Shown: positions 1 through 64,000 of the stretch, piece by piece
Position numbering within the stretch: position 1 is the stretch's first letter
How the letters are laid out: each line of letters opens with the position of its first letter
Source: Candidatus Krumholzibacteriota bacterium
Lineage (GTDB): Bacteria; Krumholzibacteriota; Krumholzibacteriia; LZORAL124-64-63
Length of the DNA: 64,000 nucleotides
Assembly: GCA_024275485.1 (NCBI GenBank)
Contig: JAJRZA010000037.1
Coordinates: 5,241 to 69,240 of the forward strand
Direction of reading: 5' to 3'
Made by a program: the position numbers and the translations under genes
The notes under the pieces: model-generated
What the model was told of the DNA's origin: nothing
The model's input: the letters and a program-made list of their open reading frames with translations, nothing else
Databases searched by the model: none

Positions 1-43
1 CGCTGATTTTGGCTGATGGCTCACATCCTCAGAACGACCGTCG

Positions 44-1171
44 GTGCTTAAACCGGCCAACAGAAAGTCGACGATTTTGAATTTCCGATCCGAATGCCTT
101 CATTTCCGGGGCCACATCCCCTGTGTGCCCCACAAAAAAAGTGGTGTGCACTGCGATGGGTGCCCGGACTTCGTGGAGCGCCTGGGCCGCATCCTGCTGA
201 TCAAGCTGGGTGCCGCCGGCGATGTCATCCGTACCACCCCTCTTCTGGATCCTCTTTTGAAACAGTATCCCCATCACTCCTTGACCTGGGTAACGGATTT
301 TCCGGATCTTGTGCCGGATCTTGTGCCCGACCGCATGGGAATGACTCCCGAAACCCTGCTCTGGTTGCACCAGACCCATTTTGATTTGGTGATCAATCTG
401 GACAAGGATCGTCAGGCATGTGCCCTAGCGTCCGAGGTCGATTGTGATCAGCTCATCGGTTTCACTCTGGGGCCTGATGGCTTGTGTCGCCCGGTGGTCG
501 AAGGTGTTTCAGAGGCCATGGCCCAGGCGGCCAGGGAAAAATTCCTGACCGGTCTTTTTGATGATGTGAATCAAGCCTGCACCCTGACTTATCCCCAGGA
601 AATCTTCAGAATCTGCGGGTATGAATTCCAGGATCAAGAGTACGTCCTGGATCGGCCGCAGCACGCACCCAATTTTGATTTGCCCGAGAAGGTAACCATC
701 ATCGGTTTGAACACCGGGGCGGGCGGTCGCTGGACCAGTCGCTTGTGGCCGGAACTCTATTGGGAAGAGCTGGCCATCAAATTGAAGAAGGCCGGTTACG
801 AAGTGCTGTTGCTGGGCGGCAAGCAGGAGGATGCCAAGAACAAGCGCTTGGCCCATGCTGCCAAGGTGCTTTACCTCGGTCACTTTGACCTGCCAACCTT
901 CATCGGCCTGATTGATCGGTGCGATCTGGTGGTCACCGCCGTCACCATGGCCATGCACATCGCCTTGGGTTTGGGCAAAAAACTGGTGCTCTTCAACAAC
1001 ATTTTCAATCCCCACGAATTTGAACTCTATGGCCGGGGTGTGCTATTGCAACCGAAGCAGGATTGCACCTGTTTTTTCCAGCCCCGTTGCCTCAACGAAC
1101 ACTTCTGCATGGAGACGCTGGAGCCTGATATGGTGCTCCGTGCGGTGGCGGATTTGCTGGTGCGGAAATGA
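44..1171 (+). CDS. Glycosyltransferase family 9 (ADP-heptose:LPS heptosyltransferase-like)
   Basis: The N-terminal motif RILLIKLGAAGDVIRTTPLL and the C-terminal GT-B half (LLLGGKQED...) are typical of RfaF/WaaC-type GT9. The start is uncertain: GTG at 44, or GTG at 173 giving MERLGRILLIK. The stop TGA overlaps the ATG of the next gene (ATGA). Confidence 0.75.
   Translation: MLKPANRKSTILNFRSECLHFRGHIPCVPHKKSGVHCDGCPDFVERLGRILLIKLGAAGDVIRTTPLLDPLLKQYPHHSLTWVTDFPDLVPDLVPDRMGMTPETLLWLHQTHFDLVINLDKDRQACALASEVDCDQLIGFTLGPDGLCRPVVEGVSEAMAQAAREKFLTGLFDDVNQACTLTYPQEIFRICGYEFQDQEYVLDRPQHAPNFDLPEKVTIIGLNTGAGGRWTSRLWPELYWEELAIKLKKAGYEVLLLGGKQEDAKNKRLAHAAKVLYLGHFDLPTFIGLIDRCDLVVTAVTMAMHIALGLGKKLVLFNNIFNPHEFELYGRGVLLQPKQDCTCFFQPRCLNEHFCMETLEPDMVLRAVADLLVRK
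302..329 (+). repeat. In-frame 15-bp tandem duplication (CCGGATCTTGTGCC x2) inside the GT9 gene, encoding PDLVPDLVP
   Basis: Direct tandem repeat read directly in the sequence; it preserves the reading frame. Confidence 0.6.
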
Positions 1172-2328
1172 GACTGGCCTTCCTGGGCCCGGCGCCACCT
1201 TTTCGTGGGGGCATTGTCACTTATTACGCCATGCTGTCACGGATCTTGCAGGAGCGTGGGCACTCGGTATTCTGGTCTTCCTTTCGCAAACAGTATCCGG
1301 GTTTTCTTTTTCCCGGCAGTGAACAGGAGGGCGAGACAGCCAGGTGGTTGCAGCAGACCAATCGGCAGCGATTTGTGCCCTGGTCTCCCTGGAGCTGGTG
1401 GAAGGCGGCACGCGATATCCAGGACGAGTCACCCGACGCGCTGATCATCAAATATTGGCTGCCGTTTTTTGCGCCTGGTTTTTTTGCCGTCGCCTGGTTG
1501 CTGAGGCGTCGGGCCAATACCCGCATCATTTTCCTGCTGGACAATGTCATCGCCCACGAAAAATATCCTTTTGCCGGCCTTCTGACCCGACTGGCCCTGG
1601 GACAGGGGGACGGCTACATCGCCCAAAGCGACCAGGTGCGGCGGGACCTTTTTCAGGTTCTGCCGAACACCGATCCACTTACCGTTGTGACATCGCCACA
1701 TCCGGTTTATGATTTTGGTGAACCGGGCCGTGAGCGCCGCACACGCGAACAGGCTCGTCAGGTGCTGAACCTGCCCTCCGGGGTGCACCTGGTACTCTTT
1801 TTCGGTTTCATCAAGCCTTACAAGGGAGTGATGACTCTCATCGACTCGGCCCGCCATTTGCGCGCCGAATTCGGTGATGAGCTGCGGGTCCTGATCGTGG
1901 GGGATATCTACGGCGAGAAACAGCCCTATCTGGACCGCATCACGGCCTCGGACGCTGCCGAAATCATCGATCTGGTGGATGGCTTTGTGCCCGACGAAAC
2001 TGTGGAGGATTATTTTCTGGCAGCCGACTTGGCGGTACTGCCCTATGTGTCGGCCACCCAGAGCGGCATTGTTCAAATCGCCTACAACTACGACCTGCCG
2101 GTGGTCACCACCGACGTTGGCGGATTGCCGGAAGTTGTGGTGGACGGGCGCACGGGTTTCATCGTACCGCCGGAAGATTCCGAGGCGCTGGCTGGGGCTG
2201 TTATCCGATTTTTCAAGGAAAACAAGGCAGATGAGTTTGCAGCCAACGTGATGGTGGAAAAAGAGAAATACTCCTGGAACCGCATGGCCGAAGCCATTGA
2301 AAAACTGGTGGCGGGAGATGAATCATGA
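1168..2328 (+). CDS. Glycosyltransferase family 4 (GT-B, glycosyl transferases group 1)
   Basis: The C-terminal half carries the GT4 signature (LPYVSATQSGIVQIAYNYDLPVVTTDVGGLPEVV...GFIV). Translationally coupled to the upstream GT9. Confidence 0.8.
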   Translation: MRLAFLGPAPPFRGGIVTYYAMLSRILQERGHSVFWSSFRKQYPGFLFPGSEQEGETARWLQQTNRQRFVPWSPWSWWKAARDIQDESPDALIIKYWLPFFAPGFFAVAWLLRRRANTRIIFLLDNVIAHEKYPFAGLLTRLALGQGDGYIAQSDQVRRDLFQVLPNTDPLTVVTSPHPVYDFGEPGRERRTREQARQVLNLPSGVHLVLFFGFIKPYKGVMTLIDSARHLRAEFGDELRVLIVGDIYGEKQPYLDRITASDAAEIIDLVDGFVPDETVEDYFLAADLAVLPYVSATQSGIVQIAYNYDLPVVTTDVGGLPEVVVDGRTGFIVPPEDSEALAGAVIRFFKENKADEFAANVMVEKEKYSWNRMAEAIEKLVAGDES

Positions 2329-2633
2329 AAAAGTCCATGGGGGTTGATGATGTCCTGGTGCGGTTGGCTGCGGGCATCATTGTGCCTCTAACTGAAAAAC
2401 AGTGGATGTTGATGGAAGGGCGCTTCTCCAAGGTTGAAAACATCGATACGGGAATGTCCGGGCTAATCCAACTGGTGCGCCGACCCATTTCAGGGGGGAA
2501 GAAGGCAGGTTGGGCTTTGGTGGAGCAACCCAAGGATGGACAGCGGGTGATTCGTCCTTTCAAGAATGAAAAAGAGGCCCGCGCCCTGATCAAGGATCGT
2601 TTGGCCGCCTACGAACGCATGTGGGACGGCTGA
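2325..2633 (+). CDS. Hypothetical protein (102 aa)
   Basis: The ORF is 4-nt overlapped (ATGA) with the GT4 gene. No recognisable motif. Confidence 0.45.
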   Translation: MKKSMGVDDVLVRLAAGIIVPLTEKQWMLMEGRFSKVENIDTGMSGLIQLVRRPISGGKKAGWALVEQPKDGQRVIRPFKNEKEARALIKDRLAAYERMWDG

Positions 2634-2679
2634 GGCGGTTGCAAACCGGATTACTACAACTGACCGGGAGTCGGTTTTC

Positions 2680-3855
2680 GTGAAATTGAGAACGGGTCTG
2701 GACAAATTGGTGGCCGATGATTTTTCCGCCGTTGGCAAACGTCGGGTGGGATTGCTGGTGCACCCTGCAGCGGTGGATTCGCAGTTGCGCCACGCCTGGG
2801 ATTTGTTCCGTGCTGCCGATCATGTTTCGGTTGGAGCGCTCTTCGGTCCCCAGCACGGTCTCATGGGACAGACCCAGGACAACATGATCGAGTGGGAGGG
2901 TTCTCGGCATGGCAAAACCGGAATTCCCGTCAATTCCCTTTATGGCAGGCACCGAAAACCTACTCCTGAAACGCTGGCCGACATCGACCTGTTGGTGATT
3001 GACCTTCAGGATGTCGGAGCCCGTTATTACACCTTCATCTGGACCATGCTTTTATGCCTCGAAGCCTGCGCCGAAGCTGACGTGGCGGTGATGGTTTTGG
3101 ATCGTCCCAACCCCCTCGGCGGGATGGTCACCGAAGGCAATGTCCTGCACCCGGATTTCCGTTCCTTTGTGGGCCTGGCCCCAATCCCCATGCGTCATGG
3201 CATGACCATCGGCGAGTTGGCCCGGTTCTTTGTGCACTGGCGTGAGCTGGATGTGGAATTGCAGGTGATTTGGGCTGATGGCTGGCAACGTGGCCAGGAT
3301 TTCGCTGCCACCGGTTTGCCCTGGGTTCTGCCCTCGCCCAACATGCCCACCTTGGAGACGGCTTTCGTCTATCCGGGCGGCTGCATGCTGGAAGGCACCA
3401 TGTTGTCCGAAGGCCGGGGCACCACCAGGCCGTTCGAGATTTTTGGAGCACCATATGTGGATGGCGACGCCTTGGCCCAACGGTTGGGCAGTTTGGAATT
3501 GCCGGGGGTCTTTTTCAGACCATTGGAATTTGAACCGACCTTTCACAAGTTTGCCGGTCAGGTTTGCGGTGGTGTGCAGGTGCACGTGACGGATCGCATC
3601 GTGTTTGAATCGGTCCTCACCTACACCGCCGCCATTTCTTTCATCCGTGAGATGTGGCCTGACGATTTTGCCTGGAAAGAGCCTCCCTACGAGTATGAAA
3701 CTGTCAAGTTGCCCATTGATATCCTGGCTGGAGGGGAGCAGTGGCGACGGGATGTGGAGACCCTGCGCAGCCCTTTGGCGATGAAGGCCGAATGGAAAGG
3801 CAAACTGTTGAATTTCAAGGTGTTGACTGAAAGCTTTCGCCACTATGGCTCCTGA
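2680..3855 (+). CDS. namZ: DUF1343 family protein, NamZ-like exo-beta-N-acetylmuramidase (GH171)
   Basis: Length and motifs (VGLLVHPAAVDS, LYGRHRKPT, LVIDLQDVGARYYTFIWTM, VLDRPNPLGG) match DUF1343/YbbC-NamZ. GTG start. Confidence 0.7.
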   Translation: MKLRTGLDKLVADDFSAVGKRRVGLLVHPAAVDSQLRHAWDLFRAADHVSVGALFGPQHGLMGQTQDNMIEWEGSRHGKTGIPVNSLYGRHRKPTPETLADIDLLVIDLQDVGARYYTFIWTMLLCLEACAEADVAVMVLDRPNPLGGMVTEGNVLHPDFRSFVGLAPIPMRHGMTIGELARFFVHWRELDVELQVIWADGWQRGQDFAATGLPWVLPSPNMPTLETAFVYPGGCMLEGTMLSEGRGTTRPFEIFGAPYVDGDALAQRLGSLELPGVFFRPLEFEPTFHKFAGQVCGGVQVHVTDRIVFESVLTYTAAISFIREMWPDDFAWKEPPYEYETVKLPIDILAGGEQWRRDVETLRSPLAMKAEWKGKLLNFKVLTESFRHYGS

Positions 3856-5578
3856 TCCCATCATTCGTGGACTGATTCTGGCTGCAGGTTTCGGGACCCG
3901 TCTTGCGCCCATAACCGGGCATGTGCCCAAGCCCTTGCTACCTGTGGGGAATGCAACGTTGCTGGACCATGCGGTGGCGGCATTTGATGGGGTGGGTATA
4001 AGGGAAATTGCGGTTAACAGTCATCACCTAGGTGCCATGATTGGTGAGCATATCCGGTTGCGCGCAGATGCTTCCCGCTTCACTGTCTTTCCCGAAACGG
4101 TGATCCTTGGTACCGGCGGAGCCCTTTACGGGGCACGAGAATTCCTTGGGGAAGCCGACTATTTTGTGGTCTTCAATGGCGATGTTTTGTGTGATGTGGA
4201 TCTCACGGATCTGATCAACGCCCATCTCAAAAACAAAGGTTTGGCAACTTTGTTGCTGGTGGATCGGCCGCAATTCAACACGGTGCATCTTGGTGCAGAC
4301 GGTTCGATCATACACTTCCAAGGTGCGGGGCCGCTGACCTCGGAAAATCTTCCCGATGATGGTAACGCCCTGACCTACTGCGGCATCGGAGTTTTCTCCC
4401 GTTGCATCCTGGACGACATCGGACCTGGCTTTTCTTCTCTTATTGCCCCCTTGGTTCGGGGCATGGTGGCGGATCCTGGATGTGTGAATGCTTTCGTTTC
4501 CGGCGGTTTTTTTTGGGACGATTTGGGCACTTTAAGCCGACTACTTGAGGTTTCGCAGGGTATTTCCGAGCACTCTGCGGATTTCGCCTGGCTCCAGAAA
4601 ACTCTCGACTGCAACAACCTCCCATTGAAAATGACCCGCATCACCGGTCACGGTTCCGACCGACATTTCTGGCGATTGGCTACATCGGATTGGTCAGCCA
4701 TCGCCATGCAAAGCCCTCCGGATGATCAGGACTTTCCCCACCAGGTGGCCATTGCAAATTTTTTGCAATCCCACGATCTGGGTTCCGCGACGGTGTTGTC
4801 TGCCGATGAAGACGCCAAGGTCATGTTGATGGAGGATCTCGGTCAGGCCAGTCTCTACCTTCTGGCTCGAAATCCCGGAACACCCAAACGGATGTTGGTC
4901 GATCGCTACCGCCAAGTCGTTGATCATCTTCTCAGACTGCAATCATTTACCGATGTGGCAAAAGCCGAGTGCCCCTTGGCGGTGGAACGCTGCCTGGATG
5001 AGGAAACCCTACTATGGGAGACGGCTTATTTTCTGGAGAACTTTTTGAAGGGACATCTGCAGCTACCAAAGGGCCAATGGGAAAACCTGGCCTCTGAATT
5101 TGAGGCCCTTGCTGGTTGTGTTGCCGGCCAACCCCTGGTTTTGCTGCACCGCGATTTCCAATCCCAGAATATTCACTTCCGAGACGGCAAAGTTCGGCTG
5201 GTGGATATCCAGGGCCTGCGTCTGGGACCGCTGGGATACGATATAATGTCGCTGGTGATGGATCCCTACGTGGCCCTACCAGTGGAATTGACGGATGAAT
5301 TGCTGGATCGTTTCGCCTCCGGTTGTGATCTGCCACCTGGTGAGGTTCGTCAGATGGCTTTGGCTGCCGGGCTGCAACGTCTCATGCAGGCGCTGGGGGC
5401 GTATGGATTTCTAGGGCATAGGAAGGGCAAGGTTGAATTTTTGACCTGCATTCCGCAGGCGGTGGCCAATTTGCAGTTTTTGCTGGAGCAGTTGGCCGGT
5501 CAGCCTGCCGAAAGGTCTCGGTGGATACCCAAACCCCTCGGGCATTTGACGGAGTTGATTTTGTCCCTGGAGTGTTGA
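3845..5578 (+). CDS. Fused bifunctional MurNAc/GlcNAc anomeric kinase (AmgK-like, C-terminal) and MurNAc-alpha-1-phosphate uridylyltransferase (MurU-like, N-terminal)
   Basis: The N-terminus (LILAAGFGTRLAPITGHVPKPLLPVGN, NGDVLCDVDL) is a sugar-1-P nucleotidyltransferase like MurU. The C-terminus (LLHRDFQSQNIHFRDGKVRLVDIQGLRLGPLGYDIMSL) is an APH-like kinase fold like AmgK. Overlaps the namZ stop by 11 nt. Confidence 0.7.
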   Translation: MAPDPIIRGLILAAGFGTRLAPITGHVPKPLLPVGNATLLDHAVAAFDGVGIREIAVNSHHLGAMIGEHIRLRADASRFTVFPETVILGTGGALYGAREFLGEADYFVVFNGDVLCDVDLTDLINAHLKNKGLATLLLVDRPQFNTVHLGADGSIIHFQGAGPLTSENLPDDGNALTYCGIGVFSRCILDDIGPGFSSLIAPLVRGMVADPGCVNAFVSGGFFWDDLGTLSRLLEVSQGISEHSADFAWLQKTLDCNNLPLKMTRITGHGSDRHFWRLATSDWSAIAMQSPPDDQDFPHQVAIANFLQSHDLGSATVLSADEDAKVMLMEDLGQASLYLLARNPGTPKRMLVDRYRQVVDHLLRLQSFTDVAKAECPLAVERCLDEETLLWETAYFLENFLKGHLQLPKGQWENLASEFEALAGCVAGQPLVLLHRDFQSQNIHFRDGKVRLVDIQGLRLGPLGYDIMSLVMDPYVALPVELTDELLDRFASGCDLPPGEVRQMALAAGLQRLMQALGAYGFLGHRKGKVEFLTCIPQAVANLQFLLEQLAGQPAERSRWIPKPLGHLTELILSLEC

Positions 5579-5626
5579 GGTTGAGGCCATTGACAAATGA
5601 TTTCAGCATGGGAGGTCTCCCTTCAG

Positions 5627-5642
5627 CGGGAAAGGGTTCCCG
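5627..5642 (+). terminator. Hairpin CGGGAA-AGGG-TTCCCG downstream of the murU/amgK fusion (no U-tract)
   Basis: Perfect 6-bp stem read in the sequence; lacks a T-run, so termination is uncertain. Confidence 0.25.
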
Positions 5643-5896
5643 GATCTCCAATCCCCATCGCTTCGACAAAATCATGGATCATTTCACTGGTGACCCCAGC
5701 ATCTCTGCAGTAATTGTATTATTGTTTTTTCCCCCGAGGATCGGCCGCTTTTGCTGGTTGAATCCCATTTCGGAATATTCATGGCAATCCCAACACCAGC
5801 CCGTTAAATTGGCATCTCCACGCAATTCCGTCCCTGGACGGTCCTTTTTCAAAGGTCAATCGATTCCGTGATCCTGTCTCGGCTCCCAAAACCTCT

Positions 5897-7072
5897 TTGA
5901 CCACTCTGATGTTCCTGGTGGTGTTGCTGATGGTGGTGATGTTGAACATCTCCATCGCCTTGAGCCAACTGACATTGGGGCTGGGACTATTCTTGCTCTT
6001 GATCGGCAAATCCACCGGCCGTATGCAATTGAGTCGCACCGGATTGGAAAAATCCGCCCTGGCCCTGGCTCTTTGGGCCCTTCTGATGATTCCATTCTCC
6101 GGTGATCCCGGCCAATCAAGTATCTTTTATCGCCGATTTTTTCTTTTCTCCACCCTTTGGATTGTCGCCACGGCTGTCGACAGAGAGAGTCGCCGTCGCT
6201 ATTTGTTGACAGCCCTGTTGGTGGGCGCGGTGGCCATCAGCCTGTTTGGACAAATCAATGTTTACCGGGAAAGCGGATCCCTTTTCCAGTCCCGCTTGGG
6301 GGAAATGTCCAACCCCATGACCAGTGGCTGCCTTCTGATGATGTCCCTGTTGACGATATTGGGCTTTCTTGTAGCCAGGGGAATCAGCAGGCGATGGCGG
6401 ATGATACTGCTTCTTGCGTCGCTGCCGGTGGGCATCGGCCTGTTGCAAACCCTGACCCGCAGCGCCTGGTTGGGTATGTTGGCCGGTGGTTTGCTGATCC
6501 TGGGTCTGGTGCGTCCCCGTTTGACGGGTCTTTTGTTGGCAGTGGTTGTGGGATTGCTGATTCTGATCCCTCTTCTGCCAGAAACAATAATTTCGGATAA
6601 TGTGGCTTCACGGTTCTCACTCAACAGCCTGGCCAGCAGTCGCAGCGGTGGCGAACGAGTAATAATGTGGCAGGGTGGTTGGCAAATGATTCGTCAGCAT
6701 CCCCTGACCGGATTGGGCGATCGTGATCTTACCCAGGTGGCACCGGAGTACTATGGTGACGCTGAAACCGAATTCTATGGCCACCTGCACAGCAACCCGG
6801 TGATGCTGGCGGTGATCTGGGGTGTTCCAGGATTCTTGTTGGCTTCGTTCTTCATGGGCCGGCAGGGATGGCTGTTGTGGCGTCGCTGGCGTTTGGCGGC
6901 ATTTGAAAAAACGCCCTGGTTGAGGGGCTGGGTTTTGGCAGCGATGGGTGTGTGGATCGCCTTCATGGTCTCCGGTCTGACCGAATGGTATTTTGGTGAC
7001 GCGGAAAGCATGCTGATGTATTTGTCCATCATGGGCGTGGCCCTGGCTGACAATGGAGAGGTTTATGTCTGA
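5897..7072 (+). CDS. O-antigen ligase family (Wzy_C domain) polytopic membrane protein
   Basis: About 10 TM helices, with the LTRSAWLG motif and an H-x-H-S-N...G..G motif (GHLHSNPVMLAVIWGVPG) typical of the WaaL/Wzy_C family. Start is TTG at 5897 or ATG at 5909. Confidence 0.65.
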   Translation: MTTLMFLVVLLMVVMLNISIALSQLTLGLGLFLLLIGKSTGRMQLSRTGLEKSALALALWALLMIPFSGDPGQSSIFYRRFFLFSTLWIVATAVDRESRRRYLLTALLVGAVAISLFGQINVYRESGSLFQSRLGEMSNPMTSGCLLMMSLLTILGFLVARGISRRWRMILLLASLPVGIGLLQTLTRSAWLGMLAGGLLILGLVRPRLTGLLLAVVVGLLILIPLLPETIISDNVASRFSLNSLASSRSGGERVIMWQGGWQMIRQHPLTGLGDRDLTQVAPEYYGDAETEFYGHLHSNPVMLAVIWGVPGFLLASFFMGRQGWLLWRRWRLAAFEKTPWLRGWVLAAMGVWIAFMVSGLTEWYFGDAESMLMYLSIMGVALADNGEVYV

Positions 7073-8654
7073 TCACGGATTTGAGTTCCATCGCTCCAGT
7101 GGAGTATTGTTGCATCCGACCAGCCTTCCCGGGCCTGATGGCATCGGCGATCTGGGCCAATCGGCCTTCAGTTATGTAGACTGGTTGCATCGCCATGGGC
7201 AAAGCCTCTGGCAAATATTGCCGTTGGGCCCCACCAGCTATGGTGATAGTCCGTACCAGACTCTCAGTGCTTTTGCCGGCAACCCCCTTTTGATCAGCAT
7301 GGAACATCTTGTTGAAGAGGGATGGCTGTTACCCGAAGACCTTGCCGCCCGTCCTTCCTTTGATCAGGAACGGGTGGAATTTGGCCCGGTCATCCTCTGG
7401 AAATTTGGTCTCCTGCAAAAGGCCTGGGCACTCTTTTTGGAGAAAGCCAAATCTTCCCAATGGCAACAGATGGAGGATTTTCGCCAGGAAAATTCGGCCT
7501 GGCTGGAGGATTTTGCCATCTTCATGGCTCTCAAGGATGAAGCGGCGGGCAAGCCCTGGTGTGACTGGGATGCGCCCCTGGTCCGCAGGGAATCAAGCGC
7601 CATGCAGGAAGCTCGCCGTCGTCTGGAAAAAAGCATCAGTTCTTTTGTTTTCGTACAGTGGATTTTTTCCCGTCAATGGCAGGCCCTGCGTTCTTATGCC
7701 TCGGCAAAGGGAGTGCGCCTGGTGGGTGATCTGCCCATTTTCGTCGCCTATGACAGTAGCGACGTCTGGGCGAACCCAGGATTTTTTCAATTGGCCGACG
7801 ACGGCAGGCCCACTCATGTGGCTGGAGTTCCTCCCGATTATTTCAGCAAAACCGGCCAGCTGTGGGGCAATCCACTGTACAACTGGTCGGCTTTGCACGC
7901 CGACGGTTACTCTTGGTGGATTGAACGGTTGCGCGCCTGCCTGGAGATGGTGGACCTGGTTCGCCTCGACCACTTCCGGGGTTTTGCCGGATACTGGGCA
8001 GTTCCGGCTACGGAAAAAACCGCCGTCAAGGGAACCTGGCGTCCTGGCCCGGGAGCCGACTTTTTTCGAGCCCTGCAGGATGCCTTTGGCAAGAATCTGC
8101 CTCTCATCGCTGAAGATCTCGGCGTGGTCACCAGCGATGTGGTCAAACTTCGGGATGATTTTGGCTTGCCCGGCATGAGGGTGCTCCAGTTTGCCTGGAG
8201 TGGTCCGGACAATCTATTCCTGCCCCACGAGCACAGTCCCAATTGCGTGGTCTACAGTGGCACCCATGACAACGACCCCACCCTCGGTTGGTGGAAACAT
8301 TTGACCGATGCAGCCACTCGCGACCTGGTCAAGGAATACACCGACGGCCCCGTGAATGAACCAAATTGGACGCTCCTGCGGCTGGGAATGATGAGCTGTG
8401 CCCACACCTTCATCGCCACCATGCAGGATGTGCTGGGGCTGGGACGCGAAGCCCGCATGAATTTGCCGGGGGAGGGACAGGGCAACTGGAATTGGCGCAT
8501 GCCCGCATCGGCCCTGACCGATCCTTCCGGTAAACGCCTGGCCCGGTTGACCTGGCTTTATCGCCGTCGCCCGGATCAAGTTTTGCCAGTGCCCAAACAA
8601 CCGGACTTCCAGGATTTCCAGGAAAAAAACACAGAATTGGCTGATGAAACTTGA
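7053..8654 (+). CDS. malQ: 4-alpha-glucanotransferase (amylomaltase, GH77)
   Basis: N-terminal RSSGVLLHPTSLPGPDGIGDLG, length of about 530 aa and conserved GH77 blocks. Confidence 0.9.
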   Translation: MERFMSDHGFEFHRSSGVLLHPTSLPGPDGIGDLGQSAFSYVDWLHRHGQSLWQILPLGPTSYGDSPYQTLSAFAGNPLLISMEHLVEEGWLLPEDLAARPSFDQERVEFGPVILWKFGLLQKAWALFLEKAKSSQWQQMEDFRQENSAWLEDFAIFMALKDEAAGKPWCDWDAPLVRRESSAMQEARRRLEKSISSFVFVQWIFSRQWQALRSYASAKGVRLVGDLPIFVAYDSSDVWANPGFFQLADDGRPTHVAGVPPDYFSKTGQLWGNPLYNWSALHADGYSWWIERLRACLEMVDLVRLDHFRGFAGYWAVPATEKTAVKGTWRPGPGADFFRALQDAFGKNLPLIAEDLGVVTSDVVKLRDDFGLPGMRVLQFAWSGPDNLFLPHEHSPNCVVYSGTHDNDPTLGWWKHLTDAATRDLVKEYTDGPVNEPNWTLLRLGMMSCAHTFIATMQDVLGLGREARMNLPGEGQGNWNWRMPASALTDPSGKRLARLTWLYRRRPDQVLPVPKQPDFQDFQEKNTELADET

Positions 8655-9835
8655 ATCCCCTAAAAAAAATATCTGTTGATTTTCGACGCCTTTTGCTGGC
8701 CTCCATGTTCTTTGGAGCCACCAGTGGCATCTTCATGTCCACCCTGAACAACTACCTGTCAAATGTTCATGGATTTGATGCCGGCAACCGGGGTTGGCTC
8801 GAATTCCCACGTGAATTGCCCGGGTTTTTTATTTTCGTGGTGGTGGGATTGTTGCTGATTCGTTTGCGGGAAACCCGCATTGCGGCCATGGCCATGGTGG
8901 CCACCGCGGCCGGTGCCTTGGGGCTGGGGTATCTTTCACCGGGCATAACCATGCTGGTGGTCTGGATCGTGATCTGGTCACTGGGAGACCACATTATCTT
9001 TGCGGTGGAAGGCCCCATGGGATTGAAGCTGGCCAAGCGCGGTGGTGAAGGACGCCGACTGGGACAGCTGGGTGGGGCCCGGAACATGGGTGTCATTCTG
9101 GGTGTGTCCTCAGTGTGGCTTCTGGCTCGTTTGATGGGTGACCGGTACGATTTGTTTTATCTCGTTGGGGCCATTTCTGCCATGGTGGCCGGATTCTTCT
9201 ATTGGCGATTGGGGCTGGGCAAGCAGGATCCCCCATCGCGCAAGCTGGTCTATCGCAAGGAATACCACATTTTCTACGCCATCAGTGCCTTGTTCGGCAT
9301 TCGCAAACAGATATTCCTTGTGTTCGGGACCTGGGTGCTGGTGGATCTGCATGGAGTGCCTGTTTCAACCATCGCACTTTTGTACTTTCTGGCTTCCCTG
9401 TTGGGAGTGGTCCTGCGCCCCCTGTTGGGAGATGTGATCGATTGGTTGGGGGAAAAGAAGGTGCTGGCCACCGATGAATTGATGCTGATCGTTGTTTGCC
9501 TGATTTATGCCTTCAGTTCCATGGTCCTGCCCAAGCCCTATGATCTGTACGTTCTGTATGGTGCCTATGTTCTGGACCACATTCTGTTTGCCTTGCGGGT
9601 GGCTCGCACGACCTATCTGAAAAAGATCGCCATGGATCCGTCGGATATCACTCCGACCATCAGCCTGGGTATCACCATCGACCATTCGGTAGCCATGACG
9701 TTGCCGGTGTTGTCAGGGTATATTTGGGAACGTTATGGCCATCAATATGTTTTTCTGCTGGCAGCTGCCGTGGCCGTGGTGGGGTTCTTCATTTGTCTGC
9801 GAATCGAAGTGCCCGCGATCGAATCGAAGTCCTGA
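8651..9835 (+). CDS. MFS-type polytopic membrane transporter
   Basis: Twelve predicted hydrophobic segments in an MFS-like arrangement. TTG start 4 nt after the malQ stop. Confidence 0.55.
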   Translation: MNPLKKISVDFRRLLLASMFFGATSGIFMSTLNNYLSNVHGFDAGNRGWLEFPRELPGFFIFVVVGLLLIRLRETRIAAMAMVATAAGALGLGYLSPGITMLVVWIVIWSLGDHIIFAVEGPMGLKLAKRGGEGRRLGQLGGARNMGVILGVSSVWLLARLMGDRYDLFYLVGAISAMVAGFFYWRLGLGKQDPPSRKLVYRKEYHIFYAISALFGIRKQIFLVFGTWVLVDLHGVPVSTIALLYFLASLLGVVLRPLLGDVIDWLGEKKVLATDELMLIVVCLIYAFSSMVLPKPYDLYVLYGAYVLDHILFALRVARTTYLKKIAMDPSDITPTISLGITIDHSVAMTLPVLSGYIWERYGHQYVFLLAAAVAVVGFFICLRIEVPAIESKS

Positions 9836-9942
9836 TTTGACTGGAGGACTGGCTTTTTTGCCATTCCTACACCATTTTATAGTAAGTCATCATTTGATTG
9901 TGGCAAAAGGGATGGGGATGCGAAGGATTTGAGGTTTCTCGG

Positions 9943-10896
9943 ATGAAAAGGCAAATGACAAATCAATTCAGGATCAGCCTGTTGCTGACCGGCTGTCTGC
10001 TTGTTCTACTGGTGGTCTCAGGCTGTGGGACCTCCTCCAAATCAACCGTCCCCGAAGTTTCGGACAACCCTTTTGAGATGGCTCGCGTGGGCACCGACAG
10101 CACGCTTGAAGTGATGACCTGGAATCTTGAGCATTTTGCCAAGAGTGCCACCACCACCTCGGACATGGTGACCCTGGTGGTCAAGAGTTTGGAAGTGGAC
10201 ATCATTGGGATGCAGGAAATCGAAAGCACTATCTATTTCCAAAAGGTGCTTGATGGCCTCGATGGCTGGACCGGTTTCAAAGCCTCAAGCGCCGGTTACA
10301 GCCTCAATCTGGCCTTCCTGTATCGCGAGGATGAAAACCTTCAGGTTGATTCCATCCAGGAAATCATGACCGATCTGAGTGACCCTTTTCCGCGCAGGCC
10401 CTTGTTGTTGCTGGGAAGTTTTGACGGCCATCCTATCGCCGTTATCAACAACCATCTGAAGTGTTGCGGCGACGGAATCATCAATCCGGAGACCTACCGA
10501 GATGAAGAAACCCGCCGGCTCAATGCCTGTCTGTTGCTGGAAGAATACGTTCTTACCCACCTGAACGGTCGCCATATATATATTGTGGGCGATTTCAACG
10601 ACGAGTTGACCGATAACCTGGAAAACAACGTTTTTGCCAATTTTCTGGGCGATCCAGAGCTGTGGCGAGCAGCGGATTTGCCCATTGCCGAAGGCCCGTC
10701 TTCGGGATGGTCATTTCCCGGGTGGCCCAGTCACCTGGATCACATCCTGATCGACCAATCGTTGTTTGCTGCGGCCGATGGAGCGGATGCGGAAGTCCAC
10801 GTGATTCCACTGCATTTATTTCTGCCCCTCGGTTGGGGTCAATACGATGAGGAAATCAGCGATCATCTGCCGGTGGTCTTGAAGCTGAAACCCTAG
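9943..10896 (+). CDS. Endonuclease/exonuclease/phosphatase (EEP) family lipoprotein
   Basis: Lipobox VVSGCGTSS, and EEP motifs LEVMTWNLEHF, VDIIGMQEIES, GDFNDE, and C-terminal SDHLPVVLKLKP. Start moved to the ATG at 9943, which has a GAGG RBS. Confidence 0.8.
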   Translation: MKRQMTNQFRISLLLTGCLLVLLVVSGCGTSSKSTVPEVSDNPFEMARVGTDSTLEVMTWNLEHFAKSATTTSDMVTLVVKSLEVDIIGMQEIESTIYFQKVLDGLDGWTGFKASSAGYSLNLAFLYREDENLQVDSIQEIMTDLSDPFPRRPLLLLGSFDGHPIAVINNHLKCCGDGIINPETYRDEETRRLNACLLLEEYVLTHLNGRHIYIVGDFNDELTDNLENNVFANFLGDPELWRAADLPIAEGPSSGWSFPGWPSHLDHILIDQSLFAAADGADAEVHVIPLHLFLPLGWGQYDEEISDHLPVVLKLKP

Positions 10897-10920
10897 CAGA
10901 ATGAGTTTTTCACCAGCCTG

Positions 10921-11268
10921 CTAGCCAAGAATTTCTTCATACAATTCAGGGTTGAACCCCACCAAAATGGTTTTTCCCCGTTGAACGGTGGGAGCCCGCA
11001 AATTGCCGGTGGTGCCGAGCATGGCCTTCAACATGTCCTCTTCGGCGGGTTTGTCTTTTTTGAGATCGAAAACCGTCACTTTTTTGCCCTTCATGACCAC
11101 TATCTTTGATGCAGTGGCGATCAACTCGCGGGCCCTGTCGGCACCGAGTTTGGCGTTGGCGTTGGTCTCGGATTTGAAGGTTATTTCATGATTCGCAAGG
11201 AACTCCTGCGAGCGGTTGCAGCTCGTTCATCCTTTGCGGTAATAATACCAGTCGGCACGCTTGGCCAT
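10921..11268 (-). CDS. Spx/ArsC-family thioredoxin-fold protein with an in-frame TGA at the first Cys of the CxxC motif; candidate selenoprotein (UxxC)
   Basis: Read through the TGA at 11227..11229, the protein is MAKRADWYYYRKG-[TGA]-TSCNRSQEFLANHEITF...ILVGFNPELYEEILG. It aligns with Spx ([24 protein letters not shown]...LQVGYNEDEIRRFL), and the TGA falls on the catalytic Cys. ATG at 11268 has a GGGAG RBS. A hairpin (CGAGC-UGCAACC-GCUCG) begins 4 nt after the UGA. Confidence 0.5.
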
Positions 11269-11311
11269 GTCTTGCTCCCGGTTGAGTTTGAGGGTTTCAA
11301 TGGGGACAATA

Positions 11312-12091
11312 CTAGTTGCTTGGGGGAATTTGGCAAGAGAGGCCCTGTGATATGCCAATGATGGCGGCAAAGCGGCCGGCTTTTGGGCCTTGGGTGCGCC
11401 AACTCCAGAAATCATCTCCCGCACAAATGGTACAAATTCCCAAATTTTCCACCTGGTCCTGCGGCACTCCCCCATCAAGCAATTGCCCCAGGTTGGCCGA
11501 CCAAAGATTGAAAAACCAGCTGTCGTCCCGGCGGAGAAAATACTTCACCGCCTTTGACCCAAGTTCCAGCATGGCCTGATCCCGCACTTCCTCACCAACT
11601 TCGTAGCAACAGGGTCCGGCTGATGGGGCAATGGCAGCGGTCATGGTTCTCGGCAGGCAACCCATGTCTCCGGCGAGTCTGTCCACGAGGATCCCCGTGA
11701 TACCCTCGACCGTTGACCGCCAGGAGGCATGGGCGAAACCCACGGCGGCTGTTCCGTCATTTCGTTGGCCGGTCAGAAGAATGATGGGGCAATCAGCACT
11801 ACGTCCGGCAATCAGGAGCCCGCCGGCATCGGTGACCAGGCCATCGGCCTGCCCGACCAGACCTGGTTGATGGGCCTGAAGGATGGTATTGCCATGCACC
11901 TGGTGAGCCCAGGCCGTGCCATTCATGTGCAGTAATTCGGCAGTTTCGGCGGCGGCCCGGACAGTGGCCTGATCAGTGCCCACCTGCCCGAACGCGGGGC
12001 CGTGGCGAGTGGTCACGGCGTGGGTGATATGATCCAGTTTCAATAAATTCTGAAAACGGACGAAGGGAGCGTGGCGCCGGCCGCCACTCAT
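11312..12091 (-). CDS. pgeF: Peptidoglycan editing factor PgeF (YfiH/DUF152, purine nucleoside phosphorylase-like)
   Basis: Motifs HGNTI, DGLVTD, ADCPIILL, HASWRS and CCYEVG. Four-nt overlap with thyX. Confidence 0.85.
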   Translation of the reverse strand: MSGGRRHAPFVRFQNLLKLDHITHAVTTRHGPAFGQVGTDQATVRAAAETAELLHMNGTAWAHQVHGNTILQAHQPGLVGQADGLVTDAGGLLIAGRSADCPIILLTGQRNDGTAAVGFAHASWRSTVEGITGILVDRLAGDMGCLPRTMTAAIAPSAGPCCYEVGEEVRDQAMLELGSKAVKYFLRRDDSWFFNLWSANLGQLLDGGVPQDQVENLGICTICAGDDFWSWRTQGPKAGRFAAIIGISQGLSCQIPPSN

Positions 12092-13083
12092 TCCCAGGGT
12101 ACCTTCAGGTTTAGGGTTTTCAACTTGGTAGTCAGTTCGTCCCGTTCACGGTTGCGGATGAAACCACCCTTTTTGGCGGGTTTCAACCAGCCTGCGTCCG
12201 TGGCGATACGCATGGCGTCTTCCATGTCGCCCGTTCCAATGGCGGCCATGATTTTGTGTTCGATGCGAGAGTAACTCACCGATCCCATGCGGTAGTCTTC
12301 GAAGGCTTCCCAGGCCAGCGGCACCCAGCGCGCCACGATTTCCCTGCCGATGATGGTGGCGTAGTCGCGGATTTCCTTTTGGGCGTGGGGGTCCATGCGC
12401 AAGGCCAGGAAGTGCAGCAAATTGTGCAGATCCATTTTCCAGTAGGCTTCGGTGTAGGTGCAAAGGGGCAGGTCTTTGCGGGCCTGCTCGCGTGCGACAC
12501 CGAATTCGAGGCGTTGGTTGTATACTTGGCGGGCGGTGTTTTTGAAATCGGTTTCGGCCTGGGTAAGTTCGACACCAGTTTTTGAATCGAGCCAGCCGTC
12601 GCTGCCCTGTTTGTTGTCGATGGCCTGGACGCGCCATTGGTCAGGTGCGGTGGTTTGGGAGGAATCGATGGCAATGGAATAGCGAGTGCTCGTTTCATTT
12701 GTTGAGGCAGTTCTATGACGTATCCACTGCCGCCACGCATCCATCGGCACCCGGATATGCAGCTTCAAACTGCACATCTCAAAAGGCGTGGTATGACGAT
12801 GCCGCAACAAGTACCGAATCAACCCGCGATCATCGCTGGTCTTCTTCGTCCCCTCCCCATAGGAAACCCTCGCGGCCTGCACGATGGCCTGGTCGTCACC
12901 CATGTAGTCGATCACTCGAATCAATCCATCGTCCAGAACCTCAAAAGGAACACCCAGAATTTCATCGAGGGCTGGCACTCCGGGGCGGTTCAGTTTTTCA
13001 GCGCGCTGATCCATCATCTCTCCTGTGGTCGAATGATCGTTATTCGAATGATTTGCTGATGGCCTGTTCGATGATGGAGTCAT
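12088..13083 (-). CDS. thyX: FAD-dependent thymidylate synthase ThyX
   Basis: ThyX signature RHRTASTNETSTRY (RHR...S...S.RY). The start may be the later Met (MMDQ, 13017). Confidence 0.9.
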   Translation of the reverse strand: MTPSSNRPSANHSNNDHSTTGEMMDQRAEKLNRPGVPALDEILGVPFEVLDDGLIRVIDYMGDDQAIVQAARVSYGEGTKKTSDDRGLIRYLLRHRHTTPFEMCSLKLHIRVPMDAWRQWIRHRTASTNETSTRYSIAIDSSQTTAPDQWRVQAIDNKQGSDGWLDSKTGVELTQAETDFKNTARQVYNQRLEFGVAREQARKDLPLCTYTEAYWKMDLHNLLHFLALRMDPHAQKEIRDYATIIGREIVARWVPLAWEAFEDYRMGSVSYSRIEHKIMAAIGTGDMEDAMRIATDAGWLKPAKKGGFIRNRERDELTTKLKTLNLKVPWE

Positions 13084-15301
13084 CGGCGTGTCGGGCCTTG
13101 GTGATTTTCAGGTTTGGCTCCAGTTCCATGGCCCGTTCGATGGCAAACTCGGCGCCTGCGTTGCGGGCCCAGGCCCGACGTGCGACACCGTTGTTCACGT
13201 CCCAATGCAGCATGGAGCGCAGTCGTTGTGCGCAGTCGTCGCTGCCGTCGAGCAACATGCCGAATCCACCGTTGACCACTTCACCCCAACCAACTCCGCC
13301 GCCGTTGTGCAGGCTGACCCAGGTGGCGCCGCGAAAACTGTCGCCGATGCAGTTCTGCACCGCCATGTCGGCGGTGAACATGCTGCCGTCGAAAATGTTG
13401 CTGGTCTCGCGATATGGGCTGTCGGTGCCGGAGACATCATGATGATCGCGACCGATCACCACTGGGGATAAAATTTCGCCCCGTTTGATGGCCTCATTGA
13501 AAGCAGCGGCGATGGCCCGGCGGCCTTCAGCGTCACTGTACAGGATGCGAGCCTGACTGCCGACCACCATTTTGTTGGCACCGGCCTGGCGGATCCAGGT
13601 CAGGTTGTCCAAATACTGCTGGCGGGTCTCTTCGGGGGCGATGGCAACCAGTTTTTCCATCACTTCGCCGGCGATGCGGTCGGTGGTGAACAGATCCTCG
13701 GGCTTGCCGCTGGTGCACACCCAGCGGAAGGGCCCGAAACCGTAGTCGAAACAAAGCGGCCCCATGATGTCTTCCACGTAGCTGGGATAGATGAAGCGGC
13801 CATCGGGTTTGGCAATGTCGGCTCCGGCGCGGCTGCACTCCAGCAGGAAGGCGTTGCCGTAGTCCCAGAAACGAGTGCCCCGGGCAACCATTTTGTTCAC
13901 CGCTTCGATGTGCCGCAACAAAGATGCCTGGACTTTTTCTTTGAAGGTCGCGGGATCGGCGACCAGCATTTCGTTGCTCTCTTCATAGGTCATGTCCACG
14001 GGGTAATAACCGCCGGTGAAGGGGATGTGCAGGCTGGTTTGATCGCTGCCCAGTTCCACGGCTATGTCGCTATCGACCAACGCTTCCCAGAGATCGACGA
14101 TGTTTCCTTGATAGGCCAGGGCCACGGCTTCCTTGTCGGCTTTGGCCTTTCGAACTCGATCCAACAGGGCAGGCAGTTCGGTATAGACTTCATCCACCCA
14201 TCCCTGTTCGTGACGTTTTTTCACGGCATCGGGATTGATTTCGGCCAGCAATCCCACACAGCCGGCGATGACTGCCGCTTTGCCTTGAGCGCCACTCATT
14301 CCTCCCAGTCCGCTGGATAGATACAAGGCACCGGGCAGGGGATCTTCACCCTCAAGATAAAGCCGTACCACACCCAAGATGCTGATGGTTGTGCCGTGCA
14401 CGATACCCTGGGGGCCTATGTACATGAAGCTGCCGGCGGTCATCTGGCCGTAGCTTGTTACGCCGAGGGCGCTCATGCGGGTGTAGTCGTCGCCGTTGCT
14501 GTAGTTGGGGATGACCATGCCGTTGGTCACCACCATGCGGGGAGCATTCTTGTGACTGGGAAAGAGGCCCATGGGATGGCCGGAGTACATGGCGAGGGTT
14601 TGTTCCTAGCTCATCTCCGACAAGTACTTCATGGTCAGCAGGTATTGGGCCCAGTTCTGGAAGACGGTGCCGTTGCCGCCGTAGGTGATCAGTTCGTAGG
14701 GGTGCTGGGCGACGGCGGGGTCGAGGTTGTTTTGAATCATGAGCATGATGCCGGCAGCCTGGGCGCATTGGACCGGATATTGGTCGATGGGCCGGGCGTG
14801 CATATCGTAGGTGGGGCGAAAGCGATGCATGTAGATGCGACCGTGGCTAGCCAGTTCATCGGCGAACTCGGGGGCCAGTTCGGCGTGCATTCCGGGTGGG
14901 AAATAGCGCAGGGCATTGCGCAGGGCCAGTTTCTTTTCGTCAGCCGAAAGCAGCATCGGTCGCTCGGGGGCACGACTGATGGCCGGATCGTCCTTGGGCA
15001 TGGCTGGAATAGTGTCGGGGATGCCTTGGCGGATTTGCTGCTGGAAGGATTCGGGGCTTGTTTGTGCGCTCACGGCGCGACCTCCTACAAAGGTGATTGG
15101 TTGCCGGGAAGATAGCATCTGGAAAGCGGATGGGAAAGGCCTGGACCGATGCTCAGATCTCTTTTTAACGATAAATATCATGAAGGCCGTCCCAGGTTCA
15201 TTTCCCGGTGGCAACAAGGATTGCACCCTGGAATTTGCGTTCTGTCCTTGTTCCCGGGAGATTTGGTGTATATTTGTTGTTGACCACAGGAACTTATCCA
15301 C
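13040..15301 (-). pseudogene. hutU: Urocanate hydratase (long, UROC1-like form) interrupted by a single in-frame TAG
   Basis: ORFs 14606..15301 and 13040..14590 share a frame and together give a full urocanase (ALRNALRYFPP..., NNLDPAVAQHPYELITYGGNG, SGLGGMSGAQ, GGGVGWGE). The TAG at 14606..14608 sits in ...MKYLSEMS*EQTLAMYSGHP, at the position of E in human UROC1 (KMTEEQTL). No frameshift. Confidence 0.8.
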
Positions 15302-15319
15302 CTTGCAGGAAGCGACGAC

Positions 15320-15727
15320 ATGGCTTTGAAAATAGTAGTATCCGTGGGTGAACTGCTCGATAAAATTACTATCCTGGAAATCAAGTCCGAGCGCATCAGC
15401 GACGCGGTCAAGGTGTCGAACGTTAACAGGGAATTGGGCCTTCTGCGCCGGATCTGGGATGATTCCGAGCTCAGCGCCACGGACATCAGCGAGCCCATGG
15501 CCCGCTTGAGGGCCGTGAATGAAGAGCTATGGGATATCGAGGATGGAATTAGGATCAAGGAAGCTGCTGGTGAGTTTGATGAGGAATTCATCGAACTGGC
15601 CCGATCGGTTTATTTCCGGAACGATGTGCGGGCCGCAGTGAAGAGGGAACTCAATATCCTGTTGGGATCATCCCTGGTGGAGGAAAAGTCCTACGTGGAT
15701 TATAAAAGCGATGCTGAACCCCATTGA
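15320..15727 (+). CDS. Hypothetical acidic protein (135 aa)
   Basis: Clean ORF divergent from hutU; no motif recognised. Confidence 0.45.
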   Translation: MALKIVVSVGELLDKITILEIKSERISDAVKVSNVNRELGLLRRIWDDSELSATDISEPMARLRAVNEELWDIEDGIRIKEAAGEFDEEFIELARSVYFRNDVRAAVKRELNILLGSSLVEEKSYVDYKSDAEPH

Positions 15728-15821
15728 TGTGTTTTTTTGGTGTTCACCCATCCCATCTCTCGGTTATATTTGCAGATAAACACAAGCTCTACCCCGGCTC
15801 CCACAGCAGAAAGGCCACCTC

Positions 15822-16358
15822 ATGGCTCAAATCGTCAACCGCATGATCCGAGCAGCCAAACTCGATGCCACTTTGTACAATGAAATTGCCCGTGATGAAA
15901 CCACCATGGGTGAGGCTGTCACCGTGGTTGTCATCGTCACTGCTGCCGCGGGCCTCGGCGCTGCCCTCATCGGCCCCATGGGGTTGATCGGGGGAGCGAT
16001 TTTTGCCCTCGTAGGATGGTTTGTTCAGGCTTTGTTGGCTTTCTTCGTGGGCACAACGCTCATCCCTGGTCCGGAAACACGCACTGATCTGACAGCTGTG
16101 CTGCGAGTCACCGGATATGCGTCGGCTCCTGGTGTTTTGGCTGCCTTGGGCTTCATTCCCTTGTTGGGCGGGTTTGCCGCTATGATTGCCGGCTTGTGGC
16201 AACTCGCAGCTTTTGTTGTGGCCATCCGGGTGGTCATGAATTTCGACGGCAATGGCAAGGCAATTTTGGTGGTCATCATTGGCTGGTTCGTGAAATTGGC
16301 CTTTGGTGGATTGCTGATGCTCGTCGGACTGGGCGGCACCTTGTTGCTGGCAACATAA
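15822..16358 (+). CDS. Yip1-domain membrane protein
   Basis: N-terminal MIRAAKLDATLYNEIARDE followed by four to five TM helices, typical of the bacterial Yip1 family. Confidence 0.65.
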   Translation: MAQIVNRMIRAAKLDATLYNEIARDETTMGEAVTVVVIVTAAAGLGAALIGPMGLIGGAIFALVGWFVQALLAFFVGTTLIPGPETRTDLTAVLRVTGYASAPGVLAALGFIPLLGGFAAMIAGLWQLAAFVVAIRVVMNFDGNGKAILVVIIGWFVKLAFGGLLMLVGLGGTLLLAT

Positions 16359-16369
16359 CGGAGGAAATC

Positions 16370-17548
16370 ATGACATCCAGGAAATCAATCCTGTTTCTGA
16401 CAACCTTGATGACGATCTTCTGGATCGCTTCTTCCGTCCTGGCTGACGATCCGGTTTATCGCACCAAAAACGAATACCCGGTGCTGGACGAAATCGTGGA
16501 AGTGCGCGAGGCCAACGATGCCGAACGCGACAGCATCCGCGCCTTGGTGGATCAAAAATATGAAGATGAAGCCGAGGCCAAATCCGACGCTGGCAAAGAT
16601 TTGCGCGTGGATTGGAGCAAAATCAAGGCACCCAAAAGTCCTGAGGTTTTTGATCAGCTCTGGCATTTGCCTCCCACACCCCAATTCTACACCGGCAGCT
16701 GCTGGGCTTTCTGTTCCGTCAGCTACATGGAAAGCGAAGCCAAGCGCCTGGGGGCCCCAGAGGTCAAACTTTCCGAAATGTGGGTCGTCTATTGGGAATT
16801 TGTGGAAAAGAGCCGGGCCTACCTGAAGAGCTTCGGCCATACGCCGTTGTCCCAAGGGAGCCAGGACCACGGTACACTGGAAATTTTCCGCAAATACGGC
16901 GCCATGACCCGCGAAGGATACCCCGGTGTTCTGCTCCCCAAAAACCGCCATGACCATACGCCCCTGATGGCCGAACTGAAGGGCTTTCTGGATTGGGTCC
17001 TGGAAAGTAAATCCTGGGATGAAGCGACGAACATGTCATACGTTCGCGCCATCCTGAACAAGCATTTGGGCAACCCCCCTGCGGATGTTGTTTACGATGG
17101 TCAAACATACAGCCCCCAGAGCTTCCTGACTGATGTGCTTCACCTAAACCTAGATGATTATGTGGGATGTGTTTCCCGCATGGATACTCCTTTTTACACG
17201 CGTGTTCTGCTGGATGTAAACGACAATTGGCGTCGCAAGGACGACTACCTGAATTTGCCTCTGCACGACTTTTACGAAGTGATCAAAAAATCGGTGAAGG
17301 ACGGTTACACCGTGAGCATCGGCGGGGACAACAGTGAAGCAGGCATGGACGGCAAGTTTGATACGGCCATCGTGCCGCAGTGGGATATTCCCGCCAAGTA
17401 CATCAACCAGGCCAGCCGTGAGTTTCGCATCGACAATGGCACCACCGGGGACGACCATGGAGTGCATATCGTCGGCTATACGAAGATGGGGGGGCAGGAT
17501 TGGTTTTTGATCAAGGACAGAGATCGCTCCAGCCGTTTGGGTGATTGA
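16370..17548 (+). CDS. Secreted papain-like (C1 family) cysteine peptidase, aminopeptidase C/bleomycin hydrolase-like
   Basis: Signal peptide, then the catalytic Cys in QFYTGSCWAFCS and the His in DDHGVHIVGY. The start is the ATG at 16370 with a GGAGGAA RBS, so the long 16196 ORF start, which overlaps the Yip1 gene, is rejected. Confidence 0.7.
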   Translation: MTSRKSILFLTTLMTIFWIASSVLADDPVYRTKNEYPVLDEIVEVREANDAERDSIRALVDQKYEDEAEAKSDAGKDLRVDWSKIKAPKSPEVFDQLWHLPPTPQFYTGSCWAFCSVSYMESEAKRLGAPEVKLSEMWVVYWEFVEKSRAYLKSFGHTPLSQGSQDHGTLEIFRKYGAMTREGYPGVLLPKNRHDHTPLMAELKGFLDWVLESKSWDEATNMSYVRAILNKHLGNPPADVVYDGQTYSPQSFLTDVLHLNLDDYVGCVSRMDTPFYTRVLLDVNDNWRRKDDYLNLPLHDFYEVIKKSVKDGYTVSIGGDNSEAGMDGKFDTAIVPQWDIPAKYINQASREFRIDNGTTGDDHGVHIVGYTKMGGQDWFLIKDRDRSSRLGD

Positions 17549-17642
17549 TTTGGTGTTTGTGGGTACGGCAGGGAACTTTTGCTATCCATATCCGTAAAAT
17601 TCTTTCCAATTCCGCAACTCTACCTGAAATGGGGGAGATTCC

Positions 17643-18326
17643 ATGCATCGATCATTGCGCCAACTTTGGTTTAAAATTGCCAAAAGTGGCTTTTTTAGCC
17701 TCCTTTTAATGGTTCTGGTAGTTTTTTCCTTCCGCTCGGCCGTCGCCGACTGGAACGATGTGCCCACCGGGTCCATGCGTCCGACCATCATGATCGGCGA
17801 CCGCATTTTCGTGAACAAACTGGCTTATGACCTGAAAATCCCCTTCACCGATACCGCTTTGGTCACCTGGGCGAACCCCCAGCGGGGTGATATCATCACT
17901 TGCTGGTCCCCGAGGAATGGCGACCGTCTGGTCAAGCGGGTGGTGGCCATACCCGGCGATACCATCGCCATGAAGGGCGGGCGGTTGGTTATCAATGGCA
18001 CCCCATTGGCTTACGAACCGACTTCGGCCGAAGAATCCGAATCCATTTCCGGCCGTGTTTTCTTCACGGAGAACCTGACCGGGTTGCAACACACGGTGGC
18101 CCACGATCCCCAGAAAAGGGCCCTGCGAGATTTTGATCCGGTTAAAGTTGAAACCGATCAGTATTTTCTTATGGGTGATAACCGGGACAACAGCGCCGAC
18201 AGTCGATATTTCGGGTTTGTGAAGAGGTCGGCAGTTTGCGGCAAGGTCAACGCGGTGGTGTTTTCATTGGATCACGATCATCATTATCGACCCAGGGCAG
18301 ACCGCTTCCTTACGGCTCTCAAGTAG
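17643..18326 (+). CDS. lepB: Signal peptidase I
   Basis: Boxes B-E are present: GSMRPT, GDRIFVNK, KRVVAIPGD and GDNRDNSADSRYFG. GGGGAG RBS. Confidence 0.9.
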   Translation: MHRSLRQLWFKIAKSGFFSLLLMVLVVFSFRSAVADWNDVPTGSMRPTIMIGDRIFVNKLAYDLKIPFTDTALVTWANPQRGDIITCWSPRNGDRLVKRVVAIPGDTIAMKGGRLVINGTPLAYEPTSAEESESISGRVFFTENLTGLQHTVAHDPQKRALRDFDPVKVETDQYFLMGDNRDNSADSRYFGFVKRSAVCGKVNAVVFSLDHDHHYRPRADRFLTALK

Positions 18327-18365
18327 TACCCAATTTCGATCCCACGCCTCCCCACACGTGGGTTG

Positions 18366-18397
18366 CCCTCCGGAAACAACAACCGGGGGGCATTTTT
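18366..18397 (+). terminator. Rho-independent terminator after lepB (CCCTCCGG-AAACAACAA-CCGGGGGG-CATTTTT)
   Basis: 8-bp GC-rich stem with one G-U pair, 9-nt loop and a T-run. Confidence 0.6.
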
Positions 18398-19940
18398 AAG
18401 GCTTTTTCACCCGCTGGAACATGTTGAGATACTTTCCGTTGCCCACAGGCAGGCTTACCATTCGGTAGTTCAGGCCAAAACGTTCATCAAAAACGATATC
18501 TTTTTCTCTTTCCAATATTGGAATCAAACCTTTGCGGGGACCATCGGTAATATCCACGTTTCCGATCAGGAAAAAGTCCGGTTCCTGGGACAGCAGATAT
18601 CCACCATCGTGTTTTTCGTGACCAGCGTAGCCTTGTTGGAAGTCCATTTCCTTGTGGGATATATCCGGCACCACCAAACCGTAGTAATCCAGGGTCTCAA
18701 AACCAGTGACGTAGGGGATATATCCCGCCGGACCCAGGGCAATGCTGGTGTTTTTCGGGAGATGTTTGGCCATGGCGTCGCCAGCCAGAATCCATCCGCC
18801 CAGGTTGGCTTCGGTCATGTGGATGGATACCAGACGGCGCTCCTTGCCACGGAAGGACGCCGGCAAAAGCAGCAGGGCCAGCATCAGGATTGTTATCAAC
18901 GCACTCCTGGGTCTCGACACCCAGGAAGTGCCTGACAACAGCGCCGTCAACCAGGTCAGCAGCAAGGGCAGGATGGGTACAAAAAAACGATGCATGCCCA
19001 GCATGTCCCCACCCACGGTCACCACATAAATGGACCACAGAGCCACGGTTGCCAATGTTGCCAGCATATCCCGGCGCAGGATCAGGGCGATGCCCCCTCG
19101 CAAAACCGCCACGATGGCAGTCAAAATTATTCCTGCTCCATACCAGACCAGAAAACCGAAACCGTAGGGCAATCCTGTTTTTAATTGTCCGGCCAAGTCA
19201 CCGGTTTTGGCGTAGTAGGTGTTGGGCAACCACCAGCCGAAATAACCGTGACGCCAGATGAAGAAGGCGGCCATGCCCGCCACCAGCAATATGGGGCCCA
19301 GCCATTTTTTTCGATTCCGGCCATAGTGGCCGGTGCTCAGATGATCGGTGGGCAGCAGAGACCAGGCAGAAAAAATGAAAGCCAGGGCGGGGCCTTCAGG
19401 TCGGGTCAGGATCAGCAGCAAACCCGCGACCCCGGCCAAAATACTTTGCCTTTTGAGTGCCGACCGCCAGGCCCAGACAGTGAAGAGGGCGAAGAACGCC
19501 GTCTCCAGACCGGCCAGCATCCAGCAGGCCACCGCTCCGGTGAGTGCCGTCAGGATTTGAGCGACCTTGCCGGGCAGGGCCCGATGGGCGTTTTCTTCGG
19601 GGGCCAGCAGACGAACGATTCCCGGCAGCATGGCCAACAAACCACCCATGGCCAAGGTGCTCCAGATGCGTCCCCAAAGCAGGGCATCCACGCCGAGACG
19701 AAGACCCACTGCGGACAACAGCACATACAGAAGATTGCTGTAACCCTCCACGCGATGGCCAATGTTGAAGACCAGACCATGGCCGTCCACCAGGTTTTGG
19801 GCGTAGCGGAAGCTGATGAAAGCGTCGTCGATGACAAAACGAAAACTCAGGGCATGGGCCAGCATCAGGATCAGGGCGATCCCCGTCCAGATGAGCCAGG
19901 GGCCACGACCACCTTCGCCATGATTGGGGTTAAAATTCAA
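18396..19940 (-). CDS. Polytopic membrane protein, GT-C-like glycosyltransferase
   Basis: About 12 TM helices; the first periplasmic loop carries DDAFISFRYAQNL (a DD/DE motif as in ArnT/PMT-like GT-C enzymes). The TTG start overlaps the stop of the upstream gene (TTGA). Confidence 0.5.
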   Translation of the reverse strand: MNFNPNHGEGGRGPWLIWTGIALILMLAHALSFRFVIDDAFISFRYAQNLVDGHGLVFNIGHRVEGYSNLLYVLLSAVGLRLGVDALLWGRIWSTLAMGGLLAMLPGIVRLLAPEENAHRALPGKVAQILTALTGAVACWMLAGLETAFFALFTVWAWRSALKRQSILAGVAGLLLILTRPEGPALAFIFSAWSLLPTDHLSTGHYGRNRKKWLGPILLVAGMAAFFIWRHGYFGWWLPNTYYAKTGDLAGQLKTGLPYGFGFLVWYGAGIILTAIVAVLRGGIALILRRDMLATLATVALWSIYVVTVGGDMLGMHRFFVPILPLLLTWLTALLSGTSWVSRPRSALITILMLALLLLPASFRGKERRLVSIHMTEANLGGWILAGDAMAKHLPKNTSIALGPAGYIPYVTGFETLDYYGLVVPDISHKEMDFQQGYAGHEKHDGGYLLSQEPDFFLIGNVDITDGPRKGLIPILEREKDIVFDERFGLNYRMVSLPVGNGKYLNMFQRVKKP

Positions 19941-21148
19941 GCCGGTTCTCCAGGCTGTTTTTCGAAAATCTCGATGTTCACGCCACGTTTTCGCAACAGT
20001 TCGATCATGCGGTCACCGGGCACGATGAGCTCCTGTTGTTTGGCTCCCGGTGCGGAAATTTCTCCGCTGGCCAGCAATTGGGCAATGATGGCCGCGGGGT
20101 AGCCGGTCATGCGCATCATGGCCGAGATGTCGTTTTGCTCGTCGTGGTGGTCGATGATGCGCACCGTGCGGCGGATGGCCCTGTCGCCATCCTCATATCC
20201 TACCACTTCGGCCTGTAGCAGAACCACATCGGGTCCGGGCAGGGCAAGTTTCTCATCCATCAGCTGAGCCAGCATTTCCCTGGGCGACATTTTCCCCTCG
20301 GAACCCTGCCTCGGTGTAGAGTCGCACAACCCCAAATCGAAAAGCAATTTGAATTGTGCGCAATGGCCTTTGTAGCGGATGGTTTTGTAGTCCAAGTCGG
20401 GAACCCGGCCGGCCAGGGTCTGGGGCAGGGTGGAGGTACCACCGCTGGTTTGAAAAGCCTCCAGATCGCCAAAAGGCTCTGGGAAACGCAAGGTTTCCAG
20501 TTCACTCAGCGAAGGCACTGTTTTCAATTTCCCGTTGCGTATCACCACCGCAGGCTCAATGTATTCGTTGATCAGACCCTGCACCGAAAAGACGACTTTG
20601 TAGTTCATGGGCGGCAGGGGCTTGGCGGGCAGCCCACCAACCCGGAGTTTGAGCGAGTCGGTTTTTTCCAACCCATCCACCAGCCAATAACCAAGGATCC
20701 CGGCCAGTCCGGGTGCCAAACCACAATCAGGGACAATGGTCACGCCAGCGGCTTTGGCTTCCTCATCCAACTCGAATTCCCGGGCCACGATGTCGTTGTT
20801 GCCGCCCAAGTCAAGGAAGTGGGCCTTGCCGGCCACCGCAAGGGCTGCCAAATCTGCGTTGTACCAATAATTCACGGCGCTGATGGCGACATCGGCCTCT
20901 TCCATGAGTGGGGCCAGGGTGTCGGCATCGCGCACGTCGCCACAAACGGTTTGCAAACGGGGGTCATTCAGGCGAGCGGCCAGCTTTTCCAGGGATTCCG
21001 TATTTCCGTCCATCACGGTCAAACCAGCGGTGCCTTCGGCCTGGTTCAGCAAATCGTGGGCAATGGCGGTGCCTTGCAGGCCAGCGCCGAGGAGGAGGTA
21101 TTTCAAGGTCTTGGACTCCTGTGATTGGGTGTGATGATCCTGCCCCAA
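19937..21148 (-). CDS. Saccharopine dehydrogenase-family NAD(P) oxidoreductase (possibly carboxynorspermidine-dehydrogenase-like)
   Basis: Rossmann motif LLLGAGLQGTAIAHDL plus a Sacchrp_dh-like C-terminal domain. TTG start. Confidence 0.7.
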   Translation of the reverse strand: MGQDHHTQSQESKTLKYLLLGAGLQGTAIAHDLLNQAEGTAGLTVMDGNTESLEKLAARLNDPRLQTVCGDVRDADTLAPLMEEADVAISAVNYWYNADLAALAVAGKAHFLDLGGNNDIVAREFELDEEAKAAGVTIVPDCGLAPGLAGILGYWLVDGLEKTDSLKLRVGGLPAKPLPPMNYKVVFSVQGLINEYIEPAVVIRNGKLKTVPSLSELETLRFPEPFGDLEAFQTSGGTSTLPQTLAGRVPDLDYKTIRYKGHCAQFKLLFDLGLCDSTPRQGSEGKMSPREMLAQLMDEKLALPGPDVVLLQAEVVGYEDGDRAIRRTVRIIDHHDEQNDISAMMRMTGYPAAIIAQLLASGEISAPGAKQQELIVPGDRMIELLRKRGVNIEIFEKQPGEPA

Positions 21149-21263
21149 AGAATAATCGCTTTGGGAGCTTTTTCAATGGCTTTGACCTATGCTGTTCCGC
21201 AGGCTACTATCTTCCAGTACGGTAATTTCCAACCGGAACCTCATCAAGAAAACAGGAGAGCTC

Positions 21264-22154
21264 ATGGACGCCAAAGTTCTGCAGCAGAATCTCCTCGAGC
21301 TCATCCGCCGCACCAGCTGTCAGCTGCCGACGGATGTGGCCCGGGTCATCGACAAGGGATGGCGCAGGGAGAAAAAGGATTCGTCGGGCAAGTACGCCTT
21401 GGCAGTGATTCGCGACAACATCGGCATGGCAAGGGACAAGAGTCAGCCTCTTTGTCAGGACACGGGGGTCATCATTTGTTATGTGGAACTGCCATCGTGG
21501 CTGAACGAAAAAACGTTCAAGATGGCCTATGACAAGGCTGTCGTGCGAGCCACGAAAGTTGGTTACCTGCGACAGAATTCCGTGGACTCCATCACTGGTG
21601 AAAATTCAGGGAACAACCTCGGCCCCGGCAACCCCAGCTACCATTTTCATCCGGCTAAAGGCAAGAGCCTAAAGGTGCGCATGATGCTCAAGGGTGGCGG
21701 CTGTGAGAACATGAGCATCCAGTACAGTTTACCGGACAACCGCATCGGCGCAGGCCGTGATTTGGCGGGAGTGCGCAAGTGCCTGCTCGACGCCGTGCTC
21801 AACGCCCAGGGCAAAGGTTGCGGACCCGGTATTCTGGGTGTGTGCATCGGTGGCGACCGGGGAAGCGGATATGTGGCTGCCAAAGAAGAATTCTTTCGCA
21901 CTCTGGACGATAAAAATGAAGACAAGCGTTTGGCCAAACTGGAAAAACAGATCCTTGATGAAGCCAATACCCTGGGCATCGGTCCCATGGGCTTTGGTGG
22001 CGAGACCACTTTACTGGGTGTGAAGATCACTCATCGTAACCGCGTGCCCGCGTCATTCTTTGTTTCGGTTTCCTACATGTGCTGGGCTTTCCGTCGCAAT
22101 GGAATCATGATGAACGAAAAAGGGAAGATTTCCCGCTGGCTGTACGAATCCTAG
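21264..22154 (+). CDS. Fe-S hydro-lyase (class I fumarate/tartrate dehydratase), alpha subunit
   Basis: CQDTGV motif and conserved GGGCENMS and GICIGGDRGSGY blocks. ATG with an AGGAGAG RBS. Confidence 0.85.
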   Translation: MDAKVLQQNLLELIRRTSCQLPTDVARVIDKGWRREKKDSSGKYALAVIRDNIGMARDKSQPLCQDTGVIICYVELPSWLNEKTFKMAYDKAVVRATKVGYLRQNSVDSITGENSGNNLGPGNPSYHFHPAKGKSLKVRMMLKGGGCENMSIQYSLPDNRIGAGRDLAGVRKCLLDAVLNAQGKGCGPGILGVCIGGDRGSGYVAAKEEFFRTLDDKNEDKRLAKLEKQILDEANTLGIGPMGFGGETTLLGVKITHRNRVPASFFVSVSYMCWAFRRNGIMMNEKGKISRWLYES

Positions 22155-22166
22155 GAGGCTCGGATC

Positions 22167-22733
22167 ATGTTGCTTGAAGCACCTTTTACTGAAGAGAAAA
22201 TCCGCGCCCTGAAAGTCGGCGACAAGGTAGAAATCACCGGCCTGGTTTTCACTGGTCGCGATGCGGTTCACAAATACCTGCACGACGGTGGCAAACCGCC
22301 GGTGAATCTGATGAACAGCATCATTTATCACTGCGGTCCCGTGGTTGTGAAGGAAAAAGGCAAGTGGGTGGTCAAGGCCGCCGGGCCCACCACGAGCATC
22401 CGCGAAGAACCCTACCAGGGTCCATTGATGGAGCAGTATGGTATCCGCGCCGTCATCGGCAAGGGTGGCATGGGGCCGAAAACCCTGGAGTATTGCCGGA
22501 AAGTTGGTGCTGTATATTTCCACGCCATCGGTGGTGCGGCTCAGGTTTTGGCCGAGCGGGTGGTCGAAGTACCCAATGTGCACATGGCGGAAGAGTTTGG
22601 CGCCCCGGAAGCCATCTGGGAATTCGTGGTGGACAAGTTCCCGGTGGTGGTGACCATGGACTCCCATGGAAATTCATTGCATGATCAGGTTCTGGCCGAC
22701 TCTCAGGAACGACTGAAAAAGATGATGGGTTAA
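22167..22733 (+). CDS. Fe-S hydro-lyase (class I fumarate/tartrate dehydratase), beta subunit
   Basis: Motifs TGLVFTGRDAVHK and GKGGMG, 188 aa, directly downstream of the alpha subunit. Confidence 0.85.
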   Translation: MLLEAPFTEEKIRALKVGDKVEITGLVFTGRDAVHKYLHDGGKPPVNLMNSIIYHCGPVVVKEKGKWVVKAAGPTTSIREEPYQGPLMEQYGIRAVIGKGGMGPKTLEYCRKVGAVYFHAIGGAAQVLAERVVEVPNVHMAEEFGAPEAIWEFVVDKFPVVVTMDSHGNSLHDQVLADSQERLKKMMG

Positions 22734-22734
22734 C

Positions 22735-24072
22735 TTGAAGGAGATCAATTTGTCACAGGACGTGCAAACCAACCACCAACCGGACCACCCAGAAGAGGGG
22801 CTTGGCATTTCTCTGCCAAAAATCTTGAATATTCTGCATCGGGGACGCCGCACCATTGTTTATCTGACCCTGGTCGGAGTGGTGGCGGGTCTGGCCTACG
22901 GGATCTTCACTAACCCTCTTTTTCGTGCCACGGCTCAGGTTCGTCCGGGTATTGTTTCCTATTCCGGCCAGGGTGCGCCTTTGCGTGAGTGGGCTTTGAA
23001 GGATGTGGTTCGCTGGTTCCGAACCAAACTCTACTGGGACGATATGCGCGATTTTGAACCCTATAACGAGTACAAGAGAGCGCCTATTATTTTGGCTGAT
23101 TTCATCTCTTCGGGCCCCCAGTATATGCGCGGGGGCGACGTGATCACCCTGACAAACCTGTCCACGGATCCTCTGGTGGCCGTGGATATTCTCAAGCGGG
23201 CCATTGCATCTTTCAACGAGCAGGCCAGCAGGGACAGCACCAGCAGCAGTTTGCAACTGACTCTCGGTGGAGCACTGGTTCGTCTGGATAAAATCCACAA
23301 TTCCATAGCGCGCATCGATGGAGACATCCAACGGGCTGATCTGGGTATTTTGGCACTGGAATCGGAAATCCTGACGGTTGACGCCTCCTCAAAAAAGATC
23401 GGCAACGAACTGGTCCGGCTTCAGAGCGGGCGGCTTTGGCGTGATAAGGCAGCCGAAAAATCTCTGGCCGAAGCGGAGGCTGCAAGGCTGCGTCTGGCCG
23501 AAGCTGAGACAATGCTTGAAAAATTGATGGATCTGGAAAATGAAACCCCGGAATCAGGATTTGGCCAGGGCGATGCAGTATCCAAGGTGTTGTTGCAAAC
23601 GGTCAAACGCAATGAGGCCGCCCTGGCTGGGGAACTCTTGCGCACGGTGAACCAATTGAGCGCCTATGTCTATGCCAACACCGCCAGGGCTGATACCCTG
23701 AAAGATGCCGTGGCAGGTATCGATTTGGAGATCGCCAGTTTGAAGCTGGAACAATCGGTGGATCTGGCCCAGAAGAAAAAGGCCCTGCAGTTGAAAATCG
23801 AAGAATTGAATATCAAGAAGGCTGTGGATCTTCCCCAGGATCGTTCCCTGCTGGAAACGGATTTGAAAGCCGTGCAGGTGCAAATCGATATGCTCACCCC
23901 CATTGAACAGGTCGGCAGGGTGACGGTCAGCCACAAGCCGGTGCGGCCCCGCAAAATGCGGGCTCTGACCATTTTGACTTTTCTGGCTTTCCTGGGGTCG
24001 ATATTTGTTGTTTTTGTCTGGGAATATTACCAGAAAAACAAGCACGCCATATCCGCCCGTGAGTCAGGCTGA
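22735..24072 (+). CDS. Polysaccharide co-polymerase (Wzz/GumC-like chain-length determinant, no kinase domain)
   Basis: TM helices at the N- and C-termini flank a long coiled-coil periplasmic region. TTG start. Confidence 0.65.
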   Translation: MKEINLSQDVQTNHQPDHPEEGLGISLPKILNILHRGRRTIVYLTLVGVVAGLAYGIFTNPLFRATAQVRPGIVSYSGQGAPLREWALKDVVRWFRTKLYWDDMRDFEPYNEYKRAPIILADFISSGPQYMRGGDVITLTNLSTDPLVAVDILKRAIASFNEQASRDSTSSSLQLTLGGALVRLDKIHNSIARIDGDIQRADLGILALESEILTVDASSKKIGNELVRLQSGRLWRDKAAEKSLAEAEAARLRLAEAETMLEKLMDLENETPESGFGQGDAVSKVLLQTVKRNEAALAGELLRTVNQLSAYVYANTARADTLKDAVAGIDLEIASLKLEQSVDLAQKKKALQLKIEELNIKKAVDLPQDRSLLETDLKAVQVQIDMLTPIEQVGRVTVSHKPVRPRKMRALTILTFLAFLGSIFVVFVWEYYQKNKHAISARESG

Positions 24073-25388
24073 TGAAACTGTCGAGGTTGCTGAAGTTTAT
24101 TCTTTTGACCTTGGCCTTCACCAACTCGGGAACCCTTCCTGTGGGGTTCCCACTCAAGCCATATGAAGGGGTCGGTTTCCTGGCCCTTTTCCTCTTGTTG
24201 ATCAGCGGCACCAGCATCAAGCTGGGATGCAACCAGCGCATCCCCCTGTTGTGGGGGGTTTTTTTCTTTGGCAGCCTTGTTGCTTCGGCCTGGGGTATCT
24301 ACGAATTGCTCAGCAGCGATCTGAGCATGTTGGAATGGGCCCAGGGCAGGTACAATCCTCTGGTCAATACCATTTTCCACTACGTCTATCTTGCCTTTGA
24401 CATTGGTTTACTGGTTATGTTTCTGCATGCGTTGCACTCTCGACTGCTGACCCCGGAAGAGTTTTGCCGTTATTGGTTGTATGGTGCCCTCATTGCGGTT
24501 GTTTACGCAGTAGCCTTGAATCTTGTTTTGGCCATGGGATTGCCCGCCAGTGTTTTGCTGCGTTGGGACAAGGTTCAGTTCATGGACGTCCTTGGAGTTT
24601 CCATGGCGCGAACGGGCCCCTTTGAAGAGGGCAACTATTTTGGACTCTATCTATTGGTTTCCACTGTGATTGCACTTTGGGCAGGCAGAAAATGGCCTAC
24701 TGCATTTTTTAAGATGATGATCCCGGTTCTCATACTTGGCACTGCCATCACTGCTTCCCCGGCAGCCCTTTTGGGTGTCATGACACTGATTTTTGTCGCG
24801 GTGGTTTCCGGGAGTGTTTCGCAGGTGGTCCGTCAGTTGGCCGTCATCAGCGGTGTGATCGTGTTGGGGATATTGATTCAGACCGGTCTGTTTCAAACCC
24901 TGGTCCTGGACAAGTTCAGCTTGTTGTTTGTGGGGGGAGTAACAGATACCCAGAATGTTTCACTCGTTCAGCGACTCAACGAATCCTACCACGCCTGGCA
25001 AATGTTCCTGGACCATCCCCAAGGCGTTGGAATGGGGAACTTCGGCTATTTCTTTGGCCATTACCCCGATCTCTACACCTGGTTGATTACTGATTTCAAC
25101 AATTTCAAACCCATTGCCAACAATGTTTATCTGGAAGTACTCAGCGAGCACGGCCTGATTGTTTTTCTGCTGTTTGTGTATTTGTTGTACAGCATGGTCA
25201 AAGGCCTTTTGCAAAAGAAGGAATTGATGGTGGCTGCAGGGATGGTCTTATTGTGTGTCTACTTTGTGGCTTTCCCCACTTTTAGACTTTCATTGATCTG
25301 GGTGTTCTGGGCTTTTGTTGTCTATCTGGGCAGCAATCAAATCAGTCGTCTGAATCGCAGCAATGGCCAGGAAGCTGCCAGCAAATAA
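24072..25388 (+). CDS. Wzy-like O-antigen/polysaccharide polymerase (Wzy_C family)
   Basis: Polytopic, with R..GPFEEGNYFG and a NNVYLEVLSEHGLI motif. ATG overlaps the Wzz stop (TGATG). Confidence 0.55.
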   Translation: MKLSRLLKFILLTLAFTNSGTLPVGFPLKPYEGVGFLALFLLLISGTSIKLGCNQRIPLLWGVFFFGSLVASAWGIYELLSSDLSMLEWAQGRYNPLVNTIFHYVYLAFDIGLLVMFLHALHSRLLTPEEFCRYWLYGALIAVVYAVALNLVLAMGLPASVLLRWDKVQFMDVLGVSMARTGPFEEGNYFGLYLLVSTVIALWAGRKWPTAFFKMMIPVLILGTAITASPAALLGVMTLIFVAVVSGSVSQVVRQLAVISGVIVLGILIQTGLFQTLVLDKFSLLFVGGVTDTQNVSLVQRLNESYHAWQMFLDHPQGVGMGNFGYFFGHYPDLYTWLITDFNNFKPIANNVYLEVLSEHGLIVFLLFVYLLYSMVKGLLQKKELMVAAGMVLLCVYFVAFPTFRLSLIWVFWAFVVYLGSNQISRLNRSNGQEAASK

Positions 25389-26755
25389 ACCGCGCCGCCC
25401 ATCACGATCCTGTAGAAAACCATCCATGAATCCATCCAGACGACCACCAGAGTCATCAGGACCAGGGCAGGGATGAGTGCAATAATCGTCTTGAAAAACA
25501 AACTGGAAAAACGATGCCGCAGCAGGAATCCCAGCAAAACAAGAAGCACAAAATGACTGCAGGCCATGGCCAGGCTGGCACCAATTCCTCCGAATCTGGG
25601 AATGAGGACAAGGTTGCCTGCAATGGCCACCAGGGCACTGATCAGCAGCGGCGGAAAATATCGCCTTTGCCTATCTTCCGATACCAGGGTATTACCGAAA
25701 AACGTTCCCACGGCCAGCATGGTGTAACTGATGGATAAAACCTGGAAAACTCCTCCGGAATGCGGAAACTGATCGGGATAAAGCTCTCCCATCAGGTCGT
25801 TGCCGAGCAGAAAACCGCCCACGGCAATTGGCAGCAAACCTGCCAGGACAAATCCCAGGTACATGTTGAAGGCCCGATGAAAACCGGTGATGTCGGTTTT
25901 GGCCAGGCGGGAAAAGCTGGGCAGCAGGGCGTTCCAAAGAACCTCAATGACGACCATCAACAAAAAGATGATGCGCATGGCTGCCGCATATCCGCCGACC
26001 ACCGCCGGAGTGGCGAGAATCCCCAGGATGATGATGTCGATGTTCAGCAATACACGCTGAACAACGATATTGCCACCCATGGGCAGGGTTTCATGGAGCC
26101 GACGCCTTATTTCGGGCACCTCGGGCAAGGCCGGCAAGAGAACCCGACCGAACCAGCGGGCAAGAGGGATGCCGATAACCAGATTACTGCCCAGGACCGC
26201 CGCCAGATAGAGGACCGGGACCAAACGATGGGCAGTCAGTCCCGTCAATTTTTCCAATGGAACCAGCAGTACCAATACGAACAATGCGTACAAAAGGCTG
26301 AGGGCGGTCTTGGCCAGCCCAACCCAGGTCATGCGTTCAAGGCCCATGGCCACCCAGGAGAGCATAAAGATTTGCGGAATCACTGCACCGAGGTAGACGA
26401 GGAAAACAAAAGGGTCTTCCTGGTAGAATGGCAGGTGCGGCAGCAGGACCAGCCCGGCGCAGAACACAACCACCGCCTGCATGGTCAGCATGCCCATGTG
26501 GGTTCGGGCGTATCTCAAAATTGATGGTGGGTCATCAAGTCGGGACACTTCACGTATTCCCAGGGAGAACATGCCCCACTCGGCGGTGATCAGGGCGTAG
26601 GCCATGAAAGTTACCCCGATCTGCACCACACCAAACCAGTGGGCACCCAAATGCTTGGCCAGATAAATCAGGGCCCAGACATTGAGCAGCTGGCTGGCCA
26701 CCTGTCCAGTGGTCAGAATGCTGAGGTTGTGCAAGACGCCCTTGGTTCCGCGCAT
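25337..26755 (-). CDS. Wzx-type oligosaccharide flippase (MOP/PST family)
   Basis: About 14 TM helices in a PST-family pattern. Start moved to the ATG at 26755 (MRGTKGVLHNLSILTTGQVASQLLN). Convergent with Wzy and overlaps it at the 3' end. Confidence 0.7.
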   Translation of the reverse strand: MRGTKGVLHNLSILTTGQVASQLLNVWALIYLAKHLGAHWFGVVQIGVTFMAYALITAEWGMFSLGIREVSRLDDPPSILRYARTHMGMLTMQAVVVFCAGLVLLPHLPFYQEDPFVFLVYLGAVIPQIFMLSWVAMGLERMTWVGLAKTALSLLYALFVLVLLVPLEKLTGLTAHRLVPVLYLAAVLGSNLVIGIPLARWFGRVLLPALPEVPEIRRRLHETLPMGGNIVVQRVLLNIDIIILGILATPAVVGGYAAAMRIIFLLMVVIEVLWNALLPSFSRLAKTDITGFHRAFNMYLGFVLAGLLPIAVGGFLLGNDLMGELYPDQFPHSGGVFQVLSISYTMLAVGTFFGNTLVSEDRQRRYFPPLLISALVAIAGNLVLIPRFGGIGASLAMACSHFVLLVLLGFLLRHRFSSLFFKTIIALIPALVLMTLVVVWMDSWMVFYRIVMGGAVYLLAASWPLLRFRRLI

Positions 26756-26858
26756 TTTCGGTGAAGTCCTTTCGTGGGGTGGAACTTTAGGCTTCAGCTT
26801 GCGCACCGTCAAGGGCTGGACATGGTAAAGGGGATGCTTGTATATTCCGCCCTGAACG

Positions 26859-28121
26859 ATGACGTCCTGTGAAATTTCAAACATGATGAGGAAAATTATG
26901 CCCGGGTGGGCGAAACATTTGCGGGTCATTCCCCTCATGCTGTTGGCTTTGGTGCTGCCTGTTTCGGTCAGTGCGTCTTCAGTAGCCATTGGCATCATCT
27001 ATGCCACGGCTCTGGGGATTTTGCTGTGGCAGAGGGATTGGTCTCTTTTGCCTCCCCGATCGGTCCTGTTTGCCTTGGCTGCCTATCTTTTGATTCCCGC
27101 CGTGGCCACGGCGTTCTCCGCTCCCTATTTACCTCATTGGAACAAGGTAGTTGAAGAATCCTGGCTGAAACTGCTGGTGATGGCGGTGCCGGTGTTGCTG
27201 TCCGGACACCGCAAAAGCATTGTGCCCATTTTGCGGGTTACCCTGGTGATTTCCACCTTGGTATCCTTTTATGCGATCTGGCAGCACTTTTACGGACAGG
27301 ACCTTGTCCGCGACCGCAGCTTGATGACCGAGTGGGGGCATTTCGAATCCGTAGGGTTCTTTGGCCACAAGCTGAGTTATGGCGGGCAACTGATGCTGAT
27401 CCTTCTGGTGGGCATCTCACTGGCTTTCAGGGAGGGGTTCAACCGGTGGCGACTCTTGTACATTACCGCTTTGGGGCTTTTGGGGCTGGCCTTGTTATGG
27501 TCCTATGCCCGCAGTGCACAAATCGGCCTTTGGGTGGGTATGCTGGTCATTTTGTTGGCCTGGTCAGGCTGGCGTCGTCGGGTGGGGATTGGTTTGATTG
27601 TGATGCCGATCCTGGCCATCGGGGCCCTGCCGGTGGTCCGCACCCACTTTTGGCAACTGTTTTCCCTGGAAAGGAACATTACTCGGCTCAACTTGTGGGA
27701 AAGTTCCTGGCAAGGCATCAAGAGCCGTCCCTGGCTGGGTTTTGGTCCGGGTAATTTTGAGGACATGATGGCCCGATTCGAGGTGGATGGATTTTACAAC
27801 GCCCGGTCTCATTCCCACCATGATTTTCTAATGCATGGCGTCAACAGCGGACTGCTGGGAGTGCTGGCGGCCCTGGCCCTTTTGCTGACCGTGTCATGGC
27901 TGATGTGGAGGGTTTGGCGGCAGGGTGGGCCCAATGCCTGGTTGGCCTTGGCTTGTCTGGCGGCCCAAGCGGCCATCACTGTGGCGGGTTTCTTTCAGGT
28001 CTATCAAACCGACGATGAAGTTGAAATGATGCTGTATTTCCTGCTGGGTTGCGGCCTGGCCCTTGTGGGCAAAGAACCCCACAAGGATACGTCAACCCTG
28101 AACCCATCATCAATTCATTAG
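26859..28121 (+). CDS. O-antigen ligase family protein (WaaL-like, Wzy_C)
   Basis: Motifs YARSAQIGLWVGML and HSHHDFLMHGVNSGLLG (H-x-H-N/D-x-F-L...G..G). Confidence 0.7.
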   Translation: MTSCEISNMMRKIMPGWAKHLRVIPLMLLALVLPVSVSASSVAIGIIYATALGILLWQRDWSLLPPRSVLFALAAYLLIPAVATAFSAPYLPHWNKVVEESWLKLLVMAVPVLLSGHRKSIVPILRVTLVISTLVSFYAIWQHFYGQDLVRDRSLMTEWGHFESVGFFGHKLSYGGQLMLILLVGISLAFREGFNRWRLLYITALGLLGLALLWSYARSAQIGLWVGMLVILLAWSGWRRRVGIGLIVMPILAIGALPVVRTHFWQLFSLERNITRLNLWESSWQGIKSRPWLGFGPGNFEDMMARFEVDGFYNARSHSHHDFLMHGVNSGLLGVLAALALLLTVSWLMWRVWRQGGPNAWLALACLAAQAAITVAGFFQVYQTDDEVEMMLYFLLGCGLALVGKEPHKDTSTLNPSSIH

Positions 28122-28140
28122 ATTACCACCGAGGGAAACC

Positions 28141-28797
28141 ATGAAAAAAATACACTACAGTACGCAGGGACAAAATCCATCGGATCTGGTTCATTTGGAC
28201 TGGTTGCGAAGTCTTGGTGTTGAAGATGTCCAAGGGCTGAACATTCTGGATCTGGGTTGTGGATCCGGATATCTCTGCAATAAATTTAAGTCTGACGGTG
28301 CACGGAATATTGTGGGCGTTGATATTGAACGGCCGGTTGATTTTGTTTTTGACGACGAAAAGCTGCAATTTTTACAGTTGGACCTGAACGCCCCGGATTG
28401 GGCTGGTCATCTAACGTCCAAATCTGATTTTCAAAAATTCGATCTGATTTTGGCTTTTGATATTGTAGAACATTTGAATGCTCCGAGCGATTTTTTAAAG
28501 AATATCAACAGTCTTCTCGCTGATTCAGGTCAGTTGGTTTTGACAACTCCAAACACCAATAGCTGGGAGTGTTTGTGTTTCCCAAAAAACTGGTCCGGAG
28601 CAAAGGACCCCGATCACCTTACATTATTCAATACCTATAGTTTGAGTTTTATTCTGGAAAGAACCGGTTTTGAGATCAGGAAAATCCAGGCCCGGATCAA
28701 CAAGCTGGGGCCTTTTGCGCCCCTGATTCCCAACTGGGGAGGACAGCTTCTGTCTTTAAGCCGAAAGGATTCCCAAGCAGGGAATGCTGGACAATGA
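28141..28797 (+). CDS. Class I SAM-dependent methyltransferase
   Basis: Motif I ILDLGCGSGYL and motif II DLILAFDIVEHL. Confidence 0.8.
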   Translation: MKKIHYSTQGQNPSDLVHLDWLRSLGVEDVQGLNILDLGCGSGYLCNKFKSDGARNIVGVDIERPVDFVFDDEKLQFLQLDLNAPDWAGHLTSKSDFQKFDLILAFDIVEHLNAPSDFLKNINSLLADSGQLVLTTPNTNSWECLCFPKNWSGAKDPDHLTLFNTYSLSFILERTGFEIRKIQARINKLGPFAPLIPNWGGQLLSLSRKDSQAGNAGQ

Positions 28798-28913
28798 GGT
28801 CAGTCCATTCTTGAAAACCGGGGCCGGTTGTGCGAAAGTATCCACCATCGGCGGCAATGTCGGTCTCATTTTTTTGCTCCTAGTTCAAGTGTAAGTTCAA
28901 GAGAGGATTCTTC

Positions 28914-29462
28914 ATGCGTAAATTCGCCATGATCAATTTGGCCCTCCTGGTGGTAGCCGGTTTGCTTGTCGCCGGTTGCAATGATACTGAAACCGTCGAA
29001 GAAAAACCCTGGGTCGTTGCCGAGCCGGGTCTCAGCTTCATTGACTCTGTCGTGGGGTCGGGCGACGTTTGCAAGGCGGACGATTTTGTGGAAGTCCATT
29101 ATACCGGCTGGCTCTGGGAAGCAGATGAAAGAGGGCAACTGGGCAAAGGCAAGCAATTCGACAGCTCCGTCCAGCGCGGCACCCCCATTGCTTTTCCACT
29201 GGGCATGAGCATGGTGATCCCGGGCTGGGACAAGGGCCTGATCGGCATGAAGGTGGGCGGCAAGCGCTCCCTGCTGATCGAACCGGCCATGGGTTTCGGC
29301 GAAAACGGTCGTCCCCCGGTCATTCCTCCCAGTAGCACTCTCTTTTTCGATGTGGAACTGGTCAGCCTGCCCAGGCTGGAATTCGAGACCCTTGAAGATG
29401 GTACCGGTCCCGTGGCTGAACTGGGCGACCAGGTCAACATGAACTACACCGGCTGGTTATAG
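28914..29462 (+). CDS. FKBP-type peptidyl-prolyl cis-trans isomerase lipoprotein (first, intact FKBP domain)
   Basis: Lipobox LLVAGC and an FKBP domain (VHYTGWL...FDSS...IPGWDKGLIGMKVGGKR...FDVELV). Ends at the TAG at 29460..29462. Confidence 0.8.
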   Translation: MRKFAMINLALLVVAGLLVAGCNDTETVEEKPWVVAEPGLSFIDSVVGSGDVCKADDFVEVHYTGWLWEADERGQLGKGKQFDSSVQRGTPIAFPLGMSMVIPGWDKGLIGMKVGGKRSLLIEPAMGFGENGRPPVIPPSSTLFFDVELVSLPRLEFETLEDGTGPVAELGDQVNMNYTGWL

Positions 29463-29710
29463 GAGAACGGTGCCAAGGGCACTCAGTTCGATTCCTCCAC
29501 CAAGACCGGCCGGCCATTCAAGTTCACCCTGGGTGCGGGGCAGGTCATTCCGGGCTGGGACAAGGGCATTGAAGGCATGAAAGTGGGCCAAAAAGCCCGT
29601 TTGATCATTCCGCCGAGCATGGGTTACGGTGCCCGGGGCAGTGGGGGTCGTATTCCCCCCAACGCAACGCTCTGCTTTGATGTTGAACTGGTCAGCATTG
29701 AAGGGAAATA
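29463..29710 (+). pseudogene. Second FKBP domain in frame after an in-frame TAG (tandem-FKBP gene apparently truncated)
   Basis: Directly after the TAG the same frame encodes [82 protein letters not shown]. The TAG falls where domain 1 has Trp (YTGWLW / YTGWL*). Confidence 0.7.
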
Positions 29711-29794
29711 GCTGGGATTTTGCTTAATTTGATAAAATTCTGGGGTTTTGCTTGCCAGAAAGTCCCATATCTGCTAAATTTGCTCCGCTTTTGG

Positions 29795-29826
29795 GCAGAC
29801 GTTTCTTTTGAGGCGTCTGCTCTTTA
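29795..29826 (+). terminator. Candidate intrinsic terminator after the FKBP gene (GCAGACG...CGTCTGC then TCTTTA)
   Basis: 7-bp perfect stem and 12-nt loop, with a weak T-tract. Confidence 0.35.
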
Positions 29827-29936
29827 AGGGCTCTTCATGGGCTCTTTTCGATTTATTGATTTCCGCCCTGTTTTGCTGGATGATATCCAATTGCAGGTTG
29901 CGGTGTGCTCAAAAGCCGTCCAACAGGAGGACCAAA

Positions 29937-31982
<2,046 letters not shown>

Positions 31983-32006
31983 TTTATCGGTAAAACAGTG
32001 AAAATG

Positions 32007-32046
32007 AGTGCCCGCTTTTTTGAACAAGGCGGGCACTTTTAATTTT
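32007..32046. terminator. Bidirectional rho-independent terminator between convergent hppA and the methyltransferase (AGTGCCCGC-loop-GCGGGCACT then TTTTAATTTTT)
   Basis: 9-bp perfect stem with T-runs on both sides. Confidence 0.7.
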
Positions 32047-32060
32047 TATAAATACTTGGA

Positions 32061-33431
32061 CTATTTTCTCTTCAACAAATACAAAGTCCGCTCACTACCT
32101 TCAATCGCCTTGGCTTCAACGATATCAAACACCTCACTGAATGCCGCTTCAAACCCTTCCATCGTATAACCGGGAAAGACATCCTCACGAGTAGCCAGCA
32201 GACGTTTGACCTGGGAATCACTCTTGGGCACGAACTCGATGATCAGCCACCGTCCCGCCTTGGCAAAAAAGCCGGACAAAAGGGACAGGGGAACGTTGTT
32301 GCTGATGGCCAGATGATGGATCAAAGCCAGGGCAAAAACCGCGTCAGCGGGGCCACGGCCCAGGAAAGAGGTGCGCTCGGCATGGTCCCAGCCCAGATCA
32401 GGGCTCGGGTTGGTCAAATCCATCAGCAAGGGCAGCAGGTTCTGCTCGCCTTTTTCCTTCACTTCCCGCCAATTGTTCTCCACGGCCGTGGGATCGATAT
32501 CCGATGCCACTGTTGGAATTCCCTGTTCACTGGCCACCCGGCTGAAAAAACCGTTGTTGGCGCCAAGATCCCAGACGGTCCGGGCGTCGGTCCGGCTCAA
32601 CAGCTGTTTGACCAGTTCTCGTTTGCGGGAAAGAGAATCATCGGAATAGTTGGTGTCCGAGTAGTAGGCGCCCCATTCGGTGCCGGCCGGTTTCCACTCC
32701 AGCTTGCGGATGGTTCCACGCAGACTGTCGATGATACCGAGCAGTGCCTTTTTGGCTACTTTCGTGCTCTTGGCGGATTGTTGCCGATCCTCGTGCTTCT
32801 TCTGACTTGAGGCATGGGCGTGCAGATGCATCAGCAGGCCGGGATTCAGCTTGGTGCGCATGGGCAAGAGGTTTGCAGCAAGGTCCAGAGCGATTCCATC
32901 GATGCCGGTGCGCAGCAGTGAGCGGAGGCGCACGTCACGCAGGGCCATCAAGGCCAGAGGTGCGAGGAAGTGCTGGCAGAACTGGCGGTACGCAACCCAG
33001 GGTTCGCCTTCGGTGTACGCGGTGAACGACAAGGTATCGATGAGCACCGGCTTGCCCTTGTGGAACTGGATGTTGTAGGCCGAGGCATCTTTCAGGGCCA
33101 TGCCTTTTTTCAAGGCGATTTTCTGGATGCGCAGGGTGGTCAGGGCCGCGTCCTTGAGCTGGGAGAAGGACCACTCGTAGGGGTAACTGATGAAAGGCAC
33201 CAGTTCTGGCTCGATGATGCAGTGGGCCTGGTCGGTTTGGGCCAGCTCCAGGGACGCTCCCGCGTGAGGGACAAGCAGGCCTTTTTCAACCAACCGGTCA
33301 TAGAGGCCGGACTCCTGGAGTAGCTGAAAGTCTTTCGCGTAGATCTGGTTGACCTGGCGGAAGAGGGTGCCTTCGTGCCGGAAAAGAAAACCGCTGGGAT
33401 CACGGAAAGAGGCGGCGAGAATGTTACTCAT
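32061..33431 (-). CDS. Class I SAM-dependent methyltransferase with an uncharacterised N-terminal domain (FRDPSGF motif)
   Basis: The C-terminal Rossmann MTase region is VWDLGANNGFFS...DLTNP...ALALIHHL. The start ATG at 33431 overlaps the stop of the upstream small ORF (ATGAGTAA). Confidence 0.65.
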   Translation of the reverse strand: MSNILAASFRDPSGFLFRHEGTLFRQVNQIYAKDFQLLQESGLYDRLVEKGLLVPHAGASLELAQTDQAHCIIEPELVPFISYPYEWSFSQLKDAALTTLRIQKIALKKGMALKDASAYNIQFHKGKPVLIDTLSFTAYTEGEPWVAYRQFCQHFLAPLALMALRDVRLRSLLRTGIDGIALDLAANLLPMRTKLNPGLLMHLHAHASSQKKHEDRQQSAKSTKVAKKALLGIIDSLRGTIRKLEWKPAGTEWGAYYSDTNYSDDSLSRKRELVKQLLSRTDARTVWDLGANNGFFSRVASEQGIPTVASDIDPTAVENNWREVKEKGEQNLLPLLMDLTNPSPDLGWDHAERTSFLGRGPADAVFALALIHHLAISNNVPLSLLSGFFAKAGRWLIIEFVPKSDSQVKRLLATREDVFPGYTMEGFEAAFSEVFDIVEAKAIEGSERTLYLLKRK

Positions 33432-33645
33432 CGTCGTCGTCATCCTCTTCCATGGGTTTGCCGGTAAAAACAGCTTTGATTTTGTGCCAGAACAATTTGC
33501 CTGCCACTCCGGCACCGATCACTGCCGCGATGATGCCCTGGACCAGGAAGCTGCCGGTGCCGGGATCGATGTAGGCGAACGCGGGGGCCGAGATTAACAT
33601 TATTGCGAGGGCCAACACCAGTGCCAGGGTATAGGACGATTTCAT
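33424..33645 (-). CDS. Small secreted/membrane peptide (74 aa) with an acidic tail, translationally coupled to the methyltransferase
   Basis: Signal peptide MKSSYTLALVLALAIMLISAPAFA, then YIDPGTGS, one TM helix, and HKIKAVFTGKPMEEDDDDDE. Confidence 0.45.
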   Translation of the reverse strand: MKSSYTLALVLALAIMLISAPAFAYIDPGTGSFLVQGIIAAVIGAGVAGKLFWHKIKAVFTGKPMEEDDDDDE

Positions 33646-33878
33646 GGGAATCCAATTCGTTTGGAGCTCAAGGAAAAAAGCTAAAACGGCTCTCCCAATT
33701 GTGTCGAGGGAGCAATTGAGAGGAAATGTAAGTGAAGATGCTGTAACTTGTAAAGGACGATTGACCAATTGCAGTCATCATACATATTCTGAGGTGGAAC
33801 CCGATTCTCCTGAGGGAAGGTTGTCGCTTCTTCGTTTACTAAAGAGTATAATGGATCTTCCACTGCTGTAACCCATCC

Positions 33879-36392
33879 GTGTTGCCCGAGGTCATCGAAT
33901 TGTTCAAACCCACCAAGACTCCCAATGCCCGGTTCTTCCTGGTCATTTTCCTGCAAATTGCCGCTTTGTCGGGCCTAGCTATTGCGCAGCCTCTATTGCA
34001 ACTAGTGCGCGAGAACCCGGAATTCCTGGTAGTCCATCACTCCGGAGGGTGGGATGTGATCATCCTGGCAGGCGTGCTGCTTTTCCTGCCGCCGCTGGCT
34101 CTTTCGGCCATTGTCTTTCTGGCGAGCCTGATCCGTGCTAAAGCAGGTCTCCTAATCCATTCCCTAATTCTCGGGGGTCTGCTCGCACTGACCCTGTTGC
34201 CCCTTGTCGGAAAAATTCCTGCAGTGAACGGTTGGATGACCCTGATCTTGGCTTCCGCTCCCGCAATAATTATGGCATGCCGTTTCGGGAGATCCAACTT
34301 CCTGGGGCAGATCCTGGGCTACCTGGCTCTTGCCGTTCCTGTTTTCCTTTTTATGTTCCTCGGGTCCGGTCCCATCATGCGTATTCTTTTTCCTGACGCT
34401 CCTTCGGCAGCAGGCTCTGCCCAAACAGTGGGTAATCCCGTGGTAATGATTATTTTCGACGAGTTTCCCACGACCTCGCTCATGGGCCCGGACCAGGAGC
34501 TGGACTGCCAACTTTTTCCCAATTTCTGCAGACTGGCAGACCGTTCGATATGGTACCGGAATGCCACGAGCATCAGTGGAGCGACTTTGCGGTCAGTCCC
34601 GGCCATATTGAGCGGTAAGTTTCCCGCCTGGAATGCTACCCCTTCGTTGGCCGATCATCCGCAGAATATTTTTACATTGTTGGGCTCTTCATACCAGGTG
34701 TCGGCCCTCGAAACCCAAACGAACCTTTGTCCCGATGAGTTGAAGAGTGAGCCGGTGCCCGGGCTTTCGCAACGCCTGAATCTGTTGTTTACCGATCTTT
34801 CAATTTTATACAAACACCTCGTGGTACCAAAACTGTGGAGAAGCAAACTCGTTCCGGTTTCAAACAAATGGGGAAATTTCCAAGGGCATGAGACACGCGC
34901 CAATAATGGTGGGTACCCGGAAACAAAAATGGATCAGTTCGGAAAATTTGTCTCCTCCCTGCAGGTCAGTGATAAACCTAACCTAGTGGTTGCCCACATT
35001 CTGTTTCCCCACAATCCCTACAAATTTTTTCCGAACGGGACAGTCTATACTTGGCGTGAAAAGGTTACCTTGATGCCTGATGGCACCTGGGGGCCCGACC
35101 GTGTAAAAATGGCCCATAGCTACCGACGTCATATCCTGCAATCTGTGGCGGCGGATCGTCTGCTGGGTAAACTTTTGGATCGACTTGAGAAGCTGGATAT
35201 TTTTGACGCCGCCGCCATTGTCGTCACCGCCGATCACGGGGCTAGTTTTAGGACCGGACTCAGCCACCGCCGATTCAGCCATGGCAATGAGGCCGACATC
35301 ATGTCCGTCCCCCTTTTCATTAAGCTTCCGGGACAGACCACCGGTAACGTGGACGACCGTTTTGCCCAAACCGTCGACATTCTGCCCACCTTGGTATCGG
35401 TATTGGGCTGCGATCCTGGCTGGTCTTTTGATGGTTTAGATCTCCTGTCCGAGACTTCTGTCGACCGCACAGAGCTCGATTTTAAGGATCAGGACGCTAA
35501 CGAAAAGCGAACGATCCCGACGGCAATATTGAATGACAGGAACGAAATAGTCAGGTGGAAGAACGAACTTTTTGGCGATGACGGTGGGTACGAACGGCTG
35601 TTTTCCATGGGTGATTCAGGTGGCCTTATTGGGAAAGATGTGACCGGGCTCCAACTGAAAGATCACGTTTCGTTGCGAGGCACGATCATTGATGCCCAGA
35701 AATTGGAAAAAGTGGATTTAAAAGGCCTGTTTGTGCCCGCTGAAATCAATGGAACCCTGAATGGTCATAATGGAAACGGGCGCCTGGATCTGGCCTTGGC
35801 TCTCAATGGAAAAATCGCAGGGGTCACTGAAACCTATTTGGATGGCCCGGAGCCCAACACCTTCAATTGGCAAATAATGACCTCTCTCGAAGGCTTTCGA
35901 GACGGATCCAACGAAGTGGAGCTGTTTCTGGTGCCGGATCCCTCCTCAGGCCTTGATCTGATGCGGATTCCGCTGACCATTCCCTCCTTCATGGATACCA
36001 ATCTGGGTGGTATTTGCGTGGGCGGAGTTACGGAAAAAGGCTTGTTCAACTCTCATGACTGGGGCGGCCAGTTGGTGCGGTGGACAAACGGTAAGGGCCG
36101 CTGGGAAATTCCTCTCAAGCCGGGGGAGAAACCGGAAATGTTAACCATCAAGATCGTCAGCAGCGGACCACCGGGTGCCGACTTGAATGTTACGGTCAAC
36201 GGAACCAGGATTTTGAGCCAGGTTTTGCCGCATGGAGAGTGGGATACCCGGCTTCCTCTCAATAGTATCAAGTCCAAAGATCATTTGACGGTGGTGTTGG
36301 AAAGCCGGGTTTTCATACCGGCGGAAAATGACCCGAACAGTTCAGACCATCGGAAGTTGGGCGTTGCTGTTTCTACTTTGATGGTGAAGTAG
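33879..36392 (+). CDS. Membrane-anchored sulfatase-like hydrolase/transferase (alkaline phosphatase superfamily, LTA-synthase/phosphoethanolamine-transferase-like)
   Basis: About 5 N-terminal TM helices, then VVMIIFDEFPT and AAIVVTADHGASF motifs, then an approximately 300-aa beta-rich C-terminal extension. Confidence 0.65.
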   Translation: MLPEVIELFKPTKTPNARFFLVIFLQIAALSGLAIAQPLLQLVRENPEFLVVHHSGGWDVIILAGVLLFLPPLALSAIVFLASLIRAKAGLLIHSLILGGLLALTLLPLVGKIPAVNGWMTLILASAPAIIMACRFGRSNFLGQILGYLALAVPVFLFMFLGSGPIMRILFPDAPSAAGSAQTVGNPVVMIIFDEFPTTSLMGPDQELDCQLFPNFCRLADRSIWYRNATSISGATLRSVPAILSGKFPAWNATPSLADHPQNIFTLLGSSYQVSALETQTNLCPDELKSEPVPGLSQRLNLLFTDLSILYKHLVVPKLWRSKLVPVSNKWGNFQGHETRANNGGYPETKMDQFGKFVSSLQVSDKPNLVVAHILFPHNPYKFFPNGTVYTWREKVTLMPDGTWGPDRVKMAHSYRRHILQSVAADRLLGKLLDRLEKLDIFDAAAIVVTADHGASFRTGLSHRRFSHGNEADIMSVPLFIKLPGQTTGNVDDRFAQTVDILPTLVSVLGCDPGWSFDGLDLLSETSVDRTELDFKDQDANEKRTIPTAILNDRNEIVRWKNELFGDDGGYERLFSMGDSGGLIGKDVTGLQLKDHVSLRGTIIDAQKLEKVDLKGLFVPAEINGTLNGHNGNGRLDLALALNGKIAGVTETYLDGPEPNTFNWQIMTSLEGFRDGSNEVELFLVPDPSSGLDLMRIPLTIPSFMDTNLGGICVGGVTEKGLFNSHDWGGQLVRWTNGKGRWEIPLKPGEKPEMLTIKIVSSGPPGADLNVTVNGTRILSQVLPHGEWDTRLPLNSIKSKDHLTVVLESRVFIPAENDPNSSDHRKLGVAVSTLMVK

Positions 36393-36417
36393 GATCCGGC
36401 CTTCAGTTTAGTCGCAA

Positions 36418-37149
36418 TCACGATGCCCCACCCATAGCCTCGGCAGCCCTCTGAAAATCGGCAGCCGCCTCCGTGGTTAGCTCTTCGGTGAGCAGTTGCT
36501 TGGCCACTCTGCCCCCGAACGTGAAAGTGTCCAGACCCTGGGCCGCCAATTGAAGTACCTGATCGCCTGTGCGCAGACTTGCCACCAGAAGACGGGTGCC
36601 GGCATCGCAACCGTCGAGGATGTCCTGCATTTTCAGGACGGCGGCGGTGCCGTCGCGACCGGCGTCGTCGAGGCGACCGAGGTAAGGCGCGGCGTAGTCG
36701 GCGTCGAAGCCTGCGGCGAGCAGAACCTGTCCAGGGGAGAAGATTCCCGTCAGTGTGATGCGGCACCCCGATGCCGCCAGCTTTTCGGATACGATCAGGC
36801 CCTGTTCCGTGGCCGGAACCTTGACCAAAACGGCGATGCCCAGGCCGGCCATCAAAGCCAGTTGGCTGCCGTTGCTGATCATCTCTTCAGGTGTGGTTCC
36901 CCAGGTTTGCAGGTGGATTTCACCGCAGCCGCATTGAACAGCCTGACGAGTGAGTTTTTCCAGATTCTGCAGGGTGCAGGCCTGACCGGCCCGTTCCAAC
37001 AGAACCGGGTTGGTGGTTACGCCGCGAAAGACACCCCAGGGCAGAAAGTGTTGCCAGTCGTTGGGGTCCGCTGAGTCCAGGTACAGTTGCAGTCCGGTTT
37101 CGCGCTCGGGCAGGTTCAGGTTGTCATCAGCCATTTCGAACAAGTCCAT
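36418..37149 (-). CDS. tal: Transaldolase (short, fructose-6-phosphate aldolase-like subfamily)
   Basis: Motifs LQLYLDSADPNDW and GVFRGVTTNPVLL. Start moved to the ATG at 37149, which has an AAGGA RBS. Confidence 0.8.
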   Translation of the reverse strand: MDLFEMADDNLNLPERETGLQLYLDSADPNDWQHFLPWGVFRGVTTNPVLLERAGQACTLQNLEKLTRQAVQCGCGEIHLQTWGTTPEEMISNGSQLALMAGLGIAVLVKVPATEQGLIVSEKLAASGCRITLTGIFSPGQVLLAAGFDADYAAPYLGRLDDAGRDGTAAVLKMQDILDGCDAGTRLLVASLRTGDQVLQLAAQGLDTFTFGGRVAKQLLTEELTTEAAADFQRAAEAMGGAS

Positions 37150-37177
37150 GGTAATTCCTTTTTTTTCGACGTCAGAA

Positions 37178-37882
37178 TCATTCAAAGAGGTTGAATTGCC
37201 CGCCTTGGTCGTCCCAAATCTGTTTGAGGTTTTCGGGGCGGTCGCAGAAGGTGCTGTTGACGTCCCGGGAAACGGGCCACGCCTGCAGCAAATCATTGGT
37301 GTCCGGTTTCAGCAGTTCGCTGAGTCCTTCGGCGGTGGCTGCATCGATGGTCAGCCAGAATTTCCAATCGGCTTCGGGGATTATCAGGGGCATGCGATGG
37401 TGGATGGGACGCATCAGCTTGTCCGCCGCGGTGGTCAGGATGGTGCAGCTTTCCACCAGATGGCCGCCGGGGTATTCGTGTTGTCCCCACAACCCGGCCA
37501 GGGCAAAAGGACGCTGATTCTTTTGGCTGAAATAGTATGGTTGGCGGCCGTCGCTGCGTTTCTGCCATTCAAAAAAGCCATCAACCGGAATCAGGCAACG
37601 ACGTTGGGCGAATGATTCCTTGAAAGCCGGTTTTTCGGTTACGGTTTCGCTGCGGGCGTTGATCAGTTTGGGGCCGTGGTCCGGACCTTTTTTCCAGGGT
37701 AGCTTCAAGCCCCAGTTGAACAGACGCAGGATGCTGCCCACGGAAGTGGGATTCGTCACCACTGCAGCGATGTCCTGGCCGGGACTGATGTTGTAGCGCG
37801 CCTCCAGCTCAGGCACCAGATCCAAAAAGAACCTGGCAGCGATCACAGCGGGTGGGGAAGATAGAACAACGCGGCCGCACAC
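37178..37882 (-). CDS. yedK: SOS-response-associated peptidase (SRAP/YedK, abasic-site processing)
   Basis: Begins MCGR (catalytic Cys2), is 234 aa, and has the conserved NARSET and LIPVDGFFEWQK blocks. Confidence 0.85.
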   Translation of the reverse strand: MCGRVVLSSPPAVIAARFFLDLVPELEARYNISPGQDIAAVVTNPTSVGSILRLFNWGLKLPWKKGPDHGPKLINARSETVTEKPAFKESFAQRRCLIPVDGFFEWQKRSDGRQPYYFSQKNQRPFALAGLWGQHEYPGGHLVESCTILTTAADKLMRPIHHRMPLIIPEADWKFWLTIDAATAEGLSELLKPDTNDLLQAWPVSRDVNSTFCDRPENLKQIWDDQGGQFNLFE

Positions 37883-38159
37883 TTTGGTAACCTCGGCAAT
37901 GGGGGGGCAGGCGAGAAATGAACAAGTTTATAATATAGGAACTTTGGAGGGTGTCTACCCTTGAGGGTGGTTGCCGGCTCCCGGGGCGCAGGGGGCTCTT
38001 GTGCTGATGGCAGGGAATAGATGGCACTATCTCCCTGGGGAGAAACTGTGAAAACTCCGCTCCAAAACCACTGGCACAACAGAAAATCTGAAAATTTTAC
38101 CTGGAAATGTTATAATTATCCAAAGACTTCACATCTGCCATCCACCCGAAAGGCCCGCA

Positions 38160-39959
38160 ATGTTCGCCCGCATTCTGCCGATTTTCTCTTTGCTGCTTTT
38201 GATGAATGTTCCCGGTCTTCTTTTGGCTGACCTTCTTCCCATTCAAATGGACGGCGATTTCAGTGATTGGGACAATGCGACGGTTCTAGCGTCCGACCCC
38301 GCCGGTGACGGAGGATCCTCGGGCATCGATTTTCTTCAGGTATGGGTTGGCAACGATCAGGATTATCTATACATCCGATTCGACACCACGGGTGAAGTTC
38401 AACCCGACGAAGGCCAATCCATGCGCCTTTACCTGGACACCGACCTGAATTCCTCGACGGGAACCTATTTCAATGGCATCGGAGCCGAACTGGTTTGGTA
38501 TTTCGGCTGGCGCAACGGCACATTCCGGGCGGGCAGCTCCACCTACGATTTGATACACTCGGATATCGGTTTGTTGATGGGCCCCACCGTGAGCAACAAC
38601 CAATTTGAAGTGGCCATTCGTCGTGACGCAAGGCCGGCCGCCGGGGTGGACCTGTTCAGCTCCGGCCCCGTCAGGTTTATTCTCCAGGACGCCTCATCCA
38701 GTGGCGATGTTTTTCCCAACAGCGGCAGCGTGGCTTACACCTTCAGCTCCGGTAGTCTTGCCGTGCCGTCCTTGCCAATGGATCGCGACATGCCCGAACA
38801 CCTTAGATTGGCCACCTACAATATCGAAGGCGACGGTTTGTTTGACGGCGGCACCCGAGAGGATGCCCTGGAGCGCATCTTTCAGGCTATCGACGCCGAT
38901 GTTTTTATCATCAATGAGGTTTGGAACAGCAGCGCCACTGCGGTGCGTTCAAAAGTGGAGCAGTTCCTGCCCAGCGGTGCCGGCCAGGCCTGGTATGCGG
39001 TGAAACGGGACGATGGCAACGTCATTGTCAGCCGTTTTCCCATTTTGCAATCCTGGGCAGTCTTCCCCGGTCATCGAATAACAGCCGCCTTGCTGGACCT
39101 GGGTGCAGAATCCCCTTCCGACCTGCTGGTGCTGGCAAACCACTGGCGCTGTTGCAGTGCCGACGATCTGCGTCAGGACGAAGCCGATGCAACGATTGCC
39201 TTTCTGCGGGACGCGCGCACCGATGGCGGGGTGATCAATCTTCCCGAAGGAACGCCGGTGCTGTTCGGTGGGGATTTGAACCTGGTGGGCTGGCGGCAAC
39301 AGCTGGACACTATTCTTACTGGTGATATCCAGGATGAGGGCCAGTTCGGTAATGACTCGGCTCCCGACTGGGACGGTTCCGATTTCGCCCAACCAATGAC
39401 CCGTCAACCCGACTTCAGGGCCTCCTACACCTGGCGCAAGGATTGGAGCTACTACTATCCCGGCCTGCTGGATTATATCCTGTACACTGACAGCAACCTG
39501 GATTTGCACAACCACTTCATTCTGGAAACGCGCACCATGACCGAAGCCAGTCTGGCGGCCGCAGGACTTTTGGAAACTGACACCGAAACTGCAAGCGACC
39601 ACGCTCCCCGGGTGGCGGATTTTACGCTGGACAATGGTCTTTCCCCTGTGCCGATGGTGGTGTCAGCCGGCTGGGCCCGTTTGCTGCCCAACCAGCCCAA
39701 CCCTTTCAACCCCTCCACGGCCATCCGTTTTGAATTGGATCGCCCGGCCGAATGCACCCTGGCGGTCTTTGATTTACGCGGTCGACAGGTGCGCAGCTTT
39801 CCGGTTCAGAACTTGCCCGAGGGCTCTCACCAAGTCCATTGGGATGGCTTGTCCGATGAGGGGCGTCCGGTCTCTTCGGGAGTCTATAGGGCCGCTATGG
39901 TCTTTCGGTCAGCAGGGAAGGAAATCGCCGGGTCGCAGGCCATGGTCCTGTTGAAATAA
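38160..39959 (+). CDS. Secreted EEP-family (endonuclease/exonuclease/phosphatase) protein with a T9SS C-terminal sorting domain
   Basis: Signal peptide, an N-terminal beta-rich domain, an EEP core (LATYNIEGD...FIINEVW...GGDLNLVG...SDHAPRV), and a C-terminal CTD (PNPFNPSTAIRFELD...VFDLRGRQV...GVYRAAMVF). Confidence 0.75.
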   Translation: MFARILPIFSLLLLMNVPGLLLADLLPIQMDGDFSDWDNATVLASDPAGDGGSSGIDFLQVWVGNDQDYLYIRFDTTGEVQPDEGQSMRLYLDTDLNSSTGTYFNGIGAELVWYFGWRNGTFRAGSSTYDLIHSDIGLLMGPTVSNNQFEVAIRRDARPAAGVDLFSSGPVRFILQDASSSGDVFPNSGSVAYTFSSGSLAVPSLPMDRDMPEHLRLATYNIEGDGLFDGGTREDALERIFQAIDADVFIINEVWNSSATAVRSKVEQFLPSGAGQAWYAVKRDDGNVIVSRFPILQSWAVFPGHRITAALLDLGAESPSDLLVLANHWRCCSADDLRQDEADATIAFLRDARTDGGVINLPEGTPVLFGGDLNLVGWRQQLDTILTGDIQDEGQFGNDSAPDWDGSDFAQPMTRQPDFRASYTWRKDWSYYYPGLLDYILYTDSNLDLHNHFILETRTMTEASLAAAGLLETDTETASDHAPRVADFTLDNGLSPVPMVVSAGWARLLPNQPNPFNPSTAIRFELDRPAECTLAVFDLRGRQVRSFPVQNLPEGSHQVHWDGLSDEGRPVSSGVYRAAMVFRSAGKEIAGSQAMVLLK

Positions 39960-40017
39960 ACGCAGGAGTTATGGTGGTGTCAGGACCTGATCCGCATTTT
40001 CCTGGTTGAAAAAAATT

Positions 40018-40052
40018 CCCCGAACCTTTCCTGGTCCGGGGGATTCTTTATT
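40018..40052. terminator. Bidirectional intrinsic terminator between convergent T9SS-cargo genes
   Basis: Hairpin CCCCGAACC-TTTCCT-GGTCCGGGG flanked by AAAAAAA upstream and TTCTTTATT downstream. Confidence 0.55.
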
Positions 40053-40059
40053 ATCCGGG

Positions 40060-41730
40060 TTACTGCACCAGCGTCAGTTTTCTAACCGAGCTGATCACTC
40101 CATCAATTTCCAGACTGCTGAAATAAACACCACTGGCCAAGCCATGTGCGTTCCAGGAAAAACGATGGTCGCCCCTGCCCAGCGGCCCATCGTGCAAAAC
40201 CTGAACCAGATGACCACGGCTGTCGTGGATCAGAACCCGACCAAAGGCGTCATCAGCCAAACGGAAGCTCAGCTCCGTCTGGGGATTGAAGGGATTTGGT
40301 TGGCACTGCAAATCCACCATTATGAGATTTGCATCGGGCACCGGCGCCAGGCCAAATTCCGTGGAGTAGGTGTAGTTGGCACCGTTGTCCGAGTTGACGT
40401 TGGCAACGGTCAAGACAGCCTCGTTGTAACCCTCGTGATGGGAGACAATGGCTTCGTTTCGGTCACTCAGGACAACCGGATCAACGATGGTGGGCAAGCC
40501 TGGTCCCTTGGAAGAGACGAAGACTCGAAACTCGCGTGTATCGATCCCGTCAAAGCTGATGGCCAGGGGCTCGGTCAAATTCAGCAGACGCATACTCTCG
40601 CCCGCCCAGCCGCTGATGCTGCCGTTGCCACTGGCTGGGTTGGAAGTGTGGATTCGCCAGGCCCAGAACAAGGGGAGGGTTTCGCCTTCGTATCCGTAAC
40701 GGCCGTCGCCGATGCTGGAGTCGTCCAGGTAGTTGGCCATGGACCAGTCGCCGAAAATGTCGCCCATGTTGGGGTCACCACCCAGATTTTCCAGGGATGT
40801 TCGGTAGCCATCCATGCCGTTGAGCGGATTGTGGGCCACATCGTATATCAAACTTTGGCCGCCAAATTTTTCATAAATGTAGAGGGTCCACAGATAGGTC
40901 TTGATGTAATCGGCCCAGGCGCCGGTCCAGTTGGTGAGGCGGTTGTCGGTGTTGCTGCTGAAACCACTGATGGTGTCGGGGTTGCCGAACAGCCACATGG
41001 CCAACTCGCCCATGCCCTCATCCACCCAGGACTCTTCGTTCTGGTCGGTGTTGAAGTGGATCAGATGTTCGAACTCGTGGGCGGCCACGGCCATCATGTA
41101 GTTGCCATCGGGCTGGCCGTTGTCGGTGGCCATGTAGATGACGTCGGCTTCGTTGCTGGCCCACATCTGGCTGCCGTCGGGATACTGGTCGAAGACCCAG
41201 AAGAAACCATCAGAGGAGATATTGAAACGATAGTAGAGCAGGAAGATCCTTTCCTGGCCATCGAGGTTGTTGGGCGGGTCGCCGAAGTGCGAGGTGTTCA
41301 GGTCCCAGATCCCCTGGTCGGGAAATTGGCCCACGCTCTGATTGTCGAAATGGTCGACGATGCGGTCGACGGCATCCTGATCCATACCCGCGACATTCCA
41401 TTCGTCATCGTCCACAACCAGGAAAACGTTGGTGCCCACGCCGCGAATGGTGCAGGGTTTGAGATTGGCCTGGGGGTAACCCGTCAGGTCCCAGATGTAC
41501 CAGTCCCAGGTATCGCCCAGTTGGGGGTCGGCGGGGACTGAGCGGTTTTGTTGCCAGAGACCGTCCGCTTCGAGCTGGGCTTTGGTAACCGCGTAGTCTT
41601 CTGTGGGTTTGGGCAGCTTGCTGGTTGGACAGTTGATGGCCAGTGCGGTGCCCACCCCGGCGACCAGCAGCAGGACCAATAGGAATAAGGCCGAAAAATG
41701 GCCGTAGGGACGAAGCATTACCAAACGCAT
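40060..41730 (-). CDS. Secreted zinc metalloprotease (HExxH, M6/InhA-like) with a T9SS C-terminal sorting domain
   Basis: Signal peptide, AAHEFEHLIHF...EGMGE zinc site, and a C-terminal CTD (CQPNPFNPQTELSFRL...IHDSRGHLV...GVYFSSL). Confidence 0.7.
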   Translation of the reverse strand: MRLVMLRPYGHFSALFLLVLLLVAGVGTALAINCPTSKLPKPTEDYAVTKAQLEADGLWQQNRSVPADPQLGDTWDWYIWDLTGYPQANLKPCTIRGVGTNVFLVVDDDEWNVAGMDQDAVDRIVDHFDNQSVGQFPDQGIWDLNTSHFGDPPNNLDGQERIFLLYYRFNISSDGFFWVFDQYPDGSQMWASNEADVIYMATDNGQPDGNYMMAVAAHEFEHLIHFNTDQNEESWVDEGMGELAMWLFGNPDTISGFSSNTDNRLTNWTGAWADYIKTYLWTLYIYEKFGGQSLIYDVAHNPLNGMDGYRTSLENLGGDPNMGDIFGDWSMANYLDDSSIGDGRYGYEGETLPLFWAWRIHTSNPASGNGSISGWAGESMRLLNLTEPLAISFDGIDTREFRVFVSSKGPGLPTIVDPVVLSDRNEAIVSHHEGYNEAVLTVANVNSDNGANYTYSTEFGLAPVPDANLIMVDLQCQPNPFNPQTELSFRLADDAFGRVLIHDSRGHLVQVLHDGPLGRGDHRFSWNAHGLASGVYFSSLEIDGVISSVRKLTLVQ

Positions 41731-41858
41731 GTGCGAGACCTCCCGTTGTTGAAAATGGATTCATTTCGGCAAGGATAACACAAATGGCCCGTCGTGGCTG
41801 GAAAAAGCTATAATGGTGGGCACTGCCCTATATTCTCCCATGGGATGTCCGGGGCCCC

Positions 41859-41896
41859 TGACCGTCATCATTGATGACCGTCATGATTGATTTGAC
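41859..41896 (+). promoter_or_regulatory. Tandem 16-bp direct repeats (TGACCGTCATCATTGA / TGACCGTCATGATTGA, then TTTGAC) in the divergent promoter region; a TATAAT at 41808..41813
   Basis: Read directly in the sequence, about 80-115 bp upstream of the ORF at 41974. Confidence 0.4.
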
Positions 41897-41973
41897 TGCC
41901 AGCCGATATTCCTGTACCATAATCGTAGCCAGTTTGAAACTGGATCTTGTTGAAGTTTCACCATTAACCTCAC

Positions 41974-42432
41974 TTGCACCTCAGGATATTGATGCACGCA
42001 GTCTTTGTGAAGACCCTACTCTTTTTGGCCCTGACAGCTTTGGTCGGTGCTGTTCCCTGCCTTGGCCTGGACAATCTGGAACCCTGTGTTGAGCTGAATC
42101 TGGCTGAGGTTGCAGGAACCTTTCTGGGGGAACGCCCCATAGCCAGGGAAGACCTTGCCACGGAATTGCTTTCAATTTGTTGCCCCAGTGCCATCTCTCT
42201 TGGTTCTATCGGGTACACCCTGGCCTCACCCCAGAAAGTGGCCCTGAGCATTTACGATCAGCAGGGTCGGGAGGTTGCCAGCCTGGTGGATAGAACCATC
42301 GTCAGTGGTCGTCATCGTGCAATGTGGGATGGTTGCCGGAAAAATGGGCAGCCAGTCAAGGATGGGACCTATTTCCTCCTGATGAAAACCGAAAAGTCGG
42401 TTAAGCTGCGCAGGATGGTTTTGGCCAGGTAG
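41974..42432 (+). CDS. Small secreted protein consisting essentially of a T9SS-type C-terminal domain
   Basis: Signal peptide followed by a CTD-like block (ISLGSIGYTLASPQKVALSIYDQQGREVASL...AMWDG...GTYFLLMKTEK). Start may be the ATG at 41992. Confidence 0.55.
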   Translation: MHLRILMHAVFVKTLLFLALTALVGAVPCLGLDNLEPCVELNLAEVAGTFLGERPIAREDLATELLSICCPSAISLGSIGYTLASPQKVALSIYDQQGREVASLVDRTIVSGRHRAMWDGCRKNGQPVKDGTYFLLMKTEKSVKLRRMVLAR

Positions 42433-42466
42433 TTGTTTTTTCCAGCCCGCTGGAATTTTCCAAATA

Positions 42467-42500
42467 AAAGGACCCGAGCCTAGCCCGGATCCTTTTTTTT
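42467..42500. terminator. Strong bidirectional rho-independent terminator (AAAGGACCCG-loop-CGGATCCTTT then T8)
   Basis: 10-bp stem with one mismatch, followed by an eight-T tract. The convergent TRAP permease gene ends at 42530. Confidence 0.7.
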
Positions 42501-42529
42501 CTCAAAGCCTTGTTCCAGTCAGAGAATGA

Positions 42530-44641
42530 TCAGGCCCCCTGCAATGCCTTCCTTTCATGAATAGGCAAGGTGAGAGTCGGATCTTTTCTGATCCGAATCT
42601 TCTGCAACAGGAAAACCGTTCCCCACAACCCGATTCCCAATGCGTCAACGACAAGAGACGGCAACGAGATTCCCACCGTGTGCACAATATCCGGGAAGAA
42701 GAGGATCACTGTGGCGACAGCCATGATGACCCATTCGATGATACTCATTCCGCAGGACAAATATCCCATGGTCAAACTACCGAAGGCAATAGTTGCCATG
42801 GTGATGGTCAGGAAGGTCATGACAATTTCGATCATCGACCCGTTGAGCAGGAAACCCCGGCTGTAGGCAAAGAGGAACGGCCCGATGTAGAGGAACTTGG
42901 CAAACTTGAAACTTGTCCAGCCGGTTTTCCAGGGATCGGCTCCGGCAATGGCTGCACCGGCGTAGGCGGCCACACAAACCGGGGGAGTGATATTGGAATC
43001 CTGACTGAACCAGTAAACGATCATGTGTGATGATATCATCACCCAGGAGACCTGGTTGACCAGCTCCCTCGAAATCTCCATGTCGGCCAGAGGTACGCCG
43101 AAGTGCTGCATGGCGATCATGTTGGACACCGAACCCACGGTGAGTACCGCGGTGATCAGGTACGCCGCCGTCACCGGCACGCCCATACCCAGAACCAGGG
43201 AAGCAATGCCGATCAGCAGGATGGCCACCGGCAAATATCCGCCGGATAAACTTATGATGATGTCGGAAAACTTCAGGCCGATGCCCGACAGGCTGATGGT
43301 GCCGACGATAATGCCGATGACGCCCACGGTGGCGCCGATGATCAACGTATTGCGGGCACCTTCGATCATGGCATCGCGAATTTCACGGAATCCCATTTTG
43401 TTGTCCGGGGTGAACCAGCTGACCACAATGCAGCTGATGATGGCAGACACCGCTGAAAACCCAGCTGATTTTCCGATGAGCATGAGAAATACGATCAGCG
43501 CCAGGGGTGTAACCAGGAACCACTCTTTTTTCAGGATCTCGCCGGCGGTGGGTGCATCGGGGTCATCAATGCCGTAGATGCCGTAGCGTTTGGACTCGTA
43601 GTGAATCATCACGAACACGGAAAGGAAATACATGAGGGCGGGAAAAATGGCCATCTTCATGATATCGACGTAGGGGATCTCCGTCAATTCAGCCATCAAA
43701 AAACCGCCCGCGCCCATGATGGGAGGCATGAACATGCCACCGATGGAAGCTGCGGGCTCGATGGCTCCGGCCACGTGGGGACGAAAGCCCGCGCGTTTCA
43801 TCATGGGGATGGTGAAGGCCCCGGTGGAAACGGTGTTGGCGATGGCCGATCCGGAAACCGAGCCAAAGAACCCCGAAGCGATCACCGCAACCTTGGCTGG
43901 TCCGCCAACACTCTTGCCGGTGATGGCCAAAGGAACGTCGATGAAAAACTTGCTGGCACCGGAAGCCTTTAGAAAGGCTCCAAAGAATATGAACAAGATC
44001 ACATAGGTGACCAATACATTGGCCATGATGCCGAAGATGCCGTCCTGGTTGTAGTAGAGAAAATTCAGGGCCCGTGTGACGCGGAAACCATCGTGGGCAA
44101 AGGAGTTCAGGATGGGAATATCCTCCATCAGGTTACCCCAGAGCAGGTAGGCCAGAAAACCTATGCCGGCCATGGTCATGGCCATGCCCAAAACCCGTCG
44201 GGCGGCTTCCAGGGAGATGAGGATTCCCACGGCGGCGACCACCGTATCGAGGGCGGTGTAACTGCCCGCGCGGTAGTTGAGGTTTTCATATTCCACGATC
44301 CAGTAACCGACCACGGCCACCGATATCACCGCCAGGACCATGTCTGATATGCTGGGGCGATCGAAACGTGATTTGTTGGTCATGGGGTAGTTGAGGAAAA
44401 CCAGAACGAAAGTCAAGAGCACGTAAATACCCAGAAAATACTGGGTATCAACAGGCAGGATTCCCGCATTGTAGATATAGAAGGCAACCATGAAAATGCC
44501 CAGGGCGCTGGTGAACCAGTACCAGAACGATTTCAATTCCCGGCCGCTTTTGGCATCCTTCTCCATGAGTTCATCGAGGACTTCCTGGCTGGCGGTTTCC
44601 AGCTCCGGCGTATCGGGTTGATGACGGTCTTGGTCGGTCAT
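42530..44641 (-). CDS. TRAP transporter, fused 4TM/12TM permease (TAXI-associated)
   Basis: 703 aa and about 18-20 TM helices; DctQ-like and DctM-like halves are fused, as in the TIGR02123 family. Confidence 0.8.
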   Translation of the reverse strand: MTDQDRHQPDTPELETASQEVLDELMEKDAKSGRELKSFWYWFTSALGIFMVAFYIYNAGILPVDTQYFLGIYVLLTFVLVFLNYPMTNKSRFDRPSISDMVLAVISVAVVGYWIVEYENLNYRAGSYTALDTVVAAVGILISLEAARRVLGMAMTMAGIGFLAYLLWGNLMEDIPILNSFAHDGFRVTRALNFLYYNQDGIFGIMANVLVTYVILFIFFGAFLKASGASKFFIDVPLAITGKSVGGPAKVAVIASGFFGSVSGSAIANTVSTGAFTIPMMKRAGFRPHVAGAIEPAASIGGMFMPPIMGAGGFLMAELTEIPYVDIMKMAIFPALMYFLSVFVMIHYESKRYGIYGIDDPDAPTAGEILKKEWFLVTPLALIVFLMLIGKSAGFSAVSAIISCIVVSWFTPDNKMGFREIRDAMIEGARNTLIIGATVGVIGIIVGTISLSGIGLKFSDIIISLSGGYLPVAILLIGIASLVLGMGVPVTAAYLITAVLTVGSVSNMIAMQHFGVPLADMEISRELVNQVSWVMISSHMIVYWFSQDSNITPPVCVAAYAGAAIAGADPWKTGWTSFKFAKFLYIGPFLFAYSRGFLLNGSMIEIVMTFLTITMATIAFGSLTMGYLSCGMSIIEWVIMAVATVILFFPDIVHTVGISLPSLVVDALGIGLWGTVFLLQKIRIRKDPTLTLPIHERKALQGA

Positions 44642-44664
44642 GAAGTTCTCTCTTTAAGGAAAAT

Positions 44665-44689
44665 GGGGAGGGAGCCCGGCCCCCTCCCC
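44665..44689 (-). promoter_or_regulatory. Intergenic GC hairpin (GGGGAGGG-9nt-CCCTCCCC) between the TAXI and permease genes; possible intra-operon attenuator or mRNA processing site
   Basis: Perfect 8-bp stem read in the sequence, with an AAAGAGAGAA RBS immediately after it on the minus strand. Confidence 0.35.
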
Positions 44690-44716
44690 ATGCAATGTCA
44701 ACTCGGATCGGGCCGA

Positions 44717-45700
44717 TTACTTGAGGTTGGCCGGGACGGTTTTGCCCTGCTCTTCCCAAAATTTCACGGCTCCGGGATGCAGGGGAATGGAAGCGCCGTC
44801 GAAGGCGTTTTCCAGAGTCATGGCCTTGAAGGTCTTCTTGGCGGCGACCATGGCAGCCATGCCCTTTTCACTCCACAGGGTCTTCATCACGTTGTAGACC
44901 ACGTCGGCAGGAACTTCATCGTTGGCGCACAGGAAGGTGGCGTCCTGGAAGGAACTGCAGGCAGGCATGTCGTCGCCGTAGGTGCCGGCAGGAATGGTAA
45001 CCGGGATGTAGGAGTAGGCGTCGTAGAAACCAGATTTGACGGCATCTTCACCCACGTTGATCAGGCGGATGTCCACCTGGACGCTGGCTTCGATGATGGA
45101 GCGGTTGGGATAACCCACGAGCACCCAGAAGGCGTCGATCTTACCGTCCTTGAAGGCGCTGGCGGCGGCGCTGTAACCCAGGAACTGGTGTTTGAAATTG
45201 TCCCAGACATCTATGTGACGGAAGAAACGTTCGGCGCTGGCGGCGGCACCACTGCCGGCGTTGCCAACGGCCACGCGCTTGCCAAGCAGATCCTTGGCCG
45301 ACTGTATGTCGCTGTCAGCACGGACCACCAACTGGGCGGGAGCTCCGTAAAGGAATCCCATGGCGCGGGTGCCGTCGTATTTCTTATCGTCCTTGGGTAG
45401 TTTACCCAGGCGACCGAGGGCGCTGTCCACGGCATAGCACATGCCGAAATTGCTTTCACCGGAGCTGACGCGTTTGACATTTTCCACCGAGCCGCCGCTG
45501 CCCACGGCGGAAAGCTTGATGTCTTTCATGTTTTTGGGAACATAGACTGCCATGGCATTGGCAAAGGTATTGAAAGTGCCACCGGTGGGCCCGCCACCGA
45601 TTTTAGCCTTGAAGGTCTTACCGGCCAGAGCATCACCAGGAACAGTAGAAATGCCGACAACAAAAATAAGTGCAAGACTCAGCAACAGGAACTTCTTCAT
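44717..45700 (-). CDS. TRAP transporter solute-binding protein, TAXI family
   Basis: Signal peptide and TAXI motifs (LSAVGSGGSVENVKRVSSGESNFGM). Start moved to the ATG at 45700, which has an AAGGAGG RBS. Confidence 0.8.
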   Translation of the reverse strand: MKKFLLLSLALIFVVGISTVPGDALAGKTFKAKIGGGPTGGTFNTFANAMAVYVPKNMKDIKLSAVGSGGSVENVKRVSSGESNFGMCYAVDSALGRLGKLPKDDKKYDGTRAMGFLYGAPAQLVVRADSDIQSAKDLLGKRVAVGNAGSGAAASAERFFRHIDVWDNFKHQFLGYSAAASAFKDGKIDAFWVLVGYPNRSIIEASVQVDIRLINVGEDAVKSGFYDAYSYIPVTIPAGTYGDDMPACSSFQDATFLCANDEVPADVVYNVMKTLWSEKGMAAMVAAKKTFKAMTLENAFDGASIPLHPGAVKFWEEQGKTVPANLK

Positions 45701-45952
45701 CGGGAGGCCTCCTTGAGAAAAAATCAATATCCGGGAAACAGGTCCGGGACACCTTAAGGCGTGTAATCTGGTCTTGTCAACCAGTATTGAAGTTGCGAGC
45801 TTTTGCGATAATTTTGAAAGGGTCAGATCATCGTTTTCCCAGCTTGCTTCGCAAGGTGCTACGCGGCGGACCCAAAATCCTAGCAACAACGCTGATGAAG
45901 AGGTAATCAGTTGTGCCTCCGAAAGTATTCCTGGCCCCAGATCTGCCAGTCC

Positions 45953-45971
45953 TTGAGTATGAAATACTCAA
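45953..45971. promoter_or_regulatory. Perfect 19-bp palindrome TTGAGTAT-GAA-ATACTCAA inside a 476-bp ORF-free intergenic region
   Basis: Exact inverted repeat read in the sequence; candidate operator for a dimeric regulator. Confidence 0.4.
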
Positions 45972-46176
45972 AAACATTTCCCAAAGGCTGGCAACCACCC
46001 CACTGTGAACATGAGTTGAGTTACGCATGGTAGGGGGTAAATGGATGGTTGGGGAACCAGCCGACGATGGAAGGGAGAAACATTTTCGGGGGCACAACTT
46101 TGTTATTAAATATGAAAATATTTTTTCTGCCCAGACATTGTTGTTACCTTGAATGGAGAGATAAAGAAATATCAGT

Positions 46177-46707
46177 TTGAATTACCATCAGTTGCTCCTT
46201 TTGTGGACGCAAGGAATCGAGACTGAAATGGGTATGGAAATCGAACGCAAATACCTGCTGGTGGGTGATGAATGGAGAAGACTGGGTGAAGGAACCCTAT
46301 ATCGTCAGGGGTACCTGAATTCCCTGAAAGAGCGAGTCGTACGCACCCGCACCATGGGTAAAAAAGCAGTCATTACCATCAAAGGTATCGCCGAGGGTGT
46401 GACGCGTCTGGAATTCGAGTACGACATTCCTTTCGACGATTGCGAACAACTCCTGGAATTGTGCGAACAACCAATCATCGAAAAAACCCGTTACAAAATC
46501 GAATTTGGTGGATTGTTGTGGGAAGTGGATGAATTCCACGGCGTCAATGAAGGCCTGGTTGTGGCCGAATGCGAACTGGAGTCCGAAGACCAACTAGTGA
46601 AAAAGCCATCCTGGGTGGGAGAAGAAGTCACCGGCGATCCTCGCTATCTCAACTCGAATCTCATCGCCAACCCCTATACTTCCTGGGTGTCGGGGAGTAA
46701 CTTATGA
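46177..46707 (+). CDS. CYTH-domain protein (CyaB/ThTPase-like triphosphate tunnel metalloenzyme)
   Basis: The EIERKYLL motif opens the tunnel fold. The real start is probably the ATG at 46228 or 46234. Confidence 0.7.
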   Translation: MNYHQLLLLWTQGIETEMGMEIERKYLLVGDEWRRLGEGTLYRQGYLNSLKERVVRTRTMGKKAVITIKGIAEGVTRLEFEYDIPFDDCEQLLELCEQPIIEKTRYKIEFGGLLWEVDEFHGVNEGLVVAECELESEDQLVKKPSWVGEEVTGDPRYLNSNLIANPYTSWVSGSNL

Positions 46708-46738
46708 CTTTGCCCAACTCCAACCCGGGTGGCGAAGG

Positions 46739-46886
46739 ATGAAGGCCAGAAGGATAACATTGTTGATGTTCTTGACGGTGATTTCGCTGCTGACCATTTT
46801 TCGGGTAGTGATGCTGGATGATACCGTTCGAGCAGCCGAATTCAACCATGAGTCCGGGATTCAGGAATTGGCTGTTTCGGAATAAC
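46739..46886 (+). CDS. Possible small membrane protein (49 aa), preceded by a coupled 12-codon ORF (46704..46742)
   Basis: MKARRITLLMFLTVISLLTIFRVVMLDD... contains one TM helix. The upstream mini-ORF MTLPNSNPGGEG has a GGGAG RBS and its TGA overlaps this ATG (ATGA). Too short for the ORF track. Confidence 0.25.
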
Positions 46887-46921
46887 TTTGGCAGTACCTG
46901 CAATCAAGGAAGTGATGGACC

Positions 46922-47563
46922 ATGCGTCTATTTCGCACGAGCAAAGCCATTGAAAACCAAATTGATGAATTTCTGGACGTGGTGGCCGAAGGTGTTCTGG
47001 TCTACAAGGAGGGCATCAGGGCTTATCTTGAAGGTGACACCGCCGATTTCGTGGCCCGAATTTTAGCCATCGACAAGCTGGAAGCCCGGGCCGACAAATT
47101 GAGCAAGGAAGTGGAAGCCGACCTTTACAGCCACTCACTCATCCCCGAGCATCGGGGCGATGTGTTGGGTCTTTTGGAAAATGCTGACAATATCATTGAT
47201 ACTGCCAAGGCCAGCCTATACCAATTCTCAGTGGAGCAACCGGTTATTCCCGAAGAATACAATGCTCAATACCTCAAGTTGGCCGAGTCCTGTTATCAGG
47301 CCGTTGAAGCAGTCATCGTTTCGGCTCGGGCATTTTTCCGGGATGTTACAGCGGTTAAGGACAATCTTTTCAAGGTGCATCATTACGAGAAGGAGGCTGA
47401 TCTCATCAGCGATGCCTTGAAACGATCTATTTTTGCCAGCTCCCTGGAGCTGTCCCACAAAATCCACCTGCGCTATTTTGCCCTGAATGTGGAAGAAGTC
47501 AGTGACAAAGCCGAGGACGTAGCCGACCGGTTGGCTATCTACGCCATTAAACGAAACATCTGA
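46922..47563 (+). CDS. DUF47 (PhoU-like) phosphate-transport accessory protein
   Basis: A 213-aa helical protein of the TIGR00153 type, immediately upstream of a PiT transporter. Confidence 0.75.
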   Translation: MRLFRTSKAIENQIDEFLDVVAEGVLVYKEGIRAYLEGDTADFVARILAIDKLEARADKLSKEVEADLYSHSLIPEHRGDVLGLLENADNIIDTAKASLYQFSVEQPVIPEEYNAQYLKLAESCYQAVEAVIVSARAFFRDVTAVKDNLFKVHHYEKEADLISDALKRSIFASSLELSHKIHLRYFALNVEEVSDKAEDVADRLAIYAIKRNI

Positions 47564-47573
47564 GGCGATAATA

Positions 47574-49052
47574 GTGGAAATCCTCCTGTTTCTATCGAGC
47601 GGTTTGTTTTTGGGCTGGAGTCTGGGTGCCAACGACGCTGCCAATGTATTCGGCACCGCCGTGGGCACTCGCATGGTTTCCTTCCGGGTCGCCGCCTTGG
47701 TCTGTTCGATATTTGTGATACTGGGAGCCACTATCAGTGGTGCCGGCGCTGCCCACACCCTGGGAAAACTTGGTTCCGTCAACGCTCTGGCGGGATCTTT
47801 TACGGTGGCTTTGGCTTCGGCCCTGACCACTTTCTGGATGACCCGGCTTAAAATTCCCGTCTCCACCAGCCAGGCCATCGTCGGTGCGATCATTGGCTGG
47901 AATCTCTACAGTTCGTCAGTGACGGACACCGCTTCCTTGACCAAGATCATGCTCACCTGGGTGGCATGCCCCCTGATCAGTGCGGTCATCGCGGTGGGAC
48001 TTTTTGTTCTGGTTCGCCAAACCATCACCCTTACCAAGCCCCACCTGCTGGAGTTGGACACGGGCACCCGTCTGGGGTTGTTGTTGGTGGGAGCATTTGG
48101 TTCCTACAGTCTGGGAGCCAATAACATCGCCAACGTCATGGGTGTGTTCTTGCCCGACAATCCCTTCAATGACCTTTCCGTATTTGGCCTGTTCACTTTG
48201 ACGGGGGTTCAGCAGTTGTTCTTACTCGGTGCGGTGGCCATTGGCGTGGGAGTGTTTACCTATTCGGAACGGGTGATGGGCACTGTCGGTGGTGGACTGG
48301 TGAACATTTCTCCTGTGCCCGCCCTGGTCATAGTCTTGGCTCAGTCCATCACACTGTTTCTCTTTGCTTCCAGCAGTTTGGAACATTTTCTGGCCAGCCA
48401 CGGCCTGCCCACCTTTCCCCTGGTTCCGGTCAGCAGCAGTCAGGCGGTGGTCGGGGCCATTCTGGGTATCAGTTTCTTCAAGGGTGCTGATATACGATAC
48501 AGGGTTTTGGGTGAAATATCACTAGGCTGGGTGGCAACACCGTTGGCGGCTGGAGTGGTTTCATTTTTCCTGCTCTTCTTTGTGGAAAATGTTTTTGACC
48601 AACAAGTCAGTCGCACCGTGGAATACCGCCTTGATGAAGTGGTGCGTGAGGAATTGGTGGAGCGTGGAATTCCAACCGAGGGGTTGCTTGAACTGGGATC
48701 CGAGGTGTTCACCAACGCGGTGAAATTCAAATCCGATGTGCGGAAGACCGGAGGACTGGATGAAGAAGGATCTTCCCTGGTGCTGGAGCTGGCGCGCATG
48801 GGCCGATGGGAAGTGCGGGAATCGGTCATCGCCAACGAAGTGGACACCCATTGGTTGACCACTGGTCAGGTCGATGCCTTGAGGTCCATCAAGGGTCTGC
48901 GATTCAACCATCAGTGGCGATTCAACCAGGCCTTGGCCGAAGCGTCCCCCGAGTGGAAGTTGCTGCCCAATTCGACAGTCAACAAATTGACCAACAAGGA
49001 ATTGAAGAAGAAGTTGAAGTACCTTGGTCGGTTGTTTGAGGTTCATGACTGA
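47574..49052 (+). CDS. pit: Inorganic phosphate transporter, PiT (PHO4) family
   Basis: Duplicated GANDAANVFGTAVG and GANNIANVMG signatures, with a long cytoplasmic C-terminal loop. Confidence 0.85.
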   Translation: MEILLFLSSGLFLGWSLGANDAANVFGTAVGTRMVSFRVAALVCSIFVILGATISGAGAAHTLGKLGSVNALAGSFTVALASALTTFWMTRLKIPVSTSQAIVGAIIGWNLYSSSVTDTASLTKIMLTWVACPLISAVIAVGLFVLVRQTITLTKPHLLELDTGTRLGLLLVGAFGSYSLGANNIANVMGVFLPDNPFNDLSVFGLFTLTGVQQLFLLGAVAIGVGVFTYSERVMGTVGGGLVNISPVPALVIVLAQSITLFLFASSSLEHFLASHGLPTFPLVPVSSSQAVVGAILGISFFKGADIRYRVLGEISLGWVATPLAAGVVSFFLLFFVENVFDQQVSRTVEYRLDEVVREELVERGIPTEGLLELGSEVFTNAVKFKSDVRKTGGLDEEGSSLVLELARMGRWEVRESVIANEVDTHWLTTGQVDALRSIKGLRFNHQWRFNQALAEASPEWKLLPNSTVNKLTNKELKKKLKYLGRLFEVHD

Positions 49053-49194
49053 CGCTGGTGCCGAAGATAAAAATGGTGGTTCCACTTCCATCACCTTTGG
49101 CGTGAACTACTATCCCAACCCCAACGCGCGGCTCATGCAAAACTGCGGGCTTTTTTTCGTGCATTTTGACGAAAAAAATGCGAAACTGTATCCC

Positions 49195-50394
49195 ATGAGC
49201 ACCAACCCAAACACCATCGGCGCCCGCGCCATCCTGCACGTGGACATGGACGCCTTCTTCGCCTCGGTCGAGGTGCTTGACGACCCTTCCTTAAAAGGTA
49301 AGCCCGTCATCGTCGGCGGCACTCCCGAGGGACGAGGTGTGGTCTCGGCCGCCAGTTACGAAGCCCGGGCTTTTGGGGTGCACAGCGCCATGAGCGCCGC
49401 CCGTGCCATCAAACTGTGTCCGGACGGTGTTTTCCTACGCGGCCGCATGGACCGTTATGTGGAGATCAGCCACCAAATCGGGGCGATATTTCGCGATTTC
49501 ACACCGTTGGTCGAGCCTTTGAGCCTCGACGAAGCTTTTCTTGATGTCACCGGTTGTCGGCGGCTTTTCGGCAGTGCGGAAAAAATTGGACGCCTCATTC
49601 AGCAACGCATCATTGACGATGTTCAGTTGATGGCTTCGGTGGGGGTGGCCGGCAACAAATTTCTGGCCAAGCTGGCCAGCGATCTTGAAAAACCAGCGGG
49701 ATTCGTTGTCATCCCCGAAGCAAGCGCCCGGGAAATATTGGCGGCCCTGCCCATTGGACGCCTGTGGGGTGTGGGAAAGGTATCTCAAAAGGAGATGGCG
49801 CGATACGGTATCCGTACGGTCAGGGATTTTTTGGCCATTCCCGAAGACCTTGCGGTGCACCAATTTGGTGACCACGCACGCCATTTGCGCCAACTGGCGG
49901 TGGGCTGCGATGCCCGGCCGGTGATTCCCTCTCACGAAGCTAAATCCATTGGCAACGAGGTAACTTTTGGAGAGGATATCGCCAACGCCGAACACCTCCA
50001 AGGTGTGCTGGATCATCTGTCCGACAAAATTGCCCGGCGGGTGCGCGATCAGGGGTTTGTGGCCAAAACAATCACCTTGAAGGCCCGATACAGTGATTTT
50101 TCCACCTTCACACGCAGCGAAAGCCTTAACGAAGCCACTGACAGTTCGGTGGAAATCCGCAATCTGGCGCGTAATCTTCTGGTGGACAAACTGGGGCGTC
50201 GGGGCCGGGCTTTGCGTCTGATTGGGGTGACCGCCTCCAATTTGAGCGCCGCTGGCCAGACCCAGGGTGAGCTGTTTTCGGATCCATCCAAAACCAAAAA
50301 CCGCAAATTGGACCAGTTGATGGACGAGGTTCACCAAAAGTATGGTGACATGATCTCCCGGGGATTGAAACCTCCCGCAAGCCATCGGGAGTAA
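49195..50394 (+). CDS. dinB: DNA polymerase IV (Y-family translesion polymerase)
   Basis: Begins ILHVDMDAFFASVEVLDDPSLKGKPVIVGG and has the SIDEAFLDVTG motif. Start moved to the ATG at 49195. Confidence 0.9.
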   Translation: MSTNPNTIGARAILHVDMDAFFASVEVLDDPSLKGKPVIVGGTPEGRGVVSAASYEARAFGVHSAMSAARAIKLCPDGVFLRGRMDRYVEISHQIGAIFRDFTPLVEPLSLDEAFLDVTGCRRLFGSAEKIGRLIQQRIIDDVQLMASVGVAGNKFLAKLASDLEKPAGFVVIPEASAREILAALPIGRLWGVGKVSQKEMARYGIRTVRDFLAIPEDLAVHQFGDHARHLRQLAVGCDARPVIPSHEAKSIGNEVTFGEDIANAEHLQGVLDHLSDKIARRVRDQGFVAKTITLKARYSDFSTFTRSESLNEATDSSVEIRNLARNLLVDKLGRRGRALRLIGVTASNLSAAGQTQGELFSDPSKTKNRKLDQLMDEVHQKYGDMISRGLKPPASHRE

Positions 50395-50468
50395 AGTCCC
50401 GCTGCTTTCTGCCGAAATATTTCAAGGATCCTAGTTCCGAATCTGCACAATTAGCTCCAGGAGTGCTG

Positions 50469-51689
50469 ATGTCCACCGACTTGGTCAAAGCCCGCATCAT
50501 GACCGTCATGCGCAATCTGCCGCCTTTGCCTGCGGTGACGCGCCAATTGCTGGCCGTGATGCGTGATGATGATTAATCTGCCGACGATGTCACCAAGGTG
50601 CTCTCAGCAGATGGTATGCTGGCCGCAAAAGTTCTCAAACTTGTGAACAGCTCGTTTTATGGAGTGGCGGCAGAAGTGACTACCATCAGCAGGGCCGTGG
50701 TTCTTCTGGGTTTTTCCGGTATTCGCAACCTTGCCCTGGGATTCGGCACAGTGGAGGCGTTGTCGGAGATGGGGTCGAAATCGGACATGACAGATTACTG
50801 GGCCCACGCCATGGCTACCGCGACGGCAGCCCAGGCTCTAGCGCCTCTCGTCAACCGACGCACTGATCCCGAAGAAGCTTTTATTGCCGGCCTGATGCAC
50901 GACATCGGCGCCTACGTGTTGGCCGCGAGCGTACCTGAATCCTATGGTGACATTATCATGCTCCCGGCTTCCGAGCGGCTGCGGAAAGAACAGGATGTAG
51001 CGGGTTTTACCCATGCCAAGGTGGGGCAGGGGCTGTTGAAATTCTGGGATCTCCCAGAGGTGTTTTCCAATGCAGCGCGCTATCACCATGATGTGGAGGT
51101 TACATCCGGTGAAGATCAGCCTCTGACTTCCCTGGTGGCTCTGGCTGATATCCTGGCCACCATACATGGTGGATCTTTGATAACCGACGCATCTGAAAAC
51201 GATTTGAACCGGATGTGCGGAGCTGTGGGAATCAAGCCCGAACACCTTTGCACAACCCTCAATACAATAGCTCAGAAAATTGGCGAAATGGCGAAATTCA
51301 TGAAGATTTCCGGGGCAGGATCCTCCCTGGAAAAAGCGGAAAACAAGATTCCCACCATGACCTGTGTGGTGGTGACCACAGACGAATCCCGCCGAAATCT
51401 TGTGGAGTGTCTGCTGAAGCATTTGGGTCATGAGACTTTTCCCATGGATAGCTATTTCAATCAGGAACCCGGTGGCAGTGAGGTTGGACTGGTCCTTGTG
51501 GATCCACAGGCCCTGAGCCGGGATCAATTGGATCGTCTGGCCGTTTATCTGGTTGATCAAAGCACCAGCATGGGTGTTTTGGTGGAAAACGGTACCACCA
51601 TTCCGGATTCCATGACAGCCTGGCCCACCATCAACTTTATTTTTGGGCGGCGCCAGCTGGCTGAAATCATACAAATGCAGCCTGCCTGA
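50469..51689 (+). pseudogene. HDOD-domain signalling protein with an in-frame TAA at 50574..50576
   Basis: The ATG at 50469 encodes MSTDLVKARIMTVMRNLPPLPAVTRQLLAVMRDDD-[TAA]-SADDVTKVLSADGMLAAKVLKLVNSSFYG. This spans the conserved HDOD N-terminus (LPxLPxV...DPD.S..EL...IS.DP.L.AKvLrlaNSayyG), and the TAA sits inside it with no frameshift. Confidence 0.65.
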
Positions 51690-51765
51690 GCAAACCACTG
51701 CTATTGATATCTTGACCCACCACCCGATCATTGCTTGATTGGCTGTGGGTCTTTTGTCATTCTCT

Positions 51766-51818
51766 GGGACGTTAGCGGCATACGATAGCAACATACGTTA
51801 GCAGCATACGATAGCAAC
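51766..51818 (+). promoter_or_regulatory. Four tandem copies of a 13-bp direct repeat (consensus CATACG[AT]TAGCA[AG]) 25-75 bp upstream of the next gene
   Basis: GACGTTAGCGG-CATACGATAGCAA-CATACGTTAGCAG-CATACGATAGCAAC read directly, followed by an AGGAGAG RBS and the ATG at 51841. Confidence 0.5.
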
Positions 51819-51840
51819 CCTGCCAGGAGAGTTTCCCTTC

Positions 51841-52584
51841 ATGGATTATTTGCTGATAGGTTTTGGCGGCGGTCTTATCTCGGCCCTTACTGCCTGGGGC
51901 GTGTGGAAGTTCGCCAGTCGCGGACGTGGTAAAAGCGTAAAGGTGGCCAATGCCATCAACCATGAAAGCTTCATCACCAGCATGAAAGCCATGGGCGAAC
52001 TGAACGCTTTTCGCATCATGACCAAGGAAGTGATCACCGCCAGCGACCACTGGTTAGGGGAGTTCGGCAAAAAGTACCTGAACTGGCTTCTGTCCGAGCA
52101 GCGCATCACCCTGGTCATCGAGTTTGATGTGGATTTCAAGTATGACCTGAACGACCCGAGATTCTGCATCAAGAAAACAGGAGCAGAGAATGGTTTCGAG
52201 ATCATCATGCCGACTTGCAATCACGAGGTGCGCATTCGTGATATGCGCATTCACAGCGAGGACAAAACCGAGCTCTTGCCCTGGCTGATGCCCGAAGTCA
52301 TCGGCAGGGTTTTCACCGGTGGTTTCAGCGTGGAAGCCAAGAACAAACTTATAAGCGAAACCAGGACCCAGGCCAGCCGTTTTGCCGCAGAACTTGTGGA
52401 TAAAACCACGGGGGAGGCCCAGCGGTCGGCCACCATGACTTTGAGTATGCTGGCTCAGGGGTTGGGCGCTGGTCGGGTGGACTTCAACTTTCTGCCCGCG
52501 GGCGATTTCCGTCCAGAAGTTGACACTACCTACCTGGAAAATATTTTGGCGGATCCTGAAAAATTCCGGAAAGAAGGCTATTGA
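51841..52584 (+). CDS. Membrane-anchored protein, DUF4230-like
   Basis: N-terminal TM helix and a beta-rich body (ITLVIEFDVDFKYDL...). The family call is tentative. Confidence 0.45.
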   Translation: MDYLLIGFGGGLISALTAWGVWKFASRGRGKSVKVANAINHESFITSMKAMGELNAFRIMTKEVITASDHWLGEFGKKYLNWLLSEQRITLVIEFDVDFKYDLNDPRFCIKKTGAENGFEIIMPTCNHEVRIRDMRIHSEDKTELLPWLMPEVIGRVFTGGFSVEAKNKLISETRTQASRFAAELVDKTTGEAQRSATMTLSMLAQGLGAGRVDFNFLPAGDFRPEVDTTYLENILADPEKFRKEGY

Positions 52585-53084
52585 TGCGAAAGACTATAGT
52601 TGGTGTCATGGGTGGCAGCACCGCCGATGAGCGCACTCTGGGCAATGCCCGGGAAATTGGTCGCCTCATCGCCGAGAATGGCTGGACCCTGCTTTCGGGC
52701 GGACGGCCAACCGGCGTGATGCAGGCCTCGGTCACCGGTGCACACGAAGCTGGGGGACTGACCATCGGCGGTCTTTTCGATGATGACCGCGAACTTGGGG
52801 CCGAAGGTTTGGACATTGTCATTCCCACCGGCATGGGTGCGGCGCGCAACATCATCAATGTTTTGAGCAGCGACGTGGTTGTTGCCTGTCGGGGAACCGG
52901 TGGCACCACCAGTGAAATTGCCATGGCCCTGCGTTTTGGTCGCCCGGTGGTGCTGCTGGATTTTGATCCAGGGGAGGCTTTTCTGAAATCGGGGGCCGCC
53001 GAAGTAAAATACAGTTTGGCTTCCACGCCTGCTGAAGCCGCCACTATGGTCGCCGGCTATCTGAAAGAACTAGGGCGTACCTAG
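52581..53084 (+). CDS. TIGR00725-type LOG/SLOG-like Rossmann-fold protein
   Basis: Motifs VGVMGGST...LLSGGRPTGVMQASVTGAHEAGGLTIGGL...GTGGTTSEIAMAL. The ATG overlaps the upstream stop (ATGA). Confidence 0.65.
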   Translation: MMRKTIVGVMGGSTADERTLGNAREIGRLIAENGWTLLSGGRPTGVMQASVTGAHEAGGLTIGGLFDDDRELGAEGLDIVIPTGMGAARNIINVLSSDVVVACRGTGGTTSEIAMALRFGRPVVLLDFDPGEAFLKSGAAEVKYSLASTPAEAATMVAGYLKELGRT

Positions 53085-53085
53085 G

Positions 53086-54234
53086 ATGGCTTTCGATTTT
53101 GAAACAGTTGCCCCCAGGAATCTCGAAGACAGCCTGAAATGGTCGAAATACAGGGACCGCGATATCTTGCCCATGTGGGTGGCCGATATGGACTATCGGT
53201 CACCCCCGGCGGTGATCGAGGCTCTCAAGGATCGCATCGATCAAGGTGTTTTTGGTTATGGCGGTCCTACCGGCAGTCAGACTGAAATTGTTCTGGAAAC
53301 CCTGCAAAGGGAATTCAAATGGACGGTAAAGCCGGAGTGGTTGGTATGGTTGCCGGGTTTGGTTTCCGGCTTGTCGGTAACCTGTCGTGCGGTGGGCAAG
53401 CCGGGCGATGGCGTGCTGGTCAATACGCCGGTTTATCCGCCGTTTCTCAAGATCCCGGGCCTGATGGACCGCAGCCTGGAAACTTTTCCCCTCGGCGGCG
53501 ACAACGTCAATGGCTGGACCATGGATCGCCGCCGTTTTACTGCGGGTATCTCCAGCAAGACCTCTCTTTTTCTACTCTGCCATCCGCACAACCCGGTAGG
53601 GCGAATGTGGACCGAAGATGAATTGGCCACCATGGCCGATGAATGTCTGAGCAAGCGCGTCATCATTTGCAGCGATGAGATTCACAACCAGTTGGTGCTC
53701 GATTCAAACCGACGGCATCGCCCCCTGGCCACTCTTGGGCCCGAGGTTGCCGCAAGGACCATCACCCTGTTGGCCCCGAGCAAAACCTTCAATGTGCCGG
53801 GATTGGGTTGTTCCCTGGCTGTCATCCCTGATGATAGTCTTCGGCGTCGTTTTGAGGTCGCGGCCCTGGGAATCGTTCCCCATGTGAATGTTTTGGGTTT
53901 GGTCGCCGCTGAGGCCTGCTGGCGGAATGGCGGTCCATGGTTGCTTGAGCTGATCCGGTACCTGCGTGGCAATCACGATTATCTGAAATCCCGGGTGGCC
54001 CAATGGGAGGGCGTGACCATGGCCGAGGTGGAAGCCACCTATTTGGCCTGGCTGGATGTGCGCAGCCTCGAATTGAAAGACCCGGCAGCTCATTTCGAAA
54101 ACCATGGGGTCGGTTTGTCCGACGGCAGAGAGTTCGGTGGGTCGGGTTTTGTGCGGCTGAATTTCGGCTGTTCCCGTTCCTTGTTGATTGAAGGCTGCAA
54201 TCGTCTGCAGGAGGCTATTGACGCAGCAATGTGA
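53086..54234 (+). CDS. PLP-dependent aminotransferase class I/II, MalY/PatB-type C-S lyase (cystathionine beta-lyase-like)
   Basis: PatB-like N-terminus (LKWSKYRDRDILPMWVADMDYRSPPAVIEAL) and the PLP lysine block LLAPSKTFNVPGLG. Confidence 0.8.
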   Translation: MAFDFETVAPRNLEDSLKWSKYRDRDILPMWVADMDYRSPPAVIEALKDRIDQGVFGYGGPTGSQTEIVLETLQREFKWTVKPEWLVWLPGLVSGLSVTCRAVGKPGDGVLVNTPVYPPFLKIPGLMDRSLETFPLGGDNVNGWTMDRRRFTAGISSKTSLFLLCHPHNPVGRMWTEDELATMADECLSKRVIICSDEIHNQLVLDSNRRHRPLATLGPEVAARTITLLAPSKTFNVPGLGCSLAVIPDDSLRRRFEVAALGIVPHVNVLGLVAAEACWRNGGPWLLELIRYLRGNHDYLKSRVAQWEGVTMAEVEATYLAWLDVRSLELKDPAAHFENHGVGLSDGREFGGSGFVRLNFGCSRSLLIEGCNRLQEAIDAAM

Positions 54235-54513
54235 TTTGCATCAATGGCTTGCCTCGTATGGGTTTAGGGGCCCAGATTTTTGAAAATTAGTCGCTGTTTT
54301 TGATTTTTGTAATTTTGAATAGTAGAAATTCTCTCGAATTGTGGTACACTATAAATACGTCTGAAAACAAAAAATGATAGTTGTTTGGGACCTCTCCAGG
54401 TTTTTGTGCCCGACGGAAGTGCATCTGATCGACCCGGGGGGCCCGAATAATTTTGCCAAATTTCAGTTTCGTCGGTTCCGCTCCGTCGGTGCTGAACTCC
54501 CCGGAGAATATGC
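54235..54513 (+). promoter_or_regulatory. AT-rich (about 40% GC) 280-bp upstream region of the giant C25 peptidase gene, with a TAATTTTG motif like a Bacteroidetes -7 box
   Basis: The composition drop is seen directly. TAnnTTTG at 54322..54329 is preceded by TTG about 20 bp upstream. Confidence 0.35.
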
Positions 54514-57500
54514 ATGTCCGCTCAAGGATTTCGTTCCGGATTGATGTTTCCCTTTTTGATTTTATTGATCCTTGCCCCTGTTTCGGGAGTGGGTGCTGCG
54601 GGCGACGGCATCGTGGTCTACGACGGTGAGTTTGCTCCAGAGCTCTGGTCGTGGGAAATCACCGCCGCTGGAAAATCTTACCCGGTTCTTGAGGGAACCC
54701 GCAGTCTGGCCGAACCCGGTCAGCCAATTGTGCCGGTGCAGGAACTCATGCTCTTGATTCCGGTCGGCCGGCAGGTGGCCGCAGCCTGGGTAGAACCCCT
54801 GGCCACCCGGATGGAGGATCGTTCCACGGTTATGGCCGTGGCAGGGCCTCATATCACCGATGGAGAAGTTGCTTTGGCGACGGCCCGCCTGGAGCCGGAA
54901 AATGGTCGATTTCCAGGCCAGTGGGGAGAGTTTACCGGGACTCACACCTGGCGGGGTTACAACATCCTGACGCTCAATATTTTTCCGGCACGGGTCACCG
55001 AAACGGCTGACGGAATCGGCATTGAATATCTTCAGGATTTTTCCATCAGGGTATCGTATGCCATCGGCGGTGGTGATCGCCTGACCATTCAGCGGGAACG
55101 TATGATCCCGGGGGAACAAGAAGCCAACATCGAAATCCTGCGGCAAATAGTGCACAATCCCCAGGCCATTGCAAACTATGCCAGGTTCAACGGCGTACTC
55201 GTGGAAGAGGACAAGGGTTTCTACAACCCCACACGAACCCCAAGTCTCAGCGGCAGCCCGGTGCAGTATCTCATCATCACCAATGAAGAAATGAAAAGTG
55301 AATTCCAGCGTTTGGCCGATTACAAGACCAGCCTGGGTTTGGCTTCACTGGTGGTGACTCGGGAATCCATCTCCGCAAATTTCCGCAACGGTGCCGACAT
55401 TCAGGAAACCCTGCGCATGTTCATCCAGGATGCCTACAGCAAATGGGGAACCGAATACGTGCTGCTTGCAGGAGACACTGATGTGCTGCCTGCCCGCTAT
55501 GTGGACAACCACTTTTATCCCTACAATTCTTCAACCTTGATTCCGGTGGATTTGTACTTTGCCTGCCTTGACGGCACCTGGAATGCCAACGGCAACGCTC
55601 ACTATGGTGAAGCAGACAATGAATCGGCAGGTGGTGTGGGCGATGATGTTGATTTTGCAGAGGAAGTGTATTTGGGGCGGGCAACCGTCAGCTCTTCCGT
55701 CGATGCCCAGGTTTTTGTGGATAAGGTGATTTCCTACGAAAGCACACCCCAGGGTTCGGACTGGACCAACCGCATCTTGTACGCTTGTGAAGTGCTCTTT
55801 CCCTCCGATTATCAGGATGGCGACAACATCTTTCTGGACGGTGCCGAATTCTCTGATCAAATGGTCACTGAATTGGTGGAACCCTGCACGGATTTGGAAT
55901 ATCTGCGCATGTACGAATCCAACCAGGATTATCCCCGGGACCTGCCTTTGACCAAGGCTGCCTTGATCGACAGCCTCAACACGGGGCACTATGGAACCCT
56001 CAACCAGATTGGTCATGGCTATTTCACCGTGATGTCCGTGGGTGATGACCTGTTCACAACCACTGATGCCGATGCCCTGACCAACGGCGATCACCTGTTC
56101 ATGATTTTTTCCCTGAACTGTGCTTCGGCCGCTTTTGATATGAGCTGCCTCATGGAGCGTTTTCTTCAGAATCCCCATGGAGGCTCCATCGTCTCGATTG
56201 GTTCTTCCCGGGCGGCCTTTCCCTACAACGTCAACGTCTATCAACAGGGTTTCTTTGAAGCGCTCTATTGCACCGTTGATAATCGTGTCGGCAAGTTGAT
56301 CGCCCTGAGCCGGTTGCCGTATGTGGGCAATACCATCAACAATTACGTGGATCGGTGGACCTTCGAGAACTACACCTTGTTGGGCGACCCAACAGTGCCT
56401 ATCTGGACCGGTGTCCCCGGGCAGATGATCGTGACTGCAGGCAGTCTGGACCTGGGACCAAATCAGTTTGCGGTGAATATCATGAATGGGTTGGGCGGTC
56501 CGGTGGAAAATGCCCGGGTTTGTCTGTCCCGTGAAGGTGCGGACATCTCTACCGGTTTCACCGATGGGAGCGGATCGGTGACCCTGGACTACTTGGCCGA
56601 TGCCCCCGGTGAGGTAGAATTGAAGATTTCCGGCCGGGATATGGCCCAATATGTGTCCATCATTGATGTTGAGGCGGGTGTGACCTATTTCTCCCTGAAC
56701 AGTCTTGTGGTGGGGGATAACGGTTCCTCAGGAACCACCGGCAACAGAAATGGAATAGTTGAATCTGGTGAGGCGGTAGTACTTGTCCCCATCCTGGTGG
56801 AAACCGGTGGTGCAGGCACGACAGGGTTGGTCGGTACCTTGAGCACCACCACCGAAGGGGTTACGGTTGTCACCGGAACGGTGGATTTTATCGATGTCTC
56901 AGCTGGTGGGATTTCTTATCCTGATGGGACGATCCTGGTGAAATTCGATGCAGGGATTGCCGACGGAACGCCTGTAAACTTCCGTCTTGCCCTGATAGAC
57001 GATTCTTCTGCAACTTATCTGGTTGAGTGGACTACGGTGGTCAAGGCTCCCGAACTGGAAGCCGTCATGTTGGATTGGGAAGACAGCACCTTTGGCAACG
57101 GTGATGGGATTCTGGACATCGATGAACGTGTGGTCTTGTCCGTTCGGTTTAAAAATTTTGGCGCCGGCCGTGCCGATCTGGTGGATCTTCGTTTGAGGAC
57201 CCTCAACTCCAATGTTACTCTCTACGACACCATTGGATCTTTCACCAACTTGGAGTTCATGGAAACTACCGGGGAATTGAGAAGCTTATCCTTGTCGCTG
57301 AGTGATCCAACCCGAAAATCCCAGAGCACAATCGTGATAACCGACAACTACGAACGTGTCCTTGAGCATGACCTGTATGTGCAACGCCCGGCGGCTCCGG
57401 TTAATTTTGTGACCGATACGAGCCAGGGCTCTTCGGTGATTGCATTGCTCTGGGACCCCGTTGAAGATGACAATATTTACGGATACAATATTCTGCGCAG

Positions 57501-59364
57501 CGATTTTCCCACGGGCCCGTTTTTCCCTGTGAACTCCGATGTGGTTGTTGGTACATCCTACTACCGTGATGAAAATCTGAATCAATTGACCAAATACTAT
57601 TATCAGGTGCAGGCCCTGGCCTTTCCTTTGGTACCAAGTGCCGTTTCCGAGGTGATTGAAGAGTCCACGGCGCCGGCCCTGCTGTCGGGTTTCCCCATCA
57701 TTTTTGGTGCAGAGACCAGTGGACACCTGGCCGTTGGCGATGTGGACGGCGACGATATCCCGGATATTATCCTGGGCAGCGATGAGTTGTATGTATGGCA
57801 TCACGACGGCACCGAGTTGATGGATGGCGACAACGACAGTCAAACCCTTGGCCCGGTGACCAACCTGCATTCTATTTTCCAGCCGGCGGGTATCGTTCTG
57901 GCCCAATTGGACGACCAACCGGGTATGGAAATGATTGTCTCGGACCGTGGCGTCGTTTCACAAATCTACATTTTCCGCAAAGACGGTTCCGTGCTTCCTG
58001 GATGGCCCCAGACAACTCACATAGGCAGCGGATCCAAATGGTCCTGGGCCACTCCCGCCGTCGGGGATATCGATGGCGATGGCGATTTGGAAATCGTTGT
58101 CAACACTCTTAACGGCCGCACCTGGGCCTGGCACCATGATGGCACCGAGGTGATGGATGGCGACAATGACCCGGCCACCAACGGGGTTTTTCTTGTGCGC
58201 CCCGGAGCCACCTGGGAGTATGGAGTTGGTTCGCCGTGCCTGTACGATCTTGATGGAGATGGAGCCAAGGACATCATTTTTCCTGCCGCCAGCGACAACC
58301 TGGGCGGCCACCGCATTGTGGCCCTCAGATCCGATGGGTCCGCCGTGGCAGGTTGGCCGTATGCCACCCTGGACCGGGTGAACAACAGTCCCGCCCTGGG
58401 TGACCTCAACAACGACGGGGTCATGGAGATTGTTTTCTATGACTATGGCAAAAATCTGTACGCGGTTCAGCAGAACGGAACCGACTACAGCGGATTCCCC
58501 GTAACCTTCAATTCCGGTGCCATGCCCGGTGCCGCACCTTGCATTGCCCTGGGTGATTTGGACCAGGACGGCCAATTGGAAATCATCTTCGCTGGAAATA
58601 TCGCCGGAGACTCGAGTCTATTGGTGTGTGTTGATACGGACATCAACGGCGGCACCAGTGGTCAGGCCATGAACGGTTGGCCCGTCGAATTGCCGGGCAG
58701 CACCGAAGGCAGCCCCGTGGTGGGAGATATCGATGGCGATTCCATCCCGGATATCCTCTATGGCATTGGCGGAGGAGATGAAAACGCACCGAACAACCTG
58801 TACGCCTTCAATGCCAGTGGGGTGGCCATCGACGGTTTCCCCATTACTCTCGGCGCGGCCCTGACTCCATCGCCGGTTATTTGCGATATCGACCGCGATA
58901 ACGATGTGGATATTGTTTACGGCGGCTGGGGTCGGAAACTCTATGTTTGGGACATGCCTTTTGCATACGAGATTGAAAATAGTCCCTGGCCCACCTTCCA
59001 CGGCAACATGCTTCGCGACGGTGTCTACGGCTCCTCCCATTTGACGGGGGTGCAGGATGTCAATCCTTTGCCTGCAGCTGCATTCAGGATGGAAGCTCCA
59101 TACCCCAATCCCTTCAATCCATCGGCCAGCATCCGGCTGCATGTGCCGGTAATCAATGGATCATCGAACCTGGATCTTGTGGTGTACGACCTCAAGGGCA
59201 GAAAGGTTCGTACCCTGCACCAAGGAGCCATTTCCGCAGGCTGGCATACTCTGGTTTGGGATGGCAGGGATAATTCAGGGCGGGGTCAATCCAGTGGGAT
59301 TTATTTCATGCGGGCCAGCAGTGGGGGACATTCGAGTATCCAGAAAATGACGCTGATAAAATAG
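54514..59364 (+). CDS. Giant secreted peptidase C25 (gingipain-like) with FG-GAP/VCBS beta-propeller repeats and a T9SS C-terminal sorting domain
   Basis: Signal peptide; C25 catalytic domain (YLIITNEE..., YVLLAGDTDVLPARY, catalytic NQIGHGYF and SLNCASAAFD); at least seven FG-GAP-like repeats (VGDVDGDDIPDIILG, VGDIDGDGDLEIVV, LYDLDGDGAKDIIF, and others); CTD PYPNPFNPSASIRL...VVYDLKGRKV...GIYFMRA. Confidence 0.8.
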   Translation: MSAQGFRSGLMFPFLILLILAPVSGVGAAGDGIVVYDGEFAPELWSWEITAAGKSYPVLEGTRSLAEPGQPIVPVQELMLLIPVGRQVAAAWVEPLATRMEDRSTVMAVAGPHITDGEVALATARLEPENGRFPGQWGEFTGTHTWRGYNILTLNIFPARVTETADGIGIEYLQDFSIRVSYAIGGGDRLTIQRERMIPGEQEANIEILRQIVHNPQAIANYARFNGVLVEEDKGFYNPTRTPSLSGSPVQYLIITNEEMKSEFQRLADYKTSLGLASLVVTRESISANFRNGADIQETLRMFIQDAYSKWGTEYVLLAGDTDVLPARYVDNHFYPYNSSTLIPVDLYFACLDGTWNANGNAHYGEADNESAGGVGDDVDFAEEVYLGRATVSSSVDAQVFVDKVISYESTPQGSDWTNRILYACEVLFPSDYQDGDNIFLDGAEFSDQMVTELVEPCTDLEYLRMYESNQDYPRDLPLTKAALIDSLNTGHYGTLNQIGHGYFTVMSVGDDLFTTTDADALTNGDHLFMIFSLNCASAAFDMSCLMERFLQNPHGGSIVSIGSSRAAFPYNVNVYQQGFFEALYCTVDNRVGKLIALSRLPYVGNTINNYVDRWTFENYTLLGDPTVPIWTGVPGQMIVTAGSLDLGPNQFAVNIMNGLGGPVENARVCLSREGADISTGFTDGSGSVTLDYLADAPGEVELKISGRDMAQYVSIIDVEAGVTYFSLNSLVVGDNGSSGTTGNRNGIVESGEAVVLVPILVETGGAGTTGLVGTLSTTTEGVTVVTGTVDFIDVSAGGISYPDGTILVKFDAGIADGTPVNFRLALIDDSSATYLVEWTTVVKAPELEAVMLDWEDSTFGNGDGILDIDERVVLSVRFKNFGAGRADLVDLRLRTLNSNVTLYDTIGSFTNLEFMETTGELRSLSLSLSDPTRKSQSTIVITDNYERVLEHDLYVQRPAAPVNFVTDTSQGSSVIALLWDPVEDDNIYGYNILRSDFPTGPFFPVNSDVVVGTSYYRDENLNQLTKYYYQVQALAFPLVPSAVSEVIEESTAPALLSGFPIIFGAETSGHLAVGDVDGDDIPDIILGSDELYVWHHDGTELMDGDNDSQTLGPVTNLHSIFQPAGIVLAQLDDQPGMEMIVSDRGVVSQIYIFRKDGSVLPGWPQTTHIGSGSKWSWATPAVGDIDGDGDLEIVVNTLNGRTWAWHHDGTEVMDGDNDPATNGVFLVRPGATWEYGVGSPCLYDLDGDGAKDIIFPAASDNLGGHRIVALRSDGSAVAGWPYATLDRVNNSPALGDLNNDGVMEIVFYDYGKNLYAVQQNGTDYSGFPVTFNSGAMPGAAPCIALGDLDQDGQLEIIFAGNIAGDSSLLVCVDTDINGGTSGQAMNGWPVELPGSTEGSPVVGDIDGDSIPDILYGIGGGDENAPNNLYAFNASGVAIDGFPITLGAALTPSPVICDIDRDNDVDIVYGGWGRKLYVWDMPFAYEIENSPWPTFHGNMLRDGVYGSSHLTGVQDVNPLPAAAFRMEAPYPNPFNPSASIRLHVPVINGSSNLDLVVYDLKGRKVRTLHQGAISAGWHTLVWDGRDNSGRGQSSGIYFMRASSGGHSSIQKMTLIK

Positions 59365-59403
59365 CGGATGCACCATTAAAGGTGCCTTCCGGGCATTAAT
59401 ACC

Positions 59404-59449
59404 AAGACCCCGCAATCCTTGTTCCGGGCGGCGGGGCCTTGGTTTTTCG
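59404..59449 (+). terminator. Rho-independent terminator after the C25 gene (AAGACCCCGC...GCGGGGCCTT then GGTTTTTCG)
   Basis: GC-rich stem with one mismatch, followed by a T5 run. Confidence 0.5.
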
Positions 59450-59469
59450 TCGATCCTGAAATGGCCGTC

Positions 59470-61377
59470 TCAGATCAACAGCTTGTTCACGGCTTGCACA
59501 TACGCATTGGCATCCGGCAGCGGCGACCCTTCAGCCAACAGTGCTTGACCAAGCAATACCGTCGGCCAATCCCCCAATTCATCACCCGCCTCCGATTGCG
59601 CCTGAAGCATCTTGCAGATGGCATGCTCTGGATTGATCTCCAGGATACGTTTGGATACGGACATGTTGTCCTGGCCCATCTGTTTCATGAGGCGTTCCAT
59701 GTGGGCGCTCATGGCGTCTTCCTTGTTCACCAGCACGCAGGGGCTGTCCTGCAGACGGCTGGTCACGCGCACAGTTTCCACGGTTTCTGCCAGAGCGTTT
59801 TGCAGGGCATCGCACAGTTTGCCGTAGTTTTCATGCTGCTCTTTCTCGATCTTTTCCTCTTCTTCGGTTTTTTCCAGTTCCACATCCCCCCGGCTGATGT
59901 CCTTGAACTGTTTGCCGTCGAAATCGTGCAACCCGCTCATCATGAATTCATCCACATGGTCGGCCATGAAAAGGACTTCAAACCCCTTGGCGCGGAAAGT
60001 CTCGAGCAAAGGCGATTTTTCCATGGTCTTGAGGCTCTCGCCTGTGATGTAGTAGATGACATCCTGCCCGTCACGCATGCCGCTTACGTAGTCCTTCAGG
60101 CTGATGTTGTCGCTGGTTCCCGATGAGGTGGAGTGGAAGCGCAACAAGCTTTTCAGCTCGTCGAGCCACTCGAAGTTCATGTAAAAACCCTCTTTGAGGA
60201 CCATGCCCATCTCTTTCCAGAAAGTGGCGTAATCTTCGGGCTTGTCGTCGGCCATTTTCTGCAGGGCATCCAGGGTTTTCTTGATCACGTGTTTTTTGAT
60301 GCCCGCGATGATGCGGTTGTTCTGCAGAATTTCCCGACTCACGTTCAACGGCAGATCCTCGCTGTCCACCACACCGCTGACAAAGCGCAGCCAGGTGGGC
60401 AACAGGTCTTCGCAGTTGTCCATGATGAAGATGCGTTTGACGTACAATTTGATGCCGTGACCACGATCCTGGTTGAAGAGTCCGAAAGGAGCCTTGCCCG
60501 GTACGTAGACCAGGGACCAGAATTCCTGGCGGCCTTCCACGTGCTGGTGGGTCACGGTGAGGGGCTCGCCGGCAAAATCGTTGCTGATCTGCTGGTAGAA
60601 TTCCTTGTGATTCTCTTCGGTGACCTCTTTGGCACTGCGCCGCCAGATGGCGGTTTTTTCGTTGAGGCGCTCGGCTGCTTTTTCTTCGGCTGGTTTGAGT
60701 TCGCCGTCTTCGTCCTTTGCGGGCTTCGGCAAGGTTTTCAACCAAATGGGATGAACGATGAATTCGGAATACTTGTGGATGATTTCGCGTACTTTACACT
60801 CGGATGCGAAGCCGCTGATGTCTTCGTCGTCCTTGAGGTGGATGGTGACGATGGTCCCGCGATTTTCTTTTTCCGCTTCCGAAAGCAGGAACTCGCCGTC
60901 ACCCTTTGAACTCCACAACCAGGCCTGATCCTCGCCTGCCTTGCGAGTGAGCACCTCAACATTCTCGGCCACCATGAAGACGGAATAGAAACCCACGCCG
61001 AACTGACCGATTAGACTCATGTCTTTCTTGGAATCGCCGGAAAGATTGCTCAGAAAGCTGCGGGTGCCACTGCTGGCAATGGTGCCCAGGCTCTGTACGA
61101 GGTCATCTTCGTTCATGCCGATGCCGTTGTCGCTGACGGTGATGGTGCGTGCATCTTCATCAACCTTCAGGTCGATGCGCAGATCCGAGTCTTCACCCAG
61201 CAGGTCGGGGTTGGTGATGCCTTCGAAACGGACCTTGTCCAGGGCGTCGGCGGAGTTGCTGACCAGCTCACGCAGGAATATTTCCTGGTTGCTGTAGAGG
61301 GAGTTGATCATCAGGTTCAGAAGTTCACGGACTTCCGTCTGGAATTCATGTTTTTGGGGCGCAGCCTTCTTGGACAT
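59470..61377 (-). CDS. htpG: Molecular chaperone HtpG (Hsp90)
   Basis: GHKL ATPase N-terminus (NQEIFLRELVSNSADALDK, GTIASSGT) and full-length Hsp90 architecture, 635 aa. Confidence 0.95.
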   Translation of the reverse strand: MSKKAAPQKHEFQTEVRELLNLMINSLYSNQEIFLRELVSNSADALDKVRFEGITNPDLLGEDSDLRIDLKVDEDARTITVSDNGIGMNEDDLVQSLGTIASSGTRSFLSNLSGDSKKDMSLIGQFGVGFYSVFMVAENVEVLTRKAGEDQAWLWSSKGDGEFLLSEAEKENRGTIVTIHLKDDEDISGFASECKVREIIHKYSEFIVHPIWLKTLPKPAKDEDGELKPAEEKAAERLNEKTAIWRRSAKEVTEENHKEFYQQISNDFAGEPLTVTHQHVEGRQEFWSLVYVPGKAPFGLFNQDRGHGIKLYVKRIFIMDNCEDLLPTWLRFVSGVVDSEDLPLNVSREILQNNRIIAGIKKHVIKKTLDALQKMADDKPEDYATFWKEMGMVLKEGFYMNFEWLDELKSLLRFHSTSSGTSDNISLKDYVSGMRDGQDVIYYITGESLKTMEKSPLLETFRAKGFEVLFMADHVDEFMMSGLHDFDGKQFKDISRGDVELEKTEEEEKIEKEQHENYGKLCDALQNALAETVETVRVTSRLQDSPCVLVNKEDAMSAHMERLMKQMGQDNMSVSKRILEINPEHAICKMLQAQSEAGDELGDWPTVLLGQALLAEGSPLPDANAYVQAVNKLLI

Positions 61378-61618
61378 GGTTCTTCCTTTTTGGGGTTCTA
61401 GGGAAGGTTGAGTTTGATCGCGACAAAGATATATAGAGGGGGTTCTTACGGCAAGGTTGGGGCGGGCAATGTGGGCAAGACCTTAATGGAAACGTCGCGT
61501 TTGAGTTTGGTGTCCCTTGCGAGATAGACCTCGCCCACGCCGCCTTTGCCAAGCAAGGAGGTGATTTCGTATTGGTCGAGTGTCTTGCCTAGAACTTGGG
61601 GCTCCTTGGGGGTTAAAT

Positions 61619-64000
61619 TCAGTTCAACTCCGATAACCAGTTCACCACCACACTTAGGGTGCGGGGTTGGGATTTGTCCGGAATGTGTGCAATCAGGAAA
61701 CGCTGAGAGTCGGGAGTGGGCGAAAAGGCAATTCCATCGGGCATCGTTATGGTACCCAATCCGCCAAATAGGGTCTTCGGCCGATCAACAGCCAGGTCGG
61801 TGGTCGTGGAGCGTTCAAGATCGACGGTGGCTGCCATCATGATCGATTGTTGTTGGAAGTACAATTCGTCCCCGGTGGGGGACTATACGGGTTCTTGGCC
61901 CCCGGCGAGGGAAACCTGCACGCGAGAACCCCCGTCGGGAAAAGGCATGGCGTAAATTTCAAACTGGCCGCTTTCGTTGCTGTGGTACGCCAGCCAGCGT
62001 CCGTCTGGTGAGACGGTTCCGGCTTCTTCCTGGAAATTCGTTTGAAGAAAAGGGCGTGGCTCTCCTTCCCCATCCAAGGGCAATAGCCAAATATCCCCAC
62101 TAGTGCCGGTTGCGGTTTCAGTAAAGACCAGCCACCTCCCGTCGGGAGAAACACTTGTCGGCACCGTGTCAATGGGCTTTTTTAACAGCAGCTGAGTGTC
62201 GCTTGAACCATCGGCCGGACGCTGGTAGATGGTGTACTGCGGTTCTTCGCCGTTGTAAACTACGGTGCGACCGTCCGGTGTCCAGATGGGGTTGAGATCG
62301 CTAGCGGGGGAGAAGGTGAAGCGCGAAGACGTGCCACGTTCAAGATCATGGATCCAGATGTCGGTGTTGTGATTGTCGGAAATGGAGACGGCTATGCGGC
62401 GGCCGTCCGGTGATAATCTGGGTTTGCTATAATGGCGTGCCGGCAGATCGAGGACAGCCAATTCTCCCAGGCGATCGACCCAGGCCAGATGTCTAGGTGC
62501 GTTGATCACCGAGGCAGTGGCGTAGACAAGTGTGCCGTTGGCCCCGAAACCCAGTGGTGAAAAGCCGTCGCTGACTTCAAGGTAAACGTCCTCGAGAATG
62601 GGTTCGGCGCTGCCGGTGACGGCTATTTTCCGGCAATCAAACGGTGCAGCCATCAATTTGCCATCGCGCACAAAAAGAAGATGGCCGGTTGGTGCCCAGC
62701 GACCGAAGGAGCCTCCTTCTACCAGGACCCGCTGTTCACCACTTTTAAGGGAAAGTGCCATGATTCGTGCGTTTTCAATGGGCGTCGAGTAACCGGTGTA
62801 GATGACCCACTCATCGTCTGGAAGCAACTGTGGCCACCAATGCCCTAATTCATGATGGGCCCGATCGGGTGTGGTCAAGAGTTGGGGTTGGCCTCCGGCC
62901 GCTGGGACAACAAAAAGTCCGCTGGCGTAGTTGCTGGTGAAGATGATGCGATCATCTGTTGTCCACGCTCCACCACCCCATTCGGTTTGGCACAACTCAA
63001 TGGGGGAGCCACCGTCCAGAGAGACTTTTTGCAACTTGCTGCCGCGAGTGAATCCCAACCAATGGCCGTCAGGTGAAAAAAATGGAGATTCGGCATTTTC
63101 GGTTCCTGGAATCGGGACCAGGGTCGGGTCGTCCATGGCGCGCAAAAAAAGTTGGTTACCCATAGGTGTCTTGAGGGAAACGACAAACGCTTCGCCGGAT
63201 GGTGAGACTGCCAGTAGCTGGCGGTCTCCTGCGACCCACTGGTCCTGCGGCATCGTCAGATCAAAACGAATTGGACTGGGCGCAACCGGGACCTCGCTGC
63301 TAAATACCTGCCAGCCCATGATCATGGCCATCACCGCCATGACCGTGGCAGTAATCCAACCAGCCCAGACTTTTCTTGTCCCACCGATGGTCATTGGCGC
63401 GATGCTCCCCTCGGCGGGTTCATAGGCCGAAGTGCCGTCCTGCAATATTTCTTCCATCACGATGCGGGCATCGGCGATGTGGTGCATGCGCTGGCGCTTG
63501 TCACGCTGGAGACAGCGTTGCAGCAGGCGCCGCAAGCTTGGGGGCATGTCGGGCGGCAGCGCTGTCCAATCGGGATCGCTGCGCAGAACCATTGCCAGAG
63601 TGTCGCTAACGGTTTCGCCGGCAAAAAGCCGACAACCGGCCAGCAACTCCCACAGAATCACTCCAAAGGCCCAAATGTCCGTGCGCGCGTCAACCTCGTG
63701 GCCACGTGCCTGTTCGGGGCTCATGTAAGCGGCGGTACCGAGGATGACACCGGCTTGGGTCATGGCTGCGGTCAGGGTTGGGGAGGTGCCCGGCTCGGTG
63801 GTGGCCTCTTCCTCGCCCTGGTAGGCCCGGGCCAGGCCGAAGTCGAGAATCTTGATGAGCCCGTCCGCGCTCAATTTCACGTTGGCGGGTTTGAGGTCGC
63901 GGTGAACGATTCCTTTAGCGTGAGCCTCTTCCAGACCGGAGGCAATTTGCACCGCGACAGCCAAGGCTTCAACCGGTTGCATGGCACCGCGACTGATGCG
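61619..64000 (-). pseudogene. Ser/Thr protein kinase fused to a TolB-like beta-propeller, interrupted by an in-frame TAG at 61883..61885; the 5' end lies beyond the window
   Basis: The kinase subdomains (HRDLKPANV, DFGLA, SPEQ) are followed by WD/TolB-like repeats. After the TAG the same frame continues SPTGDELYFQQQ...[12 protein letters not shown]...[12 protein letters not shown], the family's typical C-terminus. The TAG aligns with the conserved Trp of the P-x-W-S-P-D-G repeat. Confidence 0.75.

Follow-up and report, generated by a model that had tools for sequence, protein, structure and literature searches.

The minus-strand reading frame at 11268..10921 of the window, by which we mean the whole 64-kb stretch of DNA analysed here, appears to be one intact gene for a thioredoxin-fold redox protein of 115 amino acids (family NF041106) in which the UGA at codon 14 would be decoded as selenocysteine (Sec). 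From comparative sequence analysis we assign this reading a probability of about 90%. It is based on the match to NF041106, the pattern of Sec and Cys codons in 80 related loci, the coding conservation upstream of the UGA and a covarying bacterial SECIS (bSECIS) hairpin, and together these support the proposal, made in a preliminary description of this DNA, of a selenoprotein with Sec as the first residue of a UxxC motif.

The frame contains 115 codons with TGA (11229..11227) as its single in-frame stop. By translation and HMM matches the gene is complete (10921..11268, minus strand), running from an ATG (11268..11266) that lies 13 codons 5' of the TGA to a TAG stop (10923..10921). A Shine-Dalgarno-like GGGAG (11279..11275), identified by direct reading of the sequence, precedes the ATG by 6 nt. 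The earlier placement of this start codon and ribosome binding site was confirmed, as were the coordinates and common frame of the two ORFs previously described at this locus, 11227..11478 and 10921..11124 (both minus strand), between which the TGA is the sole stop. When read through, they encode MAKRADWYYYRKG-U-TSCNRSQEFLANHEITF...GNLRAPTVQRGKTILVGFNPELYEEILG, with TSCNRSQ directly after the U and ILG at the end. The UGA selenocysteine codon (11227..11229, minus strand), assigned by homologous-codon comparison and by alignment with Spx, opens a U-T-S-C redox motif, and the TGC at 11218..11220 of the same strand corresponds to the resolving cysteine (C17) of UxxC according to the motif counts in the family. 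TGA also serves as the ordinary stop of 23 of the 41 family-supported ORFs in the window, which indicates a standard genetic code without reassignment; decoding of TGA as Trp or Gly was rejected on these grounds.

Relatives were collected by scanning a single genome from each species, which returned 544 loci, and the DNA was read for the best 80. These loci are labelled as MAGs of Krumholzibacteriia, Planctomycetota, Phycisphaerae, Pseudomonadales/Pseudomonadota, Acidobacteriota, Gemmatimonadales, Actinomycetota and others. Among the best 80 of the 544 loci the homologous codon was TGA in 78 and TGC in two (L028 and L060), and a TGA at the same codon in so many related loci is far beyond chance. 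Alignment against Cys-containing homologues, a check proposed in the preliminary description, accordingly placed the TGA on their Cys. In the translated loci a conserved N-terminus, M-A-K-x-x-D-W-Y-Y-H-R-K-G, is followed by a stop (78 loci) or by Cys (two loci), and the start codon was found 13 codons 5' of the UGA in 58 of these best 80 relatives. The redox motif of the 81 family sequences (the window and 80 relatives) was UxxC in 72, UxxS in seven and CxxC in two. The relatives with UxxS (L004, L008, L010, L011, L012, L013 and L015) are mostly from Krumholzibacteriia.

Differences in the nine codons 5' of the UGA amounted to 0.225, 0.171 and 0.392 at codon positions 1, 2 and 3, respectively, and to about 0.73 in the non-coding DNA 5' of the start. 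Such coding-type differences between codon positions show that the segment 5' of the UGA is translated in frame. Trp-7, Tyr-5 and Arg-3, numbered relative to the UGA, are invariant or nearly so. Coding conservation was therefore found on both sides of the UGA, as is characteristic of selenoprotein genes, with G85, G88, N89, L90, R91 and P93 among the invariant residues downstream; R11, U/C14, G61, G98 and G104 are likewise invariant in the family.

A bSECIS hairpin of 7 bp, 5'-U CGCAGG [AGUUC] CUUGCG A-3', is predicted at 11211..11193 (minus strand) from minimum free energy (MFE), covariation and codon bias. Its apical loop of 5 nt occupies 11204..11200, and the spacing from the UGA to the loop is 22-23 nt. 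The hairpin has an MFE of -9.3 kcal/mol (z -2.32), and 4 of 200 shuffled sequences were equally stable. The published bSECIS model specifies a loop of 3-9 nt, a stem of 4-16 bp, a G within the first two loop positions, a spacing of 16-37 nt and an MFE of no more than -7.5 kcal/mol (PMC13188914); on all of these points the window hairpin conforms, with its 5-nt loop, in which G and U are the second and third nucleotides, its stem of 7 bp, its spacing of 22 nt and its MFE of -9.3 kcal/mol. A SECIS-like structure, whose absence had been named beforehand as a reason to give up the selenoprotein, is thus found at a canonical distance from the UGA.

The 79 Sec-form sequences (the window and its relatives) could be aligned gap-free over 60 nt from the UGA. 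In this alignment columns 20-26 were paired with columns 30-36 round G27-U28-U29 in 82.5% of cells compared to 71.2% in shuffled alignments, of which none in 500 reached the observed value, and slid registers of the same pairing gave 63% at most. Compensatory exchanges were seen at several positions of the stem (A-U in 33 and G-C in 29 sequences at 26:30, A-U in 56 and C-G in 18 at 23:33, and G-C in 59 and A-U in 10 at 25:31). Covariation, like pairing, was greater than in every one of the 500 shuffles and in every slid register. The loop reads GUU in 48 of the 79 Sec forms. Codon choice within the 3' arm was also skewed, as its Leu codon was CTT in 57 of 76 Sec forms, while in the remainder of these genes CTT made up just 59 of 763 Leu codons. 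Mean fold energy was -9.7 kcal/mol for the Sec forms versus -6.0 kcal/mol for synonymous recodings, and the two Cys forms had no hairpin (-3.4 and -0.2 kcal/mol).

At the loop-closing position the window carries an A·C mismatch where most relatives have A-U or G-C; L005, L015 and L041 resemble the window. The per-sequence synonymous-shuffle test gave a modest result (p = 0.11 for the window) since much of the stem is dictated by the amino-acid sequence. RNAalifold returned no consensus structure for the mixed alignment of all 79 Sec forms because two loop registers (GUU and GUUN) coexist in it together with a few unrelated hairpins. Rfam searches gave nothing relevant, either at the gathering threshold across the window or at E<=10 over 11120..11290, where one spurious lncRNA match had an E-value of 0.48. 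Compared with the E. coli fdhF-type bacterial SECIS, the family hairpin is likewise located within the coding sequence, carries G-U in an apical loop of small size and keeps its spacing inside 16-37 nt; it differs in a shorter, simple stem (6-9 bp in most cases), a loop that is mostly a GUU triloop and no evident bulged U. A gammaproteobacterial subgroup has another stem (UCCAA/UUGGA) with a GUUN loop in the same place, and at a few other loci the place is taken by unrelated yet stable hairpins. In the case of L038 and L059 (10056..10084 in each, columns 17-45 after the UGA), longer unrelated stems replace the usual GUU hairpin; the L038 stem consists of GGGCCGAC paired with GUCGGCCC, and the L059 loop is without G. 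These two stems appear to be independent SECIS solutions.

A different hairpin had been suggested in the preliminary description, the 5-bp CGAGC-UGCAACC-GCUCG at 11209..11225 (minus strand), which overlaps the 5' base of the SECIS stem. It can indeed form in the window, but across the relatives only 54.2% of its cells were paired compared to 53.1% after shuffling (116 of 500 shuffles were as good), with no excess covariation. Being unconserved and sharing bases with the conserved stem, it is not the SECIS.

These features are consistent with the following course of events. Translation would start at the ATG at 11268, and when the ribosome reached the UGA (11229..11227) the hairpin at 11211..11193, whose apical loop begins 22 nt 3' of the UGA and has G-U at loop positions 2-3, would be placed to recruit SelB-GTP-Sec-tRNASec, so that Sec would be inserted in place of termination. 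In the folded protein Sec14 is expected to follow strand beta1 and to stand at the N-terminal end of helix alpha1, beside Arg11 and the loop of invariant Arg91-Ala-Pro93. Its selenolate would be the nucleophile of the U-x-x-C motif and would cycle through a Sec14-Cys17 selenenylsulfide. The U-x-x-S motif of the seven relatives indicates that the resolving cysteine is dispensable in part of the family; in these proteins Sec14 would cycle with an external thiol, and their sequences suggest that such a thiol can resolve the selenenyl intermediate.

Gene callers have handled this family poorly. All 54 homologues retrieved from the protein collection are gene calls that lack the true N-terminus, and many of them begin right after the TGA. 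HMMER, run exhaustively against 1.84 billion representatives, returned 504 relatives. Among the best 150 of these, 26 are full length (at the Sec position 19 have Cys and six have Trp; one is irregular), and the remaining 124 begin at or after the residue next to the Sec position. The entries with Trp are P0056, P0057, P0098, P0104, P0153 and P0174 (e.g., YHRPGWKTC). They are most simply explained as TGA translated with table 4 by gene callers, an annotation artefact that is systematic for selenoproteins.

The same six 'full-length' relatives among the best 150 of 504 could instead be taken to mean that the UGA is read through without any Sec machinery, by a near-cognate Trp or Cys tRNA or under a recoded genetic code, to give a W/CxxC protein. 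In agreement with such a view, none of selA, selB, selD or tRNA-Sec was seen in the 64-kb window (0 tRNAs, about 50 ORFs scanned). The regions flanking 60 of the related loci likewise contained no tRNA-Sec. We nevertheless consider this explanation very improbable. The Trp forms are accounted for by translation with code 4, TGA terminates 23 of the 41 supported ORFs in the window, the catalytic Cys is not replaceable by Trp, and a conserved SelB-type hairpin at canonical spacing would be left without a role. Judging from the comparative data, the Krumholzibacteriia-like source genome most likely decodes UGA as selenocysteine.

Pseudogenisation had been kept in the preliminary description as a live alternative to Sec because of nonsense codons elsewhere in the window, and in-frame nonsense codons were borne out for three other genes, although none of them is TGA. 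hutU (13040..~15100, minus strand) contains an in-frame TAG at 14608..14606 with hutU profile matches on both sides ('...YLSEMS*EQTLAMYSGHP...'); this position is occupied by Glu in L001 and by Asp in L009, L010 and L019, and by this comparison the TAG is either a nonsense mutation specific to the lineage or an error in base calling. An HDOD/HD-domain gene has a TAA at 50574..50576 (plus strand), 5' of the ORF 50598..51689 ('...LLAVMRDDD*SADDVTKVLSADGML...'), and the Pfam HDOD match of this downstream ORF begins only at profile position 29. In a Ser/Thr kinase-PD40 gene a TAG at 61885..61883 (minus strand) ends the ORF 61883..63982 inside a PD40 motif ('GGQEPV*SPTGDELYF'), and 87 further in-frame open codons follow. 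The PD40 consensus presumably has Trp at this position, in which case TGG to TAG would be one change. The hutU stop is the one among the three that was compared with relatives. A brute-force list of in-frame stops and a codon-usage filter were noisy and missed the ArsC-like gene; they were of use only in finding the lesions in hutU and the HDOD gene. The fumarate hydratase alpha (Fumerase, 21189..22154) and beta (Fumerase_C, 22167..22733) genes on the plus strand also share one frame, with a TAG and 12 nt between them, which probably reflects a natural division into two subunits, not a lesion.

Given these neighbours, a TGC or TGT Cys codon that was mutated or miscalled to TGA in the source genome might seem plausible for the ArsC-like gene as well. 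However, the lesions are TAG or TAA codons and the hutU relatives have a sense codon at the site, whereas the TGA is common to 78 of 80 orthologues across phyla (best 80 of 544 loci), its flanking codons are under purifying selection, and the covarying hairpin follows it only in the TGA forms. These data refute a pseudogene or sequencing error in the case of the ArsC-like gene and effectively exclude it. The window thus offers a contrast between a programmed UGA, which is conserved and has a covarying hairpin 3' of it, and nonsense lesions such as the hutU stop, which is not common to relatives. The least probable explanation of all is that the UGA ends a 13-residue leader and the functional protein of 67 aa starts at the TTG at 11124, or that there are two separate small ORFs: gene callers do yield just such truncated products in public databases, but the codon after the UGA in the window is ACG and no start, a protein made from the first in-frame start would lack beta1, alpha1 and all of the redox motif, the 13 codons at the N-terminus show conservation at the protein level and include invariant Trp, Tyr and Arg, and the family HMM needs residues 6-110.

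The selenoprotein matched NCBIfam NF041106, "ArsC family (seleno)protein", with 124.1 bits against a curated cut-off of 85 (U written as C), and the match was full-length, with residues 6-110 on positions 2-107 of the 107 in the profile. In size, in UxxC with Sec first (U-T-S-C in the window, with the TGA aligned to the Cys of Cys-homologues) and in a bSECIS directly downstream, nothing essential distinguishes it from other proteins recognised by this HMM. Compared with catalogued NF041106 members, the window copy is particular in sitting 3' of hutU-thyX-pgeF and in the A·C mismatch that takes the place of the loop-closing pair of its SECIS. Pfam ArsC (PF03960) was matched with 25.5 bits against a threshold of 24, which places the protein in the ArsC/Spx/YffB superfamily.

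In a PDB search with the family profile, Spx structures scored best (E about 3e-9), followed by the putative ArsC 2M46 and YffB 1RW1. The alignment with the same profile put U14-T-S-C17 on C10-T-S-C13 of Spx, LRAP on LRRP and VGFN on VGYNE, so that U falls on Cys10 of the Spx CTSC motif, in agreement with the earlier assignment of the TGA to the catalytic N-terminal cysteine. The structures of Spx, the redox regulator that binds RNA polymerase in Bacillus and Streptococcus (PDB 1Z3E, 3L78 and 6GHB), are therefore the closest solved ones by sequence, and the Trx-like core is in common. Identity with Spx itself was rejected, as the scores lie far below the cut-offs of the Spx models (36.6 against 75.05 for TIGR01617, 27.8 against 123 for NF002459 and 17.1 against 152 for NF009885). 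The alignment with Spx also has a 4-residue gap at the Spx insert that bears Gly52, and the ArsC-like protein stops at 115 aa. The Gly52 loop of this insert and a C-terminal tail are features of the RNA-polymerase-binding regulators Spx and MgsR. The original label of an Spx/ArsC-family gene holds for the ArsC/Spx thioredoxin-fold superfamily, by NF041106 and PF03960, but not for Spx.

The R773-type, glutaredoxin-coupled ArsC has in common with the selenoprotein the PF03960 match, at threshold, and the position of the nucleophile (U14 at Cys12). No arsC model was among the NCBIfam matches at E<=1, and the PDB matches to the family profile at E<=10 did not include R773 ArsC. In hhalign, with a provisional R773 ArsC sequence, the probability was only 24%; U14 was aligned to Cys12 and the invariant Gly61 fell on Arg60. 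Assignment to R773-type ArsC was rejected because the selenoprotein had no arsC model match (NCBIfam, E<=1) and no PDB match to R773 ArsC (E<=10), and because, of Cys12 and Arg60/Arg94/Arg107, the nucleophile alone aligns directly. An equivalent of Arg94 may be R91 (in LRAP), as inferred through the Spx alignment. The CxxS motif of ArsC is paralleled by UxxS in the seven ArsC-like relatives; compare the UxxS 'ArsC 1' selenoproteins of the Sargasso and GOS surveys.

An AlphaFold2 model (pLDDT 92.4) was made of P0063, a relative in the Cys form with 43% identity. Its elements run beta1(6-10)-alpha1(14-25)-beta2-...-beta3-beta4-alpha, and alpha1 begins with CxxC, as it does in oxidoreductases of the thioredoxin fold. 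The nearest folds are YffB, ArsC-related proteins and Spx, then glutaredoxins. In comparison with YffB (PA3664, PDB 1RW1) and with glutaredoxin/NrdH-like redoxins, identity is 12-18% and about 82 of 115 residues superpose. Between beta2 and beta3 the model has a beta-hairpin (about residues 56-69) where canonical ArsC/Spx proteins have helices. This beta-hairpin, the presence of Sec in 78 of the best 80 loci and the mostly truncated calls in the best 150 of 504 relatives, which TGA forms would be expected to give, could be taken to mean that the family is a distinct, almost obligately Sec-using Grx/NrdH-like redoxin and belongs with neither the arsenate reductases nor the Spx-type regulators, a proposal that we consider unlikely.

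"Arsenate reductase" selenoproteins with UxxS are known from the Sargasso Sea (PMC1088965), and the GOS selenoproteome of Zhang and Gladyshev (2008) contains "Arsenate reductase 2, cd03032, UxxC, 42 sequences" (PMC2398784). A 2026 review describes the same family as an arsenate reductase-like protein and UxxC selenoprotein, and states that such selenoprotein families are still functionally uncharacterised (PMC13188914). The gene is thus a new copy within an already published selenoprotein family, UxxC motif included, and since family, motif and selenoprotein status have all been published it opens no new question. In the literature searched, no paper named both Krumholzibacteriota and selenocysteine. 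The analysis rescues the gene from the splitting or truncation produced by standard gene callers, which also shortened 54 of 54 database homologues and gave several public entries a spurious Trp at the Sec position.

Upstream of the selenoprotein gene and co-directional with it lie a pgeF-like gene, thyX and hutU, in keeping with the thyX-pgeF-spx unit described previously, of which thyX and pgeF were confirmed as co-directional upstream genes. thyX (12088..13083, minus strand) matched the NCBIfam thyX model with 180 bits against a cut-off of 87.9. The pgeF-like gene (11312..12091, minus strand) scored 109.5 bits, which is under the equivalog cut-off of 141 and denotes family-level similarity only. 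The gap from pgeF to the selenoprotein gene is 43 nt, and by this arrangement the gene is likely co-transcribed with those upstream. Downstream lies a convergent gene of the endonuclease/exonuclease/phosphatase (EEP) type, whose end is 24 nt away.

The order hutU-thyX-(pgeF)-ArsC-like with the convergent EEP nuclease gene was found only in the Krumholzibacteriia loci L001-L012 and L019; in L001 the neighbouring proteins are up to 85-89% identical to those of the window, and the window therefore belongs in this class or close to it. Neighbourhood clustering of the best 80 of the 544 loci revealed no partner gene conserved across phyla, so the context yields no functional lead beyond the class-specific linkage with thyX. 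As the gene is fixed directly 3' of thyX in Krumholzibacteriia, the protein might, under the unlikely reading as a Grx/NrdH-like redoxin, have a role in deoxynucleotide synthesis (e.g., as an electron donor). In one Krumholzibacteriia MAG (L008, 965..2518, plus strand) thyX encodes 517 aa, with an intein-like insertion in the middle of ThyX ('...CLAEGTEIYF...GIVTHNS').

What the first reader, a model, noticed from the sequence alone, without database searches (positions are those of the whole stretch)
13040..61885. Cluster of nonsense-only gene disruptions: five conserved genes in 64 kb carry single in-frame stop codons and no frameshifts
The affected genes are hutU (TAG), tandem FKBP (TAG at a Trp position), HDOD (TAA), kinase-TolB (TAG at a Trp position) and spx-like (TGA at a Cys position). 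All other roughly 50 genes are full length. TAG is also used as an ordinary terminator here (EEP lipoprotein, LOG-like gene, and the FKBP gene itself), so a simple stop-codon reassignment is not supported. The bias toward G-to-A or C-to-T changes (TGG to TAG, twice) fits transition-type mutation, cytosine-deamination damage, or consensus errors across strain variants in a metagenome assembly. If the stops are real, it would mean ongoing gene decay or programmed readthrough.
Basis: inference. Interest (0 to 1): 0.6.

Follow-up and report, generated by a model that had tools for sequence, protein, structure and literature searches.

The report
One selenocysteine codon, four private nonsense codons
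The five in-frame stops are real in the deposited sequence, but one is an ordinary selenocysteine codon in a known selenoprotein family. The other four are unrelated single-base nonsense changes unique to this one metagenome-assembled genome (MAG), most likely base errors or very recent knock-outs, not a new genetic code.

Summary
The window comes from a Candidatus Krumholzibacteriia MAG. This lineage has been sampled once, as a single 175-kb NCBI contig.

All five in-frame stops exist. They do not share one cause.

**Selenocysteine codon.** The spx-like TGA (11227-11229, minus strand) lies outside the stated range. It is a selenocysteine (Sec) codon:
- TGA is kept in all 68 homologous loci examined.
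- It is the first position of a UxxC motif.
- The protein matches NCBIfam NF041106, "ArsC family (seleno)protein", at 124 bits against a cut-off of 85.
- A conserved small hairpin follows the codon.

**Four nonsense changes.** Each sits where relatives carry a sense codon:

| Gene | Stop | Relatives have |
|---|---|---|
| hutU | TAG | Glu (GAA/GAG) |
| FKBP | TAG | near-invariant Trp (TGG) |
| HDOD | TAA | Ser (TCT/TCC) |
| kinase-PD40 | TAG | near-invariant Trp |

- Two are G>A transitions and two are G:C>T:A transversions, so there is no single mutational signature.
- The replaced residues differ, and 21 genes end normally in TAG or TAA. Reassignment and pyrrolysine are therefore rejected.
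- No frameshifts were found.
- The 1,060 codons downstream of the stops remain open.
- Sibling MAGs show no nonsense codons in 19,904 aligned codons.

Without reads I cannot separate consensus base errors (my lean) from very recent real loss-of-function mutations. hutU alone shows hints of relaxed constraint. The finding is ordinary and of low interest.

The parts
10921..11268 (-). ArsC/Spx-like selenoprotein gene (115 codons; UxxC redox motif; ends in TAG)
   Evidence: Translation. Pfam ArsC match. NCBIfam NF041106 'ArsC family (seleno)protein' at 124.1 bits against a cut-off of 85. Aligns to the Spx CxxC motif in solved structures.
11227..11229 (-). In-frame TGA, a selenocysteine codon (first position of U-T-S-C)
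   Evidence: TGA is at the homologous position in L054 and in all 67 metagenome loci examined. Coding sequence is conserved on both sides.
11194..11210 (-). Small conserved hairpin 17-19 nt after the UGA (candidate bacterial SECIS; apical loop AGUUC)
   Evidence: Alignment A3 of 23 distinct sequences. Pairs at columns 20-25 / 31-36 are 79.7% paired, against at most 60% for slid controls. UA/GC covariation occurs at pair 21-35. The fold is not exceptional thermodynamically (z = -0.58), and there is no Rfam hit.
13040..15073 (-). hutU, long-form urocanate hydratase (677 codons), interrupted
   Evidence: Pfam Urocanase_N, Urocanase and Urocanase_C across the stop. 120 full-length homologues at 73-93% identity.
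14606..14608 (-). In-frame TAG at codon 156 of hutU; relatives have Glu (GAA/GAG), so G>T
28914..29711 (+). Tandem-domain FKBP lipoprotein (265 codons), interrupted in the second domain
   Evidence: Pfam FKBP_C twice. Homologues of 263-265 aa.
29460..29462 (+). In-frame TAG at a near-invariant Trp; relatives read TTG TGG where the window reads TTA TAG (G>A)
   Evidence: Alignment A1. Codon alignment with L133, L134 and L135.
50469..51689 (+). HDOD-domain protein (406 codons), interrupted at codon 36 inside the HDOD domain
   Evidence: Pfam HDOD over residues 17-208. Orthologues in L002, L003 and L004.
50574..50576 (+). In-frame TAA; relatives have Ser (TCT, TCC, TCC)
61619..64000 (-). Ser/Thr protein kinase fused to a PD40/TolB-like beta-propeller (5' end beyond the window), interrupted 87 codons before its end
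   Evidence: Pfam Pkinase and PD40. Homologues align through the C-terminus.
61883..61885 (-). In-frame TAG at the near-invariant Trp of the last PD40 repeat (G-G-x-x-P-V-W-S-P), so TGG>TAG (G>A)

Best explanation
The cluster is a composite, not one phenomenon.

(1) The spx-like TGA is read as selenocysteine. It sits at the first position of the UxxC redox motif of a known ArsC-family selenoprotein, and a small downstream hairpin probably serves as the SECIS element. This part is close to certain.

(2) The other four stops (TAG x3, TAA x1) are independent single-base nonsense changes. They occur in four functionally unrelated genes and are private to this one MAG. They are recent: no second lesion has appeared in the 1,060 codons downstream. 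They are not decoded by any programmed mechanism.

I lean to the view that they are base-substitution errors fixed in the consensus of this single-sample assembly. Possible sources are low or uneven coverage, damaged or amplified template, or polishing across strain variants. Such errors create internal stops without frameshifts. The step from 'private nonsense substitutions' (shown) to 'assembly errors' (inferred) cannot be verified without reads.
For: **Selenocysteine:**
- TGA is conserved in all 68 homologous loci examined.
- NF041106 matches above its cut-off.
- The hairpin is conserved and shows covariation.
- The family is already listed as a selenoprotein in PMC2398784 (Arsenate reductase 2, cd03032, UxxC) and PMC1794560 (ArsC-like).

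**The four stops are private:**
- Relatives have Glu, Trp, Ser and Trp at these positions.
- Relatives have no nonsense codons in 19,904 aligned codons.

**Not a reassignment:**
- Four sites replace three different residues.
- 12 genes end in TAG and 9 in TAA at the same positions as their relatives.

**Leaning to error:**
- The pattern is substitutions only, with no frameshifts. From general knowledge of mutation-accumulation studies, natural inactivating mutations should include roughly two frameshifts per nonsense change. That gives P of about 1% for four nonsense and no frameshifts.
- Downstream frames are intact and still conserved.
- FKBP, HDOD and the kinase show no other decay.
- The density of about 62 internal stops per Mb is far above that of sibling MAGs.
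- PMC11017572 shows that inflated internal-stop counts track assembly error, and that low-quality reads raise internal stops more than frameshifts.
- The lineage is represented by one assembly only, so nothing corroborates the stops independently.
Against: - Four stops imply a consensus error rate of roughly 0.15-0.2%, or about 100 errors in the window. That is high for an assembly contiguous enough to give a 175-kb contig.
- The window shows no excess of private amino-acid changes over its relatives.
- There is no relative-rate excess in HtpG.
- There are no deviations at conserved columns of HtpG (0 of 89) or HppA (0 of 106). Power is low in both cases: fewer than one error is expected.
- hutU shows gene-specific signs of relaxed constraint, which fits a real pseudogene better. 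It has 7 deviations at columns conserved in at least 95% of sequences, against a median of 2 among 120 sequences. It has 15 second-position changes against 5 in its sister.
Confidence: 0.48

Rival explanations
1. The four UAR stops are real, recently fixed loss-of-function mutations. This would be incipient gene decay in a lineage under relaxed selection or after a bottleneck. The spx TGA is still selenocysteine.
For: - The stops are in the deposited consensus.
- hutU carries 7 replacements at columns that are otherwise at least 95% conserved, against a median of 2.
- hutU has a second-codon-position excess of 15 against 5. That is what relaxed constraint after inactivation predicts.
- Intact HtpG and HppA are clean at conserved columns.
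- The window has no general excess of private changes that a noisy assembly would add.
- All four changes are of the G:C>A:T or G:C>T:A kind that dominates spontaneous mutation.
Against: - There are no frameshifts, no IS elements, no truncations and no second lesions in 48 genes or in the 1,060 codons downstream of the stops.
- Three of the four genes show no other sign of decay.
- Four unrelated genes hit within less than about 3% neutral divergence is an unusually high and unusually pure nonsense load.
- Sibling MAGs have none.
Confidence: 0.37
2. UAG and UAA are partly read through in this organism, for example by an ochre-type suppressor tRNA. In-frame UAR codons would then be tolerated and accumulate, and the four genes would remain functional.
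For: - All four unexplained stops are UAR and none is UGA, although 20% of possible nonsense targets give TGA. That predicts P of about 0.4 for none in four, so the support is weak.
- Downstream reading frames remain open and conserved.
- Two of the three TAGs sit at Trp codons.
Against: - The replaced residues are Glu, Trp, Ser and Trp, so no single inserted amino acid fits.
- None of the sites is conserved in relatives.
- TAG and TAA terminate 21 of 48 genes at the same positions as in relatives.
- Genes ending in TAA are no closer to a back-up in-frame stop than those ending in TGA (medians 20 and 16 codons; the script failed before the TAG set).
- The window contains no tRNA.
Confidence: 0.05
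3. One reading: all five are equivalent nonsense disruptions produced by one transition-type or deamination process.
For: Two of the stops are TGG>TAG.
Against: - The TGA is conserved in all 68 homologous loci examined and belongs to a curated selenoprotein family.
- hutU is G>T and HDOD is C>A.
- The window-private spectrum is GC-enriching, not deamination-like.
- TATGG and CCWGG motifs are not depleted.
Confidence: 0.02
4. Pyrrolysine, or a reassignment of TAG.
For: There are three in-frame TAG codons in 64 kb.
Against: - The sites correspond to Glu and Trp in all relatives, not to known Pyl positions.
- None of the host proteins is a methylamine methyltransferase.
- TAG terminates 12 genes.
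- The window contains no pyl genes or tRNA.
Confidence: 0.01

Closest known systems
ArsC family (seleno)protein, NCBIfam NF041106 (ArsC_rel_Se_1). Listed as 'Arsenate reductase 2, cd03032, UxxC' in the GOS selenoproteome (PMC2398784) and as 'ArsC-like' in PMC1794560.
   Same: Full-length match above the curated cut-off. In-frame TGA at the first position of UxxC, aligned with the first Cys of the Spx/ArsC CxxC motif. Small size of 115 aa. A hairpin directly downstream of the UGA.
   Different: Nothing substantive. The host phylum (Krumholzibacteriia) is simply another carrier. The hairpin is small and matches no Rfam SECIS model.
Spurious 'internal stop' pseudogenes caused by assembly or base-calling error (Cooley and Wright 2024, PMC11017572)
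   Same: Internal stops without frameshifts. They are absent from near relatives and scattered over unrelated conserved genes, with reading frames otherwise intact.
   Different: The density here (4 in 64 kb) is far above the roughly 1 per Mb the paper expects at 10-fold or lower coverage. No reads or coverage data are available to confirm the cause. hutU shows extra replacements that suggest real relaxation.
Bacterial gene decay (pseudogenisation) as seen in recently host-restricted or bottlenecked lineages
   Same: Conserved genes inactivated by premature stops that orthologues lack.
   Different: No frameshifts, deletions, IS elements or multiple hits. All lesions are single and recent.
Stop-codon recoding systems (pyrrolysine at UAG; genetic codes 4 and 25; suppressor tRNAs)
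   Same: In-frame stop codons inside conserved genes.
   Different: No consistent replaced residue, no conservation in relatives, and the same codons are used as ordinary terminators.

Membership tests
ArsC family (seleno)protein (NF041106) | Sequence match to the family model above the curated cut-off | tested here: met
   124.1 bits against a cut-off of 85; residues 6-110 against model positions 2-107 of 107.
ArsC family (seleno)protein (NF041106) | In-frame UGA at the redox-active position (UxxC), conserved across homologues | tested here: met
   TGA in L054 and in all 67 metagenome loci examined, with the motif G-U-x-S-C. It aligns to the first Cys of the Spx CTSC motif.
ArsC family (seleno)protein (NF041106) | Bacterial SECIS hairpin shortly downstream of the UGA | tested here: inconclusive
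   A conserved 5-6 bp hairpin lies 17-19 nt after the UGA, with a G in the apical loop and some covariation. The fold energy is not exceptional and there is no Rfam match.
ArsC family (seleno)protein (NF041106) | Selenocysteine machinery (selA, selB, selC, selD) in the same genome | not testable with these tools
   Only the 64-kb window is available. It contains no tRNA and no sel genes.
Stop-codon reassignment or pyrrolysine | The codon is no longer used as a terminator, or its use is strongly depleted | tested here: not met
   TAG ends 12 and TAA ends 9 of 48 genes. The FKBP and hutU C-termini coincide with those of relatives.
Stop-codon reassignment or pyrrolysine | In-frame stops correspond to one consistent amino acid and recur in relatives | tested here: not met
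   The replaced residues are Glu, Trp, Ser and Trp. Relatives have no UAR in-frame stops in 19,904 codons.
Stop-codon reassignment or pyrrolysine | A cognate suppressor or Pyl tRNA and its synthetase are present | not testable with these tools
   None is in the window.
Genuine pseudogenes (gene decay) | The disruption is absent from orthologues | tested here: met
Genuine pseudogenes (gene decay) | Signs of relaxed selection or further lesions in the disrupted genes | tested here: inconclusive
   hutU has 7 conserved-column deviations against a median of 2, and 15 second-position changes against 5. FKBP, HDOD and the kinase show nothing beyond the stop. No second stop or frameshift occurs in the 1,060 downstream codons.
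Genuine pseudogenes (gene decay) | A mixed lesion spectrum (frameshifts, deletions, IS elements) as expected from spontaneous mutation | tested here: not met
   No frameshifts or truncations among 48 genes.
Assembly or consensus error | Internal-stop count elevated relative to close neighbours, with substitutions only | tested here: met
   3 against 0 in aligned codons, p of about 0.04. No indels.
Assembly or consensus error | Reads contradict the consensus, or depth is low at the sites | not testable with these tools
   No reads are available. The window's own contig is not retrievable. The lineage is a singleton in the protein collection.

The most novel reading that the evidence does not exclude
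This Krumholzibacteriia lineage carries a UAR-reading suppressor tRNA, or otherwise leaky UAG/UAA termination. In-frame UAG and UAA at conserved Trp, Glu and Ser codons would then be tolerated while the same codons still terminate genes. That would be an early, ambiguous stage of stop-codon capture in a free-living bacterium.
Probability: 0.04. Interest if true: 0.75.

Novelty: already known. Interest (0 to 1): 0.2.

Why it matters
**As it stands.** The result is a quality flag and an annotation correction.
- One 'broken' gene is an intact selenoprotein that gene callers truncate. The relative's annotation shows only a 57-aa fragment.
- Four conserved genes in this MAG should be treated as suspect base calls or recent knock-outs before any metabolic inference is drawn, for example about loss of histidine degradation.

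**If reads confirmed all four stops.** The lineage would carry an unusually pure and recent nonsense load. A genome-wide census and a search for suppressor tRNAs would then be worthwhile.

Tried and rejected
- **Retrieving the window's own contig or an independent assembly.** Exact-protein look-ups for ThyX, HtpG and P0081 found nothing. Cluster look-ups show the lineage is a singleton with no accession.
- **Deamination or oxidative-damage signature.** The four stops are G>T, G>A, C>A and G>A. The 694 window-private substitutions are GC-enriching and unlike damage.
- **Context motif.** Both Trp>TAG sites follow rare NTA codons, which looked striking (7 of 408 TGG codons). However, TATGG/CCATA and CCWGG are not depleted, and close double substitutions are common (84 in 13.4 kb). 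I treat this as coincidence.
- **Palindrome or template-switch idea.** The HDOD stop creates GATTAATC, but the other sites show nothing comparable.
- **A noisy sequence overall.** Relative-rate tests, private-change counts and conserved-column tests on HtpG and HppA show no excess. Power is too low to exclude an error rate of about 0.2%.
- **A sixth in-frame stop.** The TAG between fumarase alpha and beta is the normal two-subunit arrangement, also split in L133.
- **Long antisense ORF pairs.** Those opposite hppA, HtpG and the C25 peptidase gene are shadow ORFs.
- **Rfam.** No SECIS or any other RNA family was found in the window.
- **Literature.** A search for stop-codon peculiarities in Krumholzibacteria returned only three papers that mention the two terms in passing; none was opened.
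Full report
**Origin and gene content.**

The window is 55% G+C and has no tRNA genes. HtpG finds its nearest relatives in Candidatus Krumholzibacteriia MAGs. The best is CSMAG_177 (GCA_030590265.1) at 94% amino-acid and 87% nucleotide identity.

I called 48 genes and annotated them with Pfam. They include:
- glycosyltransferases and O-antigen ligases,
- GH77, ThyX, long-form HutU, LepB,
- two-subunit fumarase,
- a tandem FKBP lipoprotein,
- H+-pyrophosphatase,
- SRAP, a TRAP transporter, PhoU/PHO4, DinB,
- an HDOD protein,
- a 1,616-aa C25 peptidase,
- HtpG,
- a kinase-PD40 fusion.

Ten window proteins looked up by exact sequence are each recorded on a single NCBI contig of 175,019 bp, and eight of them are alone in their 90%-identity cluster. 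The lineage has therefore been sampled only once.

**Check of the observation.**

All five in-frame stops are present:

| Gene | Stop | Coordinates |
|---|---|---|
| hutU | TAG | 14606-14608 |
| FKBP | TAG | 29460-29462 |
| HDOD | TAA | 50574-50576 |
| kinase-PD40 | TAG | 61883-61885 |
| spx/ArsC-like | TGA | 11227-11229 |

The last one lies outside the coordinates given. Pfam domains span each stop.

The stops are in the deposited record. The truncated products P0081 (hutU after the TAG) and P0142 (FKBP before the TAG) are in the public collection at 100% identity, both from the 175-kb contig.

No window gene is frameshifted relative to its relatives. Each aligns as a single full-length HSP; the only exception, thyX against L054, is split by an intein in the relative.

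TAG terminates 12 genes and TAA terminates 9.

An apparent sixth case is the TAG between fumarase alpha and beta, which lie in the same frame. This is the normal two-subunit arrangement and is also split in a relative.

**The TGA is selenocysteine.**

- The syntenic relative L054 (GCA_053985975.1) has TGA at the same codon, with conserved coding sequence on both sides.
- A metagenome scan returned 76 loci. All 67 in which the position could be read have TGA, preceded by a conserved 13-residue N-terminus and followed by x-S-C.
- With Cys substituted for the stop, the protein matches NCBIfam NF041106, 'ArsC family (seleno)protein', at 124 bits (cut-off 85).
- It aligns to the CxxC motif of solved Spx structures.
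- A 5-6 bp hairpin 17-19 nt after the UGA is conserved: 79.7% of cells are paired, against at most 60% when the partner is slid. Pair 21-35 shows UA/GC covariation. The hairpin is thermodynamically unremarkable and matches no Rfam family.
- The family is already in the literature as 'Arsenate reductase 2, cd03032, UxxC' (PMC2398784) and as 'ArsC-like' (PMC1794560).

This stop is therefore not a lesion.

**The four UAR stops.**

| Gene | Window | Relatives | Change |
|---|---|---|---|
| hutU | TAG | 120 full-length homologues; the eight inspected have Glu or Asp; the closest three read GAA/GAG | G>T |
| FKBP | TTA TAG | Trp nearly invariant in 16 aligned relatives; three relatives read TTG TGG | G>A |
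| HDOD | TAA | three orthologues have Ser (TCT, TCC, TCC) | C>A, via TCA |
| kinase-PD40 | TAG | near-invariant Trp of the G-G-x-x-P-V-W-S-P repeat | G>A |

Taken together:
- Each stop is private to this sequence.
- There are two transitions and two G:C>T:A transversions.
- Three different residues are replaced.

This excludes a reassignment or pyrrolysine, and it argues against a single mutational signature.

**Is the sequence generally noisy or decaying?**

- Relatives carry no nonsense codon in 19,904 aligned codons, apart from the shared Sec TGA and two stops upstream of true start codons. The window has 3 in about 10,300 aligned codons, giving p of about 0.04.
- The window has no excess of private amino-acid changes: 45 against 69 and 84; 61 against 36 and 104; 32 against 35 and 53.
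- There is no relative-rate excess in HtpG.
- There are no deviations at conserved columns of HtpG (0 of 89) or HppA (0 of 106).
- The window-private spectrum over 13.4 kb is GC-enriching.
- hutU alone stands out. It has 7 replacements at columns conserved in at least 95% of sequences, against a median of 2. It has 15 second-position changes against 5 in its sister.
- The 1,060 codons downstream of the four stops contain no further stop or frameshift. My estimate is that this bounds the age of the lesions to less than about 3% neutral divergence.

**Interpretation.**

Two readings remain.

Base-substitution errors in the consensus would explain:
- the pure nonsense pattern without frameshifts,
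- the recency of the lesions,
- the scatter over unrelated genes,
- the contrast with sibling MAGs.

This agrees with Cooley and Wright (PMC11017572). They found that inflated internal-stop counts track assembly error, and that low-quality reads raise internal stops rather than frameshifts. Against this reading, it needs roughly 0.15-0.2% consensus error in a 175-kb contig. Only 3.4% of possible substitutions in these genes create a stop.

Real recent knock-outs would explain the extra replacements in hutU and the otherwise clean sequence. Against this reading, spontaneous inactivation should include frameshifts. General knowledge puts indels at roughly 10-16% of base substitutions, against about 3-5% of substitutions being nonsense. 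That makes four nonsense changes and no frameshifts about a 1% outcome.

My probabilities are:
- 0.48 for consensus error,
- 0.37 for real mutation,
- 0.05 for suppression or readthrough,
- the remainder for minor alternatives or unassigned.

**Leads that went nowhere.**

- Both Trp>TAG sites follow rare NTA codons. Motif depletion is absent, and close double substitutions are common.
- The HDOD stop creates the palindrome GATTAATC.
- Genes ending in TAA are no closer to a back-up in-frame stop than those ending in TGA.

**Verdict.**

One stop is a known recoding event in a known family. The other four are either errors or ordinary recent nonsense mutations. Nothing supports a new decoding mechanism. 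Read-level data would settle the rest.

Noticed in passing
window 12088-13083 (-); L054 4310-5842: thyX has no intein in the window. Its orthologue in the 90%-related MAG GCA_053985975.1 carries an intein (Pfam Intein_splicing; 510 aa against 331 aa).
   Followed up: partly
window 21189-22733 (+): Fumarase alpha and beta lie in the same frame, separated only by TAG plus 12 nt. This mimics an in-frame stop but is the normal two-subunit form, also split in L133.
   Followed up: yes
window 29457-29462 and 61883-61888: Both Trp>TAG codons are preceded by rare NTA codons (TTA TAG and GTA TAG). NTA codons make up 1.5% of all codons, and only 7 of 408 TGG codons follow one. In FKBP the relatives read TTG TGG, so two G>A changes lie 2 nt apart. 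No motif depletion was found, so this is probably coincidence.
   Followed up: partly
window 50571-50578: The HDOD TAA creates a perfect 8-nt palindrome, GATTAATC.
   Followed up: no
window 29712-29936: The FKBP-hppA spacer is conserved across three MAGs. It holds a terminator-like hairpin (GCAGACG...CGTCTGC), a promoter-like block, and an SD plus GTG start for hppA at 29937. The ORF-finder's TTG start at 29808 is therefore too far upstream.
   Followed up: partly
L054 6863-7036: In the relative's gene calls the selenoprotein appears only as a 57-aa fragment downstream of the TGA. The family is systematically truncated by standard gene callers.
   Followed up: yes
window 38160-39959, 41974-42432, 54514-59364: Three proteins end in FlgD_ig / CHU_C-type C-terminal sorting domains, which look like type IX secretion cargo. 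They include a 1,616-aa C25 peptidase with FG-GAP repeats and a 152-aa protein that is little more than a signal peptide plus the sorting domain.
   Followed up: no
whole window: Eight of ten window proteins looked up by exact sequence are alone in their 90%-identity cluster among about 15 billion proteins, and all ten come from one NCBI contig. The genome is not among the GTDB r232 species representatives (best HtpG match 94%).
   Followed up: partly
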